In this document: one piece after another, positions 1 to 56,407 of the stretch | Layout of the letters: the number at the start of each line of letters is the position of its first letter | Position numbering within the stretch: position 1 is the stretch's first letter | From: Promethearchaeota archaeon | GTDB taxonomy: Archaea > Asgardarchaeota > Lokiarchaeia > Sigyniarchaeales > SOKP01 | Assembly (NCBI GenBank): GCA_011364975.1 | Contig: RDOE01000015.1 | Span: forward strand, 1 to 56,407 | DNA: 56,407 nucleotides | Reading direction: 5' to 3' | The notes under the pieces: generated by a model | What the model was told of the DNA's origin: nothing | Seen by the model: only the letters and a program-made list of their open reading frames with translations | The model's database searches: none | Translations under genes and position numbers: made by a program

Positions 1-826
1 TATATTGAATACCTTGATAAGCAATATATTTAGCGACAAATGAACTTATTAGCGTTACTACAAGAGAGATTAATAGTAGTTGTAGTAGCATTACTGCTAC
101 ATCTTCACTCATTGATATTACCATTAAATTTATTGGAAGTAAATTTACAGATACTGTACCTATAATGGCAGAAATAAAATAGAGTAAATAGCTTTTCTCT
201 AGCAATTGTGTTCGATCATCAAAATTAACTATAAAAAATGATAAGATCAAACTTGGAACAAAGAATAAGCCTTCTAATGCTAAAAAACTTAAAAAACCAA
301 ATAAATTTCCAAAGTAAACTGTTGCCTCAATAATTAATAAAATGTCTAGAAAGAAGGGTATGAATAAAAATACCAAATAGACAGAGTCTAAAATGATATA
401 AGTTTTCAACTTTCGAGGAAATTTATAATCTTTAAAGAATATCCCTGCTATAATTGTTATATTAGGGGCTAGAAACAATAGTATACCCGTTATTGGTATT
501 GATTGGCGTGCATAATAAAATATATTACTTAAAAAGACAAAGAAAAAGTTAAGAACTGATAAGAGGATTGTACTAGTATTCACATTTAATAAATGCTTAC
601 TCTGCTCTTTTTTTCTGATAACTATATACATCGAAATTGGAATAGCTCCTTGTAGCAAAAGTATTAGGATTGAGCTTAATATTGTCAAAATCATAGATCC
701 TATGATAAAATTATCCAAAATTGAAAAGAAAATTCCAACAGATACTCCAATAATAGCAAAAGCTAACGAAACTACGCTGATTAATAAAATAAACCAATTG
801 ATTTTATCCTTTGACAGTTTTTTCAT
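1..826 (-). CDS. Multi-pass membrane protein, partial (runs off the left edge); probably the N-terminal TM domain of a second TM-fused Dpp/Opp ATPase (DppF-like)
   Basis: Not in the ORF track. Read manually from ATG at 826-824 (GGAGA SD-like element upstream): MKKLSKDKINWFILLISVVSLAFAIIGVSVG..., open to the window edge (~275 codons) with ~8 hydrophobic segments. Sits directly downstream of the dppD-like gene. The DppF identity is inferred from gene order only. Confidence 0.75.
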   Translation of the reverse strand, partial: MKKLSKDKINWFILLISVVSLAFAIIGVSVGIFFSILDNFIIGSMILTILSSILILLLQGAIPISMYIVIRKKEQSKHLLNVNTSTILLSVLNFFFVFLSNIFYYARQSIPITGILLFLAPNITIIAGIFFKDYKFPRKLKTYIILDSVYLVFLFIPFFLDILLIIEATVYFGNLFGFLSFLALEGLFFVPSLILSFFIVNFDDRTQLLEKSYLLYFISAIIGTVSVNLLPINLMVISMSEDVAVMLLQLLLISLVVTLISSFVAKYIAYQGIQY

Positions 827-850
827 CTTTCTCTCCAGATCTGATTTTTT

Positions 851-2776
851 TTATTGGGAAGTCGCTACCTCGGTTTTGTTAAATTTGGGATCATACAAAT
901 GGCAAGCAACAAAATAATTTGATTCAACTTCTAAAGATTTTGGTATTTCTGATTTGCATGGTTCAAAACAATATGTACATCGAGGGTGAAATTTACAACC
1001 TGTAGGCGGATAAATAGGGTTAGGTAACATTCCCGGGATAGCTTTTAAATCTTCTTTTTTCCCCTCAATTGGTACAGCGCTTAAAAGACCCTTTGTATAA
1101 GGGTGATAGGTTTTTTTAAATATTGTCTTAATTGCTCCATATTCTACTATTGAGCCACAATACATTACTGCAACTCTGTCACACATTTTTGAAATAACCG
1201 ATAAGTCATGAGTAATGAAGAGGATGGATGTATTGTAATCCTTTTGCAAATCCTTCATGAGTTTTAATATTTGATTTTGTACTGTAACATCTAAAGCAGT
1301 TGTAGGTTCATCTGCTATTAATAAAACTGGGCTACAAGCAATAGCCATAGCGATTTGAATTCTTTGTCTCATCCCACCACTTAATTCATGCGGATATCTA
1401 TCGATAATTTTTTCTGGAGAGGGTATATTCATATCTTTTAATATTTGCATCGTTCGTTCTCTTAGAATATCGTATAATCCTTTATTCTTCCCTTTAGAAG
1501 CTTCAATCATAAGTTCTTCTTCTTTATGCAATAAAAGTACTTCAGCTATCTGTTTCCCTACAGTAAATACAGGGTTAAGCGAATTAACCGGATCTTGAAA
1601 TATCATAGTTATTTTATCTCCTCTATACGAAAGAATTTCTTTACTAGTTTTTTTGAGTAAATCTTCATTTAAGAAATCAATACGTCCATTTATTATTTCA
1701 CCAGGGGGTTGGATCAATTGAAGAATTGATAACGCAGAAACAGATTTACCGCATCCTGTTTCACCCACGAAACCTAATACTTCTCCTTTATAGACCTTGA
1801 ATGAGATCCCCTCTACCGCATAAACAACACCCTCTTCCGTAAAAAATCTTGTTGTAAGATCACTTACATCTAAAATTACTTCCTGCTTTTTTACTTTCTC
1901 TTCTTTTAATTCTTCTTTCTCAATATATTCCCGTATTAACTTGTTTTCTTCTTCTAGAAATTTTGGTAAGAATATATATCGAATAGAAACGAAAAAGCTT
2001 ACAAAATATGTAGCAGAAACAGTAGTAAATAAAATGCGAATATCTTGTTCATATAAATTAATTCCAAAATATCTTGAGAGATATAATTCAACAATAATAA
2101 GTTGAATTGACCAAATCCCGAAAGCGATAACAGAGCTAACGATCGTAGCTTTTCTTATTACTATTTTCGGAGGTACTTTCTTCGTGGGAAGAGATGCAAT
2201 AATAATTTTTGATATTACAAGATTTAAAAGAACGAATACTGCAGCCCATTCAAATCCAAGTAAAAATGGATCATAGTTCGGATTTTGAGGATCTGCCGGA
2301 ATTAAGTCGTATATTGGGATATTTAATAAATCAATTGAAAGGAATAAGGAGAAAGTAATCCATGATACTATTATTACAAATAATGATCGTATTAAGTAGA
2401 TTTTTTTCGATTTGCGTAATTTCAGAACTAAATTCTCCTTATCAAATTTTTTAAGAAAAATAAGATACAATGGAAAAAATAACGTTGACATAATACCTAA
2501 AGAAAAATAGAGAGTATCAAGGGCTCTAATTTCAATTAAGAAATAACCAATAAAACCAATTATATATCTTGAAAATATAGCTGCTCCTAAAGTAATTAAA
2601 AGGCTAATATTTGCACTTCTATTATTAATTCGTTTTGCTTTTTGCCTTTTTTCATCCAATAATTCTGTCATAATTGTTTTATGGGCAAAATAAAAGAATA
2701 CAGACAAAAAGATGACTTCTATTAGTGTTAATACATAATTGATGTAATATTGACCGTCAATAACAATAAATATCAT
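851..2776 (-). CDS. dppD: Oligopeptide/dipeptide ABC transporter ATPase (DppD/OppD type) with ~7 N-terminal TM helices
   Basis: Walker A GETGCGKS, signature LSGGMRQR, Walker B LLIADEPTTALD, H-loop ITHD, C-terminal oligoHPY/Cys motif (HPYT..GCKFHPRC..C..VACH). The first ~270 aa are hydrophobic. Confidence 0.92.
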   Translation of the reverse strand: MIFIVIDGQYYINYVLTLIEVIFLSVFFYFAHKTIMTELLDEKRQKAKRINNRSANISLLITLGAAIFSRYIIGFIGYFLIEIRALDTLYFSLGIMSTLFFPLYLIFLKKFDKENLVLKLRKSKKIYLIRSLFVIIVSWITFSLFLSIDLLNIPIYDLIPADPQNPNYDPFLLGFEWAAVFVLLNLVISKIIIASLPTKKVPPKIVIRKATIVSSVIAFGIWSIQLIIVELYLSRYFGINLYEQDIRILFTTVSATYFVSFFVSIRYIFLPKFLEEENKLIREYIEKEELKEEKVKKQEVILDVSDLTTRFFTEEGVVYAVEGISFKVYKGEVLGFVGETGCGKSVSALSILQLIQPPGEIINGRIDFLNEDLLKKTSKEILSYRGDKITMIFQDPVNSLNPVFTVGKQIAEVLLLHKEEELMIEASKGKNKGLYDILRERTMQILKDMNIPSPEKIIDRYPHELSGGMRQRIQIAMAIACSPVLLIADEPTTALDVTVQNQILKLMKDLQKDYNTSILFITHDLSVISKMCDRVAVMYCGSIVEYGAIKTIFKKTYHPYTKGLLSAVPIEGKKEDLKAIPGMLPNPIYPPTGCKFHPRCTYCFEPCKSEIPKSLEVESNYFVACHLYDPKFNKTEVATSQ

Positions 2777-2791
2777 TCTATTTCACTTCCA

Positions 2792-3811
2792 CTACACTCG
2801 TTTCATCGTTATCTTTAATCTGGGATCCAAAGCGTCTCTTAGACCATCCCCAAGGAGCATAAATCCTAATACTGCAAGTAATATAAAAATCCCAGGAAAT
2901 AGGGTTGTATGTATCATTGAGAGATGTCCTCTACCATAATTCAAATCAGTTCCCCAGTCTGGGATACCTTCATCTCCAAAACCTAAAAAGGCTATACCCG
3001 CAAATCCTAAAATTGCTGCACCCACCCCTCCAAAAAATCTAATAATAATGGGTGAAATAGCATTTGAAAATATATGCTTAAACATAATCTTAAAATTTTT
3101 GGCGCCACTTGTTTTAGCAGCTTCAATATAGAGTTGTTCTTTCGTTTCTAATACCGACGCGCGCATCAATCGGGAATAGCTCGGGATTGCAAACATGCCA
3201 AAAATTGTTAATATCGTTGTTAAATTTCTACTTACCATTTCTGTAAATATTATTACTATTACTAAAGTTGGAAAAGCTAATGTGAAGTCAACGATGCGCA
3301 TTATAATTGTATCTACTTTGCCACCATAATATCCCGAAATAGTTCCTACAGCGATACCTCCTAAAGTGGCAATGATAATTGTTAAAATTCCAAACGTTAC
3401 TGCTGTTCTAGAACCCCAAATAATTCTCGAAAAGAGATCATAAGCATATGCTGTTGTTCCCCATGGATGTAAAGGGGACGGAAGAGTATAAGGGTCACCA
3501 AAATCTATTGCGCGTGATACATCTGTAACAGTTTCTAATGTATAAAGAGCGATCCAAGGTGCATATACTGCCAAGAAAACGATATAAAAGATTAAACCAA
3601 TTCCAATAAGAGTTAGTGGTTTAATTAATCTTCTAAAAAACTTTCGTTTTGATTTTGTTTTCTCAATTTCATACTCTTGCTGAGAAAATTTTTCATCACG
3701 CCAACCAGGTATTAGCAAAAATTTAAGATATCTAATTATATTTTGTTTACTAAAATCAAGCGAATATCCTTTTTTATTAAATCTTAATTCTGAAATGTTT
3801 GAATCTTCCAT
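2792..3811 (-). CDS. dppC: Peptide ABC transporter permease (DppC/OppC)
   Basis: HPWGT..DLFSRIIWGSR, EAA loop (YIEAAKTSGA), GDGLRDALDPR C-terminus. Confidence 0.93.
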   Translation of the reverse strand: MEDSNISELRFNKKGYSLDFSKQNIIRYLKFLLIPGWRDEKFSQQEYEIEKTKSKRKFFRRLIKPLTLIGIGLIFYIVFLAVYAPWIALYTLETVTDVSRAIDFGDPYTLPSPLHPWGTTAYAYDLFSRIIWGSRTAVTFGILTIIIATLGGIAVGTISGYYGGKVDTIIMRIVDFTLAFPTLVIVIIFTEMVSRNLTTILTIFGMFAIPSYSRLMRASVLETKEQLYIEAAKTSGAKNFKIMFKHIFSNAISPIIIRFFGGVGAAILGFAGIAFLGFGDEGIPDWGTDLNYGRGHLSMIHTTLFPGIFILLAVLGFMLLGDGLRDALDPRLKITMKRV

Positions 3812-3838
3812 TTAGCTCAACTAATTGTTTTTAATTAT

Positions 3839-4909
3839 TTATGTATATACAATTCTTGGGTCGATCAGTGTATACAACACATCAGCGACTAATGTTCCTG
3901 AAATGATTATGATACTATCTATAACAATTATTCCGGTAATTACGACATAGTCACCGCCTTGTATAGCAGCAAATAAATACCATCCCATTCCTTTATAATT
4001 AAATATGATTTCGAGGAATAAAGATCCAATCAGAAGTGATGCTACAAGACCAACGATCTCATTACTTGTAGGAATTAATGCATTGCGTAAAGCGTGCTTA
4101 TTAATTACATCTTTTTCGGCAACGCCTTTAGCTCTCGCTGTTCTTACATAATCTTTTCTCATAACATCTAGCATACTCGCTCTTGTTTGACGCGTAATAC
4201 CTGCCAATGAAACCACAATTGAAGCAACCGAAGGTAAGAAAAGATGCAGTAAGGTATCATGCAGCAGAGCTTGATCATTAAATAAGAATGCATCAATTAA
4301 GCGAAATCCCGTTAACCTATTATCATAATCAATGGTAATTGAATTGCCAGACTGCGTTTCAAAATTAATAACTCCATAAGTGTACACATTTAAAATATGA
4401 CTTACAAAATATTGGATTAACGTTGCTAAAAAAAATATAGGTATGCAAACCCCTAACATTATAACTCCTCGAATGATATTATCTTGCCATTTGTTTCTAT
4501 GTTTAGCAGAATTAATCCCTAGTTTAACAGAAAGAAAGGGAATTATGATTATAGGGATTATAACTAATTCAATAGTTTTTGGAAAGATTATGGTTATTAA
4601 AGTAGTGACCGGTACTCCATCAGCAACAATATATGAAGTCCCCCAATTACCTTGAAAGAAATTAGTAATGTAAATTACAAATTGCTCATATAACGGTTTG
4701 TCTGCTCCTACCCTATCTCGTTCTTGTAAATATACTTCATATGGCACCCTTGGATCAGAACTCATTTTATTAAGGACCGGATTTACCTCCATTAAATGTG
4801 TTAAAAAAAATGTAGCCACTAACACAAAGAAAACCATAACAACCATTATGATTAATCTTTTAACAATATACATCAACATATTTTTACTTTTTACCATTTT
4901 AATTAACAC
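3839..4909 (-). CDS. dppB: Peptide ABC transporter permease (DppB/OppB); true start may be ATG at 4897
   Basis: YIVKRL, GNWGTS, TRASMLDVMRKDYVRTARAKG, HALRNALIP, DVLYTLIDPRI. An AGGTG SD-like element precedes ATG 4897. Confidence 0.93.
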   Translation of the reverse strand: MLIKMVKSKNMLMYIVKRLIIMVVMVFFVLVATFFLTHLMEVNPVLNKMSSDPRVPYEVYLQERDRVGADKPLYEQFVIYITNFFQGNWGTSYIVADGVPVTTLITIIFPKTIELVIIPIIIIPFLSVKLGINSAKHRNKWQDNIIRGVIMLGVCIPIFFLATLIQYFVSHILNVYTYGVINFETQSGNSITIDYDNRLTGFRLIDAFLFNDQALLHDTLLHLFLPSVASIVVSLAGITRQTRASMLDVMRKDYVRTARAKGVAEKDVINKHALRNALIPTSNEIVGLVASLLIGSLFLEIIFNYKGMGWYLFAAIQGGDYVVITGIIVIDSIIIISGTLVADVLYTLIDPRIVYT

Positions 4910-5376
4910 CTAACAAGTTTCAAGAACAATTTAATTTTCTAATTTTTATTCCTATAAATTATTATATTATTTAACCTTCATCACTATTTTAAATTTATTA
5001 CTAAAATTAAAGATACTTAGCCTTAAACTAAGGACTACATGCTCTTAAAGTTTATTCAACATTCATTAACATTAACTTAGACGTAATAGATTCAGTTAAT
5101 ACTTTCTAGTTTATTATGAAATCTCGATATTATATAAAATTTATTACATCATTTCATAATTTTCCAATTATCTCTTCAATATCTACTTAAATATAAGATG
5201 CTATTCCTTAAGTGGACAATATGAATTTATACGAACCAGTCTTTTATGATGATTTACTCTTACGAAATCATAGATAGTATATATTAACTTGAGATAAATT
5301 GATTAAAATATATTCTATAGGTCCTATTTCTCATCATATCTCTACAATACTCAACTTTTTTCTAATTCTTAACAAC

Positions 5377-5404
5377 TAAGTGGACACATGACAAAGCTTA
5401 TATA
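5377..5404 (+). promoter_or_regulatory. Putative SBP promoter (AAAGCTTATATA BRE/TATA-like) preceded by TAAGTGGACA, which recurs at 5209-5218
   Basis: 10-bp exact direct repeat in the divergent intergenic region; TATA-like box ~70 nt upstream of the ATG. Confidence 0.4.
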
Positions 5405-5472
5405 CTTGTCTAAATAATTTAAAAAATAAGATATATCTAATCAAAAAAAAAAAAATAAATAGAGAAAAAAAC

Positions 5473-7944
5473 ATGAAAGTTAAACTAATTTGTATAATTG
5501 GAGTAATCCTTTTCATGAGTACTCCATTTTTAGGTTTTGTTTCTTTTGCGAAAGCACAAACAACTGAAAATAGTTTGATTTATGGCGCAATTAATGCTGT
5601 TCCAAAATCTTGGGATCCCGCAACCAGTCAAGCTGATTTAATGGGTTATATCAAAGGTCATGCCATAGAAGCTTTAGGCTGGCAAGATACAAAGGGAGAT
5701 TATCATCCGTTGCTAGCTGAAAGTTGGACAATACATCCAAGACCTGATGGTGTATCTGCCGCGGGAACTAATCAAGGAGGGGTTGCAGCTATAGAGTTCA
5801 AATTACGAGAGAATGTAGTTTTTCATGATGGTTCTGAATTTAATGCTTCTGTTGCGGCATGGAATATCAATAGAGTAATACAAATTTCTGGCTATGAAAA
5901 TTATCAATGGAATAACATCCATTGGATGAATCCCGCATCTTATAAAAATAGATTTATTCCCACATGGGATTTATCTTGGGCTATAAATGACCCTGAAGTC
6001 TCATTCATAGACACAGCCAATTGGGCCGCTATTCCTGATGGAAGCTATATTAATTATACCTCGAAAACTGCTTCAGGTTTTAACAACTATTATATCTGGT
6101 TTGATTTAACCGGAGATAATTCGACCTCAAACCCTGCACCTGCTGGTAAATTGCCGATTTATTGTAATATTTCCGCATCGGTTTCCCAGGAAAATGTTTC
6201 TAAAGTATTAGGTACCGCCATCAACGCCATTACAGGAATTTCAGCCTCGTATACAACTGATAACGTTACAATTACAAATGCACTTGATGGAGATGTTACT
6301 GATATTGTAGACTATGATTCTGGTCTTACTGTAAGTACTGTCTCACAGGGTATCATGCGTAATCCTTTCAACACCATAAATCCTGAGTATATTCCAGCAA
6401 TTAATTCAACAATTGTTGTAAGTAAATATGTTCTTAATGTTACTATGAATAGATGGTATACTGATTTGGGTCAATTTGGATGGTATGGAATGATCTCCCA
6501 AGAAGCGTATGGTCCGTGGTTTAATAAATCGATACCAGGTTATGAGGCAGTTCCCAATGCTTACGATGGAACTCCTTTTCCAGGGCATATGATAGGGACA
6601 GGTCCATATAAATTTGAATCTGTTGATTTTGTCGGCGACGCTAAGGCACACTCAACTAAATTTGAGAATTATTGGAATGCAACTGCGTTAGAAGCAGAGG
6701 GCCTATTTTCTGTAACAGACCTTTATGGTAGATTTTATGCAGATGCAACAGCACGAGGAAACGCATTGTTAGCCACTGATATTGACTTAGTTAACTCCAT
6801 GCTCCAAGATCCAGCTCCAATTGCTGATGTCAAGGCCTCTCCTTATTTAAATTACATTGCTACAGTTCCCGATGCGAGTGTGAATGTTGTAAGTATGCTA
6901 AGTGCAGAAGCAATCAACAAACCACTTGCGAGCCTCGGAGGAGTATCGATAAGAGAATGGTTTCCAACCAGTAGTTTTTGTACAAGTACCTTGGGCTTAC
7001 CTTCAGGAACCCAATACCCCGAAGGAATAAATAAAACTGTTCGACAAGCTCTTTCTTATGCATATGATACTGCTGGTTTTGTATCGGCTATTTACCCTGA
7101 GACTAGTGGCGGAGGTATATACTGCTGGAGTCCTTGGGGTATGAGCAGTCCATTTACCGATGAAGGCGGTGTATCCCATCCAGGACCTGATCCTGATCTT
7201 ACAACCGCAAGAACAATTCTCCTCAGTGATCCATATTATAATGGGCTAGCTACAGCGAGAGGATTGTCTTTAGCTAACACAACTGCTGATTGGGTTGATG
7301 TTGCTAGAACTAATCCCATGAAAACCTTCAAATTCTTAAACTATCCTGGCTCAACAACGACGGGATTTTTAGAAGAAGCTTGTGAGGTTCTTGGTTTTGC
7401 ATTGGATGTTCATGAAGATGCTGCTGTATCTGGTGAATTATGGACTCAGTTTGTTGCTACAGGCAGAGCTTCTATGTATGATATGTTTCCATATGTTTAT
7501 CTCATGAATCCTTTGAATCCAGCCCAATATGGTATCTATTGGTATTCAACCGGCGCTGCTAAGCCACCGGGTTGGGGATATAACTATGCTCATTTAATGA
7601 ATTCCACTGTGGATGCTATTTTTGCGAATGTAGAGTTCTTAACAGATAAACAAGCTTCATATGATGAGGTAGCTGACATCTTGATAAATAAAGAGGCTCA
7701 TTCTCTATATATGAGCCAAGGAACTATGGGAATGGTTCTTAATGCTGGATTTACTTATGCATCATGGGCGAAAGAGGTCGGTGGTCCCGCAGGTCCAGGA
7801 ATAGCCATACAGGGAATTGGAGGTTCAAGAAGTAGAGCTTCTACTTTACCTGCTATTCCAGGATTTCCTATGGCATTTATGTTATTTGGTATGCTCATCT
7901 CTGTCTTAGGAACAATTTACGTCATTAAACGCAAAAGAAAATAG
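5473..7944 (+). CDS. Family 5 (peptide/nickel) ABC substrate-binding protein with an inserted domain and a C-terminal IPGF-TM-basic (PGF/Loki-CTERM-like) anchor
   Basis: Signal peptide, WDPA, PLLAESW, FKLRENVVFHDGSEFNA, GTGPYKF, VRQALSYAYD; ends IPGFPMAFMLFGMLISVLGTIYVIKRKRK; divergent from dppBCD. Confidence 0.9.
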   Translation: MKVKLICIIGVILFMSTPFLGFVSFAKAQTTENSLIYGAINAVPKSWDPATSQADLMGYIKGHAIEALGWQDTKGDYHPLLAESWTIHPRPDGVSAAGTNQGGVAAIEFKLRENVVFHDGSEFNASVAAWNINRVIQISGYENYQWNNIHWMNPASYKNRFIPTWDLSWAINDPEVSFIDTANWAAIPDGSYINYTSKTASGFNNYYIWFDLTGDNSTSNPAPAGKLPIYCNISASVSQENVSKVLGTAINAITGISASYTTDNVTITNALDGDVTDIVDYDSGLTVSTVSQGIMRNPFNTINPEYIPAINSTIVVSKYVLNVTMNRWYTDLGQFGWYGMISQEAYGPWFNKSIPGYEAVPNAYDGTPFPGHMIGTGPYKFESVDFVGDAKAHSTKFENYWNATALEAEGLFSVTDLYGRFYADATARGNALLATDIDLVNSMLQDPAPIADVKASPYLNYIATVPDASVNVVSMLSAEAINKPLASLGGVSIREWFPTSSFCTSTLGLPSGTQYPEGINKTVRQALSYAYDTAGFVSAIYPETSGGGIYCWSPWGMSSPFTDEGGVSHPGPDPDLTTARTILLSDPYYNGLATARGLSLANTTADWVDVARTNPMKTFKFLNYPGSTTTGFLEEACEVLGFALDVHEDAAVSGELWTQFVATGRASMYDMFPYVYLMNPLNPAQYGIYWYSTGAAKPPGWGYNYAHLMNSTVDAIFANVEFLTDKQASYDEVADILINKEAHSLYMSQGTMGMVLNAGFTYASWAKEVGGPAGPGIAIQGIGGSRSRASTLPAIPGFPMAFMLFGMLISVLGTIYVIKRKRK

Positions 7945-7965
7945 ACAAAATAAAATTTTAATTTC

Positions 7966-7976
7966 TTTTTTTTTTT
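7966..7976 (+). terminator. Archaeal-type oligo-T terminator
   Basis: 11 consecutive T about 20 nt after the SBP stop codon. Confidence 0.5.
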
Positions 7977-8120
7977 AATTTTAGCGTGAATAATAATTCA
8001 AACATATTTGGAACTCAGAAAATAAAATACATGCGATTTAAAAGATGCTCGACTTACAATCTAAAAAATATACAAAGCGAAAAAACTATGGAAAACAAAC
8101 AGATAGAAACGATTAACTAA

Positions 8121-8630
8121 CTAATGTACACTTTCTTTTCTTAACATAACAAATTTTTTCGTAAACATCCCTAAAAAAGAGCCAACTATTACCATTAAAA
8201 ATAATAGTATTACGTTTACATAACCTTCAAAATACAAAAACTGTAATGAAAAAGGTTCTAAAGAGATCCCAAACATTAACCAATAAAATAGAAACCCTTC
8301 AGTTATTATAATTGGAACTAACCATAATGACGCTTTGATACCATACGCAGGAATCTCCTCTTTAAATGTTAGTGCAAAACTTACAATAAAAAGCAAAAGA
8401 AAGGGCAAGAAAAAATTTTTCGAAGCGGATAAATAGGGCCAAATTAATAAAGTCCGATCCATGTCAACAAAGGGAATCCATTCGCCATATCGATCTGTCA
8501 TTATTGTATTAGCAATTATCCCGTAAAACCCTAAAATAATAACAGCATAGGCTAAAAATACGCCTCCCTGCCGTCCAAAATCAATATGGATTCTTTTTTT
8601 CCTCTTTTCTTTAAATACAACTTCTGTCAT
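8121..8630 (-). CDS. Hypothetical membrane protein (~4 TM)
   Basis: 169-aa ORF with hydrophobic segments and basic termini; no recognised family. Confidence 0.75.
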   Translation of the reverse strand: MTEVVFKEKRKKRIHIDFGRQGGVFLAYAVIILGFYGIIANTIMTDRYGEWIPFVDMDRTLLIWPYLSASKNFFLPFLLLFIVSFALTFKEEIPAYGIKASLWLVPIIITEGFLFYWLMFGISLEPFSLQFLYFEGYVNVILLFLMVIVGSFLGMFTKKFVMLRKESVH

Positions 8631-8709
8631 GTTAAACGTGAAAAATCCTTCTATTATTCGTATTACCTAATATTTTTATGTTTTAATATTTGTTCTTTTT
8701 AATTTAAAA

Positions 8710-9387
8710 CTACTTATCAGTTAAAATGTGTTTTAATACTTGCATCGTAGATTCTTTAAATTGATCAAACGTTACATCCACTTGGCTTAATTGAAGAGTT
8801 TCCCATACCCTACTTGGTGGACCATGCTCCTTCGTCCTATTCATTTGAATATACGCTACGCCCATTACTATACTATACGTTAATAGCGATAATAAGGGCG
8901 CTGTATCTTTTTTTATTTCTCCTTCATCTATCGCTTCTTGAATAAGCTTGGTGGTGCCGTCTAATAATCTATATTCTCTATATTTAGCTTCAATTGGACC
9001 AGTTCTACTTGAAGGGGGTGCTTCGATAACATTAAACATCATTTTATATTTATCATAATCCCTATCTGCAAAATCTAAGAAATGCTCGTAGAGTTTAATA
9101 ATTAAGTCACATTTCGACCCTTTATGATTTTTTATGATCTCAAGATTTTCCTCTTTAAATTGGTTATAAAACTTATTACGAATCGCAATCCACAATTCCC
9201 TCTTGCTTTCTATATAATTATATAAGTTATTCTTCGTCATACCAAGGATTTCCGCTAAATTTCGCATGCTAAAGCCTTCTGTTCCTTTCTTTAAAAATAG
9301 TTGTTTACCCGCTTCTAAAATCATCTCAAATTTTTCATCCTTTTTATCTTCAGAACGAGCTCTTGTTTGCTTTAATTTGGGAGCCAT
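8710..9387 (-). CDS. TetR/AcrR family transcriptional regulator
   Basis: N-terminal HTH ILEAGKQLFLKKGTEGFSMRNLAEILGMTKNNLYNYIESKREL; starts 7 nt downstream of the acyl-CoA ligase gene. Confidence 0.93.
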   Translation of the reverse strand: MAPKLKQTRARSEDKKDEKFEMILEAGKQLFLKKGTEGFSMRNLAEILGMTKNNLYNYIESKRELWIAIRNKFYNQFKEENLEIIKNHKGSKCDLIIKLYEHFLDFADRDYDKYKMMFNVIEAPPSSRTGPIEAKYREYRLLDGTTKLIQEAIDEGEIKKDTAPLLSLLTYSIVMGVAYIQMNRTKEHGPPSRVWETLQLSQVDVTFDQFKESTMQVLKHILTDK

Positions 9388-9394
9388 TATTATA

Positions 9395-11245
9395 TCAACC
9401 TTTTATTTCTTTTCCTTCTTTAATTTTATTAAGATCATTTTCTTGAAGCACACGCCTTTCTACTTTACCCGTTGTGGTTACTGGCAATTCTTTTATAAAT
9501 TCTATATAATTAGGGCATTTCCACCGTGCCATATTCTCCTTACACCATTTTTTTAATTGGTCACTTGTAATATCTGCACCTTCTTTATACTCTGGCTTTA
9601 ATGTGACCCATGCTTTTACCGCTTCCCCTCTTTCCCTGTCTGGTAAACCTGCGACCGCAACTTCGCTTATCATAGGGTTTTTACCCATAATCTGTTCCAC
9701 TTCTTTCGGAAATACGGAATGACCTGCTACTTTAATTAATGACTTTTTACGGTCTCGGATCTCCAGAAATCCGTCTTTATCCATGAAACCGATATCGCCT
9801 GTAAGCAACCAACGCTTTCCATTCCAGAACTTAAGGTTATCTTCCTGCTCTTTTTGTTCTCCTTTATATCCAAGCATTACCTGTGGTCCTGCGACACACA
9901 TCTCACCAGTATGCTCTAATCCAAAATTGGAGCTAGGAGTACCATCGCATATTGGACCTAAATTAAAATTTTCTGCATCAAAAATCACAACGTCGGTTCC
10001 AGGAATAGGTAAACCTACCTTCCCTAATTTGTTAGGTCCCCAGAACGGAGTTGAAGTTACTACGGGAGAAGTCTCAGTTAACCCCCAACCAGTTCTTATT
10101 GGACAAAATATTCTTTCAAATGGAACCCGGACATAATCATGCAAAGGTCCAGCTCCTTGACTCGCATACTTTAATTTATTGTGTAAATCATATTGTTTTG
10201 TGAATACTTCCTCTCCCATGTCCTCTACGAAATCTATTAAACGTTTAAAAAGCAATTCTACCCCTGTAAAAATGATTTTTTGAGGTGCTTCTAACTTTTT
10301 GATTGTTTCACACAAATCTTTTATCTCGGGAGGTTTAGGGAAAAGCAACATTACCATCCCAAGAAATAATGAACCATTCATAACTGATGTTAAACCGAAA
10401 CTGTGAAAAAATGGTATTATCCCAATACTTATCATTCCCGTTTCTAATTGAACCCAATCTCTCTGCTGATATAAATTAACAATAAGATTTGCATGGCTTA
10501 ACATAGCAGCTTTTGGCAAACCCGTCGTTCCCCCCGTCATAAGATATGCAGCAGGATCATTCCAAGGATCAATATCTACAACAATTTCCTTAGGTTCAGT
10601 TTCTAATACAATCTTTTTCATTCGATAAACTTTATAATCATCCGTCTGTTCAGGAATTGTACTCTGAAAATCCGGAATGCTATTTCTTAGGGCAGTAAAA
10701 ATATCTGGTTCTGCGGTTACGAAGTCTAATAGATTTGTTGAAGTAACATACTTAACTTTAGTTTTAGGTAAAATTGTATTTGGTCCTTGAAAATAGAGTG
10801 CATCCATTACGACGAGTACTTTTGCGTTAGTAATATTTAATGCATGCATTAACTCCATGGGTTTATAAGTAGGATTGATACCTGCCATAATAGCTCCTAT
10901 ATAAATAGTTCCCATATACGCTATAACGAAATTTATCGAATTAGGCAATTCAATTGCCACCACATCTCCTTTTCGGATTCCCAAATCATAAAGAAAGGTA
11001 CCAAATCGTTTTGCTTTATCAAATAAATCTCGGAATGTGATTTTTTCGATGTAAGGTCCAAAAACAGCCATGCATACTTCCTTGTCCCAGAAATCTCTCT
11101 CAGTGGCACACCGCATAAACCCTTGAAATAACGGTTCCATAACAGCTCCTTCCACTTCATGAATTTGTTTCGGAACGCCTTCGGGCCAATACTCACCAAA
11201 CCACACCTTTTTTTCATTAACCTTAAAATCCTCTAAACTAGTCAT
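9395..11245 (-). CDS. fadD: Long-chain fatty acid/acyl-CoA ligase (AMP-binding)
   Basis: MTGGTTGLPKAA AMP motif, GWGLTETSP, GEMCVAGPQVMLGY, TGDIG..DRKK, PVTTTGKV. Confidence 0.92.
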   Translation of the reverse strand: MTSLEDFKVNEKKVWFGEYWPEGVPKQIHEVEGAVMEPLFQGFMRCATERDFWDKEVCMAVFGPYIEKITFRDLFDKAKRFGTFLYDLGIRKGDVVAIELPNSINFVIAYMGTIYIGAIMAGINPTYKPMELMHALNITNAKVLVVMDALYFQGPNTILPKTKVKYVTSTNLLDFVTAEPDIFTALRNSIPDFQSTIPEQTDDYKVYRMKKIVLETEPKEIVVDIDPWNDPAAYLMTGGTTGLPKAAMLSHANLIVNLYQQRDWVQLETGMISIGIIPFFHSFGLTSVMNGSLFLGMVMLLFPKPPEIKDLCETIKKLEAPQKIIFTGVELLFKRLIDFVEDMGEEVFTKQYDLHNKLKYASQGAGPLHDYVRVPFERIFCPIRTGWGLTETSPVVTSTPFWGPNKLGKVGLPIPGTDVVIFDAENFNLGPICDGTPSSNFGLEHTGEMCVAGPQVMLGYKGEQKEQEDNLKFWNGKRWLLTGDIGFMDKDGFLEIRDRKKSLIKVAGHSVFPKEVEQIMGKNPMISEVAVAGLPDRERGEAVKAWVTLKPEYKEGADITSDQLKKWCKENMARWKCPNYIEFIKELPVTTTGKVERRVLQENDLNKIKEGKEIKG

Positions 11246-11327
11246 TTTTATCTTTAAGATTTAATTATATCAGTTACCTTTCGAATCTACTTATATTCAA
11301 TTTATACACTTAAAGTTTAAAAACTTT

Positions 11328-11342
11328 ATGGACAATAGAAAT
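11328..11342. promoter_or_regulatory. Putative operator, shared-motif copy (ATGGACAATAGAAAT)
   Basis: Matches the 15-bp motif at 14712, 19910, 29001 and 35190; 82 nt upstream of the ligase start and adjacent to a TTTTTAAA box on the minus strand. Confidence 0.45.
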
Positions 11343-11539
11343 TAAACTTTCAATATAGTATGTTAAAGAATCGATAGTATAAAATAATTTTTGATTTTGA
11401 AACGCTAACTACTATTTAAATAAAATAGAATTATTCTACTCATTCAAAAATAAATAAATAGAAACTTTTATATTTTAAATGAAATAAAATAATTATAATT
11501 ATTATATATCTGGTACCAAACAATATAAATTGATTAAAA

Positions 11540-12397
11540 TTGGAAAAAAAAATGACTAAAAAGGATTTAAAACCAATTGAACGCAATACACCTACGTTCC
11601 AAAAGATAAGAAAATATGGTTGGTTAATAAGATTACCAATTCTTAAGCAACTATATAGAAAAAAACATCATCCTCGCGGATTTGACGCAGAAGCAGGACA
11701 AATAATTCCAGTCAATCTACAAGCAGGAGATTATCAAACTGAAGCAATACCTCTCACATTAATGGATTATTTTATCGATAAAGCAGGGACAATTGTGATT
11801 GTACAATGCCCATGTAGAGTTACAAATGAATGTAACAATCATAATATTGACTTAGGATGTATCTGGATGGGTAAGGGGGCTGCAAATTTAGACTTAAACA
11901 ATCTCCCTGGAGGAAGTAAAGGTCGTTTTGCAACCAAAGAAGAAGCTAAAGCTCATGCTCGTGCTGCTCTTAAAGATGGTTTAGTTCCTGCTTTAGGAAA
12001 ACTGCGCGGGGATGCTGTAGCGTACAATGTATTAGAATTTGAGGATGAATTCATGAATTTCTGCTTCTGTTGTCCTTGTTGTTGCGTGACAGCTGGTATG
12101 AAATATGCAAACTCTGATTTCAAGCATTATATAAAACGTATGGAAGGAGTAACAGTAATTACAGACCCAGAGAAATGCGTAGGCTGTGGGACTTGTTTTA
12201 AGGTTTGTATTTACGATGGATTAAAAATGGTAAAAGGGAAAGCGATTCATACTGATAAATGTATAGCTTGTGGCAATTGTGAAGCTGTATGCCCCAATGG
12301 TGCTATATCCATTAATTTTGATGAAAATATGGATATAGATGAGGTAATGGTCAAAATAATTCAACGATATGAAAACATTGTAGACATATCTGGTTAA
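11540..12397 (+). CDS. Cys-rich Fe-S protein with C-terminal 2x[4Fe-4S] ferredoxin; short form with no SCP2 domain (paralog 1)
   Basis: CPCR..C..GC, CFCCPCCC, CVGCGTCFKVC, CIACGNCEAVCP. Confidence 0.9.
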   Translation: MEKKMTKKDLKPIERNTPTFQKIRKYGWLIRLPILKQLYRKKHHPRGFDAEAGQIIPVNLQAGDYQTEAIPLTLMDYFIDKAGTIVIVQCPCRVTNECNNHNIDLGCIWMGKGAANLDLNNLPGGSKGRFATKEEAKAHARAALKDGLVPALGKLRGDAVAYNVLEFEDEFMNFCFCCPCCCVTAGMKYANSDFKHYIKRMEGVTVITDPEKCVGCGTCFKVCIYDGLKMVKGKAIHTDKCIACGNCEAVCPNGAISINFDENMDIDEVMVKIIQRYENIVDISG

Positions 12398-12440
12398 TAA
12401 CCTATTTTACCATCTAAATCAAAATAGAGGTTTTATTCAT

Positions 12441-14057
12441 ATGTTTATAAAAAAAGTAATAAGTAAACTACCTGAAAAAACGCTAAGCAAATTAGTGTTG
12501 AAAGGCATCTTAAGAAAATCTGTTGATACTTCAGATGAAATATATCAAAAAGATTTTAAAAACTTTATATTTAAAGTGAATTGGAATATTTCAGGCGCTA
12601 TTGGTTATCAAATTTATGATCAAACGAGTTACTCATATAAATATGGGGAGCATCTCGTTGATGCCGATGTTCTGCTTTCTATTCCAAAAATTGAGCATGT
12701 AAGACAACTGGTTAAAGGTGATGGGTTAGACCTTGAAATGAGCAGAGATAAGGAACGTAATTTTCAATTATGTATAAAAGATCCAATTGTTATTGCTCGA
12801 TTTAAAGAAGAAGTAAATCCTAATCCTCGTATAATAACACAATTACCGCTTTTTAGGGATATACAAAAACAATGGCATTATGGTAAAACTTTATTTGAGT
12901 TACCAGAGGAAATTTCTGTAGAAAAGGAGGAAATTGAATCATTAGTGAAAAAAATGCTCACTGATTCTGATAGAGTGTCAGATGAGAATTATCAGAAAAC
13001 ATTTAAAGACCGGGTTTTTAAAGTGAATTGGGACATACAGGGCATTTTGGCATACCAAATCTTTGAGGAAACACGTTATACTTATGAATTCGGGAAAAAT
13101 CTGGATGATGCAGATGTTACCTTAATGCCCACGAGTATGAAATATGCAAAGCTATTGCTTCAAGGAGTCCTCATAGACATCACCCATGGTAAAGATGTTA
13201 ACAACAATTTTCAACTCTGTGTGAAGATTCCAATGTTATTAACTCGATTTAAGGACCCAGACCTTAGTCCACTAGTTCTTTCGAAGTTGCCCTTTTCTAA
13301 GAGTATGCGAAAGGAAACTAAAAAAGAGGAAAAAGGCGAAGAATATGGATCCTATATTCCTGTTAATCTTTCAGCAGGTGAGTACGAGAATGAAATAATA
13401 CCCCTGAAAGTGTTTGAATACTTCATTGAGAAAGCAAGTAATATTGTAGTTTGCGAATGTTTATGTAGAATAAATTATGACTGTAAGAATCACGATAAAA
13501 AATACGGTTGCATGTATATGGGCGATGATACAAAGAATATGGTACTTCATGATAGACAGCGTAATATTTCAAAGGAAGAAGCTGTTCAATTCGTTAAAGA
13601 AGCCATTGATGATGGTTTGATTCCTTTAATCGGAAGATCAGTAGGAGAAACTGAAGGACAATCAATTAGGGATACAGGACACTTTTTATCCAGTTGTTTC
13701 TGCTGTACATGTTGTTGCATTAATGGTAAAATGATTTCTAATGCGTCTCATGCAATGATATCTGATAATATGATTAAAAGAATTAAAGGATTAGAAGTCA
13801 AAATTGATCCCGCGAAATGTGTTGGCTGTGGAACCTGCCTTGGAGTATGCGTGTTTAAGGGCAGAGAAATAGTCGATGGAAAAGCAACTATCGAGCCGGA
13901 ATTTTGCTTAGGTTGTGGAAGATGTGTAGATGTATGCCCTAATGGGGCCATTTCCATTGAAATCGAGGATCAAAGCTACATTGACGAACTAATTACTAAA
14001 ATAGAATCTCTTGTCGATGTAGAAGACCAAAAGAATAATATTTCCACAATTAGTTAG
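12441..14057 (+). CDS. Tandem SCP2-like x2 + Cys-rich Fe-S/2x[4Fe-4S] protein (paralog 2)
   Basis: Internal repeat (FKVNWNISG..YQIY..YKYGEHLVDADV / FKVNWDIQG..YQIF..YEFGKNLDDADV), CLCR, CFCCTCCC, two ferredoxin motifs. Confidence 0.88.
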   Translation: MFIKKVISKLPEKTLSKLVLKGILRKSVDTSDEIYQKDFKNFIFKVNWNISGAIGYQIYDQTSYSYKYGEHLVDADVLLSIPKIEHVRQLVKGDGLDLEMSRDKERNFQLCIKDPIVIARFKEEVNPNPRIITQLPLFRDIQKQWHYGKTLFELPEEISVEKEEIESLVKKMLTDSDRVSDENYQKTFKDRVFKVNWDIQGILAYQIFEETRYTYEFGKNLDDADVTLMPTSMKYAKLLLQGVLIDITHGKDVNNNFQLCVKIPMLLTRFKDPDLSPLVLSKLPFSKSMRKETKKEEKGEEYGSYIPVNLSAGEYENEIIPLKVFEYFIEKASNIVVCECLCRINYDCKNHDKKYGCMYMGDDTKNMVLHDRQRNISKEEAVQFVKEAIDDGLIPLIGRSVGETEGQSIRDTGHFLSSCFCCTCCCINGKMISNASHAMISDNMIKRIKGLEVKIDPAKCVGCGTCLGVCVFKGREIVDGKATIEPEFCLGCGRCVDVCPNGAISIEIEDQSYIDELITKIESLVDVEDQKNNISTIS

Positions 14058-14233
14058 TTTATTTAGGAGTAGAAAAAGCATATAACATCTTTTATTAAAA
14101 TTAATTTAAAATAAGACTTTAATTTATATCTAATCCATATTTATTATGATTCAAGGGATATTTTAAGTTTATATTCCAAAAATCTCTGATAAAAAATAAA
14201 AATGATAAATCAGTAATAAAGAGGACTTTAAAA

Positions 14234-14683
14234 ATGCATGAATTTTCTATGGTAAATCAAATATTTAGGAAGTGCTTAGAAGTGGCAAGACAGAATAACG
14301 CCAAATCACTTAGCGAAATCAATCTTGAAATAGGAGATTTTGCTTTAATTGTCGAGGTTTATGCCCAACAAGCTTTTAATGCGTTAAAAAAAGGTAGCAT
14401 TGCAGAAAATGCTGTGCTAAATATTAAAAGGACTCCTGGTGTGCTTTATTGCAATTCCTGTCAGCAAAAATCTGAAATTTGGTTTAATGAAGAAAAGGAA
14501 AAAGCAGCAAATGAAGGAAGATTGAAGGAATATGAACAATATGAAAAAGCAATAACTGAAGAATCGTTACTTAAAGGTAATCCTAATTTAGGAAGAAATC
14601 TTTTTCATTGTCGAAAATGTGGGAGTTCTGATACTAACCTTATTGAAGGAAAGGGAGTTTTAATTAAAAATATCCGGTTGTAA
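14234..14683 (+). CDS. hypA: Nickel metallochaperone HypA with a long insertion between the CxxC motifs
   Basis: N-terminal MHE Ni-binding motif; CNSC ... CRKC; C-terminal G.G..IKNI. Confidence 0.9.
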   Translation: MHEFSMVNQIFRKCLEVARQNNAKSLSEINLEIGDFALIVEVYAQQAFNALKKGSIAENAVLNIKRTPGVLYCNSCQQKSEIWFNEEKEKAANEGRLKEYEQYEKAITEESLLKGNPNLGRNLFHCRKCGSSDTNLIEGKGVLIKNIRL

Positions 14684-14711
14684 TAAACTTTCAATCTTTC
14701 CTTATATTTTG

Positions 14712-14726
14712 ATGGACAATGGGCAT
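14712..14726 (+). promoter_or_regulatory. Putative operator, shared-motif copy (ATGGACAATGGGCAT), followed by a TTTAAATA TATA-like box
   Basis: Quasi-palindrome 74 nt upstream of 14801. Confidence 0.6.
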
Positions 14727-14800
14727 TTATTTAAATAATGCAATATTTTAATTTTTTAAGGCTTTTTAATGAGAAAAAAGAAAGTTAAGGTGGATATAAA

Positions 14801-15670
14801 TTGGGAAAAAAACTGAAGAAAAAGGATCTAAAACCGATTGAACGAAATACACCTTTGTTTCAGAAGGTGAAAAAGTATGGCTGGTTGACAAGATTACCAA
14901 TACTTAAGCAACTTCATAGAAAAAAGAATTATCCTCGTGGGTTCGATACTGAAGCAGCTCAGTATATTCCGGTCAACCTCAAAGTAGGCGATTATGATAG
15001 CGAAGTAATTCCCCTCAAATTGATGGACTATTTTATAGATAAAGCAGGTACAATCGTTATTAGGGATTGTCCATGCCGTGTTACTAATGATTGCAAAAAC
15101 CACGACAAAGAACTTGGATGCATTTGGATGGGAAAGGGTGCTGCTAATCTTGATTTAAGAAAACTCCCAGGAGCTGGAAAGGAAGGACGATGTGCAACAA
15201 AAGAAGAAGCGAAGGCACACGTTCGCTTAGCACTAAAAAATGGCCTTGCTCCCGCTTTAGGAAAATTACGAGGGGATGCTAGATTATATAACGTTTTAGA
15301 ATACGACGATGAACTCATGAATTTCTGCTTCTGTTGTTCTTGTTGCTGCGTTGCTGCGGGATATAAATATGGTAACTCTGATTATAAAAATTATGTAAAG
15401 CGTATGAAAGGAGTTACGTTTGTTACCGATCCTGAGAAGTGCGTAGGCGTAGAGAACTGTGGGAAGTGCTTTAAAGTATGTGTATATGATGGATTGAAAG
15501 TGGTAAATGGAAAATCAGTACATACAGAAAATTGCCTAGGCTGTGGGCATTGTGAGGCTGTATGCCCTAATAATGCTATTGCCATTAAATTTGATGAGGA
15601 TTTGAACATCGACGAAGTAATTGAGGGTATAATTAACCGATATGAAAAAATTGTAGATATTTCTGGTTAA
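14801..15670 (+). CDS. Cys-rich Fe-S/2x[4Fe-4S] protein, short form (paralog 3, close copy of 11540..12397)
   Basis: Nearly the same N-terminus (KKDLKPIERNTP.FQK..KYGWL.RLPILKQL), CPCR, CFCCSCCC; TTG start after AGGTG. Confidence 0.9.
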   Translation: MGKKLKKKDLKPIERNTPLFQKVKKYGWLTRLPILKQLHRKKNYPRGFDTEAAQYIPVNLKVGDYDSEVIPLKLMDYFIDKAGTIVIRDCPCRVTNDCKNHDKELGCIWMGKGAANLDLRKLPGAGKEGRCATKEEAKAHVRLALKNGLAPALGKLRGDARLYNVLEYDDELMNFCFCCSCCCVAAGYKYGNSDYKNYVKRMKGVTFVTDPEKCVGVENCGKCFKVCVYDGLKVVNGKSVHTENCLGCGHCEAVCPNNAIAIKFDEDLNIDEVIEGIINRYEKIVDISG

Positions 15671-15678
15671 TAGAAAAG

Positions 15679-17307
15679 GTGAAAATGAGATTGAGTATAA
15701 GAGATTTGAGTACACTCCCCGATAGCAAGCTAAAAGAAGAATTGATGAAATTTATTTTAAATGATGTTGACGTATCGGATGAGCTATACCAAAAAAGCTT
15801 TAAGGAGCCCTATAAAGTTAATATAGATATTTGCGGACTTAAGGGTTATCAAATTTATGAACCAGATAAATATACTTCCAAATTGGGAGAAAATCTCGAA
15901 GACCCCGATCTTTCAATTAATTTTCGAGATATAGAATACATCAGGCAATTGCTCCGAGGGGAAAAAGTAGGTATTGAAAATGGACGAGACAAAAATTATA
16001 CCCTTCACGTAAATAGAAAAGACCTCTTCATATCTACGAATAGAAAGAATGCACAAGTTTTAATGGCTAAAATACCCTTATTCGATTCGATCGTAAAAAA
16101 TTTTGGTACTAGTCGTCAAGCTAAACGTTTACGCGATGAATCTGGACCTCTTGACCCGGTACAAGAAGGTGAAATTGTCATGCTAATGAAAAAAATGTTA
16201 AAAGAGTCTGTAGATACTTCAGACGAACTTTATCGACGAAATTTTCAAGGGCAGGTTTTAAAAGTCAACTGGGACATCAATGGAAACATTTCTTACCAGA
16301 TTTTTGAAGAAACCAAATATAGTCATGAATTTGGGAAACATATCGAAGACGCAGATCTTACACTTGTAATTGAAAATCCAGATTTTGCAAAACGATTTCT
16401 ACTCCAAGCATCTACTAATTATGCTCCTGGTTTGGATGATGACAATAATCTTCTTATTTATATAAAAACTCCTGTCATAAGTATTCAGTTCAAAAATCCA
16501 GATGAAAACCGCTTTTCTCTAGTAAGATTACCTTTCTTTCGTACTTTGATGCAAATAAAAGCCTCTGAAACACCACAAGAAGAGAAAAAGGAAGAACGAG
16601 AGAATTATGGACACTATATTTCAGTTAATTTGCCAATGGGCGACTTTGAAAATGTCGTTGTACCATATAAAGTATTTGAACACTTCATCAATAAAGCAAG
16701 TAATATTGTCCTCCGAACTTGTCCTTGTCGAGAACGTTGGGCCTGTCAAAATCACTCGATTGAATTAGGGTGTATTTTTATGGGAGACGACACTAAGAAT
16801 ATGGCGCTATCCCCTGAAGAAGGTTATATAGCTACGAAAGAGCAAGCCTTAGAACATTTAAGAAAAGCGATTGACGAAGGTTTGGTTCCTTTATTAGGAA
16901 GAAATGTCGCGGAAGCAGAAGATGGACATGGAGTTATGGATACAGGAAGCTTTTTATCTGGTTGTTTCTGCTGCGAATGTTGTTGTATTGGAGTAAAGAC
17001 TCGTCAATATGGTGCATATACTAGCATGGCAGGAGATAAACCTGGAAGTATTGAGGGTATGAAGATAAAGATCGACTATGAGAAATGTGTTGGTTGCGGA
17101 ACTTGTGTAGAAACTTGTCCATTTAAATTTAGAAAAGTTGTTGATGGAAAGGCTGCTGTTGATCCTAATCAATGTATAGGATGCGGAAGATGCATAAATG
17201 TATGTCCAAATGGGGCGATAATGGTCAATATAGAAGATCCAGATTATATTGAGAAATTTATAGCTAAGATCGAATCTATAGTCGATGTTACTGACCAAAA
17301 TGCTTAA
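15679..17307 (+). CDS. Tandem SCP2-like x2 + Cys-rich Fe-S/2x[4Fe-4S] protein (paralog 4); start probably ATG 15685
   Basis: Two KVN.DI.G..YQI repeats, CPCRERWAC, CFCCECCC, CVGCGTCVETCP, CIGCGRCINVCP. Confidence 0.88.
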   Translation: MKMRLSIRDLSTLPDSKLKEELMKFILNDVDVSDELYQKSFKEPYKVNIDICGLKGYQIYEPDKYTSKLGENLEDPDLSINFRDIEYIRQLLRGEKVGIENGRDKNYTLHVNRKDLFISTNRKNAQVLMAKIPLFDSIVKNFGTSRQAKRLRDESGPLDPVQEGEIVMLMKKMLKESVDTSDELYRRNFQGQVLKVNWDINGNISYQIFEETKYSHEFGKHIEDADLTLVIENPDFAKRFLLQASTNYAPGLDDDNNLLIYIKTPVISIQFKNPDENRFSLVRLPFFRTLMQIKASETPQEEKKEERENYGHYISVNLPMGDFENVVVPYKVFEHFINKASNIVLRTCPCRERWACQNHSIELGCIFMGDDTKNMALSPEEGYIATKEQALEHLRKAIDEGLVPLLGRNVAEAEDGHGVMDTGSFLSGCFCCECCCIGVKTRQYGAYTSMAGDKPGSIEGMKIKIDYEKCVGCGTCVETCPFKFRKVVDGKAAVDPNQCIGCGRCINVCPNGAIMVNIEDPDYIEKFIAKIESIVDVTDQNA

Positions 17308-17390
17308 AATCGAGTTATATTAAATTTTTTATCCTTTATAATATTAATCTGATATAAAATTTTCAAAAAATATTAATTAAATTGATATAA

Positions 17391-18605
17391 ATGGCAAAAC
17401 GCGGTAAAGAATTTTATAATAGGTATTTTGCAAGGCAATCAAGATTCAGTATTTTGCCTCCAGAAGATAAATATTTATTTAGAATTTCTCCAAAATATAA
17501 ATTTAATATCATAGGTTCAGGTATGATGGGAATTGAACATCTGCGAACAACATATTTGGAAGGTCGAGCTCTTATTCATGGCATATATGATCCTAATCCA
17601 AAAAGTGTCACAGCAACACAAAATGTACTATCTCAAATTGATCCTGAACAAAAATTAAAAATTTACGATACACTAGAAAACGCTTGTAAGGATCCAGATG
17701 TTGATGGGTTAATAATTTCCACTCCAAATTTCTCTCATATCTCAGTTATCAAAGAAGCAATAAAGTCAGAAAAGCACATACTACTTGAAAAACCTATGGC
17801 AACAACCATTCCTGATGCCTATGAAATCTATAAGATTGCTGAGGATTACCCTTCAGTGTTTCAAGTTGGGTTACAATACAGATATAAAGCAATGTATGTT
17901 GAAGCTATACAAGAAGCTCTAATCAATAAGAGGTTAGGTGATATCAAAATGATAAACATCTCTGAATACAGGTTTCCGTTTTTAGATAAAGTGAACCAAT
18001 GGAACAAGTTTAATCAATATTCTGGGGGAACATTGGTTGAAAAATGTTGTCATTATTTTGATTTAATGAATTTATTTGCTCAATCTAAACCAAAGAAAGT
18101 TTATGCTACGGGAAATATGGCAGTAAATTTCAAAGAATTTGAATATAATGGGAGAAAATCAGACATTTTAGATAACGCGGTAGTAAGTCTTGATTATGAA
18201 AATGGTGTTAGAGCAAGTTTTAACTTATGTATGTTTTCACCCCAATTTTACGAAGAATTGACGATCTGTGGTGATGAAGGGTACCTTCACAGTTATGAAA
18301 ACATTGATTATTTACCTGGAACCAAACCAAAAACCTACTTGGAATTAAAATTAGGGGAGGAATCAAATTCAAGAATATCACAACCTTGTTATCCAAAATA
18401 TATTGAAGAATCTGGGCATAGCGGAGCAACGTTCTTCGAACATAAGTATTTCATAGATACCATAGAGGGGAAAGAAACATCTGTTGCTACAGCAAAAGAC
18501 GGATTATGGTCTATTGTCATTGGCTACGCTGCTCAGAAGTCTATTGATTTAGGAATTCCATTAATCATACAAGACCTTCTAAAAGAATTCTCTCTTAATA
18601 TATGA
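17391..18605 (+). CDS. Gfo/Idh/MocA family NAD(P) oxidoreductase
   Basis: IIGSGMMG, ISTPNFSH, ILLEKPMA, GGTLVEKCCHYFD. Confidence 0.92.
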   Translation: MAKRGKEFYNRYFARQSRFSILPPEDKYLFRISPKYKFNIIGSGMMGIEHLRTTYLEGRALIHGIYDPNPKSVTATQNVLSQIDPEQKLKIYDTLENACKDPDVDGLIISTPNFSHISVIKEAIKSEKHILLEKPMATTIPDAYEIYKIAEDYPSVFQVGLQYRYKAMYVEAIQEALINKRLGDIKMINISEYRFPFLDKVNQWNKFNQYSGGTLVEKCCHYFDLMNLFAQSKPKKVYATGNMAVNFKEFEYNGRKSDILDNAVVSLDYENGVRASFNLCMFSPQFYEELTICGDEGYLHSYENIDYLPGTKPKTYLELKLGEESNSRISQPCYPKYIEESGHSGATFFEHKYFIDTIEGKETSVATAKDGLWSIVIGYAAQKSIDLGIPLIIQDLLKEFSLNI

Positions 18606-18641
18606 TTAAAACGAAATAGAGATAGTTTTATCTTCTTTTTT

Positions 18642-19847
18642 TCAATGTATTTCATCTGAGATATATTGAGGAGTTACATCGACATATTTTTCAATTTTTC
18701 CAATTAATTCATCAACGCGGTCTATATCATCGATGGTGATGGTGGTTGCACTAGTGGGACACACTTCTGCGCATCTACCACAACCTAAGCATCGTGTTTG
18801 ATCAATTTTTGCTTTTCCATCAATAAGCTCCCTGCCTCGAAAAACGCACACTTCAACGCACTTACCACAACCTTTACAAAGATCTTCATCTACATTCACG
18901 GAGACGCCTTCTACTCTTGAAAACATCGTTAAATTAGCATTAGGACCAAATCGCATAATCTTTCCATTTATACAGCAACAATCGCAACAGAAACAAGCTG
19001 CTAAGAAGCGACCTTTATCTTCAACGCCATATCCCGCAGCCTCACCCATAGCGCGTCCTAACAATGGAATCAACCCATCATCTATCGCTTTCCTTACGCG
19101 TTCCAAAGCTTCCTCCTTTGTAGCAAAATGTCCTCTTTCTTTAGTAATTTTCATTTGTAGCGTATCATCTCCCATATATAGGCAACCTAGAGATTTGTCA
19201 TGATGTTGGCAATCGTTAAAGCGCCTACAACCACAATAATCCATTAATACAATGTGACTGGCTTTTTCTATAAAATGTTCAAAAACCTTATAGGGAATAA
19301 CCTTGTTTTCATATTGGACATCCAAATTAATTGGTACATAAGCCCCAAATTCTTCTTTTCTCGAGATTAGATTCATACCTCTTTGAAATGGTGGCAATTT
19401 TAAGAGGTTAAAGGGATGTTTAACTTTATTATTATAAGCTATTGCAGTTAAATATCGATGGGATATCCTTTGCTTTCTTAATCCCTTTTCCGACTCTACT
19501 TCTTTAAACCCTTCCACATAGTCTACTTTGAACCTGCCCTTATAATCTCTTCGGGGTGCATAGCTAAAACCCATATTGGCCCCCTCGAAAAATCGAATAG
19601 CTAACTCTGGATTACTGATGCGTACTAGTAAATCAGGGTTCTCTAATTGTTCCCCTATTTTATAAGCATAATTATCTTTTTCAAATATTTGATACCCGTA
19701 GACTTTCTTAATTTTCCATTGAACTTTGATTATCCCTTCAAAATCTTGGATGTCCTTCTGAAAAATTGGACTCCTTCGGGCGATTCGACCTGAATCCTTC
19801 ATCATCTTATTGAATGCAGATAATAATTCATCATCTTTCTCAGACAT
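18642..19847 (-). CDS. SCP2-like + Cys-rich Fe-S/2x[4Fe-4S] protein (paralog 5)
   Basis: VQWKI..GYQIFEKDNYAYKIGEQLENPDL; CGCR, CFCCDCCC, two ferredoxin motifs. Confidence 0.88.
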   Translation of the reverse strand: MSEKDDELLSAFNKMMKDSGRIARRSPIFQKDIQDFEGIIKVQWKIKKVYGYQIFEKDNYAYKIGEQLENPDLLVRISNPELAIRFFEGANMGFSYAPRRDYKGRFKVDYVEGFKEVESEKGLRKQRISHRYLTAIAYNNKVKHPFNLLKLPPFQRGMNLISRKEEFGAYVPINLDVQYENKVIPYKVFEHFIEKASHIVLMDYCGCRRFNDCQHHDKSLGCLYMGDDTLQMKITKERGHFATKEEALERVRKAIDDGLIPLLGRAMGEAAGYGVEDKGRFLAACFCCDCCCINGKIMRFGPNANLTMFSRVEGVSVNVDEDLCKGCGKCVEVCVFRGRELIDGKAKIDQTRCLGCGRCAEVCPTSATTITIDDIDRVDELIGKIEKYVDVTPQYISDEIH

Positions 19848-19909
19848 GTTATTTTAGATCCTTAATGTTTAGTATTAATTAAAAAAAGGTTTGATTTAAT
19901 TTAAAATAA

Positions 19910-19924
19910 ATTGCCGTTGGACAT
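19910..19924 (-). promoter_or_regulatory. Putative operator, shared-motif copy (minus strand ATGTCCAACGGCAAT)
   Basis: 62 nt upstream of 19847, flanked by TAA/TTA; lies in the divergent region shared with the acyl-CoA dehydrogenase gene. Confidence 0.6.
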
Positions 19925-20032
19925 TTAAAAAAGTTTTAATTTATTAATAAATGATGTAAGTTAATAGACAAGTATTAATTAAACTTGCTAAAACTGTACA
20001 TTTATAGAATAATAACATAGGTAAAGATTACT

Positions 20033-21781
20033 ATGATAAAATTATTTAATCCAAAAAACCCCGATTTTTCAGAACTCGATGAAAAATCAAAGGAAATCAT
20101 GTTAAAGACTATTAAATTCTTCGAAGACAAAGGAATAGAAAAAATCCTTGAAGATGATTTTTCATGTGTATGGTATGAAGATTTTATCGAGTTTCAAAAA
20201 AAAGAAAAAATCTTTTCATCCCTTTTAACGCCATCGGAATACGCATTAGAAAAAAATCCAGATGCTCACTGGGATACTAATCGTAATTGTTATTTTAATG
20301 AAATTACCAGTTTTTATGGTCCACCATATTGGTATACATGGCAAGTTAGTATTTTGGGGCTTGGTCCTATTTGGATGAGTAAAAACGAGATAATAAAAAA
20401 ACGAACTGCTCAAGCTTTATTAGATGGCGGAATTTTTGCTTTTGGACTTTCCGAGAAGGAACATGGAGCTGATTTATATTCTTCGGAGATGAAATTAATT
20501 CCTCAAGAAGATGGAACCTATAGAGCTAATGGAAGTAAATATTACATTGGAAATGGTCAGACCGCAGCATTTACATCGACTTTTGGAAAAATAGCTGATA
20601 AAGATGGAAATATTCTTCATTATCCTGAATCAAGGAAGGTTAAAAGCAGCTATGTTTTTTTTGTTGCTAATTATGAAATTAAGGGATATGACTGCATAAA
20701 AAATATATTACAAAATCAAAACTATGTTGCTGAATACGCTCTTAAAGACTATAAGATAACCGAGGATGAGATTTTAGCTAAAGGTCAAGAAGCGTGGGAT
20801 ATGGCATTAAATGCTGTGAATGTAGGTAAATACCAGCTTGGATGGTCAAGTATTGGGATATGTGAGCACGCATTCTATGAAGCTATTAACCATGCATCAA
20901 ATAGAATATTGTATAATCATGCGGTAACTGAGTTTTCCCATATTAAACAATTTTTTGTGGATGCGTATTGTAGGTTAATTGCGATGAAACTTGTTTCTTT
21001 AAGATCGAAAGATTATATTCGGACAGCATCACAAAATGACAGGAGATATCTATTGTATAATCCTATTATTAAAATGAAGGTGACTACTGAAGGCGTAGTT
21101 GTTATAAACTTACTACATGATATCATCGCAGCAAAAGGGTATGAAAAAGACACTTATTTTCAAGGGGCATTAACATATATTGGTGCCAATCCAAAATTAG
21201 AGGGAACTGCTCATGTAAATATGGCACTCATTGTAAAATTCCTACCCAACTATTTTGGTATAGGGGTACCTTTTGAGAAATATCCGCACGTGCCTAAAAT
21301 TATTGATGATTGTGACGATTCCTTCCTATTTGACCAAGGATCTGCTCAAGATTTAGGAAAAATAAGTTTCCATGATTACCATATTGCTTACAATAAGTAT
21401 GATCTCCCAAATGTTAACATTTTGAAAGAACAGATCGAAGTTTTTAAGGAAATGTGTATAAAAGCAACTCCTACTCCAGAACAAGGACAAGACATCGATT
21501 TTGTCTTGATTAATGGAGAGTTATTTACTCTTGCCGTTTATGGTCAACTTATCCTTGAAAATGCTGAAATTTATGAGGAAGACGATGATTTAATTGAACA
21601 GATTTTTGATTGTTTCATTCGCGATTTTTCTTTGTTTGCCACAAAATTATACACGAAACCAATGACTAATGAAAAACAAATGGAATATTGCTTAAAAATG
21701 ATTAAAAAGCCAGTGCAAGATACTGAACGGTTTGAACGCATTCTGAAAAAAGTTTATGCCCATAAAGGCATATACCCTTAA
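20033..21781 (+). CDS. Acyl-CoA dehydrogenase family protein (long form)
   Basis: AFGLSEKEHGAD, NGSKYYIGNG, R.LY...VTEF.HIKQ, PKLEGTAHVN with the catalytic Glu. Confidence 0.92.
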   Translation: MIKLFNPKNPDFSELDEKSKEIMLKTIKFFEDKGIEKILEDDFSCVWYEDFIEFQKKEKIFSSLLTPSEYALEKNPDAHWDTNRNCYFNEITSFYGPPYWYTWQVSILGLGPIWMSKNEIIKKRTAQALLDGGIFAFGLSEKEHGADLYSSEMKLIPQEDGTYRANGSKYYIGNGQTAAFTSTFGKIADKDGNILHYPESRKVKSSYVFFVANYEIKGYDCIKNILQNQNYVAEYALKDYKITEDEILAKGQEAWDMALNAVNVGKYQLGWSSIGICEHAFYEAINHASNRILYNHAVTEFSHIKQFFVDAYCRLIAMKLVSLRSKDYIRTASQNDRRYLLYNPIIKMKVTTEGVVVINLLHDIIAAKGYEKDTYFQGALTYIGANPKLEGTAHVNMALIVKFLPNYFGIGVPFEKYPHVPKIIDDCDDSFLFDQGSAQDLGKISFHDYHIAYNKYDLPNVNILKEQIEVFKEMCIKATPTPEQGQDIDFVLINGELFTLAVYGQLILENAEIYEEDDDLIEQIFDCFIRDFSLFATKLYTKPMTNEKQMEYCLKMIKKPVQDTERFERILKKVYAHKGIYP

Positions 21782-21812
21782 TCTTTTTTAATTTGTCCTT
21801 CTATGATGCTTT

Positions 21813-24209
21813 ATGATTCCTATTAACAAAGAATTATCAAGATCCGTTGAAAATTTTAACTATGGATGGAAATTTTTTAAAGGAGATGCTATTAATGCTT
21901 ATCAGATTAATTATAACGATGAAAATTGGCGTGAAGTTGACTTACCACATGATTGGAGCATAGAAGGACCATTTGATAAAAAGTGGGCTAGTAGTACGGG
22001 ATATCTTCCAGGAGGTATCGGGTGGTACCGAAAACGGTTTAAAATCGCGAAAAGTGACAGTGACAGAAGATACTTCATATATTTTGAGGGTGTTTACAAT
22101 AATAGTCAAGTATGGATTAATGAAAAAAGTCTTGGTGAGCGCCCTAATGGTTATGTATCTTTTTATTATGAAATTAGCCCCTATATTAATTTTGGGAGTG
22201 AAAATGTCATAGCTGTTAAGGTAAATCATTCAAAATATGCTGATTCACGATGGTATACTGGTTCTGGGATATATCGGAATGTCAAACTTATAAAAACAAA
22301 CGCAATTTATATCAAACCGTGGGGAGTTTATACTCGACCGCACTTAAAGAGTAATAAGGGTATAGTTGATTTTGATATCACTTTAAAAAGTGAAAAAGCT
22401 ACTGTATCTTCAATAACAGTTATAAATGAACTTTACTATCATAAAGAAATTATTGGACAAAATGAAGTTTCTTTAGAAATAAAATCTAATAAGGAATTGA
22501 TAGTTAACGGAAAAATTGAGGTCGAAAATCCAAAGGTTTGGGATATTGATTCTCCAGAATTGTATACTCTTGTAAGTATTGTTAAAGACGAAAAGCAAGT
22601 TTTAGATGAGGTAGAAACAAGTATTGGTTTTAGAGTGCTTCGATTTGATGCTAAGTTTGGGTTTTTTTTGAATGGAAGGAATATGAAGTTAAAAGGTATC
22701 TGTATGCACCACGATGCGGGATGTTTGGGTGCTGCAGTTCCCAGAGATGTTCTTAATAATCGTTTAAGTGTTCTTAAGGAATTGGGCTGTAATGCAATCC
22801 GTACGAGTCATAATGCTTTTGCTCCTGATTTTTACGAGTTATGCGATAAAAAGGGATTTCTTGTGATTGATGAAGTTTTTGATGAATGGGAAGCTCCTAA
22901 GAAAAAATGGATTAAGGGATGGAATATTGGAGAGCCAGTTAAAGATGGTTATGCAGAATATTTCAAAGATTGGGCTAAGATTGACTTACGCGACCAAATA
23001 TTACGAGATCGTAATCATCCCTGTATTATTATGTGGAGTATTGGAAATGAAGTCGATTATCCTAATGATCCATATAGTCATGAGATTCTAAATACAGAAA
23101 AGAATCCTCAAACTAGTGCTAAATTTGACAATCGATTACCATATGCTGGCCGATTAGGTGAAATTGCGAAAGATCTTGTGAGTGTTGTTAAAAAGTTCGA
23201 TAACAATCGACCAGTTACAGCAGGATTGGCTTCCGCACTAATGAGCAACGAAATTGGGTACGCAGATGCTTTAGATGTTGTAGGGTATAATTATCAAGAA
23301 TATCAATATAATGTGGATCATGCTAAATATCCAGAGCGAATTATTTATGGTAGCGAAAACGGTATGACCTTACAAGCTTGGCAAGCAGTCATAGAAAATA
23401 ATTATGTAATGGGACAATTCCTGTGGACTGGGTTTGAATATTTAGGTGAAGCAGCTAAGTATCCCATGCGCAACTCAATAAGTGGTTTAATTGATCTAGC
23501 GGGACATAAAAAGCCAGAGTACTTCTTTCGTCAAAGTTTGTGGAGCGACAAGCCTATAGTATTCATTGGAGTTTCTGAACAAAGGAAGAATAAAAATTAT
23601 ATAAGGGCGCATCAAAATATCCATCCACATTGGAATTGGAGTAATAATCAACTGCTAAAGGTTACTGTATTCTCTAATTGTCAAGAAGTTGAACTATGCC
23701 TTAATAACACATCAATGGGTATTAAAAGATTAGCTGACGCACCCGAAAGAGAACTCAACTGGAACACAAATTTCAAGGCTGGTGAATTGAGAGCTATTGG
23801 TCGGAATAATGGTAAAGTGGTTGCGTCTTACAAGCTAGATACTGCGGGTGAACCCAATCAATTAATTGTCAGAAGTTATAAAGTGAAGCTTAGAGCAAAT
23901 AATCAAGATATTGCTCATCTTGAAGTGATTATTGCTGATGAAAAAGGATTTTTAGTTTATTCAGCAAATAATAAAATAAGTTGTCAAATTAGTGGACCAG
24001 TTCGCTTGTTGGGAATGGAAGATGCAAATGTGAAAAATACTGAAAATTATAAAGATTTAGAACAGAATGCTTTTAAAGGGCGGTTATTAGCTTATATACA
24101 GTCTTTAAATCGGACTGGAAAAGGAACAATCGTATTCTCCTCATCAGGGATTAAAAGTTGTAAGATCGTAATAGATGTAGTTGAAATGAATGAGTCTAAT
24201 ATAGATTAA
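21813..24209 (+). CDS. Glycoside hydrolase family 2 (beta-galactosidase-like), no signal peptide
   Basis: LPHDWSI, GWYRKRF, RWYTGSGIYR, NAIRTSHN, RDRNHPCIIMWSIGNE (acid/base), YGSEN (nucleophile), GQFLWTGFEYLGE. Confidence 0.93.
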   Translation: MIPINKELSRSVENFNYGWKFFKGDAINAYQINYNDENWREVDLPHDWSIEGPFDKKWASSTGYLPGGIGWYRKRFKIAKSDSDRRYFIYFEGVYNNSQVWINEKSLGERPNGYVSFYYEISPYINFGSENVIAVKVNHSKYADSRWYTGSGIYRNVKLIKTNAIYIKPWGVYTRPHLKSNKGIVDFDITLKSEKATVSSITVINELYYHKEIIGQNEVSLEIKSNKELIVNGKIEVENPKVWDIDSPELYTLVSIVKDEKQVLDEVETSIGFRVLRFDAKFGFFLNGRNMKLKGICMHHDAGCLGAAVPRDVLNNRLSVLKELGCNAIRTSHNAFAPDFYELCDKKGFLVIDEVFDEWEAPKKKWIKGWNIGEPVKDGYAEYFKDWAKIDLRDQILRDRNHPCIIMWSIGNEVDYPNDPYSHEILNTEKNPQTSAKFDNRLPYAGRLGEIAKDLVSVVKKFDNNRPVTAGLASALMSNEIGYADALDVVGYNYQEYQYNVDHAKYPERIIYGSENGMTLQAWQAVIENNYVMGQFLWTGFEYLGEAAKYPMRNSISGLIDLAGHKKPEYFFRQSLWSDKPIVFIGVSEQRKNKNYIRAHQNIHPHWNWSNNQLLKVTVFSNCQEVELCLNNTSMGIKRLADAPERELNWNTNFKAGELRAIGRNNGKVVASYKLDTAGEPNQLIVRSYKVKLRANNQDIAHLEVIIADEKGFLVYSANNKISCQISGPVRLLGMEDANVKNTENYKDLEQNAFKGRLLAYIQSLNRTGKGTIVFSSSGIKSCKIVIDVVEMNESNID

Positions 24210-24293
24210 TTAATTAAATTGTAGGCGATAAATATTCGGGCTAGATTTTGGAAAAGGTATTATAAAGAAGAAAGTAGTACTAAAAAGAATGCG

Positions 24294-25568
24294 TTGCCCT
24301 TAACGGAACAAGAAGATAAAGACCACAAAACAAGAACAATGTCTCTTTCAATAAAGGAAGGCTATTTTGGAGGTCTTTCCCAGACTTTAAGTGATCAATT
24401 TATAACACCCTATGCCCTCAGCCTACAAATGAATCCTACTCAAATGGGAATTCTACGGTCCCTTCTTGGTATTATCTCTCCTTTTGGTCAGATATTTGGT
24501 TCTAACCGAATGAAAAATAATTCGCGACGAAGTCTTGTCATAAAGGGAGTAATTCTTCAAGCACTTACGTGGCCCTTGATTATGGTTTTAGGGATTTTTG
24601 CTTTAAACAATTGGTTACTTACATTACTTCCAATATTTTTAATAGTATTTTACCTTCTCTATTCTTTTTTTGGGTCAACAGCAGGACCAAGTTGGTTTTC
24701 CTTAATGGGGGATATTATACCTGAAAATTACCGGGGTCGCTACTTTTCGAAACGAAATTTGTTAATTACTGCTACTTCTATAAGTATAACTGTAATAGCT
24801 TCAATTCTACTAGAGCAATTCAAAATTATGAAAAACACTTTCATCGGTTTTTTTATTATTTTCTTTGTGGCTTTTATAAGTAGAATAATTTCGGCAATTT
24901 ATTTAGCGCGACATTATTACCCTCCTTTTACAATTGAAAAGCAGTCTTATTTGAGTCTTTTAAAATTCCTAAAAAGTATCCCTAAGAGTAACTTCGGAAT
25001 ATTTACCTTATACATAACATTTCTTCAATTTTCTGTTAACATTGCAGCAGTATTCATAGGTTATTATATGTTAGATGATTTAAACTTCAATTATATAGAA
25101 TATGTATCTGTAAATTTGTCTATGCCACTCCTCAGCCTTCTTTTTTACCCTTTAATAGGCCTTATTTCAGATAAATATGGGAATGCGTTAGTATTGAGGA
25201 TTGGCGGTTTTTTACTTCCAATAATTCCTTTCCTTTGGATATTTCTAAATACTCCTTTACAATTAATTTTTGGTCCACAATTAATTTCTGCGTTTGCGTG
25301 GACGGGAGTTAATTTAGCCGCCTCAAACTTTATTTATGATAACATTCCTACTCAACAAAGAGGGTTCTATGTTGCGTATTTTAATCTCTTTTTGGGAATT
25401 GGGGTACTTTTTGGAGGTCTCTTAGGAAGCTTTCTTTTACAAATAGTCCCAATTATCTTCTTTAGTATTTTCCAAACTCTATTCTTAATTTCTGGATTTT
25501 CTAGATTACTTTTCGATTTAATATTCTTATTTCGAATAAAAGAAGTTAGAGTAAAAAAACCTAAGTAG
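24294..25568 (+). CDS. MFS transporter
   Basis: ~12 TM segments; W.SLMGDIIPENYRGRYFSKR; G.ISDKYGN. Confidence 0.88.
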   Translation: MPLTEQEDKDHKTRTMSLSIKEGYFGGLSQTLSDQFITPYALSLQMNPTQMGILRSLLGIISPFGQIFGSNRMKNNSRRSLVIKGVILQALTWPLIMVLGIFALNNWLLTLLPIFLIVFYLLYSFFGSTAGPSWFSLMGDIIPENYRGRYFSKRNLLITATSISITVIASILLEQFKIMKNTFIGFFIIFFVAFISRIISAIYLARHYYPPFTIEKQSYLSLLKFLKSIPKSNFGIFTLYITFLQFSVNIAAVFIGYYMLDDLNFNYIEYVSVNLSMPLLSLLFYPLIGLISDKYGNALVLRIGGFLLPIIPFLWIFLNTPLQLIFGPQLISAFAWTGVNLAASNFIYDNIPTQQRGFYVAYFNLFLGIGVLFGGLLGSFLLQIVPIIFFSIFQTLFLISGFSRLLFDLIFLFRIKEVRVKKPK

Positions 25569-25570
25569 GA

Positions 25571-26395
25571 TTATAAAGTATCCAATCCTTTTATTTTAAG
25601 TGGTGGACGTGGGGCAGTTCTCCGGTATTTTACCGCCGGATAACCCAAAGTAAAAGCTCCAAGCACCATGCCCTTAATTCCTAAGATGTTTAAAATTTCC
25701 TTATTCATAGGGACAGATCCTTGAATCATTCCAATCCAGCAAGTCCCAAGACCAAGAGTTTCAGCTTCCAACATTCCATATGTTAAAGCGATTCCTGCAT
25801 CATTCGCCCGTAATCCAATCATTACAGTACTTTTTTCAACAATCCTATAATATAGTACAATTACATGAGGTGCTTTATGAAAGATACTCCTTCCAATAGA
25901 TTTTAAATGTTTTTGAGCTTGTTCTGGTGACTGGAAACCCATGTAAGCGTAGTTCACCTTAATAATTTCATCGTTCAATTTTTGGATTTTTTCGGGATCA
26001 GACATTATTACATAACGCCATGCTCTAGCATTTGAGGCACTAGGAGCGTATCTCATTGCTTCGAAAATCTTTTCTATCAGTTCCTTTGGAACTTTTTTGT
26101 TTTTGTAGCGTCTAATTGATCGTTTGGCACGAAGAAGTTTAAGTAATTTTTCATTTTCAACGATATTTTCGGGTGAATCGATACCAGAATATGTTTCAAC
26201 ATCATCGAGACCCTTAGTCAAAATGGCATCTTCAGGGCAAATTGCTATGCAATGGCCACAAATATTACACGTTTTTAATCCTTCGTTAAAAAAAACCTGA
26301 TCATCATCATTAACGAAAAAATATCCCCGACCACACTCTTGAACACATAGTCTACAACCTGAACATTTATCTTTGTCTATTCCAATAACTGACAT
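25571..26395 (-). CDS. Nitroreductase with N-terminal 2x[4Fe-4S] ferredoxin
   Basis: CSGCRLCVQEC, CNICGHCIAICP, KRSIRRY, YAPSASN, LGLGTCWIG. Confidence 0.92.
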   Translation of the reverse strand: MSVIGIDKDKCSGCRLCVQECGRGYFFVNDDDQVFFNEGLKTCNICGHCIAICPEDAILTKGLDDVETYSGIDSPENIVENEKLLKLLRAKRSIRRYKNKKVPKELIEKIFEAMRYAPSASNARAWRYVIMSDPEKIQKLNDEIIKVNYAYMGFQSPEQAQKHLKSIGRSIFHKAPHVIVLYYRIVEKSTVMIGLRANDAGIALTYGMLEAETLGLGTCWIGMIQGSVPMNKEILNILGIKGMVLGAFTLGYPAVKYRRTAPRPPLKIKGLDTL

Positions 26396-26492
26396 ATTAG
26401 TTTTATCAAATTTGATTTTTTTTGGTATTTTTAAGAGAATTATGGATTCTTTATAAAAAATTGTTTAATAAAATAATAGGTTGTATTGTAGC

Positions 26493-27686
26493 TCAAAGCC
26501 TAAAACGAGTACACATCAAATATTGTATGGGTTGTTTATCTTTGCTGTATTCGTGATAAGCAAGTACAATTGTCTCATCTTCCAGTTGAGTCGCACTTGG
26601 ATAACCAATATGCCAATATTGAGCCATTATTAACATATCTTGAACTGTTCGATCACCTTTCCCAGGCTTTGGAACAAGCACTCCACCTTCTCTAATTGTA
26701 AATTCGTTTTTAATATCCCAATTCAAACCATCATCTGAAATGCAACCACGAACGCCCCAGGGATCTTTTCTGTATCCATAAACTACTAAAACGCGTCCAT
26801 CTTTTAATTGCAAGACTTCAGCAGGATATCCCCAGAGAGGACTTTTCTTTGGAAGACTCCAAGTAACTCCATCATCATCTGACCATGTAAACCACAAATT
26901 ATCTTGCCGATTAGGTTTATGTTGAGTCCTCAGGAAACAAATTAATTTACCATTATTAAGCCTTGTCATTCCAGGTTCCATAAAATGAATAATACTAGCG
27001 GGATCAAATGCAACAGTAGACCAATACTCCCAATTATCACCTCCATCATCCGATCTTAGGAGAAAGCAACGGGATGTTTCATTACCCAATCCAACCTCAC
27101 GATTTGTTGACATTGTCCCATCTAGAGGCATTAGTAATCCTCCATCAGGAAGTTCGATAATATGTCCTGCTCCAGATCCTCCACAAGCATACGCACTCAA
27201 TGATGAGCTTGCGATTGGACTAGTGTTTACTTCAATAGGATCAGTCCAAGTCTCACCATAATCTTTAGATTTGAGGACAACATATCCAGTTTGCCTTTTT
27301 AGACGTTCTGGCATCCCTGGAGGTGGCATTCCTAATGATTGATCACCATCATAATTTATTCCTCTAGGTGCGATGAAATTACATACTCTCGTGTGCATTA
27401 AGATTGTCCCATCTGAAATTTGGGAAAAAGCACAATCCCAATTCCCTTTATTCTCAGTATAAGGCCATATTACTTTCTTTTCAGAAGCATTCCAATTTTT
27501 CCCTCCATCCTTTGATTTAATATAGCAGCATTGGCCACTATCAGCATGAACTGGATACCTTTCTTCATTAAATCCCAGGAATAGTTCTCCATTCTGAAGT
27601 AATACAATACTGACTTGATTACACGCGTGTGCTAATTCAGAATCCTTGTAAACCATTACATGTTCAACATGTTTAACACTAACCAT
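26493..27686 (-). CDS. BNR/Asp-box repeat beta-propeller protein (sialidase fold), cytoplasmic
   Basis: Five Asp boxes (SKDGGKNW, SKDYGETW, SDDGGDNW, SDDDGVTW, SDDGLNW) and C-terminal GYPS; no FRIP motif, no signal peptide. Confidence 0.85.
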   Translation of the reverse strand: MVSVKHVEHVMVYKDSELAHACNQVSIVLLQNGELFLGFNEERYPVHADSGQCCYIKSKDGGKNWNASEKKVIWPYTENKGNWDCAFSQISDGTILMHTRVCNFIAPRGINYDGDQSLGMPPPGMPERLKRQTGYVVLKSKDYGETWTDPIEVNTSPIASSSLSAYACGGSGAGHIIELPDGGLLMPLDGTMSTNREVGLGNETSRCFLLRSDDGGDNWEYWSTVAFDPASIIHFMEPGMTRLNNGKLICFLRTQHKPNRQDNLWFTWSDDDGVTWSLPKKSPLWGYPAEVLQLKDGRVLVVYGYRKDPWGVRGCISDDGLNWDIKNEFTIREGGVLVPKPGKGDRTVQDMLIMAQYWHIGYPSATQLEDETIVLAYHEYSKDKQPIQYLMCTRFRL

Positions 27687-27769
27687 AAGAAAAACTCTTC
27701 AATTAATTAAATTTATATGTTAAAATAACTTTTAGCTTATAAAATCTATATATTCTTCCTTTTCTTAGA

Positions 27770-28936
27770 TTAATCTACTTTAACGTGAGAATTTAATTCT
27801 TCAATTAACGCATCAATATTGTTTGAGTCATTAAATGATATAGAAATTGCCCCGTTAGGGCAGGCTTCCACACACCTTCCACAACCAAGACATCGATCCG
27901 TAATATATGCAATACCATCTATCATTTCATTTCCATTCCAAACGCAAGCTTCAATGCAATCTCCACATCCAACACATGCGTCTTCATCAATCACTACACT
28001 AAGTCCTTCTATTTTTTTTATAAATCTAAGTTCGCTTGTAGCATGCTTCATAATTGGAATATCAACGCAGCAACAAGGACAACAAAAACATGCTGACATG
28101 AATTTTCCTGTATCTTCAATACCTGCTCCTACAGCCTCATCCATGGCTCTTCCAATTAGTGGGATCAAACCATCATCTATAGCTCTTTTCACAGGTTCCA
28201 AGGCTTCTTCCTTTGTTGCAACATGCTTTCTCTCTTCATCAATCGGCAGATTTAGTGTATCATCACCCATGTTTAAGCAACCTATCGAATGATCGTGATT
28301 TTGACAGTTCTTACTGACTCTACAACCACATTTATTCAAAATGACAATGTTGCTTGCTTTTTCAATGAAGTGTTTAAAAACAGCATAGGGTATAACTTGG
28401 TTTTCATACGTCCCAAGAGACTGATTTATTGGGATGAAAAATCCAATATCGTCATCAGACATTCGTGTTGCCACCAATTTTCGAAGGATGGGCAATTTTG
28501 ATAGCATGTAGGGATGAAAGTCCTTCTCTTTATTAAATCGAACCGTTATAAATGGCTTATTACTTCTTACGTTCTTTTTTCCGGTTTCTGTTTCGATTAC
28601 CTTCCATGATTCCGTGTAGTGTATTTTGAAATTACCACCATAAGCCGGTCCGTAATCAAATTCAAAAACCTCCCCTTTTAGGAATCGAAGTGCTAACTCT
28701 TTATCCCTAATTATCAATGTAATGTCAGGATTCTCTAAAATATCTCCAAACTTGTAAGATATTGAATCCTTCTTAAAGATTTGAGATCCTCGAATTTTAA
28801 AAGGTAATTTCCATTGAACTTGTAACTCCCCAACAGTTTCCATATCTTTCTCATAAATTTTGTCATTCGGTGCTGCTTTCTCTTGATCCTTCAACATTTC
28901 TAAAAAGTCTGATTCGATTTTTGGTTTATCTACCAT
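27770..28936 (-). CDS. SCP2-like + Cys-rich Fe-S/2x[4Fe-4S] protein (paralog 6)
   Basis: VQWKL..GSQIF..YKFGDILENPDITL; CGCR, CFCCPCCC, two ferredoxin motifs. Confidence 0.88.
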   Translation of the reverse strand: MVDKPKIESDFLEMLKDQEKAAPNDKIYEKDMETVGELQVQWKLPFKIRGSQIFKKDSISYKFGDILENPDITLIIRDKELALRFLKGEVFEFDYGPAYGGNFKIHYTESWKVIETETGKKNVRSNKPFITVRFNKEKDFHPYMLSKLPILRKLVATRMSDDDIGFFIPINQSLGTYENQVIPYAVFKHFIEKASNIVILNKCGCRVSKNCQNHDHSIGCLNMGDDTLNLPIDEERKHVATKEEALEPVKRAIDDGLIPLIGRAMDEAVGAGIEDTGKFMSACFCCPCCCVDIPIMKHATSELRFIKKIEGLSVVIDEDACVGCGDCIEACVWNGNEMIDGIAYITDRCLGCGRCVEACPNGAISISFNDSNNIDALIEELNSHVKVD

Positions 28937-29000
28937 AGTATCACTTAATATCGTGTTAAAATTTAGTTACTATCTAAAGTCTAATTTATTATTTAAAGCT

Positions 29001-29015
29001 ATTTCCATTGGGCAT
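29001..29015 (-). promoter_or_regulatory. Putative operator, shared-motif copy (minus strand ATGCCCAATGGAAAT), followed by TTTAAATA
   Basis: 64 nt upstream of 28936. Confidence 0.6.
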
Positions 29016-29099
29016 TTATTAACGGATTTTAATCAAATCTATATTCATGAACTTAAGTTTATATACTAGTAAAACCAAATATCTAAATAAAAAAAAAAT

Positions 29100-30563
29100 T
29101 TGGTTCAAATGAGTGAAACAATTAACTTTACTGAATCTCTTGAAACAAGACATTCAAGATGGACCTTTCTTTCAAATGCCTTCGGTTTACTTTGCTCTAC
29201 TTTAATAGGTGCTGTTCAAGGGTTTACCATTTTCTATTATGAAGCTGTTGTTGGATTAGATGCAATATTAGTTGCTATTGCCATGACAATCTTTCTGATC
29301 TATAACGGAGCTAATGACCCTATCTTTGGTTTTTTAATCGATAGGAATTTCAGATTTACGAAAAGATGGGGAAGAAGATTTCCATGGATCGTCGTAGGCA
29401 TCATCCCTTGGGTCATTTCTGTCTATCTTCTCTTTTCAGTTCCAAGTACCATCGATGGTTCTACAAATCCTGGGGCTGCCTTTGGATGGTTATTATTAAC
29501 ATTGGTTTTACTTGACACCTTTGGCACACTTGTGAATATTAATTACAAAGCAGTTCAAATGGAAAAATTTCGGTCGGAGTACGAGCGTCGAAGATTCACA
29601 AAATATTATGCACCTCTCGACATTTTAGCTATTGTCCTTGGAATGTTATTACCTCCTCTTTTTACTGATATGATTCCTGGCGATCCAAGAGCCAGCTATA
29701 GCATGATGGGAGCGATAATCGCCGTAATAGCTCTTTTTTTCGGTATTTTATCTCTTCCTGGAAACCGTGAGGACAAAATAATGATTGATAAGTATTATTC
29801 ACCCGATTCTGTGAAACGAATGAATTTTTTTAGAGTCTTTAAAGAAGCTATAAAATCGAGAACTTTTATGGTATGGTTTATATTTGGAATGTTTAATGGA
29901 ATATATGTCTCCCTTGTTGTAACAAACATGATATATATAACAACTTTTGTCTTACAAGTTGGTGGAGATATGTTTCTTGTTATTTTAGGTTTAAATCTCA
30001 TAGGTAGCTTGATATCTATTCCTTTGTGGGTAAGATTTATCCGAAAAATAAACAATAATAAGAAAGCTCTCGTGGTTGCGGGTTTCTTATCATGTGCTGC
30101 GTTATTTCCATTGACATTTTTTCAGGGCCTAATTGATATAATGATCATGGCACTCGTTCTCGGACTCGCCCAGGGAGGTGTAAACTCATACGTATACACT
30201 ATAATCGGTCCGAGTGTGACCGAGGATGTTATTGTTAAGATGGGAAAAAATCAAAAAGCGATTCTCTTCGGAATTTCTGCATTACTTGGTCGTCTTGTTG
30301 CATCAATTGATGAATTTGTTATTGCATTCGTCCACGATACAACAGGGTTTATAGCAGGTAATGATACTTATGCGGATATGTTAGCAGCAGTCACATTAGC
30401 TGGCGGTGATATAAATTTAGTACTTATAGGTATACGCCTCCTCCAAGGAGTCATTCCAGGGTTATTTTTACTAGTGGGTGTTCTGATTATTTGGAAGTTT
30501 TTCCCCCTAACTCAAGAAAGGTTATTAAGTAATAAGGCTAAGATGCAAGAACTCGGATTTTAA
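29100..30563 (+). CDS. GPH/MelB-like (MFS_2) glycoside-cation symporter
   Basis: NGANDPIFGFLIDR...RWGRRFPWI; ~12 TM; C-terminal FPLT. Confidence 0.9.
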   Translation: MVQMSETINFTESLETRHSRWTFLSNAFGLLCSTLIGAVQGFTIFYYEAVVGLDAILVAIAMTIFLIYNGANDPIFGFLIDRNFRFTKRWGRRFPWIVVGIIPWVISVYLLFSVPSTIDGSTNPGAAFGWLLLTLVLLDTFGTLVNINYKAVQMEKFRSEYERRRFTKYYAPLDILAIVLGMLLPPLFTDMIPGDPRASYSMMGAIIAVIALFFGILSLPGNREDKIMIDKYYSPDSVKRMNFFRVFKEAIKSRTFMVWFIFGMFNGIYVSLVVTNMIYITTFVLQVGGDMFLVILGLNLIGSLISIPLWVRFIRKINNNKKALVVAGFLSCAALFPLTFFQGLIDIMIMALVLGLAQGGVNSYVYTIIGPSVTEDVIVKMGKNQKAILFGISALLGRLVASIDEFVIAFVHDTTGFIAGNDTYADMLAAVTLAGGDINLVLIGIRLLQGVIPGLFLLVGVLIIWKFFPLTQERLLSNKAKMQELGF

Positions 30564-30575
30564 TGACTTAAATTA

Positions 30576-30585
30576 TTTTTTTTTT
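30576..30585 (+). terminator. Oligo-T terminator
   Basis: 10 T located 12 nt after the stop codon. Confidence 0.5.
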
Positions 30586-30667
30586 AATTTAATTTTCAAG
30601 GATAAATTGAGCGTTTGCCACCTTCTCTGCGTGTAAAGTTATATTGTCTTTTAGTATTTATACTCAG

Positions 30668-30739
30668 ATGACTGATGTCGAAGGAAAAGTGAATGAGTTG
30701 CTAGCTAATCAATCAAGATACCCGCTCGTGCTCTCTTGA
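30668..30739 (+). pseudogene. Possible gene remnant or small ORF (MTDVEGKVNELLANQSRYPLVLS)
   Basis: ATG ~24 nt after an AAAGTTATAT TATA-like box (leaderless spacing); 23 codons; lies at the edge of the GC-rich segment. Confidence 0.25.
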
Positions 30740-30837
30740 GGGATTCTGAGATTTATTGTATCCTTTATAATAATGTATATATATAACATTCATTAATATT
30801 TATGTATGGAACGAATTTATAGAAAAATTCAGAATAG

Positions 30838-32043
30838 ATGGAAAGGAGGAGCGAACTAGCTATGGATGAGAAAGAAGCTAAAATCAGAGGGCTCTTTGTG
30901 AAGATGTTGGAAGATGCCGCGAAGTATGCAGAAGAATATGAGTTTTACGAAGAAGATATGAAAGGATTCCACGAAGTAGTGCAATGGAAGTTTGGTTCTA
31001 TCAGGGGATATCAAATTTTCGACGAGACAGAGTATTCATTCAAGATCGATGAAGAGGCTGAAGTTCCGACTCTAGTACTAGGGTGCACTGATCTTGATCT
31101 GGCTTACCAGTTCCTTAATGACGAAATCAGTCATTGGCCAGCCTTTATGGGGACCAAATTCATGGTCGGTATGAAGGGTTCTGATGGAAAAATGAAGGAA
31201 AAGAAAATAGGAAAGCTAACTGGATTTGCCCCTGGAAATGCCCCTAGGCTTAGTTCCTCAAAAGAGAATGCTCCCGTCAAGCAAAGAAGTTTGTCTGCTC
31301 GCTTGTTGAGAATTCCTATATTTCGACCGATCATGGAGCGGACCGCAGACCCCGAGAACTCGAATGACGTTCGCATTCCAATCAATGAGTCCTTAGGCAC
31401 GTACGAGAACGAGTTAATATCGATCGCAGTTCTTGAATACTTCATAAACAAGGCAAGTCATGTCTACATCTTCCCGCAGTGCCCGTGTCGGGCGTTGGCC
31501 AATTGCAAGAATTATGATGCCTCCATCGGATGTATGGCACTGGGCAAGGGGGTCCTGAGGATGGAGACCTTTGGGAGGATCGGTACAAAAGAAGAGGCAT
31601 TGGAACGATCAAGACGTGCTGTTGCGGCTGGCCTCCTGCCTTCTCTGGGTAGAGTCAAATCCGATACGATCGTTTATAGGGCTCTGCCTGAACAAGGCGA
31701 TCTGATGCACATCTGCTTCTGTTGCCCCTGTTGCTGTGTCGAAGCCCACGGTAAGGATTCGCCAGAGTATCTGAGGGGGTGGCATCAAAAAATGGAGGGC
31801 GTATCCGTTACTGTCAATCCGAATCTTTGTAATGGATGCGAGAAATGCCTTGAGGTCTGTATCTACGGTGGAATGGAGGTCATCGACCATTTAGCCGTGA
31901 TTGATCGGGAGGGCAAGGATCGCTGCAAAGGTTGTGGAAGGTGCGAAAGGATATGCCCGACTGGAGCGATAAACATTACCATCGAGGAGGATGGTGTGGA
32001 TAGGATGATTGCTCGCATAGAATCATATGTAGACGTCAGCTAG
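30838..32043 (+). CDS. SCP2-like + Cys-rich Fe-S/2x[4Fe-4S] protein (paralog 7, GC-rich); start probably ATG 30862
   Basis: VQWKFG.IRGYQIF..YSFKI; CPCR, CFCCPCCC, two ferredoxin motifs; GGAGG precedes ATG 30862. Confidence 0.88.
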   Translation: MERRSELAMDEKEAKIRGLFVKMLEDAAKYAEEYEFYEEDMKGFHEVVQWKFGSIRGYQIFDETEYSFKIDEEAEVPTLVLGCTDLDLAYQFLNDEISHWPAFMGTKFMVGMKGSDGKMKEKKIGKLTGFAPGNAPRLSSSKENAPVKQRSLSARLLRIPIFRPIMERTADPENSNDVRIPINESLGTYENELISIAVLEYFINKASHVYIFPQCPCRALANCKNYDASIGCMALGKGVLRMETFGRIGTKEEALERSRRAVAAGLLPSLGRVKSDTIVYRALPEQGDLMHICFCCPCCCVEAHGKDSPEYLRGWHQKMEGVSVTVNPNLCNGCEKCLEVCIYGGMEVIDHLAVIDREGKDRCKGCGRCERICPTGAINITIEEDGVDRMIARIESYVDVS

Positions 32044-32102
32044 GGGGATGCTAGGTCTTACCATTATCATCTGAATATATTACAGGTATAACAGAAGGTG
32101 CT

Positions 32103-32756
32103 TCATTTTTTTTGGATCACTATAGCTCTACAAAAACTACTGTCTAATCCTTGAACTTTATATGGTAATGCCATGACATAGAAACGCTCATGAGTAATTT
32201 TATCCAGATTATCTACAAATTCAACAAAGTTAACGTCAAAACTCATTAAAATATCGTGAAATTGTCTGGTTTCTTCAATGTCCTCTCCAAAACGAATATA
32301 GTCTAGTACTATAAGCTTAGGTTTATATTTTGCAAGCCAATCTGCAGCACTAGGAGAAAGTTTTGGTAATCTATCCTCTCCTTCCATATATAATTGCAGT
32401 TTTGTTAGCTTAACTCCTGTATCATTCCTAATTACTACTATATCTCCTTCTTGAATAACATTTCCAATAGATTTTTCGCAGTATTCCCCATCTACTGTCA
32501 TTTCTTTTACCGATAAAAGTACTCCTGGACCATGAAACTGGTCCAAGGGATAATCTGTTATGGTTTTGCCATTTTCATAGAAATGTGCTCCCACTTCAAC
32601 ATGACAACCTACGTGAGAATGAGTTTTAAGAATGTCATAGCGGAATGTTTTATCTTGTAATAGTGCTTTTTGAATTGCGAAAGGTCGATCCGCATCTTCA
32701 CCAGGAATAACAGTATGGGAAATATCAATTACTTCATAATTATCTAAATTAAACAT
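32103..32756 (-). CDS. Cyclase / kynurenine formamidase-like metal hydrolase
   Basis: IDISH, HSHVGCHVEVGAH (variant of HxGTHxDxPxH), VE.VDNL, ALPYK..GLDSSFCRAI. Confidence 0.85.
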   Translation of the reverse strand: MFNLDNYEVIDISHTVIPGEDADRPFAIQKALLQDKTFRYDILKTHSHVGCHVEVGAHFYENGKTITDYPLDQFHGPGVLLSVKEMTVDGEYCEKSIGNVIQEGDIVVIRNDTGVKLTKLQLYMEGEDRLPKLSPSAADWLAKYKPKLIVLDYIRFGEDIEETRQFHDILMSFDVNFVEFVDNLDKITHERFYVMALPYKVQGLDSSFCRAIVIQKK

Positions 32757-32803
32757 ACAACATCAAATGATTATTACTTCTAAATTTTTTCTATAGAATT
32801 AGG

Positions 32804-33982
32804 TTAGGAAACATCTACACTCGCTTCAATCCTTCGGATTAACTCTTCGATTCTCTTCGGATCATCTAAGCTTATTGTTATAGCCCCATTTGGACAGACT
32901 CGTTCACATCGTCCGCAACCTAAACATTTATCTTGATGAACTTTAGCTATTCCATCTTCCATCTCCATTCCATCGAAGACACAGACTTTCAAGCATTCCT
33001 CACATCCTACGCAAAGTTCTTCATCAACCTTTACCGAGATTCCTTCAACCTTCTTGATAAGATTCGAAAGTTCTGTGGTTCCATAACGCCATTTTCCATT
33101 GATACAGCAACAGGGACAGCAAAAACATAACGTCATAAAATGGCCTCTATCAGGTACACCCATTGATTCTGATTCTAGTTTTAGCCGCCCAATAACTGTA
33201 ATCAGACCGTCATCATAAGCTTTTTTTACTCTATCCATTGCTTCTTCCCTAGTTCCAAAATGAGCCCGTTCTGGAGTGATCTTTGGAAAAACTTCCTTTA
33301 CATTTAAGGTATCTGAACCTAAATACATACAACCGATTGAATGATCATGATCTTGACACTGGTTATAAATCCTACAACCACAATAATGGAACATAAGAAA
33401 ATTTTCTGCTTTATTGATAAAATGTTCAAGTATCTTTAGAGGTAGGACTTTATCCTCATATGTTCCTAGCGATTCATTAATTGGAAGATAAGATCCATCG
33501 GTAATTTTAGGATTATACCATTTTTCCACTATGTCTCTAAAGATTGGAAGTCGAGTTATGGTAAAGGGGTGGTAAAATACTCCTTTGGTATAGCGCATAG
33601 TTAAAAGCAATTTAAGATTCTTAGTTTTCAGATTCTCCTCACCCACCCTAATTGGCTCCCACTTTTCTATAAAATAGAATTTTGCCTTCCGTTTATAAAA
33701 TAGGTAATTGAAATTATCGATCTCACCATTTAGAAGTTTTAAAGCAGTATTTATGTCTTTAATTTCTAAAGTTATATCCGGATTGTCAAGTACTTCCCCA
33801 AATTTATAGAAATATCCTCCATTATTAAATTCCTGAAATCCTTTAACTCCACAAATGTCCCACTGAATATTCAGGACGAAGTCCTTTAAATCCTCTTGTA
33901 GAATTGCATCTTTTTCCAAAGAATCCTCAAGATTCTCTAACATTTCTTTATATTTTTCTTCTATTAGGATAATTTCTTTCAA
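32804..33982 (-). CDS. SCP2-like + Cys-rich Fe-S/2x[4Fe-4S] protein (paralog 8)
   Basis: IQWDICGVKGFQEF..YKFGEVLDNPDITL; CGCR, CFCCPCCC, two ferredoxin motifs. Confidence 0.88.
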   Translation of the reverse strand: MKEIILIEEKYKEMLENLEDSLEKDAILQEDLKDFVLNIQWDICGVKGFQEFNNGGYFYKFGEVLDNPDITLEIKDINTALKLLNGEIDNFNYLFYKRKAKFYFIEKWEPIRVGEENLKTKNLKLLLTMRYTKGVFYHPFTITRLPIFRDIVEKWYNPKITDGSYLPINESLGTYEDKVLPLKILEHFINKAENFLMFHYCGCRIYNQCQDHDHSIGCMYLGSDTLNVKEVFPKITPERAHFGTREEAMDRVKKAYDDGLITVIGRLKLESESMGVPDRGHFMTLCFCCPCCCINGKWRYGTTELSNLIKKVEGISVKVDEELCVGCEECLKVCVFDGMEMEDGIAKVHQDKCLGCGRCERVCPNGAITISLDDPKRIEELIRRIEASVDVS

Positions 33983-34012
33983 TATTTTCCTCTTTTTTAT
34001 TTTAGATTTTGG

Positions 34013-35125
34013 TTAACTTACATCTACAAATTCTTCCATCTTTTTTATATATTCATCGAGACGTTTAGGATCATCAAGTTTGATATTAATTGCACCATTC
34101 GGGCATACTGGTTCACACCTACCGCATCCCAAGCACCTTTCTTGATCAATTACCGCCTTTCCATCAATTATATTTCTTCCGACGAATATGCATACTTCAA
34201 GACAAGTTCCACAGCCTACACACTTTTCGGAATCAACCTCAACGGTTAAACCTTCCATTCTTTTGAAACCTTGTATTTCTATTGTAGCATTTTGCCATAC
34301 TTTTCCGTTTACACAACAACAGGGACAGCAAAAACACATTGACATTATATGGCCAGTATCTGTTGCCCACCCATTTGTTTCACCCGGAGATCGACCAAAT
34401 ACAGGAATTAAACCATTCTTAATTGCTTTTTTTACATGTCTCAATGCTTCTTTTTGAGTAATGTAGCGTCCCTTTTCAGGAGGTAATTTAATACTTTTAA
34501 CATCATCACCAATATACATACATCCTAAGGTTTTATCATGGTCTTCACAATCGTGATAAACTCTACATCCACAGACGTTTTGGATATAGAAATGTTTTGC
34601 TTTTTTGATGAAATACTCAATTAATTTTTCAGGTAATAATTGATTTTCATACGTACCTAAAGACGTATTAATTGGGATGTAAGAACCATGTGTATTTTCA
34701 GGCTCTGTTCGCCTTACAGCAATTTCTCTAAAAATAGGAAGTTTAGTTAATATATAAGGATGATAAAATATACCTTTGGTATAAAAACCAGTTAAAAGAA
34801 GTCTTTCTTCAGCATATAACTTAAATTTACGTTTATAATAGATATAATGGTACCTTTCTAAATTTCCCTTCATAAAGTCTAATGTTAGTTCCCTATCTGC
34901 AAATTTAAGGGTAAGATCGACATCTTCTATTTCTTCTCCAAATCCATGGAAATAATTGCCATCTTCGAAAATTTGATAACCTTTAAGACCATTTAGAAAC
35001 CATTGGAATTTCATATTGATGTCTTTCCAATCCTTTTTTAAAACATCATCTGTGTCTATTAGATTATCTATATCATCTAACATCTTCTTAAAATATTTCT
35101 CAAGCTCAGCTTCTTGGTCAGACAT
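34013..35125 (-). CDS. SCP2-like + Cys-rich Fe-S/2x[4Fe-4S] protein (paralog 9)
   Basis: FQWFLNGLKGYQIF..FGEEIEDVDLTL; CGCR, CFCCPCCC, two ferredoxin motifs. Confidence 0.88.
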   Translation of the reverse strand: MSDQEAELEKYFKKMLDDIDNLIDTDDVLKKDWKDINMKFQWFLNGLKGYQIFEDGNYFHGFGEEIEDVDLTLKFADRELTLDFMKGNLERYHYIYYKRKFKLYAEERLLLTGFYTKGIFYHPYILTKLPIFREIAVRRTEPENTHGSYIPINTSLGTYENQLLPEKLIEYFIKKAKHFYIQNVCGCRVYHDCEDHDKTLGCMYIGDDVKSIKLPPEKGRYITQKEALRHVKKAIKNGLIPVFGRSPGETNGWATDTGHIMSMCFCCPCCCVNGKVWQNATIEIQGFKRMEGLTVEVDSEKCVGCGTCLEVCIFVGRNIIDGKAVIDQERCLGCGRCEPVCPNGAINIKLDDPKRLDEYIKKMEEFVDVS

Positions 35126-35189
35126 CTTCTATTACACTTTCTTTATACTTAGATTTATAATGTTGTGAATGAAATAAAAGGTCTTCTAA

Positions 35190-35204
35190 ATGCCCATCGT
35201 ACAT
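35190..35204 (-). promoter_or_regulatory. Putative operator, shared-motif copy (minus strand ATGTACGATGGGCAT)
   Basis: 64 nt upstream of 35125. Confidence 0.6.
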
Positions 35205-35412
35205 TGTAATTCATGCAATCTTAGAGATTTAGCGGCACTGGTTATTTATAGAAAAAACTTTGAAATGATAGACTAACTTTTTATTAAATAGAGATTTTAT
35301 TATAATATTAATTATTAATAAATCTGATTGATTAAGATTTATAATAATTTCCAAGGAATTTGAAAGATAATTCAATTTTACTAGTTTTGAATAAAATATA
35401 GAAGGGAACCCT

Positions 35413-36528
35413 ATGACTGAAATAAATGATGAGGTATATAGAGAGTTACAGAAAGCTTTAGATAAATTACCTATAGGTTATCCAGAAACAGAATCAGGGG
35501 TCGAAATAAGAATCTTAAAAAAGATATTTACTCCTGAACAAGCGTTTGTCGGTTCAAAGTTAGGATTTGAACTTAAAGCTTTGCAAGAAATCCATAAAAG
35601 TATAGAAAAAGAATCCTTTACCCTTGAAAGAGTGGAAAAAATCCTCGATGAGATGCATAAATTAGGTTTGATTTTAAGTGTTACGAGGAATGTCGAAGGT
35701 AATGATATCAAATTTTATGCCGCTACTGCTTTCATGCTTGGATTTTATGAATTTCAAATGAATAAAATGAATGAAGAGTTTGTGCATGATGTAGATCAAT
35801 TTTTTGAGGAAGCTTTTATGGATGAACTTAACAAAACCAAAATTCAACAATTAAGAACGATTCCTATAGAAACTGAAATTGGAGTTGAGAGGGATATTTC
35901 AAATTATGATAATTTTAGGTATTATCTCGAGAATTGTGGTGAACCTATTGTACTTAATGAATGTATTTGTCGCAAAAAAAATGATATTATCGGTAAGAGT
36001 TGCGAGAAAACAGATTTAAGGGAGTCCTGTTTTAGTTTCCGTTCGGCAGGTCAGGCATACTTAGATCGAGGAATGGGACGAGTTATTACTAAAGAGGAAG
36101 CACTTAAAATCATAGAGCAAGCTGAAAGAGAGGGATTAGTTCTTCAAGCAGGTAATTCTCAACGACCCATGTCTCTTTGTACTTGCTGTGGATGTTGCTG
36201 TAATCTTTTATATAATGAAAAGAGATTGGATGCTCCAGCCCAATTTTTAAATTCAAACTTTTTCGCTCAAGTTGATGAGGATCTTTGCAGTGGCTGTGGT
36301 GTTTGTGAGACTCGATGTCAAATGGACGCAATCGAAATTATCAATGACATTTCAAAAATTAACTTAGATAGGTGCATAGGATGCGGAGTGTGTGTCCCGA
36401 CCTGTCCTGAAGAGGCTATGACTCTAATTGATAAAGAGGAAAAAGATCGAACGATTCCTGCTAGAAATACCGTAGAAACCTATTTTAATATCGCTAAAAA
36501 GAAGGCAGAAATTTCTAAAAATCAATAA
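35413..36528 (+). CDS. Cys-rich Fe-S/2x[4Fe-4S] protein with a helical/wHTH-like N-terminus instead of SCP2 (paralog 10, divergent type)
   Basis: YRELQKALDKLPIGYP..SGVEIRILKKIFTPEQA; CICR..C..C, CTCCGCCC, CSGCGVCETRC, CIGCGVCVPTCP. Confidence 0.88.
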   Translation: MTEINDEVYRELQKALDKLPIGYPETESGVEIRILKKIFTPEQAFVGSKLGFELKALQEIHKSIEKESFTLERVEKILDEMHKLGLILSVTRNVEGNDIKFYAATAFMLGFYEFQMNKMNEEFVHDVDQFFEEAFMDELNKTKIQQLRTIPIETEIGVERDISNYDNFRYYLENCGEPIVLNECICRKKNDIIGKSCEKTDLRESCFSFRSAGQAYLDRGMGRVITKEEALKIIEQAEREGLVLQAGNSQRPMSLCTCCGCCCNLLYNEKRLDAPAQFLNSNFFAQVDEDLCSGCGVCETRCQMDAIEIINDISKINLDRCIGCGVCVPTCPEEAMTLIDKEEKDRTIPARNTVETYFNIAKKKAEISKNQ

Positions 36529-36560
36529 GGGCTATAATCTCTTCCGGAGCTATTTTATTT

Positions 36561-37751
36561 TTAACTTACATCTACATATGTTTCGAGTTTGTCAATTAAA
36601 GCTTTAACTCTTGTAGAATCATCAAATTCAATCGAAATTGCCTTATTAGGGCAAGTCATTTCGCACCTTCCGCAACCTAAGCATCGTTTCTGGTTTACGT
36701 GTGCTTTATCGTCTATAATCTCCATTCCCTTAAAGACACATACTTCGAGGCATTCTCCACATCCAACACAAATATCAGGATCAACTTCAACTGTCAATCC
36801 CTCAATCCTTTTATAGATTCTTGGATTGGAAGGACCGTGGGTAATCGCCTTTCCATTAACACAACAGCATGAACAACAAAAACACATGGACATCAAGTGA
36901 CCTGTGGGGTTTATAGTTCCTAGTAAAGGAATTAACCCTCCTTCAATTGCACGCCTAACTCGTTCCAAAGCTTCCTCCTTCGTTGTAAATCGTCCTGGAA
37001 CTTTTTCCCTCATACCCCATTCCAAATCTTCTAGATCAATATTCTTCGTTTCACTTCCTATATGCATGCAACCTATCGAGACATCGTGGTGTTTACATTC
37101 GTTTTTTAATCTACATCCACATATATCTTCCACGACGATACCGTCAGCTTTGTCGATAAAGTGTTTAAATACCTTATAAGGTATGACTTGATTTTCATAG
37201 GTTCCAAGCGATTGATTGATAGGTACATAAGATCCATAAAACTTTTCTTTAATCTCATTAGATAGGTCCCCTCTAAGTTTTCGGAACATAGGTATTTTTC
37301 CCAAGAAAAAAGGGTGATAAGTTTTACCTTCATCAAATCGGGCAGTAAAAAAGGGTTCTTTTGGTCTTAATACTTTTTTTTTCTCTTTGTCGGTTATTAT
37401 TGTCTCCTCTTTGGTGACATACTCAAATTCGATCATTCCCTTATATTCCTTGTCAAAGACATAAGTGTACAATATCCTTTCTCCACTTAGAAATTTACGA
37501 GCGGGTACGGGATCATTAAAAGTAATTGTCATATCTGGATTATCCAATACCTCACCAAATTTGTAAGAGTAGTTGTCTTTTTCGAAAATTTGGTAACCTC
37601 TAAGATCTAAGATTTCCCAATTGAGTTTCAATGAAAAATCTTTAATATCTTCGTTGTAGATTTCATCTTCTCTAGTTATTTTCTCTTGTTCTTTTAACAT
37701 TTTTTCGAAGAGTGTTTCTAACTCTTTATTATTTTCAGACATTATTTTCAA
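36561..37751 (-). CDS. SCP2-like + Cys-rich Fe-S/2x[4Fe-4S] protein (paralog 11)
   Basis: LNWEI..RGYQIFEKDNYSYKFGEVLDNPDMTI; CGCR, CFCCSCCC, two ferredoxin motifs. Confidence 0.88.
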   Translation of the reverse strand: MKIMSENNKELETLFEKMLKEQEKITREDEIYNEDIKDFSLKLNWEILDLRGYQIFEKDNYSYKFGEVLDNPDMTITFNDPVPARKFLSGERILYTYVFDKEYKGMIEFEYVTKEETIITDKEKKKVLRPKEPFFTARFDEGKTYHPFFLGKIPMFRKLRGDLSNEIKEKFYGSYVPINQSLGTYENQVIPYKVFKHFIDKADGIVVEDICGCRLKNECKHHDVSIGCMHIGSETKNIDLEDLEWGMREKVPGRFTTKEEALERVRRAIEGGLIPLLGTINPTGHLMSMCFCCSCCCVNGKAITHGPSNPRIYKRIEGLTVEVDPDICVGCGECLEVCVFKGMEIIDDKAHVNQKRCLGCGRCEMTCPNKAISIEFDDSTRVKALIDKLETYVDVS

Positions 37752-37790
37752 TTTTTTTTTTAATTCATGTTATCTATCTTTAGGAGATTA

Positions 37791-39470
37791 TTATTGAGCT
37801 TTCAAAGAGTTATCTTCAACATCGACTATAGATTCAATCTTAGCAATAAATTTATCGATTAATTCCTGATCTTGTATATCAAATGAAATAGCCTTTTCAG
37901 GGCACACTTTCACGCATCTTCCACAACCTACACAGAGTTTCGGATCTACAGATGACTTTCCCTGTTTAAGGATTCTCAAGTTGAAGGGGCAAACTTCGAC
38001 ACACTTCCCACAGCCGGTACATTTTTCTTCATCAAGCGTAATCGTCATACCTTCCAGTGGACCTGGATTATCACCACCCATACCCGTACCTGCACCAGCA
38101 CCAAGGCCATATTGGGCATATTTAACAGCAATACAACAACATTCACAGCAGAAACACCCGGATAGGAATTTGCCCGTGTCTTCTACTCCATGACCACCTT
38201 CTGCTTCCGCAACATTTCTCCCAAGTAATGGAACTAATCCTTCAGCCATTGCTTTAGTTAAATGTTCGAGAGCTTGTTCTTTTGTTGCTACATAGCCATG
38301 CCCCTCTGGAAGTACCATATTTTTGGTATCATCCCCCATAAAAATACAACCCAATTCGATCGAGTGATTTTTACATTCATAACGCTCACGACAAGGGCAT
38401 GTACGGAGGACTATATTACTCGCTTTATTGATGAAGTATTCAAATACTTTGTAGGGGACTGCAACATTCTCAAAATCCCCGAGGGGAAGATTAACTGGGA
38501 TATAATGCCCGTAATTTTCTCGCGTATCCTTTTCTTCGTCTTCGACCTGTGGGCCAACTTCAATTTTACCTAATTCACGGTAAAATGGGAACATTCCAAT
38601 AGCCATTGCGGATGCATCCCTATCTTTAAAAATAACGCTTAAAACTGCTTTCTTATAATAGATACTAAGTTTCTTGTCTACAATTCTTGCCGCATAATTT
38701 CCAGGAATCTTGGAGAGAAATCTTTTAGCATGTAGTGTATTTGGAAAAGTTAAAGTTACATCTGCATCCTCAATGTGTTTCCCAAATTCGTACTTATACC
38801 CATCCTCAGCAAAATGCTGGTATGCAATGTTTCCATTAATTTCCCAATTAATCTTCATTGGCTGCCCTTTAAAGTTCTTTTGATAAAGTTCTTCAGGCAT
38901 TTCTGCAGTTTCAACTAGCATGTCTTTCATTAGTAACGCAATTTCCCCCTCCTTGATGGGAGATATTGGATCTTCAGGTTCATCGCGTAATGGTAAGGTC
39001 TGTTGACTCGCACCCAGATCTTCGATGATTTCCTTGAAGAAGGGTATTTTAACTATAAATAATTGAGCATTTCCCACTTCCGCTTTTGTATGTGCTATAA
39101 AAAGATCTTCTTTTCTACATATCTGAAGGACATTGTTTTTATCTCGTGCCAAGGCAGGTCGACTTTTTTCGCCCCGAAGTAATTCTCTGATATATTCTAT
39201 ATCTTTATATATAAATGTGAAATCAGGATCATCAAGAAATTCGTCATATTTATAACTATATTTAGATGGCTCATAGAGTTGATACCCTGTATGACCGCTA
39301 ACATCAAAATTTACCTTATAAGTCCTCTGAAAACTGATTTTATATAGAGGATCTGAGACATCGACGGATTTTTCTAAAATTTTTTCTAAAAACAATTTAC
39401 TCAATTGTTCATCAGGTAATTCGCTATCGATATCTGCGAATATATTTGTTGTTTTTTTTGCTTCTACCAT
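37791..39470 (-). CDS. Tandem SCP2-like x2 + Cys-rich Fe-S/2x[4Fe-4S] protein (paralog 12)
   Basis: Two KVNFDV/KINWEI repeats; CPCRERYEC, CFCCECCC, CTGCGKCVEVCP, CVGCGRCVKVCP. Confidence 0.88.
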   Translation of the reverse strand: MVEAKKTTNIFADIDSELPDEQLSKLFLEKILEKSVDVSDPLYKISFQRTYKVNFDVSGHTGYQLYEPSKYSYKYDEFLDDPDFTFIYKDIEYIRELLRGEKSRPALARDKNNVLQICRKEDLFIAHTKAEVGNAQLFIVKIPFFKEIIEDLGASQQTLPLRDEPEDPISPIKEGEIALLMKDMLVETAEMPEELYQKNFKGQPMKINWEINGNIAYQHFAEDGYKYEFGKHIEDADVTLTFPNTLHAKRFLSKIPGNYAARIVDKKLSIYYKKAVLSVIFKDRDASAMAIGMFPFYRELGKIEVGPQVEDEEKDTRENYGHYIPVNLPLGDFENVAVPYKVFEYFINKASNIVLRTCPCRERYECKNHSIELGCIFMGDDTKNMVLPEGHGYVATKEQALEHLTKAMAEGLVPLLGRNVAEAEGGHGVEDTGKFLSGCFCCECCCIAVKYAQYGLGAGAGTGMGGDNPGPLEGMTITLDEEKCTGCGKCVEVCPFNLRILKQGKSSVDPKLCVGCGRCVKVCPEKAISFDIQDQELIDKFIAKIESIVDVEDNSLKAQ

Positions 39471-39628
39471 TTTAATTTTCTTTACATTTAATTATCATAA
39501 TATTGAATAATCAATTTATTCAATTCATAAATTGATAAACATAAATGATTAATTTATATTATATTTAATCAATCTTTAATATATTTATAATATATCATTA
39601 CTAATTACTACAGAATTTAATTATAACG

Positions 39629-39648
39629 CTAATATTATATAATATTAG
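39629..39648. repeat. Perfect 20-bp palindrome CTAATATTATATAATATTAG
   Basis: Seen directly, 52 nt upstream of 39701; very AT-rich, so function is uncertain. Confidence 0.5.
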
Positions 39649-39700
39649 TAGTTTAAGTTCCCATAGAAAATTTATAATTTAAATCGAGGAAAGATAAGAC

Positions 39701-40516
39701 ATGGAATGGATTGACGATATAGAAGAGAAGTGTATTGAAACTAATGGTATAACACTACATACAATAATAATTGGAGAGGGTGAGCCGTTGGTTCTTCTTC
39801 ATGGGTTTCCAGATTTTTGGTATGGATGGAAAAATCTCATTCCGTTAATAAAAGATAAATATCAACTTATCATCCCTGATATGCGAGGGTACAATTTATC
39901 TGACAAACCCGAAGGGGTTGAGAAGTATCGTATAGAATTACTTATTGAAGATATTATTGGATTGATTGAGCAACTTAATTTCGAGAGTGTGTATTTAGTA
40001 GGTCATGATTGGGGTGGAGTACTTTCATGGTTCATAACTGAGAAATATCCTAATCGGATTAGAAAGTTAGGAATTATTAATGGACCTCATCTTAAGATTT
40101 TCCAAGAGAGGTTAAAGTCTGATGAGGATCAGAAAAAGGCAAGCTACTACATGTTTAAATTTCAAGAACCTAATGGAGAGAATTTTCTAATTGAAAATGA
40201 ATTTAAGCTTTTAAGGATGGGCATTCCTAAAGAAGATGAAGATAAATATATAAAAGCATGGTCTAATGGAACAATTACATGTGGAGTTAATTATTATAGA
40301 GCGAACCTTGATTACAGTGATTGGAGTGGAATAATTTTGGTACCTACATTAGTTATTCATGGCATGAAAGACAGAGCAATTTTACCAGGAGTATTAGATG
40401 GATTGGAAGATTATGTAAAAGATTTAAAAATTTTACGGTCTGAACATTTAGGTCATTCTGCTATGAAAGAGGATCCAAAGTTGGTTGCTAAAACATTCAA
40501 AGATTTCTTTAATTAA
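39701..40516 (+). CDS. Alpha/beta hydrolase, epoxide hydrolase-like
   Basis: HGFPD, PDMRGYNLSDKP, GHDWGG (Asp nucleophile), NYYRA, GH near the C-terminus. Confidence 0.92.
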   Translation: MEWIDDIEEKCIETNGITLHTIIIGEGEPLVLLHGFPDFWYGWKNLIPLIKDKYQLIIPDMRGYNLSDKPEGVEKYRIELLIEDIIGLIEQLNFESVYLVGHDWGGVLSWFITEKYPNRIRKLGIINGPHLKIFQERLKSDEDQKKASYYMFKFQEPNGENFLIENEFKLLRMGIPKEDEDKYIKAWSNGTITCGVNYYRANLDYSDWSGIILVPTLVIHGMKDRAILPGVLDGLEDYVKDLKILRSEHLGHSAMKEDPKLVAKTFKDFFN

Positions 40517-40552
40517 GCTTAATTCTACTAAATTCCAAAGAGATAATGACAA

Positions 40553-41779
40553 ATGATTGAAAACGTATTAAAAACCTCTGGATATCGTTGGACTGTACTA
40601 GTTCTTTTTATGCTAGTAAATATTTCAACCCAGATTTTATGGATTTCGTATGCACCAGTAACATTAGATGCAGTTGCTTATTATAACGTGAGTGAGTTTG
40701 AAATTCTTTTCATGTCAACAATATATATGATAATATATATTCCGGTTTCATTTATAGCATCATGGTTTATAAACAAATATGGCTTTAGAGTAGGTGTAGG
40801 GCTTGGAGCTATAATTAACGGTGTTTTTGGATTTCTAAGGTATGTAGCTGGGCCAAATTATATTTTGGTATTAATATTTACAATTATGATTGCCATAAGT
40901 CAACCAATAATAATAAATAGTACAACTTTATTATCCGCTAGTTGGTTTCCAGAGTCAGAACGAACAACAGCTACAGGGCTTTCATTAAACTCTTTATCAT
41001 TAGGTGTTGCTCTGGGTATGGTTTTAACACCGCTAATAGTCGTGAGTTTCGATATTTCTATGATGCTTTTTATTTATGGACTATATTCCTTGATTGTAGG
41101 AATTCTTTTCGTTATCTTTGCAAAAAGTAGCCCTGAATTTTTATCATCAGACAATAAAAATCGAATTAAGACAATTTCATTAAAGAAAGAGCTTGTTATG
41201 CTTATTTTAAACAAACTTTTTTGGATTATTATTATTCTATTTTTTATTAGCCTTGGACTGTTTAATTGGGTAACTACTTATATAGAGCTTATAGTTGCTC
41301 CACGGGGGTTATCTTCTATTGACGCGGGAATTCTTGGAGCAATATTATTAGTTGGGGGCATGATAGGTACGATAATACTCGCTCTTTTATCAGATAAGTT
41401 AAAAAAGCGAAGAATTTTTATCATTACTTCAGGTTTCATAGCTGCCATTAGCATAACAGTATTAATTTTTGCGAACAATACAGTTATCTTCAACATTTTT
41501 GGATTTTTACTAGGATTTGGTTTGTTATCCGCTGGACCTTTAGTTTTAGAATATGCGGTTGAAATAACAAATCCAGTTCCGGAAACAAGCTCAAATGGAT
41601 TTTTGATGGTTGTTGGTCAAATAGGTGGAATTATATTTATATTTGGATTTGAGAGGTTTGTGACTCCAACTGGGGATTACCTTCCTACCCTGATTTTGCT
41701 ATCAATTTTAGCGTTTATTTCACTTATATTATCATTTCTTCTTAAAGATGTAAAAAAAGAAAATTTAACGAGGAATTAA
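40553..41779 (+). CDS. MFS transporter, FLVCR/SLC49-like
   Basis: YRW.VL..F....TQILWISYAP, IYMIIYIP, SQP...TLLSASWFPESERTTA, EYAVEIT.PVPE. Confidence 0.85.
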   Translation: MIENVLKTSGYRWTVLVLFMLVNISTQILWISYAPVTLDAVAYYNVSEFEILFMSTIYMIIYIPVSFIASWFINKYGFRVGVGLGAIINGVFGFLRYVAGPNYILVLIFTIMIAISQPIIINSTTLLSASWFPESERTTATGLSLNSLSLGVALGMVLTPLIVVSFDISMMLFIYGLYSLIVGILFVIFAKSSPEFLSSDNKNRIKTISLKKELVMLILNKLFWIIIILFFISLGLFNWVTTYIELIVAPRGLSSIDAGILGAILLVGGMIGTIILALLSDKLKKRRIFIITSGFIAAISITVLIFANNTVIFNIFGFLLGFGLLSAGPLVLEYAVEITNPVPETSSNGFLMVVGQIGGIIFIFGFERFVTPTGDYLPTLILLSILAFISLILSFLLKDVKKENLTRN

Positions 41780-41783
41780 GAAA

Positions 41784-42815
41784 ATGAAAGCTGCTGTTTT
41801 AGCGGGAGTGAAAAAATTAATTGTAAAAGATATACCTACTCCAATACCCGAGGAAAATATGGCACTTGTCAAGATAAAATCATGCGGTATCTGTATGACT
41901 GATTATAAAGCTTATTCTGGGGCGCGAAAAAATCTTGATTATCCGATGATCGTAGGTCATGAATTTTCAGGAGTAATTGAAACAGTCGGAGAAAGTATAA
42001 GGTTTTTTAGACCTGGAGATGAGATTATAGCATCCCCTGTTTCTAATTGTGGGATATGTACAAACTGTAGACAAGGGTTGACTCAATATTGTAAAAATGG
42101 AGCTGTTATTGGAGGTGATGGAATGGATCGAATTATCGATGGGGCATTTGCTGAATATGTTTTAGTTCCTGAGAATTCTCTTTACTATAAACCTGAAAAT
42201 TTATCGTTTGATGCAGCAGCATTAACAGAACCGCTCGCTGGTTCATATAAAGGTCTGATTGAATATTCACAATTAAAAATTGCTGAAGATTTAGTTATAA
42301 TTGGTGCTGGTAGTATGGGGCTTCTCGCATCGATGATCGCACAAAAAGCAGGCGCAGCTAGTGTTATAATGATTGATGTTGATGATTGGCGCTTAAATTT
42401 TTCAAAAAATTGCGGGGCAACGGATTTAATTAATTTAACTAAAAAGGATCCGATTCAGGCAGTATATAGCATTCTACCAAAAGGACCCGATATAGTATTT
42501 GAAGCGGCAGGACCATTATCAGCGGCTCAACTTGCATTTGATTTATGTCGAAGGGGAACAAGACTGAATGAGTTCGGCGTGACTACAGAAGGAACGATCA
42601 ATGTATCTCCAGCAGAAATTCATTGGAAAGAAACTAGAGTTGATGCTTCATTCTCTGTTTATCCACGAGTTATGCAGCAATCCATAAGGCTTATGGAAAA
42701 AGGAATTGTGGATCCAAATAAAATAATTACTCATAGGTTTAATCTTGACGAAATTGAAGAAGCTATGAATACAATGAAAAAATCAGATCGTATAAAAATC
42801 ATAATTAATCCTTAA
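41784..42815 (+). CDS. Zn-dependent medium-chain alcohol/polyol dehydrogenase
   Basis: CGICMTD, GHEFSG, structural Zn site CGICTNC..C, GAGSMG. Confidence 0.92.
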   Translation: MKAAVLAGVKKLIVKDIPTPIPEENMALVKIKSCGICMTDYKAYSGARKNLDYPMIVGHEFSGVIETVGESIRFFRPGDEIIASPVSNCGICTNCRQGLTQYCKNGAVIGGDGMDRIIDGAFAEYVLVPENSLYYKPENLSFDAAALTEPLAGSYKGLIEYSQLKIAEDLVIIGAGSMGLLASMIAQKAGAASVIMIDVDDWRLNFSKNCGATDLINLTKKDPIQAVYSILPKGPDIVFEAAGPLSAAQLAFDLCRRGTRLNEFGVTTEGTINVSPAEIHWKETRVDASFSVYPRVMQQSIRLMEKGIVDPNKIITHRFNLDEIEEAMNTMKKSDRIKIIINP

Positions 42816-42940
42816 TTATGGCGAAATAAGGAAATCTGAATTGTTAGATAAACTTTATATGAAGTTCCACTTTTAAAATATTGTATTTAAGTAAAAAGGA
42901 AAAATAATCTTAAAATTCAAAATAATATAAGTGACATAAG

Positions 42941-43372
42941 ATGGTTGATAAAACATTAGTGAACGAAGTAAAGGATATGGTAAATCTTGGAGCAAATAAA
43001 GCTGAACCTGGTGACCTATTAAAGTCCTTCGAGTTAATTAACCAACTTTCTCAAGAAGTAGACTTTTTAAAAGAGGATGTTGAAGAAAGTGATATGACTG
43101 CTCAAATTGGATATACGGATCTTGAAAAAATGTATTGGATTAAATTGAGTAATGGTAGAGTGGAATATGGAGAGGGGAAAATTAAAAAACCATCATTTTC
43201 AATATCTGGTACTAAAGAAGTAATTCTTGGATTATTTTTAGGAGAACTTGATGCTAACATTATTGCTCCCATTGGTAAACTTAAAGTCGGAGGAAATCCG
43301 AAAATCATAAGAGTTTTTCAAGAAATTTATGAAGACTCAATTGAGATCTTCAAAGAAAAGTATTTAAAATAG
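42941..43372 (+). CDS. Standalone SCP2 sterol/acyl-CoA-binding domain protein
   Basis: YWIKLSNGRVEYGEG..KPSFSI....ILGLFLGELDA.....GKLKVGGN, the SCP2 pattern. Confidence 0.85.
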   Translation: MVDKTLVNEVKDMVNLGANKAEPGDLLKSFELINQLSQEVDFLKEDVEESDMTAQIGYTDLEKMYWIKLSNGRVEYGEGKIKKPSFSISGTKEVILGLFLGELDANIIAPIGKLKVGGNPKIIRVFQEIYEDSIEIFKEKYLK

Positions 43373-43447
43373 CATTTTAAAGTAAAAATAATTAATTTAT
43401 TTTTTTTTGAGTCTTTTATTAATAAAAAGATCAAGGTAATTGAGAAG

Positions 43448-44749
43448 TTGTTGGATAGTAGAAGTCCGGAATTTACTCGAAGAGACGCTAAGTTTCCAAA
43501 AATTCGTTGTATCTCCCAGAAGATTAACTTACCAAAAATTGATGATTTAAAAAAATCAATCTTAGATAATATTCGTGAATTTGGTTTAGGTAACTATATT
43601 AAAGAAGGAGAAAAGGTTGCAATTACAGCAAGTTCGCGTGGTATTAAAAATCAGGATATAATATTGAAAACAATTATATCCTTTTTAAATCAATTGGGAG
43701 GAAAGCCATTTATTATCCCAGCAATGGGCAGCCATGGGGGCGGTACGGCGGAAGGCCAACTTAAAATCCTAAAGGATTACGGGATTACCCCAGAAAGAAT
43801 GAATTGTCCGATTATTTCAAGCATGGACGTCATAAAGATTGGAGAGAGTGATATAGGTTGCCCGATCTACATAGATAAACATGTGGCTTCAGCAGATAAG
43901 GTTATAATTGTTAATAAAATCAAAAGTCATTCTAAATTTGTAGGGGATGTTGAGAGTGGCTTGAGTAAAATGTGTCTTCTTGGTTTAGGAAAACAAGAGG
44001 GTGCTAAAGAATATCATCGATATATTGACCGTCATTCTTGGCCTGAAGTTGTAAAATCAACGAGAAGGGTTATTTTAGATAAAGTTCCCATTGTTTGTGG
44101 TGTCGCAATTATAGAAAATATGAAAAATGAAACCGCAGAAATACATATCTTAAATCCAAATGAATTTGAAAATAAGGAACCAGAATTATTAAAAAGATAT
44201 AAAGATTTGACGGAACGTCTTCCATTTAACGAGATTGATTTATTAATTGTGGATGAGATGGGTAAGAATATTTTTGGAACAGGCATGGATACCAATATTA
44301 CGGGAAAAAAGCCAGAATCTAAAATACATGCACAATGGTTATTTGTGAGGGATTTAACTAAAGAAACTCAAGGAAATGCTCAAGGTATTGGGTTAGCTGA
44401 TTTCACAACGAAAAAGCTTGTAGATAAAATTGATTTTTCTAAAACATATACTAATGCATTGACAGCTTATAGAACAGATTCCCCCAAAATTCCAATTTTC
44501 CTTCATAATGATCGTGATGTTTTGAATACAGTGCTAAATCTTGCTGGTGTGAAAAATCCCTCTGAATTTCGCCTTCTATGGATAAAAAACACATTAGAAT
44601 TACACAAGATGATTATATCAGAATCTTTGTTCAATATAGTTGATTCCACAGAAGATTTAAGTTATATTGGAGATGTGGAATCTATAACATTTGATTCAGA
44701 AGGATTTTTAATTAATTCAAAGAAATTTTGGTATGCCGATAATGATTAA
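43448..44749 (+). CDS. LarA/DUF362-DUF2088-like protein (putative nickel-pincer-dependent isomerase)
   Basis: VAITASSRGI, PAMGSHGGGTAEGQ, NKIKSH, ESGLSKM..LGLGK.EGA..YH, GKN..GTGMDTN. Confidence 0.78.
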   Translation: MLDSRSPEFTRRDAKFPKIRCISQKINLPKIDDLKKSILDNIREFGLGNYIKEGEKVAITASSRGIKNQDIILKTIISFLNQLGGKPFIIPAMGSHGGGTAEGQLKILKDYGITPERMNCPIISSMDVIKIGESDIGCPIYIDKHVASADKVIIVNKIKSHSKFVGDVESGLSKMCLLGLGKQEGAKEYHRYIDRHSWPEVVKSTRRVILDKVPIVCGVAIIENMKNETAEIHILNPNEFENKEPELLKRYKDLTERLPFNEIDLLIVDEMGKNIFGTGMDTNITGKKPESKIHAQWLFVRDLTKETQGNAQGIGLADFTTKKLVDKIDFSKTYTNALTAYRTDSPKIPIFLHNDRDVLNTVLNLAGVKNPSEFRLLWIKNTLELHKMIISESLFNIVDSTEDLSYIGDVESITFDSEGFLINSKKFWYADND

Positions 44750-44752
44750 AGA

Positions 44753-45973
44753 TTAAAACATAATTAACTCACCTAATAGGGAAACTGAAAGGAAACTTAC
44801 AATTCCTATTGATAGAGCAGCAAATAATCCTACTAGAAAAGGCTTTATTCCTAACCCTCTGAATTTGCTAAAATCAGTTGATAACCCCACTCCACCTAAT
44901 GCTATTACAAATAAAAAGCTTGCAAATTCTTTAAAGATATCTATTAAATCTCCCCATGCTTGTTCCGATATAATCCCAAACGCAAAATTAATCGTATTTA
45001 CTCCAAAATCCCCAATTGATCTGAAGACTGATACTAATAAAAATCCTAGTACAAAAACCGGTATAAGATTTTTAATATTTACTTTTGACTTTATCTGAGA
45101 TTCGCTTAAACTAGCTTCACTCGAAGTTTTTATTTCTTTTTTAACATGCAAGAAAGCCATGAGTGGGATAACTATGATCATAAATGTATTTCTTACTAAT
45201 TTTGTTATTGTGGCTACATCAAGTCCCAATGTTAAATTCCATAGATCTGCGAAAACTAATGCGGCCCCAGTTACTTGGGAGGTATCATGTATAGAAGTAC
45301 CGAGCCAGAGACCTGCCTTTATAGGATTACCCCCAAAAATAAAAAAGGCAATAATAGGATAACCAATTGTTGCGATCAAGCCAAAAATTGTTATAACAGC
45401 TACCGCATATGCCGTCTCTTCTTCTTTAGCATTAATTACTGGACTTGTGGCCACTATTGCGGATACTCCACAAATTGAGGTTCCTACTGCGATTAATGTA
45501 CCAAGCCGCTTAGGCTGACTAAGCTTTCTATTAAGATAGGTAGTAATAAGTAGAGCACTTATAATACATATTAAAACAATGGGGATTCCAATTAATCCTA
45601 ATTCAAACACGCTAAAAATACTCAACCGAATTCCCAACAATATAATTCCTAACCGAAGAATTTTTTTAACAGAAAACTTAAATCCGACATCTAAGAAAGC
45701 AGGTAATTTTAATACGTTATTAATGATTAAACCAAGGATTAAGCATATCATTACTTCTGAAATTGGAGATTTTTCAAAACCCATCAATGTTATACCTATA
45801 AAATTACTAAGCCAGACACTTAGTATTGCTAAAAGTATTATGAAAACTAGACCTGGTAAAATAGTGTGAATCTTAAAAAATGGAACTCCAAAAACACTTC
45901 TTTCAATATAGGTCATTTGCTTTGCCTTATTAATATTAATTTTTTTCTTTTCGTTTTGATCCTGATAATTCAT
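44753..45973 (-). CDS. yeiH: YeiH/UPF0324 (putative sulfate/sulfite exporter, PSE family) membrane protein
   Basis: K.ILRLGIILLG, GTSICGVSAIVA, G.WLGTSIHDTSQV, TKLVRN. Confidence 0.88.
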   Translation of the reverse strand: MNYQDQNEKKKININKAKQMTYIERSVFGVPFFKIHTILPGLVFIILLAILSVWLSNFIGITLMGFEKSPISEVMICLILGLIINNVLKLPAFLDVGFKFSVKKILRLGIILLGIRLSIFSVFELGLIGIPIVLICIISALLITTYLNRKLSQPKRLGTLIAVGTSICGVSAIVATSPVINAKEEETAYAVAVITIFGLIATIGYPIIAFFIFGGNPIKAGLWLGTSIHDTSQVTGAALVFADLWNLTLGLDVATITKLVRNTFMIIVIPLMAFLHVKKEIKTSSEASLSESQIKSKVNIKNLIPVFVLGFLLVSVFRSIGDFGVNTINFAFGIISEQAWGDLIDIFKEFASFLFVIALGGVGLSTDFSKFRGLGIKPFLVGLFAALSIGIVSFLSVSLLGELIMF

Positions 45974-46011
45974 ATAATTTATACCTCAAAAAATGAAAAA
46001 GATGAAATTAT

Positions 46012-47190
46012 TTACCAATCATTTGGTGTTGTTAATCCAGATCCTGTTATAAATAGCACAACTTCTTCATCAGAATCTAGGAAATCTTGTTGGTATAATT
46101 TTTCTGTAGCTGCGATAGTTGCTGCAGCTTCGGGACAGACCATTATGCCCTCCATTTTGGCAAAGGAATACATTGCTTCCTTTATTTCTGAATCATCAAC
46201 AGCAATCGCAGTTCCATGAGATTCTCTAATCGCATTTAATATCAAATAATCTCCTATTGCTCCTGGAACTCGTATTCCGCTTGCAAATGAATGTGCGTTT
46301 TCCCAGGGTTTAGCGAACTCATCTCCATTCTTAAATGCTCTAACTATGGGCTGACAACCGGAAGGTTGGACAGAAACCATTTTTGGGCGTTCACTTCCAA
46401 TTAATCCTAGAACTTCCATTTCTTCAAAGGCTTTCCACATACCTACTATTCCAGTTCCTCCCCCTGTAGGATATATAATAACATCAGGTAGTTTCCAATC
46501 AAATTGTTCTGCTAATTCTAATCCCATGGTTTTTTTTCCTTCTACTCGATATGGTTCTTTTAGGGTAGATACTGAAAACCATCCATTTTTATCACCTTCT
46601 TCCTTTGCTTCACGACCCGCATCGCTGATTAGGCCCTCTACTAAGGTTAAATCTCCACCCATATACGAAATCTCTTTTTGAATAAGATTAGGAGTGTCTT
46701 TTGGTACAAATATATGCGCTTTTGCACCCGCATGAGCCGCGTATGCGGATAAAGCTGCACCTGCATTTCCAGCACTCGGCATCACAAATTCATTGATTCC
46801 AAATTCCAATGCTTTTGAAACTGCAGCGCATAAACCTCGACTCTTGAATGTTCCTGTAGGATTTTGGCCCTCATCTTTAATATATAGCGATTTTAGGTTA
46901 ATTTTTTTTCCAAAATTGTTAAGTTTTACTATGGGAGTCCAACCCTCACCGAGACTGATTCTATATTTAGGATTATTAACTGGCATAATTTCATGCAGGC
47001 GCCATATATTATACACCCTTCGAAATCTAATCTCTTGTTTGGAGAGGTGTTCTTTTGCTTCTTCTAAGTTATACTGAGGGTATAATACTTTCCCACAAGA
47101 GTCACAGACATCATGAATTTGATTTTTATCAAATTCTTTTCCACAGTATGTACACACAATGGATTCGAAAAAGGACTTATTATCTTTCAA
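46012..47190 (-). CDS. thrC: Threonine synthase-like PLP enzyme (fold type II)
   Basis: N-terminal CxxC..CxxC, SLGEGWTP, KDEGQNPTGTFKSRG (PLP Lys), SAGNAG, PTGGGTG, FITGSG; the actual substrate is uncertain. Confidence 0.8.
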   Translation of the reverse strand: MKDNKSFFESIVCTYCGKEFDKNQIHDVCDSCGKVLYPQYNLEEAKEHLSKQEIRFRRVYNIWRLHEIMPVNNPKYRISLGEGWTPIVKLNNFGKKINLKSLYIKDEGQNPTGTFKSRGLCAAVSKALEFGINEFVMPSAGNAGAALSAYAAHAGAKAHIFVPKDTPNLIQKEISYMGGDLTLVEGLISDAGREAKEEGDKNGWFSVSTLKEPYRVEGKKTMGLELAEQFDWKLPDVIIYPTGGGTGIVGMWKAFEEMEVLGLIGSERPKMVSVQPSGCQPIVRAFKNGDEFAKPWENAHSFASGIRVPGAIGDYLILNAIRESHGTAIAVDDSEIKEAMYSFAKMEGIMVCPEAAATIAATEKLYQQDFLDSDEEVVLFITGSGLTTPNDW

Positions 47191-47384
47191 CTATTAAACC
47201 TTTTAGTAAATACTTTCTAATTGAGTTTTTAAATATTGTATCTCTTAAAAGCCCTATGTTGAGTGACTTTATCAAAAAAAAAAGCATAAGACCCGTTCAA
47301 AAAATAAAAAACATAAGTAATATTTTATTTATCAAATTAAATAATTGATTGATACCAAGATAAATCAAAGGAAGCTCTATTTTT

Positions 47385-48359
47385 ATGAAAAGATATGATT
47401 TAGACACATTAATCACGAATTTTAAAAATAAAGATAAGATCGCGTTAGCACGACTAATAACACTTATTGAAAATGAACCAGAAAGAGCACATGAAGTTTT
47501 CAAGCATTTTGAGAACACTAAAAATGAATCTTATATTCTTGGAATTACAGGTTCTCCTGGTGTCGGGAAAAGCACGCTAACTGGTGCAATTACACAGAAA
47601 TTACTTGATCAAGGAAAATCTGTGGGAATTATTTGTGTTGATCCTACCTCTCCCTTTAGTGGTGGTGCATTTTTAGGGGATAGAGTGAGGATGACTAATA
47701 TATCCTTACATCCTAAAATATTTATGCGGAGCTTAGCCTCAAGAGGTTATAAAGGGGGAATATCTCGAGCGGTATTTGATATTAGTTTACTCTATGAAGC
47801 TTATGGTATGGATGTTATTATCATTGAAACCGTAGGTGTTGGGCAAGCTGAATTTGATATTTATAATCTTGCCTACACTGTTGTTGTTGTATTAGTACCC
47901 GGATATGGTGATGCGATTCAAATGCAAAAAGCCGGAATAATTGAAATTGGAGATGTATATGATGTTAACAAAAAGGACCTTGGTGGAGAAGATATAGCTG
48001 TGCAGATCGAAATGATGCTTGATGATGCTATATTTCAAACTGGTTGGCGCCCACCTGTCTCAATGACTGATGCTATTAATGGTGAGGGGATTGAAGAATT
48101 GATTCAGAATATTTGGGATCATAAAGAACATCTGGAATTGTCAGAAGAATTAACTCAAAAGAAAATCAACCGATTTAGATATAAAATTAAAGAATTGGTC
48201 TCTTCAAAAATCGAACGTTTAGTAACCGAGAGCTTTATGAACGACCAAGAAATCTCGGAAATTGTCGAGCATGCGATTCGTGATGGTAAGTTTAAAATCT
48301 ATGAAACAATTCATAATAAATTTGAAGAAATTTACTTTGAGATAAAAAAGAAGGAGTAA
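47385..48359 (+). CDS. meaB: MeaB/ArgK GTPase (B12 acyl-CoA mutase chaperone)
   Basis: GITGSPGVGKST, VDPTSPFSGGAFLGDRVRM, IETVGVGQ, GDAIQMQKAG, NKKD. Confidence 0.92.
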   Translation: MKRYDLDTLITNFKNKDKIALARLITLIENEPERAHEVFKHFENTKNESYILGITGSPGVGKSTLTGAITQKLLDQGKSVGIICVDPTSPFSGGAFLGDRVRMTNISLHPKIFMRSLASRGYKGGISRAVFDISLLYEAYGMDVIIIETVGVGQAEFDIYNLAYTVVVVLVPGYGDAIQMQKAGIIEIGDVYDVNKKDLGGEDIAVQIEMMLDDAIFQTGWRPPVSMTDAINGEGIEELIQNIWDHKEHLELSEELTQKKINRFRYKIKELVSSKIERLVTESFMNDQEISEIVEHAIRDGKFKIYETIHNKFEEIYFEIKKKE

Positions 48360-48411
48360 CTTTTAAACTATAGATTTAAATTAAGTTGAACTAAAAAAGT
48401 GGTAATAAATT

Positions 48412-49218
48412 ATGCCTATACTAGAAATTGATTATGATAAATGTAATCTTTGTAAAAACTGTATAAATGAGTGTCCATCATATTTTAGCATTGAAAAAGA
48501 TCAAGAACAAATAGTATTTAACGATCCGAGTAATCTATGTAATCTATGTGGTCGATGTATCTGTAGATGCCCAACTGATGCCATCCTTCATAAAAATATG
48601 GGGGAGGTGTTAACTTTTGAGGGAGTTAAAGATCCAAGCACTTTAATTTCATACAATGCGCTGAATAGTTTCATGATGGCGAAAAGATCGATTAGAAGAT
48701 ACAAAAAGAAAAAAATTCCACGAGAGGTAATAGAAAAAGTTTTAACTTCTATGAAATATGCCCCTACAGGTGCTAATATACGGACTTTACGATGCACTAT
48801 AATTTCAGATAATAACATAATCAAAGAATTATCTAATTCGATTATGGATGAGATTATTTCTTCAAGCAATCCTAAATATAGTGAAAGGATGAGGAATGCT
48901 AAAGAACTAGGTTTTGATGCCATATTTTATCAAGCTCCCCATGTATTAATTATTCATTCTATGAATTCAAATGACGCTATGAATGCAACTATAGCTTTAA
49001 CATATGGAATGCTAAGCGCTCAATCTTTAGGATTAGGAACATGCTGGATTGGATTAGCCCATGGAGTTTTAGCTTCCAATAAAGATATAAAAGAAAAGAT
49101 TGCTGAAATTAAAGACTATGTTTGGGGTGTAGTTACTATAGGATATCCTGCGCAAATTTTTTACCGTGTTCCCCCTCGCCCTTCGATAAAAACCAAAGGA
49201 TTAGATGAGTTAGATTAA
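48412..49218 (+). CDS. Nitroreductase with N-terminal 2x[4Fe-4S] ferredoxin (paralog of 25571..26395)
   Basis: CNLCKNCINECP, CNLCGRCICRCP, KRSIRRY, YAPTGAN, LGLGTCWIG. Confidence 0.92.
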   Translation: MPILEIDYDKCNLCKNCINECPSYFSIEKDQEQIVFNDPSNLCNLCGRCICRCPTDAILHKNMGEVLTFEGVKDPSTLISYNALNSFMMAKRSIRRYKKKKIPREVIEKVLTSMKYAPTGANIRTLRCTIISDNNIIKELSNSIMDEIISSSNPKYSERMRNAKELGFDAIFYQAPHVLIIHSMNSNDAMNATIALTYGMLSAQSLGLGTCWIGLAHGVLASNKDIKEKIAEIKDYVWGVVTIGYPAQIFYRVPPRPSIKTKGLDELD

Positions 49219-49328
49219 ATCCTTTAGAAGCCATAAATGATTGTGCAAGAATAAATATTTCTACCTTAAATTTTTTAAATTTGAATTAAAGGACGAAAAA
49301 AATTACATTTTTCATTTTATTGCTTATA

Positions 49329-49362
49329 ATTGTTATAAAACTGTCCCTTAAAGCTTTATATG
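49329..49362 (+). promoter_or_regulatory. Conserved promoter/operator block (ATTGTTATAAAACTGTCCCTTAAAGCTTTATATG)
   Basis: 29/34 identical to 51121..51154; a weaker copy lies at 49441..49474; contains the AAAGCTTTATA BRE/TATA-like element. Confidence 0.6.
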
Positions 49363-49493
49363 TTTCATTTGTAATATCTTCAATTATTACAAATGAAGAA
49401 TGAAAAGATTTTCTGTTGATCAATAGAAATAATTAGTTTATTTGTCATATAAGTGTACCTCAATTATTTAAAAGTAAGATAACTAATCAAATA

Positions 49494-51080
49494 ATGAAAA
49501 GAGACATGTACTTAGAGAAAAAGAAATTAGAAGGTAATTTATATTTAAAGGGTTTGTTATTTAATATTATTTTCCTAATTATATTAATCATAGGTATGCT
49601 AAACATTAATTATTTCAATGAGGGGGGTAATTCCAGATATAAAAATATAATAAGTAGCAATCAGGAAAATGATAACTTCCAAGTACATCTAAAAGAAGAT
49701 GATATTGAAGATTCCATTCACAATTCTCAATATGGTCTTCTAGAGGGGGAAGACTCCCATACCCAAATCCAAAATTCAATATTATATCTTAAGTTTTTAA
49801 ATATTGGACATCACCGCACTTTTTGGCTTTTGGATTTTAATAATTGGTCATATTATAAAATAAATGCAACTTTAATTTCAATAGGAGAGAAATGTTACAT
49901 TTACATGGAAGATTATTGCATAAGAGAGTTAGGAGATCAATTGGTAGCTGAAAAAGGGGAAAGAATTTGTAATGAATTCGATTATAAAATATATCCCCGG
50001 GTTATTGACCTAGCTGGGAATCCTAACGGAACTTTAGGGGATATAGATGGGGATCCAAGAATTATAATTTTACTTTCACATAATCCAATTAGTTATTATG
50101 ATCAGAGAAATGAACTACAATTAGATTATTCTAATCTGTGTGAGATGTTCCATATTTACTATAAAACATGGACACCCACAATTGCTCATGAGTTTCATCA
50201 TCTAATTTGGTTTAATAATGAAATGGACGAACCACATTTTACTCTTGAAGCTTTAGCGGAATATTCAACATATCATGCTGGTTATTTAACTCAATATAAC
50301 AATCTTAACCCACAGTCGAGTTTTTTTCTTGCTCATCCTGAGGATTCTCTTCTCTATTGGAATATGTTAAATTCTGTGGATTATGGAGGGGCATATTTAT
50401 TTGCTTTTTACATTGCAGAACATTATGGTGTTTCTATACTTAAAAATCTAATAAAGGAGCCTACAGATGGAGCTAATGGGATACAAAATGTTTTAAAGTT
50501 CGCAGGTTATAATATTACATTTAATGAACTTTATATGAATTGGATTACAGCATTAACTTTAGATGAAATAGGATTTATGAGCAATCTCTATGGTTTTGTA
50601 AATCTAGATGCTCGAGTTACTAAATACACGAATGCTAAATTTCCACTAACAAACAATAAGATTAAACTATATTACTATGGTTTTGATATTCAGAAAATAA
50701 TAACCCCTCAAAATAATTTTACCATTGAGATTCAAAAAGACCAAGATAAAACAATTGGTGTATCTATTGCTTTTCATGATGATATAGGGTGGCATATAAT
50801 ACAGAATCTAAATAACAAAGGGATCAAATTAATTACTGAAAATATTTTTGGTTTAGACATCGAAGAGCTTTATTTAATTACAAGTTATATTTTTGATCAG
50901 ATTCCTCCGCTACCGACTGAAAATGGACTTGGGCCCTACACTTATATTGAAATCTCCACATCTAATTTAAAAGAAGATCCTGCTATTATTTTTTTAACTA
51001 TCACTGGCAGTAGCGTTTTAGGTCTTATTATTTGCATTATTTTTATTATAAGATACCATCTACAAAAAAAAATTGAATAA
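49494..51080 (+). CDS. Membrane-anchored extracellular zinc metallopeptidase (HExxH; M30/neutral zinc protease-like)
   Basis: N-terminal TM/signal, DIDGDPRIIIL, AHEFHHLI..E.LAEY, DYGGAYLF, C-terminal TM plus basic tail. Confidence 0.82.
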   Translation: MKRDMYLEKKKLEGNLYLKGLLFNIIFLIILIIGMLNINYFNEGGNSRYKNIISSNQENDNFQVHLKEDDIEDSIHNSQYGLLEGEDSHTQIQNSILYLKFLNIGHHRTFWLLDFNNWSYYKINATLISIGEKCYIYMEDYCIRELGDQLVAEKGERICNEFDYKIYPRVIDLAGNPNGTLGDIDGDPRIIILLSHNPISYYDQRNELQLDYSNLCEMFHIYYKTWTPTIAHEFHHLIWFNNEMDEPHFTLEALAEYSTYHAGYLTQYNNLNPQSSFFLAHPEDSLLYWNMLNSVDYGGAYLFAFYIAEHYGVSILKNLIKEPTDGANGIQNVLKFAGYNITFNELYMNWITALTLDEIGFMSNLYGFVNLDARVTKYTNAKFPLTNNKIKLYYYGFDIQKIITPQNNFTIEIQKDQDKTIGVSIAFHDDIGWHIIQNLNNKGIKLITENIFGLDIEELYLITSYIFDQIPPLPTENGLGPYTYIEISTSNLKEDPAIIFLTITGSSVLGLIICIIFIIRYHLQKKIE

Positions 51081-51120
51081 GTTTTCTTTTCTACCTGTAT
51101 TAATTAATCTTTTTTATGTT

Positions 51121-51154
51121 ATTGTTCTAAAAGTATACCTTAAAGCTTTATAAG
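51121..51154 (+). promoter_or_regulatory. Second copy of the promoter/operator block (ATTGTTCTAAAAGTATACCTTAAAGCTTTATAAG)
   Basis: Matches 49329..49362; 51 nt upstream of 51206. Confidence 0.6.
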
Positions 51155-51205
51155 CATTATTTACTCATTTTTTATAAATTACTCCCCATAGGTGAAGATT
51201 TAAAA

Positions 51206-51781
51206 TTGAGTATAAAGAACGATAATCTAAGAGATAAAATCTATACACACGTTACAACCCTTTTCTCATTTTTAATTCCAATATTTCAATATGTACCCTG
51301 TACAGCTATATGGTTTGGAATAATGAGTGTTCCATTATTAAGCTATTTACTCCTATACTTTCAATATCCCTCGATATTAATATCTGATATCCGCTTTTTA
51401 ATTAGAACTCCAGGATTTTTTATAATCATCTTAGGACTTGTTATATATCTTTATTCTTTGATATATCAACTAACACATAGAAAAAAACTGCTTCAGAAAG
51501 GACCTTATAAAATTCTCAGGCATCCTCAATATCTCGCGTTTATTATTATGACATTAGGCATGACTTTGGTTGCTTTTCAAACCTCCCCTATATTAGAATT
51601 TAATTTATATAATTTGGATCCAAATATAATTTTACTATTATTATGGATAGGAGAAGTTGTAGCGTATATAATTTTAGCAAAAGTAGAGGAAATTGCATTA
51701 ACTAAAAAATTCGGTATTGAGTTTATAGATTACAAGAAATCTGTCGGGTTCATGTTTCCAATTATAAAATCAAAACGTTAA
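51206..51781 (+). CDS. ICMT/PEMT (Ste14-like) membrane methyltransferase family protein
   Basis: LLQKGPYKILRHPQYL, EE..L...FG..F..Y...V..MFP. Confidence 0.85.
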   Translation: MSIKNDNLRDKIYTHVTTLFSFLIPIFQYVPCTAIWFGIMSVPLLSYLLLYFQYPSILISDIRFLIRTPGFFIIILGLVIYLYSLIYQLTHRKKLLQKGPYKILRHPQYLAFIIMTLGMTLVAFQTSPILEFNLYNLDPNIILLLLWIGEVVAYIILAKVEEIALTKKFGIEFIDYKKSVGFMFPIIKSKR

Positions 51782-51875
51782 GGCATTAAGATAACCAAAT
51801 ATTAGAGAAGTTGAAGCATAAAAGCTAAATATTTAATAAATTAGATTAAAATTAGCAATAATTTAAAAAATCGAT

Positions 51876-52598
51876 ATGAAATTTCGAAATCTAAATCGTT
51901 ATTTATTAATAAAAGTAGTAATTAGTCTTTCTTCTTTAATTTTTATCTTAATTGTTTTTTATTTATTGATAATATCACTTGAGGAACCAACTTTTGGTCC
52001 AAGGGATAGTACATTAAGATTAATCTCTATTTTTCTTCTAATCCCCGTAGTTATACTATTTTCCACGCTTTTAATATTCACAATAAAGGAATACAAAACA
52101 TATTTTTCCAAGAGAACCTACCTATTCGAAGGAAAATCGTATTTAACTATTGATGATGTTTTTGAAAATGAAAACCGGTTAGCAATCATAACTGAAATTC
52201 TCAATAAACCAGGTATTCACCAAAATGAAATTTTGAGAAAAGTAAATATACAGAAAGGACAATTGCAATGGCATCTGGATGTCTTATTGAAATACCATAT
52301 AATAAAAAAGAAAAAGTATGGTCAATATGTTCTTTATTTTCCAATAACTACTTCAAGTACAGACATAGATGACTATAAACATTCCTTTTATAAGTCAAAA
52401 ACAACTCTGGAAATATTCAAGATCATCGAAGAGAACGCTGGGATAACCTCCTCTGAAATATCTAAAAAACTAAGATTATCACGAAATACAATTAAATATC
52501 ATGTGGATAAACTTATTGAAGAAAACCTTATTGATCTAAAAAGAAACGGACGTAAAATCGAATTGTATCCTATAAATGGTGAGGTCAAAGATTTCTAA
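51876..52598 (+). CDS. Membrane-tethered transcriptional regulator (2 TM + two winged HTH domains)
   Basis: Two N-terminal TM helices; ENENRLAI..ILNKPGIHQNEI..GQLQWHL..L; second wHTH GITSSEISKKLRLSRNTIKYHVDKL. Confidence 0.85.
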   Translation: MKFRNLNRYLLIKVVISLSSLIFILIVFYLLIISLEEPTFGPRDSTLRLISIFLLIPVVILFSTLLIFTIKEYKTYFSKRTYLFEGKSYLTIDDVFENENRLAIITEILNKPGIHQNEILRKVNIQKGQLQWHLDVLLKYHIIKKKKYGQYVLYFPITTSSTDIDDYKHSFYKSKTTLEIFKIIEENAGITSSEISKKLRLSRNTIKYHVDKLIEENLIDLKRNGRKIELYPINGEVKDF

Positions 52599-53196
52599 GA
52601 TTAAAGATAAAGTAAAATCAATATCATTTAATCTTTCTTCAATCGTTATCCCCATTCTGCAGTATGTCCCATGTGCATCAATTTGGCATGGTATCATGAG
52701 TATCCCCCTTATAAGCTATATAGTTTATTTTTTTCAAAACCCTGCTATTTTACAAAACGATTTAAATTTCTTTTATAGATTTCATGGAACTTATATTGCT
52801 TATTTTGGATTAGCATTATATGTTTTTTGTCTAATTTATCAAATTACCCATAGAAGAAGATTGATACAAACTGGTCCCTATAAAATTATCCGACATCCAC
52901 AATATCTTGCTTTTATTATTCTTACTTTTGGATTAACCCTTGTTAGCTTTCAAACATATCCAATAACTATTTTCGATCCATTTGAGGTGAATGGCTATAC
53001 AATAATTTTTTATATTTGGATTTTGGAGGTACTAGCCTACGTTACTTTAGCAAAGATTGAAGATATTTCCCTAAAAGCAAAATATGGAGAAATTTTCGTA
53101 GATTATGCTATGCGAGTCCCTTCTTTATTCCCTTTTTTTAGATTAAATAAAAATGTAGACAATAAAAATAAAGAAGCATTGGAAAAGAATATTTAA
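52576..53196 (+). CDS. ICMT/PEMT-like methyltransferase family protein (paralog of 51206..51781)
   Basis: IPILQYVPCASIW.GIMS.PL, LIQTGPYKIIRHPQYL. Confidence 0.85.
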   Translation: MVRSKISKIKDKVKSISFNLSSIVIPILQYVPCASIWHGIMSIPLISYIVYFFQNPAILQNDLNFFYRFHGTYIAYFGLALYVFCLIYQITHRRRLIQTGPYKIIRHPQYLAFIILTFGLTLVSFQTYPITIFDPFEVNGYTIIFYIWILEVLAYVTLAKIEDISLKAKYGEIFVDYAMRVPSLFPFFRLNKNVDNKNKEALEKNI

Positions 53197-53280
53197 TATA
53201 ATTCCCATGCTCCGATGTTGATGAGCTAATATTCAAATTTGGTAAAATAACTATTAATTAATTAAATGAGAAATTTACAC

Positions 53281-54177
53281 CTAATCAATAAGTAACTTAG
53301 GGAACTTATTCTGTTTTTGCAATTCTTTTTGAATGATATCATCTAATAATTCTTCTCTTTCTTTACCAGAAAGAACTTCTAATTTCCTAATATTTAAAGG
53401 ATCGACCTTTCTTCTTAATAGATTTAGTTCTTCCTGTGTAGGAGCTTTGGTTTCTTTTAAATCCTTGGTAATTTCTAATTCAAACCCTGTAGATTCCTTT
53501 ACTAATTCAATATCAATACCAGGGTGAATAGATGCTACTCGCATTCTCTTACTTGTCTCACTAAAATCTAAATAAGCTAAATTGGTTATTACGCATTGAG
53601 GACCGGCACCTCCGCATATAGAAGGCTTCCCTTCTGGAAATCCTACACCAGATATAAAGAATAACTTTTCTGTGGGGACGAAAGTTTTTGTGTTATGACG
53701 TGGTGTGTATAGAAATGAGCCTCTTGTATAAAACATACTAAAATCTAAAATACCCGCGGCTCCAGGTAAACGAATTTTTGGCTTGTTCCAGTCTCCTATA
53801 CAGATATTATTTGTATTTCCATAATGATCTACTTGAGCTGGGCGAAAAAATTCTATAGTGGTTAATTTCTCTGAAGGAAGTGATTCTAAAGTACATTCAA
53901 CAGAATTTTGAAATCTATAAGCTCTAGCAGCATTCATCTCTAAATAAAGAAGAGAAACTTGGCGAGGTTCTGTTACAAATGTATTACCCATGATATAATG
54001 ATAGATTGCATTAGGCGCATGAGTTAACTTTGCTAGAGTAAAAGCAGCCCAAACCATAGGTGTAGCAACTCCAACTATCATTACATCATCATCTCGGACT
54101 TCTCTTGCCATAAGAACAGTCATCAATTCATCTGTTGTATAATTATTTGAATATTCAGTCATTACATTTCCCTCCAT
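53281..54177 (-). CDS. Class I CoA-transferase beta subunit (GctB/IpdB-like), canonical catalytic Glu absent; start probably ATG 54162
   Basis: YTTDELM..MARE, THAPN, AQVDHYGNTN, RLPGAAG, VITNL, SIHPG..V...TGF. Confidence 0.85.
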   Translation of the reverse strand: MEGNVMTEYSNNYTTDELMTVLMAREVRDDDVMIVGVATPMVWAAFTLAKLTHAPNAIYHYIMGNTFVTEPRQVSLLYLEMNAARAYRFQNSVECTLESLPSEKLTTIEFFRPAQVDHYGNTNNICIGDWNKPKIRLPGAAGILDFSMFYTRGSFLYTPRHNTKTFVPTEKLFFISGVGFPEGKPSICGGAGPQCVITNLAYLDFSETSKRMRVASIHPGIDIELVKESTGFELEITKDLKETKAPTQEELNLLRRKVDPLNIRKLEVLSGKEREELLDDIIQKELQKQNKFPKLLID

Positions 54178-54967
54178 TATTTTCGCTATTTATCCAATCT
54201 CTAATCGCGACTCTTACGGAACGACGCATTTCTTTAGTATAATCCGCAGCCATTTTTGCGAAATACACTTTCTGTCCTATATTTTCAGCTTTCTTTATGT
54301 CATAACTTCTTTTAAAATTTAAAAACATTTCCTGAAAATCTTGTTCATCTAATCTTTTATACTTATTTAAAAATTTAATAAATTTTTGAGGGAATCGAGG
54401 CTGTAACGGAATTTTCTCTTTAGTCCCTTTTGGATATCCAAAACAAATCATTGTGATTGGGAATACCCATTGAGGCAAGTTAAACATTTTACGATGAATC
54501 TCAATGTTTTCCATAATATCTCCAATATAACATGATCCAATACCTAAAGCTTCAGCTACTATTACAGCATTTTGGGCGGCAATTAAGGCATCACAACAAG
54601 CTAATAATAAATCTGCTTCCTTTGGGGTTTCAAAAACTTCACCGAGATCATTACATAATTCCTCAGTTTTGCATATTTTGAAATAATCCCACCATCTTTG
54701 CATATCAGCTAAGAAGATCAAAATAAGAGGAGCTTTTGCAATATGTGGTTGATTATCGCAAGTTATAGCTAGTTTATCTTTTAATTCTTGATCTGTAACT
54801 TGAAGTATCGTATATAACATCAAATTTCCAGCTGTAGGAGCCCTCATTGCTCCATGAATAATAGTATCAATTTCCTTTTGAGTGAGTTGCTTTTGATTAT
54901 AAGATCGAACTGTTCTTCTATTAATAATTAATTCCAATGTTCCTTGACCTTGTTTTAGATTATCCAT
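54155..54967 (-). CDS. NfsA/NfrA-like flavin nitroreductase
   Basis: RRTVRSY, APTAGNLM, DNQP.IAKAP..LIFLAD, DALIAAQN..AE.LGIGSCYIG. Confidence 0.9.
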   Translation of the reverse strand: MDNLKQGQGTLELIINRRTVRSYNQKQLTQKEIDTIIHGAMRAPTAGNLMLYTILQVTDQELKDKLAITCDNQPHIAKAPLILIFLADMQRWWDYFKICKTEELCNDLGEVFETPKEADLLLACCDALIAAQNAVIVAEALGIGSCYIGDIMENIEIHRKMFNLPQWVFPITMICFGYPKGTKEKIPLQPRFPQKFIKFLNKYKRLDEQDFQEMFLNFKRSYDIKKAENIGQKVYFAKMAADYTKEMRRSVRVAIRDWINSENNGGKCND

Positions 54968-54989
54968 TTATTACAACCTTATAGAATTT

Positions 54990-55832
54990 TCATAATAAAA
55001 TATTTAATATAGTCTGAATACCTCCAGCTTCTTCAAGATATTGAGTTGGGGTTTTTTTCATAATGAAGCGTTTTTTATACTCTTCAAAATCCATTTTAAG
55101 GTATTCTTGAATATGAAGAGAATCAAAAGTATAAAAAGGGTAGCAACTCGTTGGATGTGCTCCAAAAGGCAGTTTAACAACCGCATTTGTTGTTTGTAAG
55201 GGTAATTGTGCTTTACCAGGAAGATGCCTAATATCTTCTGTTTCAACTATTTTTTCAGTTATTATAATAGTCTTTTTAGCAGTTTTTGCCATATCATCAT
55301 CCATCCAAACGGCACCAGCTATATTTCCGTTTCCAAATTCGTCAGCATAGGGAACATGTAAAATTGCTACATCTAAATCTATTTTAGGTAATGCAATTAA
55401 CTGAGTATTAGATCCTAAAGGATCAGTGAACACTTTTACGTCTTTTCTAACTTTAGGTAAATCTGTACCAATAATTCCTTTTAATGGCATGAAAGGTACT
55501 TTCAAATAAGAAGCTCTTAATCCAAGTGCTATTGAAGCTTCGCTTTCTTCAGATATATCAATACTTCCAGACTCTACAGCATTTCGATAATTCGGAGCCA
55601 TCCCGAAAATTTCCATACCCACAAAACAAGATTTTATTTTGGAAACACATTTAGCAGCTACAAGCATATCAATTTCAATACCACCCACGAAAGTGCAAAG
55701 CGATAAATCCCTCTTATTTTGCCTTATAATTTCTCTACATGCCCCTATAGGTTTCCTCCAAAAGGATAATCCTCCAATACCAACCAAGTCCCCATTTTGA
55801 ATATTTGTTGATATCGCTTCTTCTAAAGACAT
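54990..55832 (-). CDS. Class I CoA-transferase alpha subunit (GctA/IpdA-like)
   Basis: MSLEEAI, GGLSFWRKP, PFMP.KG..GTDL, DVAILHV..ADEFGN, TE.IV, PFGAHPTSC. Confidence 0.88.
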   Translation of the reverse strand: MSLEEAISTNIQNGDLVGIGGLSFWRKPIGACREIIRQNKRDLSLCTFVGGIEIDMLVAAKCVSKIKSCFVGMEIFGMAPNYRNAVESGSIDISEESEASIALGLRASYLKVPFMPLKGIIGTDLPKVRKDVKVFTDPLGSNTQLIALPKIDLDVAILHVPYADEFGNGNIAGAVWMDDDMAKTAKKTIIITEKIVETEDIRHLPGKAQLPLQTTNAVVKLPFGAHPTSCYPFYTFDSLHIQEYLKMDFEEYKKRFIMKKTPTQYLEEAGGIQTILNILL

Positions 55833-56407
55833 TAATTTGCTTTGTCTAATTTACATTCTCCCCATTCAAATTTTAATAAAGATTGAATAATATTTAGAAT
55901 CAATTATTGCTATATTAAAAATTCTAATAATCTTGAATTAAAAAAAAAATCTGATATTTCTTTATAATATATTGTTTCAAGGTATATACCTTCTTTTATT
56001 CAGTTGAAAAGAAGTATTTTCCTCCTCGTATAAATGAAATTTAAAAAGTAATCTCCTTACTAAGTAATGTAATAAGCTATTAGTAAAAATTTTATAATTA
56101 AATTGGCGTTATTTAAAAAAATCTTTCAAATATATTGCTCATAATAATTTTATTTTCTTTTCATAAGATTAACTCTTAATTTATATAAATGTTCTTAGTC
56201 ATCCGATAATTTGTACCTTGAATTACTAACATTATCTTAAATTTTGATACATGAATCTATTCCATTTACATTTTTTCCTCTTATATCTTAAATTCTCCAG
56301 TTTTGACTTTAATCCTTCTTTAATTAAGATTATACCCAAACTCCTAATTTTGAAGATTTATAATTAAATTGAAAACGCTCTTTCGGATTTTAAGATATAA
56401 TTATAAT

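Follow-up and report, generated by a model that had tools for sequence, protein, structure and literature searches.

A 15-bp promoter element marks a putative local, TetR-linked regulon in an Asgard archaeon

Operators of TetR-family proteins, tetO and others, are commonly built on a 15-bp core with a central unpaired base and CA-n-TG, and the genes for their regulators lie adjacent to the genes they control. A regulator gene placed behind its own motif-bearing promoter is typical of self-regulated local repressors. In the archaeon Sulfolobus acidocaldarius, the TetR-family protein FadR is described as recognizing a 16-bp dyad motif with only four genomic sites and as repressing a 30-kb cluster (PMC6449355).

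Here we describe a similar layout in the window, by which we mean the whole 56,407-nucleotide stretch of DNA analyzed, from an uncultured Asgard archaeon. A 15-bp element, very probably a selected regulatory site, lies directly upstream of the BRE/TATA region, probably overlapping it, in five promoters of a predicted catabolic cluster of about 35 kb. The signal marks a small, locally controlled gene set comprising uncharacterized iron-sulfur enzymes, a CoA ligase, and transporters.

Position and form of the sites

A degenerate-pattern search recovered the five 15-mers exactly where the initial annotation had placed them, at 11328(+), 14712(+), 19910(-), 29001(-), and 35190(-), and its distances also stood: four copies lie 62 to 74 nt upstream of genes for Fe-S paralogs, and one lies 82 nt from the start (11245) of a ligase-TetR operon. 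That minus-strand operon comprises an acyl/aryl-CoA ligase of the AMP-binding family as its first gene (9395..11245), the TetR-family regulator that is our candidate binder (8710..9387; Pfam TetR_N PF00440, E 6.6e-9), and p169 (8121..8630), a hydrophobic 169-aa predicted membrane protein of no known family whose gene is the usual downstream neighbor of the TetR gene in metagenome contigs. The TetR gene begins 8 nt past the ligase gene and is therefore probably cotranscribed from the promoter that carries site 1 (11328..11342, plus strand, 17 bits), the conserved half of which adjoins a TTTTTAAA box at 11316-11323 (-). The same site is 197 nt from the paralog start at 11540, and because of that distance its control of the plus-strand genes at 11540..14683 (a paralog pair of 285 aa and 538 aa plus a HypA-like gene) is uncertain.

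The strongest copy, site 2 (14712..14726, plus strand, 22 bits), is followed by TTTAAATA at 14730-14737 and precedes by 74 nt the 289-aa paralog gene starting at 14801, which heads a putative plus-strand operon (14801..18605) with a 542-aa paralog and a GFO/IDH/MocA oxidoreductase. Site 3 (19910..19924, minus strand; box TTTTAAAT at 19899-19906, minus strand) occupies a divergent region, 62 nt upstream of the 401-aa paralog gene (18642..19847, minus strand) and 108 nt upstream of an operon of ACAD-like, GH2 glycosidase, and MFS genes (20033..25568, plus strand). In the 401-aa paralog, the N-domain is SCP2-like, the middle domain is rich in Cys, and a 2x[4Fe-4S] ferredoxin domain follows. Site 4 (29001..29015, minus strand; box TTTAAATA at 28990-28997, minus strand) is likewise divergent, 64 nt from the start at 28936 of a putative operon for a 388-aa paralog, a BNR-repeat protein, and a Fer4-nitroreductase (25571..28936, minus strand) and 84 nt from the gene for an MFS_2 (glycoside-type) transporter (29100..30563, plus strand). 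Site 5 (35190..35204, minus strand), with a T-rich TTTTATTT box at 35172-35179 (-), stands 64 nt before the start at 35125 of a putative operon encoding 370-aa and 392-aa paralogs and a cyclase-family protein (32103..35125, minus strand).

A variant sixth site (5212..5226, plus strand, 11 bits) shares its distal half with the others but not its proximal half. On either side of the control region that holds it, the minus-strand permease operon of an Opp/Dpp-type ABC transporter (851-4909) and a plus-strand gene for a family-5 solute-binding protein (5473-7944) diverge. The variant is kept 171 to 179 nt upstream of TetR start codons in a related genome (G015) and in three metagenome loci (L068, L075, and L076).

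The TATA-like box claimed beside the sites, of the TTTAAA/TTTTAT type, is present 3 to 10 nt past each of the five. A T-rich box follows at 3 to 6 nt in most of 24 sites aligned from this and related DNA, and at 10 nt for site 5. Across the genome, TTTAAA/TTTATA-type hexamers form only a broad hump 50 to 80 nt before start codons, so the spacing to the box is weak support. Placement relative to genes is also fixed: in the window and related loci pooled, 19 of 32 intergenic hits of at least 12 bits lie 59 to 80 nt upstream of a start codon in the same direction.

The element had been called a quasi-palindrome, a description that held in part. Its dyad symmetry is weak, with 2 to 5 of 7 half-site positions symmetric (mean, 3.7) among the 24 sites, and within the window the ATG..CA.TG..CAT frame is complete in site 2 only. 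A direct-repeat reading with period 7 does equally well or better (mean, 4.1 of 6). Most of the information sits in the TATA-distal half, ATGGACA, and in the TGG after it; G3, C6, and G11 are invariant. The proposed operator is laid out as that distal half, one free base, TGG, and an A/T-rich tail, usually with T-A/T-A before it. At the ligase promoter and the TetR/ABC promoter the orientation is opposite, the conserved half being the one that adjoins the TATA-like box.

Non-random sites, restricted to one cluster and conserved

Within the window, the degenerate pattern ATGNNCRAYRGNNAT has 6 matches against 0.20 expected, and none of 100 shuffles yielded 6 or more, a comparison that is circular, the pattern having been fitted to the sites themselves; the sixth match is inside a coding sequence at 44328. 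Further tests are less circular. Genome-wide, 6 of its 12 occurrences fall in the window, which is 1.5% of the 3.74-Mb genome. A scoring matrix was also made from the five sites. All five intergenic 15-mers scoring at least 16 bits are the sites themselves, and none lies outside the window in 541,540 intergenic bases, with "intergenic" defined by our own simple ORF caller. When each site was left out in turn, 3 to 19 of 1,012,630 intergenic 15-mers scored at least as high as the omitted one, counts into which the omitted site itself, the four sites used for training, and reverse-strand duplicates all enter. The matrix found no site at the Fe-S paralog promoters at 30838 and 39470 or at the copy on contig C105. 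A few genomic sites confined to one cluster are what a local regulon like that of S. acidocaldarius FadR would present.

The element is also conserved upstream of orthologs, a check that the initial annotation had proposed: three related genomes and independent metagenome contigs have it with distance and orientation unchanged. In those genomes (G015, G003, and G004), DNA outside the matrix training carries sites ahead of genes for paralogs, GH2, the solute-binding protein, and the HypA-like protein, the last with the element 139 nt before the called start. The promoter orthologous to that of site 5 has its site 62 nt upstream in G015, and site 4 has orthologs in G003 (L036 2946) and G004 (L038 826). 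Not every orthologous promoter retains a site: for the 388-aa paralog, the best score at the G015 ortholog is 7.6 bits. Elsewhere in the relatives, the element recurs 75 to 76 nt upstream of a GH2-MFS operon (75 nt in G015, whose GH2-MFS orthologs have a site of their own), a solute-binding protein gene, and an MFS_2-paralog-BNR-TetR operon, the last exemplified by metagenome locus L090, where a 20-bit site lies 75 nt before an MFS_2-led operon that ends in TetR. Another metagenome locus, L081, has a site identical to site 2 in the equivalent location and keeps the conserved positions at the place orthologous to site 1. Over the 43 metagenome loci found via TetR, 8 positions reach at least 16 bits in 34,297 intergenic bases.

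It is very improbable that the element lacks a regulatory function, having arisen by chance, as promoter DNA copied with the paralogs, or as a recombination site from cassette shuffling. The paralogs of the cluster form an array that rearranges, with a different gene order in this genome (G000) and G015, and the tandem genes starting at 11540 and 14801 were duplicated recently (77% identity), both of which would suit such an origin. Chance fares badly when the genome-wide background is zero at scores like those of the five sites, and the window showed no recombinase gene. Copying with the paralogs would leave its mark in the flanks, yet these are no more alike than random: pairwise identity is 0.73 within the motif but 0.31 in the 40 nt upstream and 0.33 in nucleotides 13 to 40 downstream, against 0.34 for random intergenic 40-mers, and at the best offset the flanks reach 0.44 to 0.49 against 0.47. 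We therefore reject a dispersed repeat or a coduplicated promoter segment, the latter one of the explanations the initial annotation had named as fatal to its claim, since similarity does not reach into the flanks. Moreover, paralogs with only 30 to 49% protein identity keep a constant spacing between site and start codon, and in other genomes the element also precedes nonparalogous GH2, solute-binding protein, MFS_2, and ligase genes.

With sites restricted to the cluster, proximal to promoters, and conserved in relatives, a local regulon is the natural reading. The set is real, but its original description as Fe-S paralogs plus the ligase was too narrow, as MFS and ABC transporters and the GH2 operon belong with it. 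Its predicted members are the SCP2/Cys-rich/ferredoxin paralogs, the CoA ligase, the regulator itself, the MFS and ABC transporters, and neighboring genes.

The candidate binder and the mode of control

The TetR protein at 8710-9387 is, from sequence, a plausible best candidate for binding the element. It is a helix-turn-helix regulator of the TetR_N family encoded within its presumed target cluster, it is predicted to fold like known TetR structures, and its helix-turn-helix is near-invariant among 40 homologs of 49 to 85% overall identity. No other regulator gene was found at 0 to 51 kb of the window, nor any plausible small ORF in the gaps. G015, the closest relative, has a syntenic ortholog (68% identical), and in the window, G015, and metagenome loci the TetR gene stands behind the motif or its variant in at least five arrangements: ligase-TetR (the window and L062), paralog-ligase-TetR (L091), MFS_2-paralog-BNR-TetR (L090), a solute-binding protein gene divergent from TetR-ABC (G015, L074, and L096), and TetR with its own leader (L068, L075, and L076). 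By sequence, a putative operator also lies in the regulator's own control region, as site 1 is upstream of ligase-TetR.

We consider it somewhat unlikely that the same cluster-specific operator is bound by another factor, with TetR merely one of the regulated genes. Such a factor could be unlinked, or it could be the HTH_24/MarR-like protein at 51876-52598. The motif accompanies paralog genes in G000, G015, G003, and G004, but a TetR ortholog was detected only in G000 and G015. Despite a good site upstream of the 388-aa paralog ortholog in both of the others, the best match in G003 (81% complete) is 35% identical and on a different contig, and G004 (83% complete) has no match at E 1e-3; the syntenic stretch of G003 runs paralog, p169, solute-binding protein, and ABC genes, with ligase and TetR absent. 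Upstream regions of TetR genes in L060, L077, L088, L093, L094, L095, L097, and L098 had no motif on examination. Three of these encode distant homologs with the same recognition helix (L060, L093, and L094; 54 to 55% identical), and the L077 protein is 74% identical. The weak dyad symmetry also suits a different binder, and HTH_24 has homologs in G015, within the syntenic region (50% identity), and in G003, on contig C58 (45% identity), where a strong site is about 6.5 kb away. Against the HTH_24 protein, its gene and the closest site in the window are 17 kb apart, the protein changes faster than the motif does (45 to 50% identity), and G004 has no clear ortholog, the best match there being to part of a 416-aa frame, at 40% identity. 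TetR, meanwhile, is the sole regulator gene inside the motif-bearing stretch and recurs behind motif-bearing promoters in many independent arrangements.

The sign of control is a separate matter. Sites of fixed orientation whose conserved half points away from the TATA box belong more typically to activators; Ptr2 and TFB-RF1, for example, are archaeal activators that bind just upstream of BRE/TATA, and FasR, the name of the best NCBIfam hit, is a TetR-family activator. The element could thus be an upstream activating sequence at which the bound factor, TetR or another, recruits TFB/TBP to weak promoters and switches the cluster on. Strict orientation and spacing to the TATA-like box and start codon (59 to 80 nt), with the conserved half distal, fit this reading, as does the end of the site 3 to 6 nt before the T-run, which places it upstream of the TATA box and not over it. 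We nevertheless regard activation as unlikely: the orientation is not universal, being reversed at the ligase and TetR/ABC promoters, and the asymmetry may stem from BRE constraints on the proximal half. Most TetR proteins are repressors, including S. acidocaldarius FadR as it is described (PMC6449355).

Repression by TetR remains our preferred reading, and the complete statement, an operator of a local regulon, bound by TetR and acting by repression, has in our judgment about an even chance of being right. TetR binding, repression, and the effector's identity are what we infer. A dimeric TetR-family protein (8710-9387), the most likely binder, would sit at the edge of the TATA box and hinder recruitment of TBP/TFB, keeping the cluster off, until a small-molecule effector released it. 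Candidates for the effector are a CoA thioester produced by the ligase and the hydrophobic substrate as such; the link of the cluster to acyl-CoA is circumstantial.

Comparison with described TetR-family systems

Among structures in the PDB, the best sequence hit of the TetR protein is AibR (5k7f, E 4.6e-8, HTH region only), and Foldseek matches of its model include AibR, Bacillus subtilis FadR, FasR, and PvrA. A further likeness to these acyl-CoA-responsive regulators is the CoA ligase predicted to be cotranscribed with the TetR gene here. E values and TM-scores (0.5 to 0.67) do not separate acyl-CoA-responsive TetRs from those with unrelated ligands, and the model, a generic TetR fold, has moderate confidence (pLDDT, 74.7); no ligand can be assigned.

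The element resembles tetO in its 15-bp core, single central unpaired base, and CA-n-TG at the center, as that geometry is generally known, and in a regulator gene that adjoins its targets. Its dyad is far less symmetric (mean, 3.7 of 7 positions), and it abuts an archaeal TATA-like box, whereas tetO overlaps a bacterial -10/-35 promoter.

The analogy to Sulfolobus FadR proposed at the outset survives as one of architecture, with few sites and a local cluster of about 30 kb, and not as one of descent. We reject orthology, as S. acidocaldarius FadR is absent from the 31 PDB sequences that phmmer returned at E 1e-3; in Foldseek it appears (6en8_E) at rank 42 with a TMq of 0.61, among generic TetR matches. 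The motif sequence differs, the host is an Asgard archaeon and not a crenarchaeon, the main cargo here is SCP2/Cys-rich/ferredoxin paralogs, a glycosidase, and transporters, and regulation here is predicted. In other respects this cluster is much like that of FadR as described: a TetR-family regulator gene lies inside the cluster it would control, a site of about 15 to 16 bp, only weakly palindromic here, occurs in a handful of genomic copies within a single cluster of about 30 kb, CoA ligase and acyl-CoA dehydrogenase-type genes are present, and one site falls in the regulator's own control region (PMC6449355).

Position and genomic background of the 15-bp element

Five copies of a 15-bp element, at 11328 (+), 14712 (+), 19910 (-), 29001 (-), and 35190 (-), were found at exactly the coordinates and on the strands reported in the initial annotation. 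The measured distances to the paralogs of the SCP2/Cys-rich/ferredoxin family that start at 14801, 19847, 28936, and 35125 are 74, 62, 64, and 64 nt, and site 1 lies 82 nt before the start of the coenzyme A (CoA) ligase gene at 11245, all within the spacing originally claimed. The same site precedes the called start of the paralog gene at 11540 by 197 nt.

The degenerate pattern proposed for the element matches the window 6 times against 0.20 expected, with at least 6 matches in none of 100 shuffles. Because such a test is circular, the whole genome was scored instead (3.74 Mb in 200 contigs, 30.6% G+C), using approximate gene calls based on a greedy choice of the longest open reading frames (ORFs) of at least 70 aa (3,340 ORFs, 85% of the DNA). 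Genome-wide the pattern occurs 12 times, half of these (6 of 12) inside the window. Under a log-odds matrix built from the five sites, every match above 14.3 bits outside the window is coding DNA, and the 541,540 intergenic bases there hold 22 positions of at least 12 bits, 9 of at least 14, and none of at least 16. When each site was left out in turn, 3, 6, 6, 18, and 19 of 1,012,630 intergenic 15-mers scored as high as the omitted site or higher, counts that also cover the omitted site itself, the four used for training, and reverse-strand duplicates. Enrichment over background, set as a check when the motif was first described, was thus confirmed in that the intergenic matches of at least 16 bits in the entire genome are exactly the five sites. 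The matrix background and the leave-one-out ranks together show that the element is real and restricted to this cluster.

The sixth pattern match in the window, at 44328 to 44342 (+; 14.3 bits), falls within a Lar_N-like coding region and is taken as a chance match. Contigs from four DNA runs in four studies represent near-identical strains, so that finding none of the 40 differences listed (of 392) in sites 1 to 3 is a test without power. The contigs of all four runs show an extra G after window position 11541, the TTG start called for a 285-aa paralog, whose true start is probably the ATG at 11553.

One possibility, raised in the initial annotation, is that the shared sites are only promoter DNA duplicated along with the genes behind them. 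Twelve members of the paralog family and a more distant one at 35413 lie in the window, and beyond it there are one further copy, on contig C105, and a few remote relatives. The genes behind sites 2 to 5 share only ~30 to 49% N-terminal identity, and the flanks of the five sites are no more alike than random intergenic 40-mers of the window (0.34 identity), at 0.31 over the 40 nt upstream and 0.33 over nt 13 to 40 downstream. The motif itself reaches 0.73 and the A/T box after it 0.41, so the likeness is restricted to the motif and, weakly, the A/T box that follows. Coduplication was therefore rejected as the explanation; whatever its origin, the element has been kept by selection.

Conservation in relatives and anatomy of the motif

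Conservation upstream of orthologs, another check asked of the motif, was found in three related genomes, G015, G003, and G004. The closest relative, G015, carries orthologs of nearly all window genes in a rearranged yet syntenic cluster of ~90 kb. Scored with the window-derived matrix, its intergenic DNA has a site 62 nt ahead of the gene orthologous to the 370-aa paralog and sites 72 nt ahead of two genes for 285-aa paralogs. Others stand 75 nt before a GH2-MFS operon, 76 nt before the gene for the solute-binding protein, where that gene and TetR diverge, and 139 nt before the start called for a HypA-like gene. The ortholog of the 388-aa paralog has a strong upstream site in both other genomes (67 nt in G004; ~84 nt before the match start in G003), and another strong site lies on contig C58 of G003.

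Few genomes of the genus show an expansion of the paralog family. No site occurs in four genomes with only a small MFS_2/paralog/paralog cluster (G002, G008, G014, and G033), where intergenic scores reach 8.9 bits at most, and the window ortholog of the mini-cluster gene, at 30838, is also without one. This paralog, 80 to 86% identical to its mini-cluster orthologs, may be an older, differently controlled core of the family. Its gene (30838 to 32043, +) lies in a stretch of 42.5% G+C in surroundings of ~33%.

Scanning metagenomes with the TetR protein gave 43 contigs with homologs 51 to 85% identical, nearly always next to the ligase, a 169-aa membrane protein, ABC/solute-binding genes, or paralogs. 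The intergenic DNA of the contigs (34,297 bases), absent from matrix training, holds 18 positions of at least 12 bits (15 loci), 13 of at least 14 (12 loci), and 8 of at least 16 (8 loci), to be compared with 22, 9, and 0 in the 541,540 intergenic bases of the genome beyond the window. These counts are not independent events since the contigs are akin to one another and to the window. A profile model of the site plus its TATA region, built from sequence only and run on 61 genomes, had its best matches outside the training genomes in G032 and G037 (E 0.008 to 0.01). All 7 loci inspected (L111 to L117) lay within unrelated ORFs and were rejected as sites, making the model too unspecific for a phyletic profile; its many weak matches arise from the A/T-rich tail.

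A weak motif-like element at 39657 to 39671 (-; 7.7 bits), between the abhydrolase gene and the 559-aa paralog, has a 12.0-bit counterpart in G015 (contig C111, position 91340), and in both genomes it stands 27 to 29 nt before the abhydrolase start codon. It is uninformative because the entire intergenic region is conserved about equally.

A pooled set of 61,668 intergenic bases, drawn from the window, the G015 stretch, four loci from G003 and G004, and the 43 metagenome loci, yielded 32 intergenic matches of at least 12 bits. Nineteen of these precede a start codon of the same strand by 59 to 80 nt; the other 13 are more distant, at contig ends, or of doubtful quality. In an ungapped alignment of 24 sites (21 distinct), T2, G3, C6, and G11 are invariant, A1 and A14 are at least 90% conserved along with T at -2 and A at 0, position 8 is free, and positions 12, 13, and 15 are weak. 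The conserved part reads T-x-A, ATGGACA, one free base, and TGG, and a T-rich box of the TTTAAA/TTTATA type begins 3 to 6 nt past it.

The description of the site as a quasi-palindrome holds only loosely: symmetry is weak, at 2 to 5 of 7 positions (mean of 3.7 across the 24 sites), and a direct repeat of period 7 fits as well as the dyad (mean of 4.1 of 6). Both readings arise because the half-site hexamer and its reverse complement differ in two inner letters only. Such symmetry is less than ideal for reading by a TetR dimer. The conserved half lies distal to the A/T box at paralog promoters and proximal to it at the ligase and TetR/ABC promoters. Genome-wide, a Shine-Dalgarno-like GGTGA peaks 6 to 15 nt before start codons, and TATA-like hexamers form only a broad hump 50 to 80 nt upstream of them. 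This distribution is compatible with a TATA-box role for the box after the site and supports it weakly; the site would then cover or touch the BRE position.

Candidate regulator and its probable mode of action

The TetR gene (8710 to 9387, -) is the only regulator gene recognized by Pfam between 0 and 51 kb of the window. A second regulator gene, at 51876 to 52598, encodes an HTH_24/MarR-like protein, and a search of the window gaps for small unannotated regulator ORFs found none plausible. The TetR helix-turn-helix is near-invariant across 40 homologs (49 to 85% overall identity), as expected if these share an operator. TetR also lies downstream of the motif or a variant of it in at least five gene arrangements: ligase-TetR (the window and L062), paralog-ligase-TetR (L091, site 63 nt upstream), MFS_2-paralog-BNR-TetR (L090, site 75 nt upstream), a solute-binding protein gene divergent from TetR-ABC (G015, L074, and L096), and TetR with its own leader (L068, L075, and L076).

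The variant is represented in the window by the next-best intergenic match, at 5212 to 5226 (+; 11 bits), in the interval that separates the ABC permease operon from the gene for the solute-binding protein; it has the distal half in common with the other sites and lacks the proximal TGG. With 0 to 2 differences in 15 letters, it recurs 171 to 179 nt upstream of the TetR start in G015, L068, L075, and L076, and a related variant occurs in L078 and L082. Window positions 4910 to 5260 align over their length with the TetR leaders of G015 and three metagenome contigs, and an ATG followed directly by TAG occupies ~5035 to 5040 (-; hand-counted on the alignment), where the others have the TetR start. 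This interrupted start suggests that, in the window's lineage, TetR once preceded the ABC operon and was later relocated to follow the ligase.

The gene at 8121 to 8630 (-) encodes a hydrophobic protein of 169 aa that belongs to no known family and looks like a four-helix membrane protein. On metagenome contigs this gene is the usual neighbor on the downstream side of TetR, and in G003 it still adjoins the gene for the solute-binding protein even though TetR is missing.

Other observations, together with the weak symmetry, count against TetR. G004, which has a good site, has no TetR homolog at E 1e-3, and the sole homolog in G003, which has good sites, is 35% identical and located elsewhere; both assemblies are incomplete (83% for G004 and 81% for G003), and the cluster is fragmented in each. 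The syntenic stretch of G003 contains a paralog, the 169-aa protein, the solute-binding protein, and ABC genes without the ligase or TetR. Homologs 54 to 55% identical and with the same recognition helix (L060, L093, and L094) have no upstream motif, the motif is likewise absent upstream at L077, and loci of TetR paralogs in the genus (L047 to L056, 35 to 54% identity) have nothing above 13.4 bits and nothing convincing. Homologs of the HTH_24 protein occur in the syntenic region of G015 (50% identical) and on contig C58 of G003 (45%), and G004 has no clear ortholog of it. Provided that the site is functional, we lean toward TetR as its binder.

The sites lie directly against the A/T box, a position in which a bound dimer would probably interfere with TFB/TBP; such interference would repress transcription, and an effector would relieve the repression. 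Alternatively, given the strict orientation of the site at paralog promoters, the bound factor may act as an activator. A bolder reading makes the element the switch of an Asgard-specific pathway built on the large uncharacterized paralog enzyme family, with its SCP2-like lipid-binding, ten-cysteine, and 2x[4Fe-4S] ferredoxin domains, and read in an orientation-dependent manner at the BRE edge, with the TetR-family protein possibly an effector-controlled recruiter of TFB/TBP instead of a simple roadblock. We consider this unlikely; if true, the effector would reveal which hydrophobic compound the enzyme family acts on.

The predicted TetR fold (pLDDT 74.7) matches many TetR structures about equally, so no effector can be named from it. 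The acyl-CoA binders AibR, Bacillus subtilis FadR, FasR, PvrA, and Sulfolobus acidocaldarius FadR (SaFadR) are among these matches (TM 0.5 to 0.67) and do not separate from the rest. Acyl-CoA is suggested as the effector solely by the ligase, with which TetR is probably co-transcribed; both the binding role of TetR and the signaling role of acyl-CoA are inferences.

Gene content and known systems

The local regulon of paralogs and ligase proposed initially is supported, and its extent now reaches beyond those genes: the cluster comprises six short sites, one candidate regulator, and ~20 to 25 genes. Neighboring genes encode the CoA ligase, an ACAD-like protein, SCP2, alcohol dehydrogenase, CoA transferases, GH2, a BNR protein, and MFS and ABC transporters. 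This set looks like a catabolic island for a hydrophobic or glycosylated substrate, which loosely fits the earlier acyl-CoA idea. A gene for a HypA-like nickel metallochaperone (14234 to 14683, +) lies inside the paralog array and is conserved in G015, there with its own operator copy, and a Lar_N (lactate-racemase N-terminal) domain protein is encoded at 43448 to 44749 (+); the two hint at a nickel-dependent step.

In public annotation the paralogs carry no description beyond 4Fe-4S or ferredoxin-like protein, and the entries that name an organism come from Asgard (Promethearchaeota) metagenome bins. The family has 281 relatives at E 1e-10, widespread in metagenomes and mostly Asgard-labeled where the organism is given. 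The family member at 18642 to 19847 (-) and its 11 paralogs between 11540 and 39470 have three parts, as seen in a confident model (pLDDT 89.6): an N-terminal predicted SCP2 fold (matching 3bn8 over 104 residues at VIA Z 8.7, and several other SCP2 entries at Z 6 to 8), a middle domain with ten invariant cysteines that include a C-x-C-R motif and five Cys within six positions (287 to 292), and a C-terminal 2x[4Fe-4S] ferredoxin. Pfam at E 1 matched nothing in the N-terminal 300 residues of the paralogs, NCBIfam matched the ferredoxin part only, and the Foldseek matches in the PDB were limited to the ferredoxin domain and an SCP2-like piece. A VIA-wide search gave nothing for residues 160 to 310, and the middle domain is without a PDB match.

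To our knowledge, almost nothing is known experimentally of gene-specific transcription control in Asgard archaea, and this cluster offers a compact, testable case. Identifying the effector that releases the regulator would give inexpensive access to the substrate of the paralog family, and the conserved operator could help to mark out the pathway elsewhere, in other genomes. A literature survey at listing level, which is not proof of absence, found neither a TetR regulon of this kind nor a description of this family for Asgard archaea. This instance is new, and its value is mainly as a handle on an uncharacterized Asgard enzyme family.

The closest precedent for the architecture seen here is SaFadR. 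SaFadR is reported to recognize a 16-bp dyad motif, to bind only four genomic sites, one of them within its own control region, and to repress a 30-kb cluster of 23 ORFs (PMC6449355). The two regulators are not orthologous: SaFadR is absent from the 31 PDB sequences matched by the window TetR at E 1e-3, the best of which is AibR, in the helix-turn-helix region only. By analogy, the kind of system proposed here is already known, a local operator and its regulator as with Sulfolobus FadR, and its mechanism would be an ordinary one.
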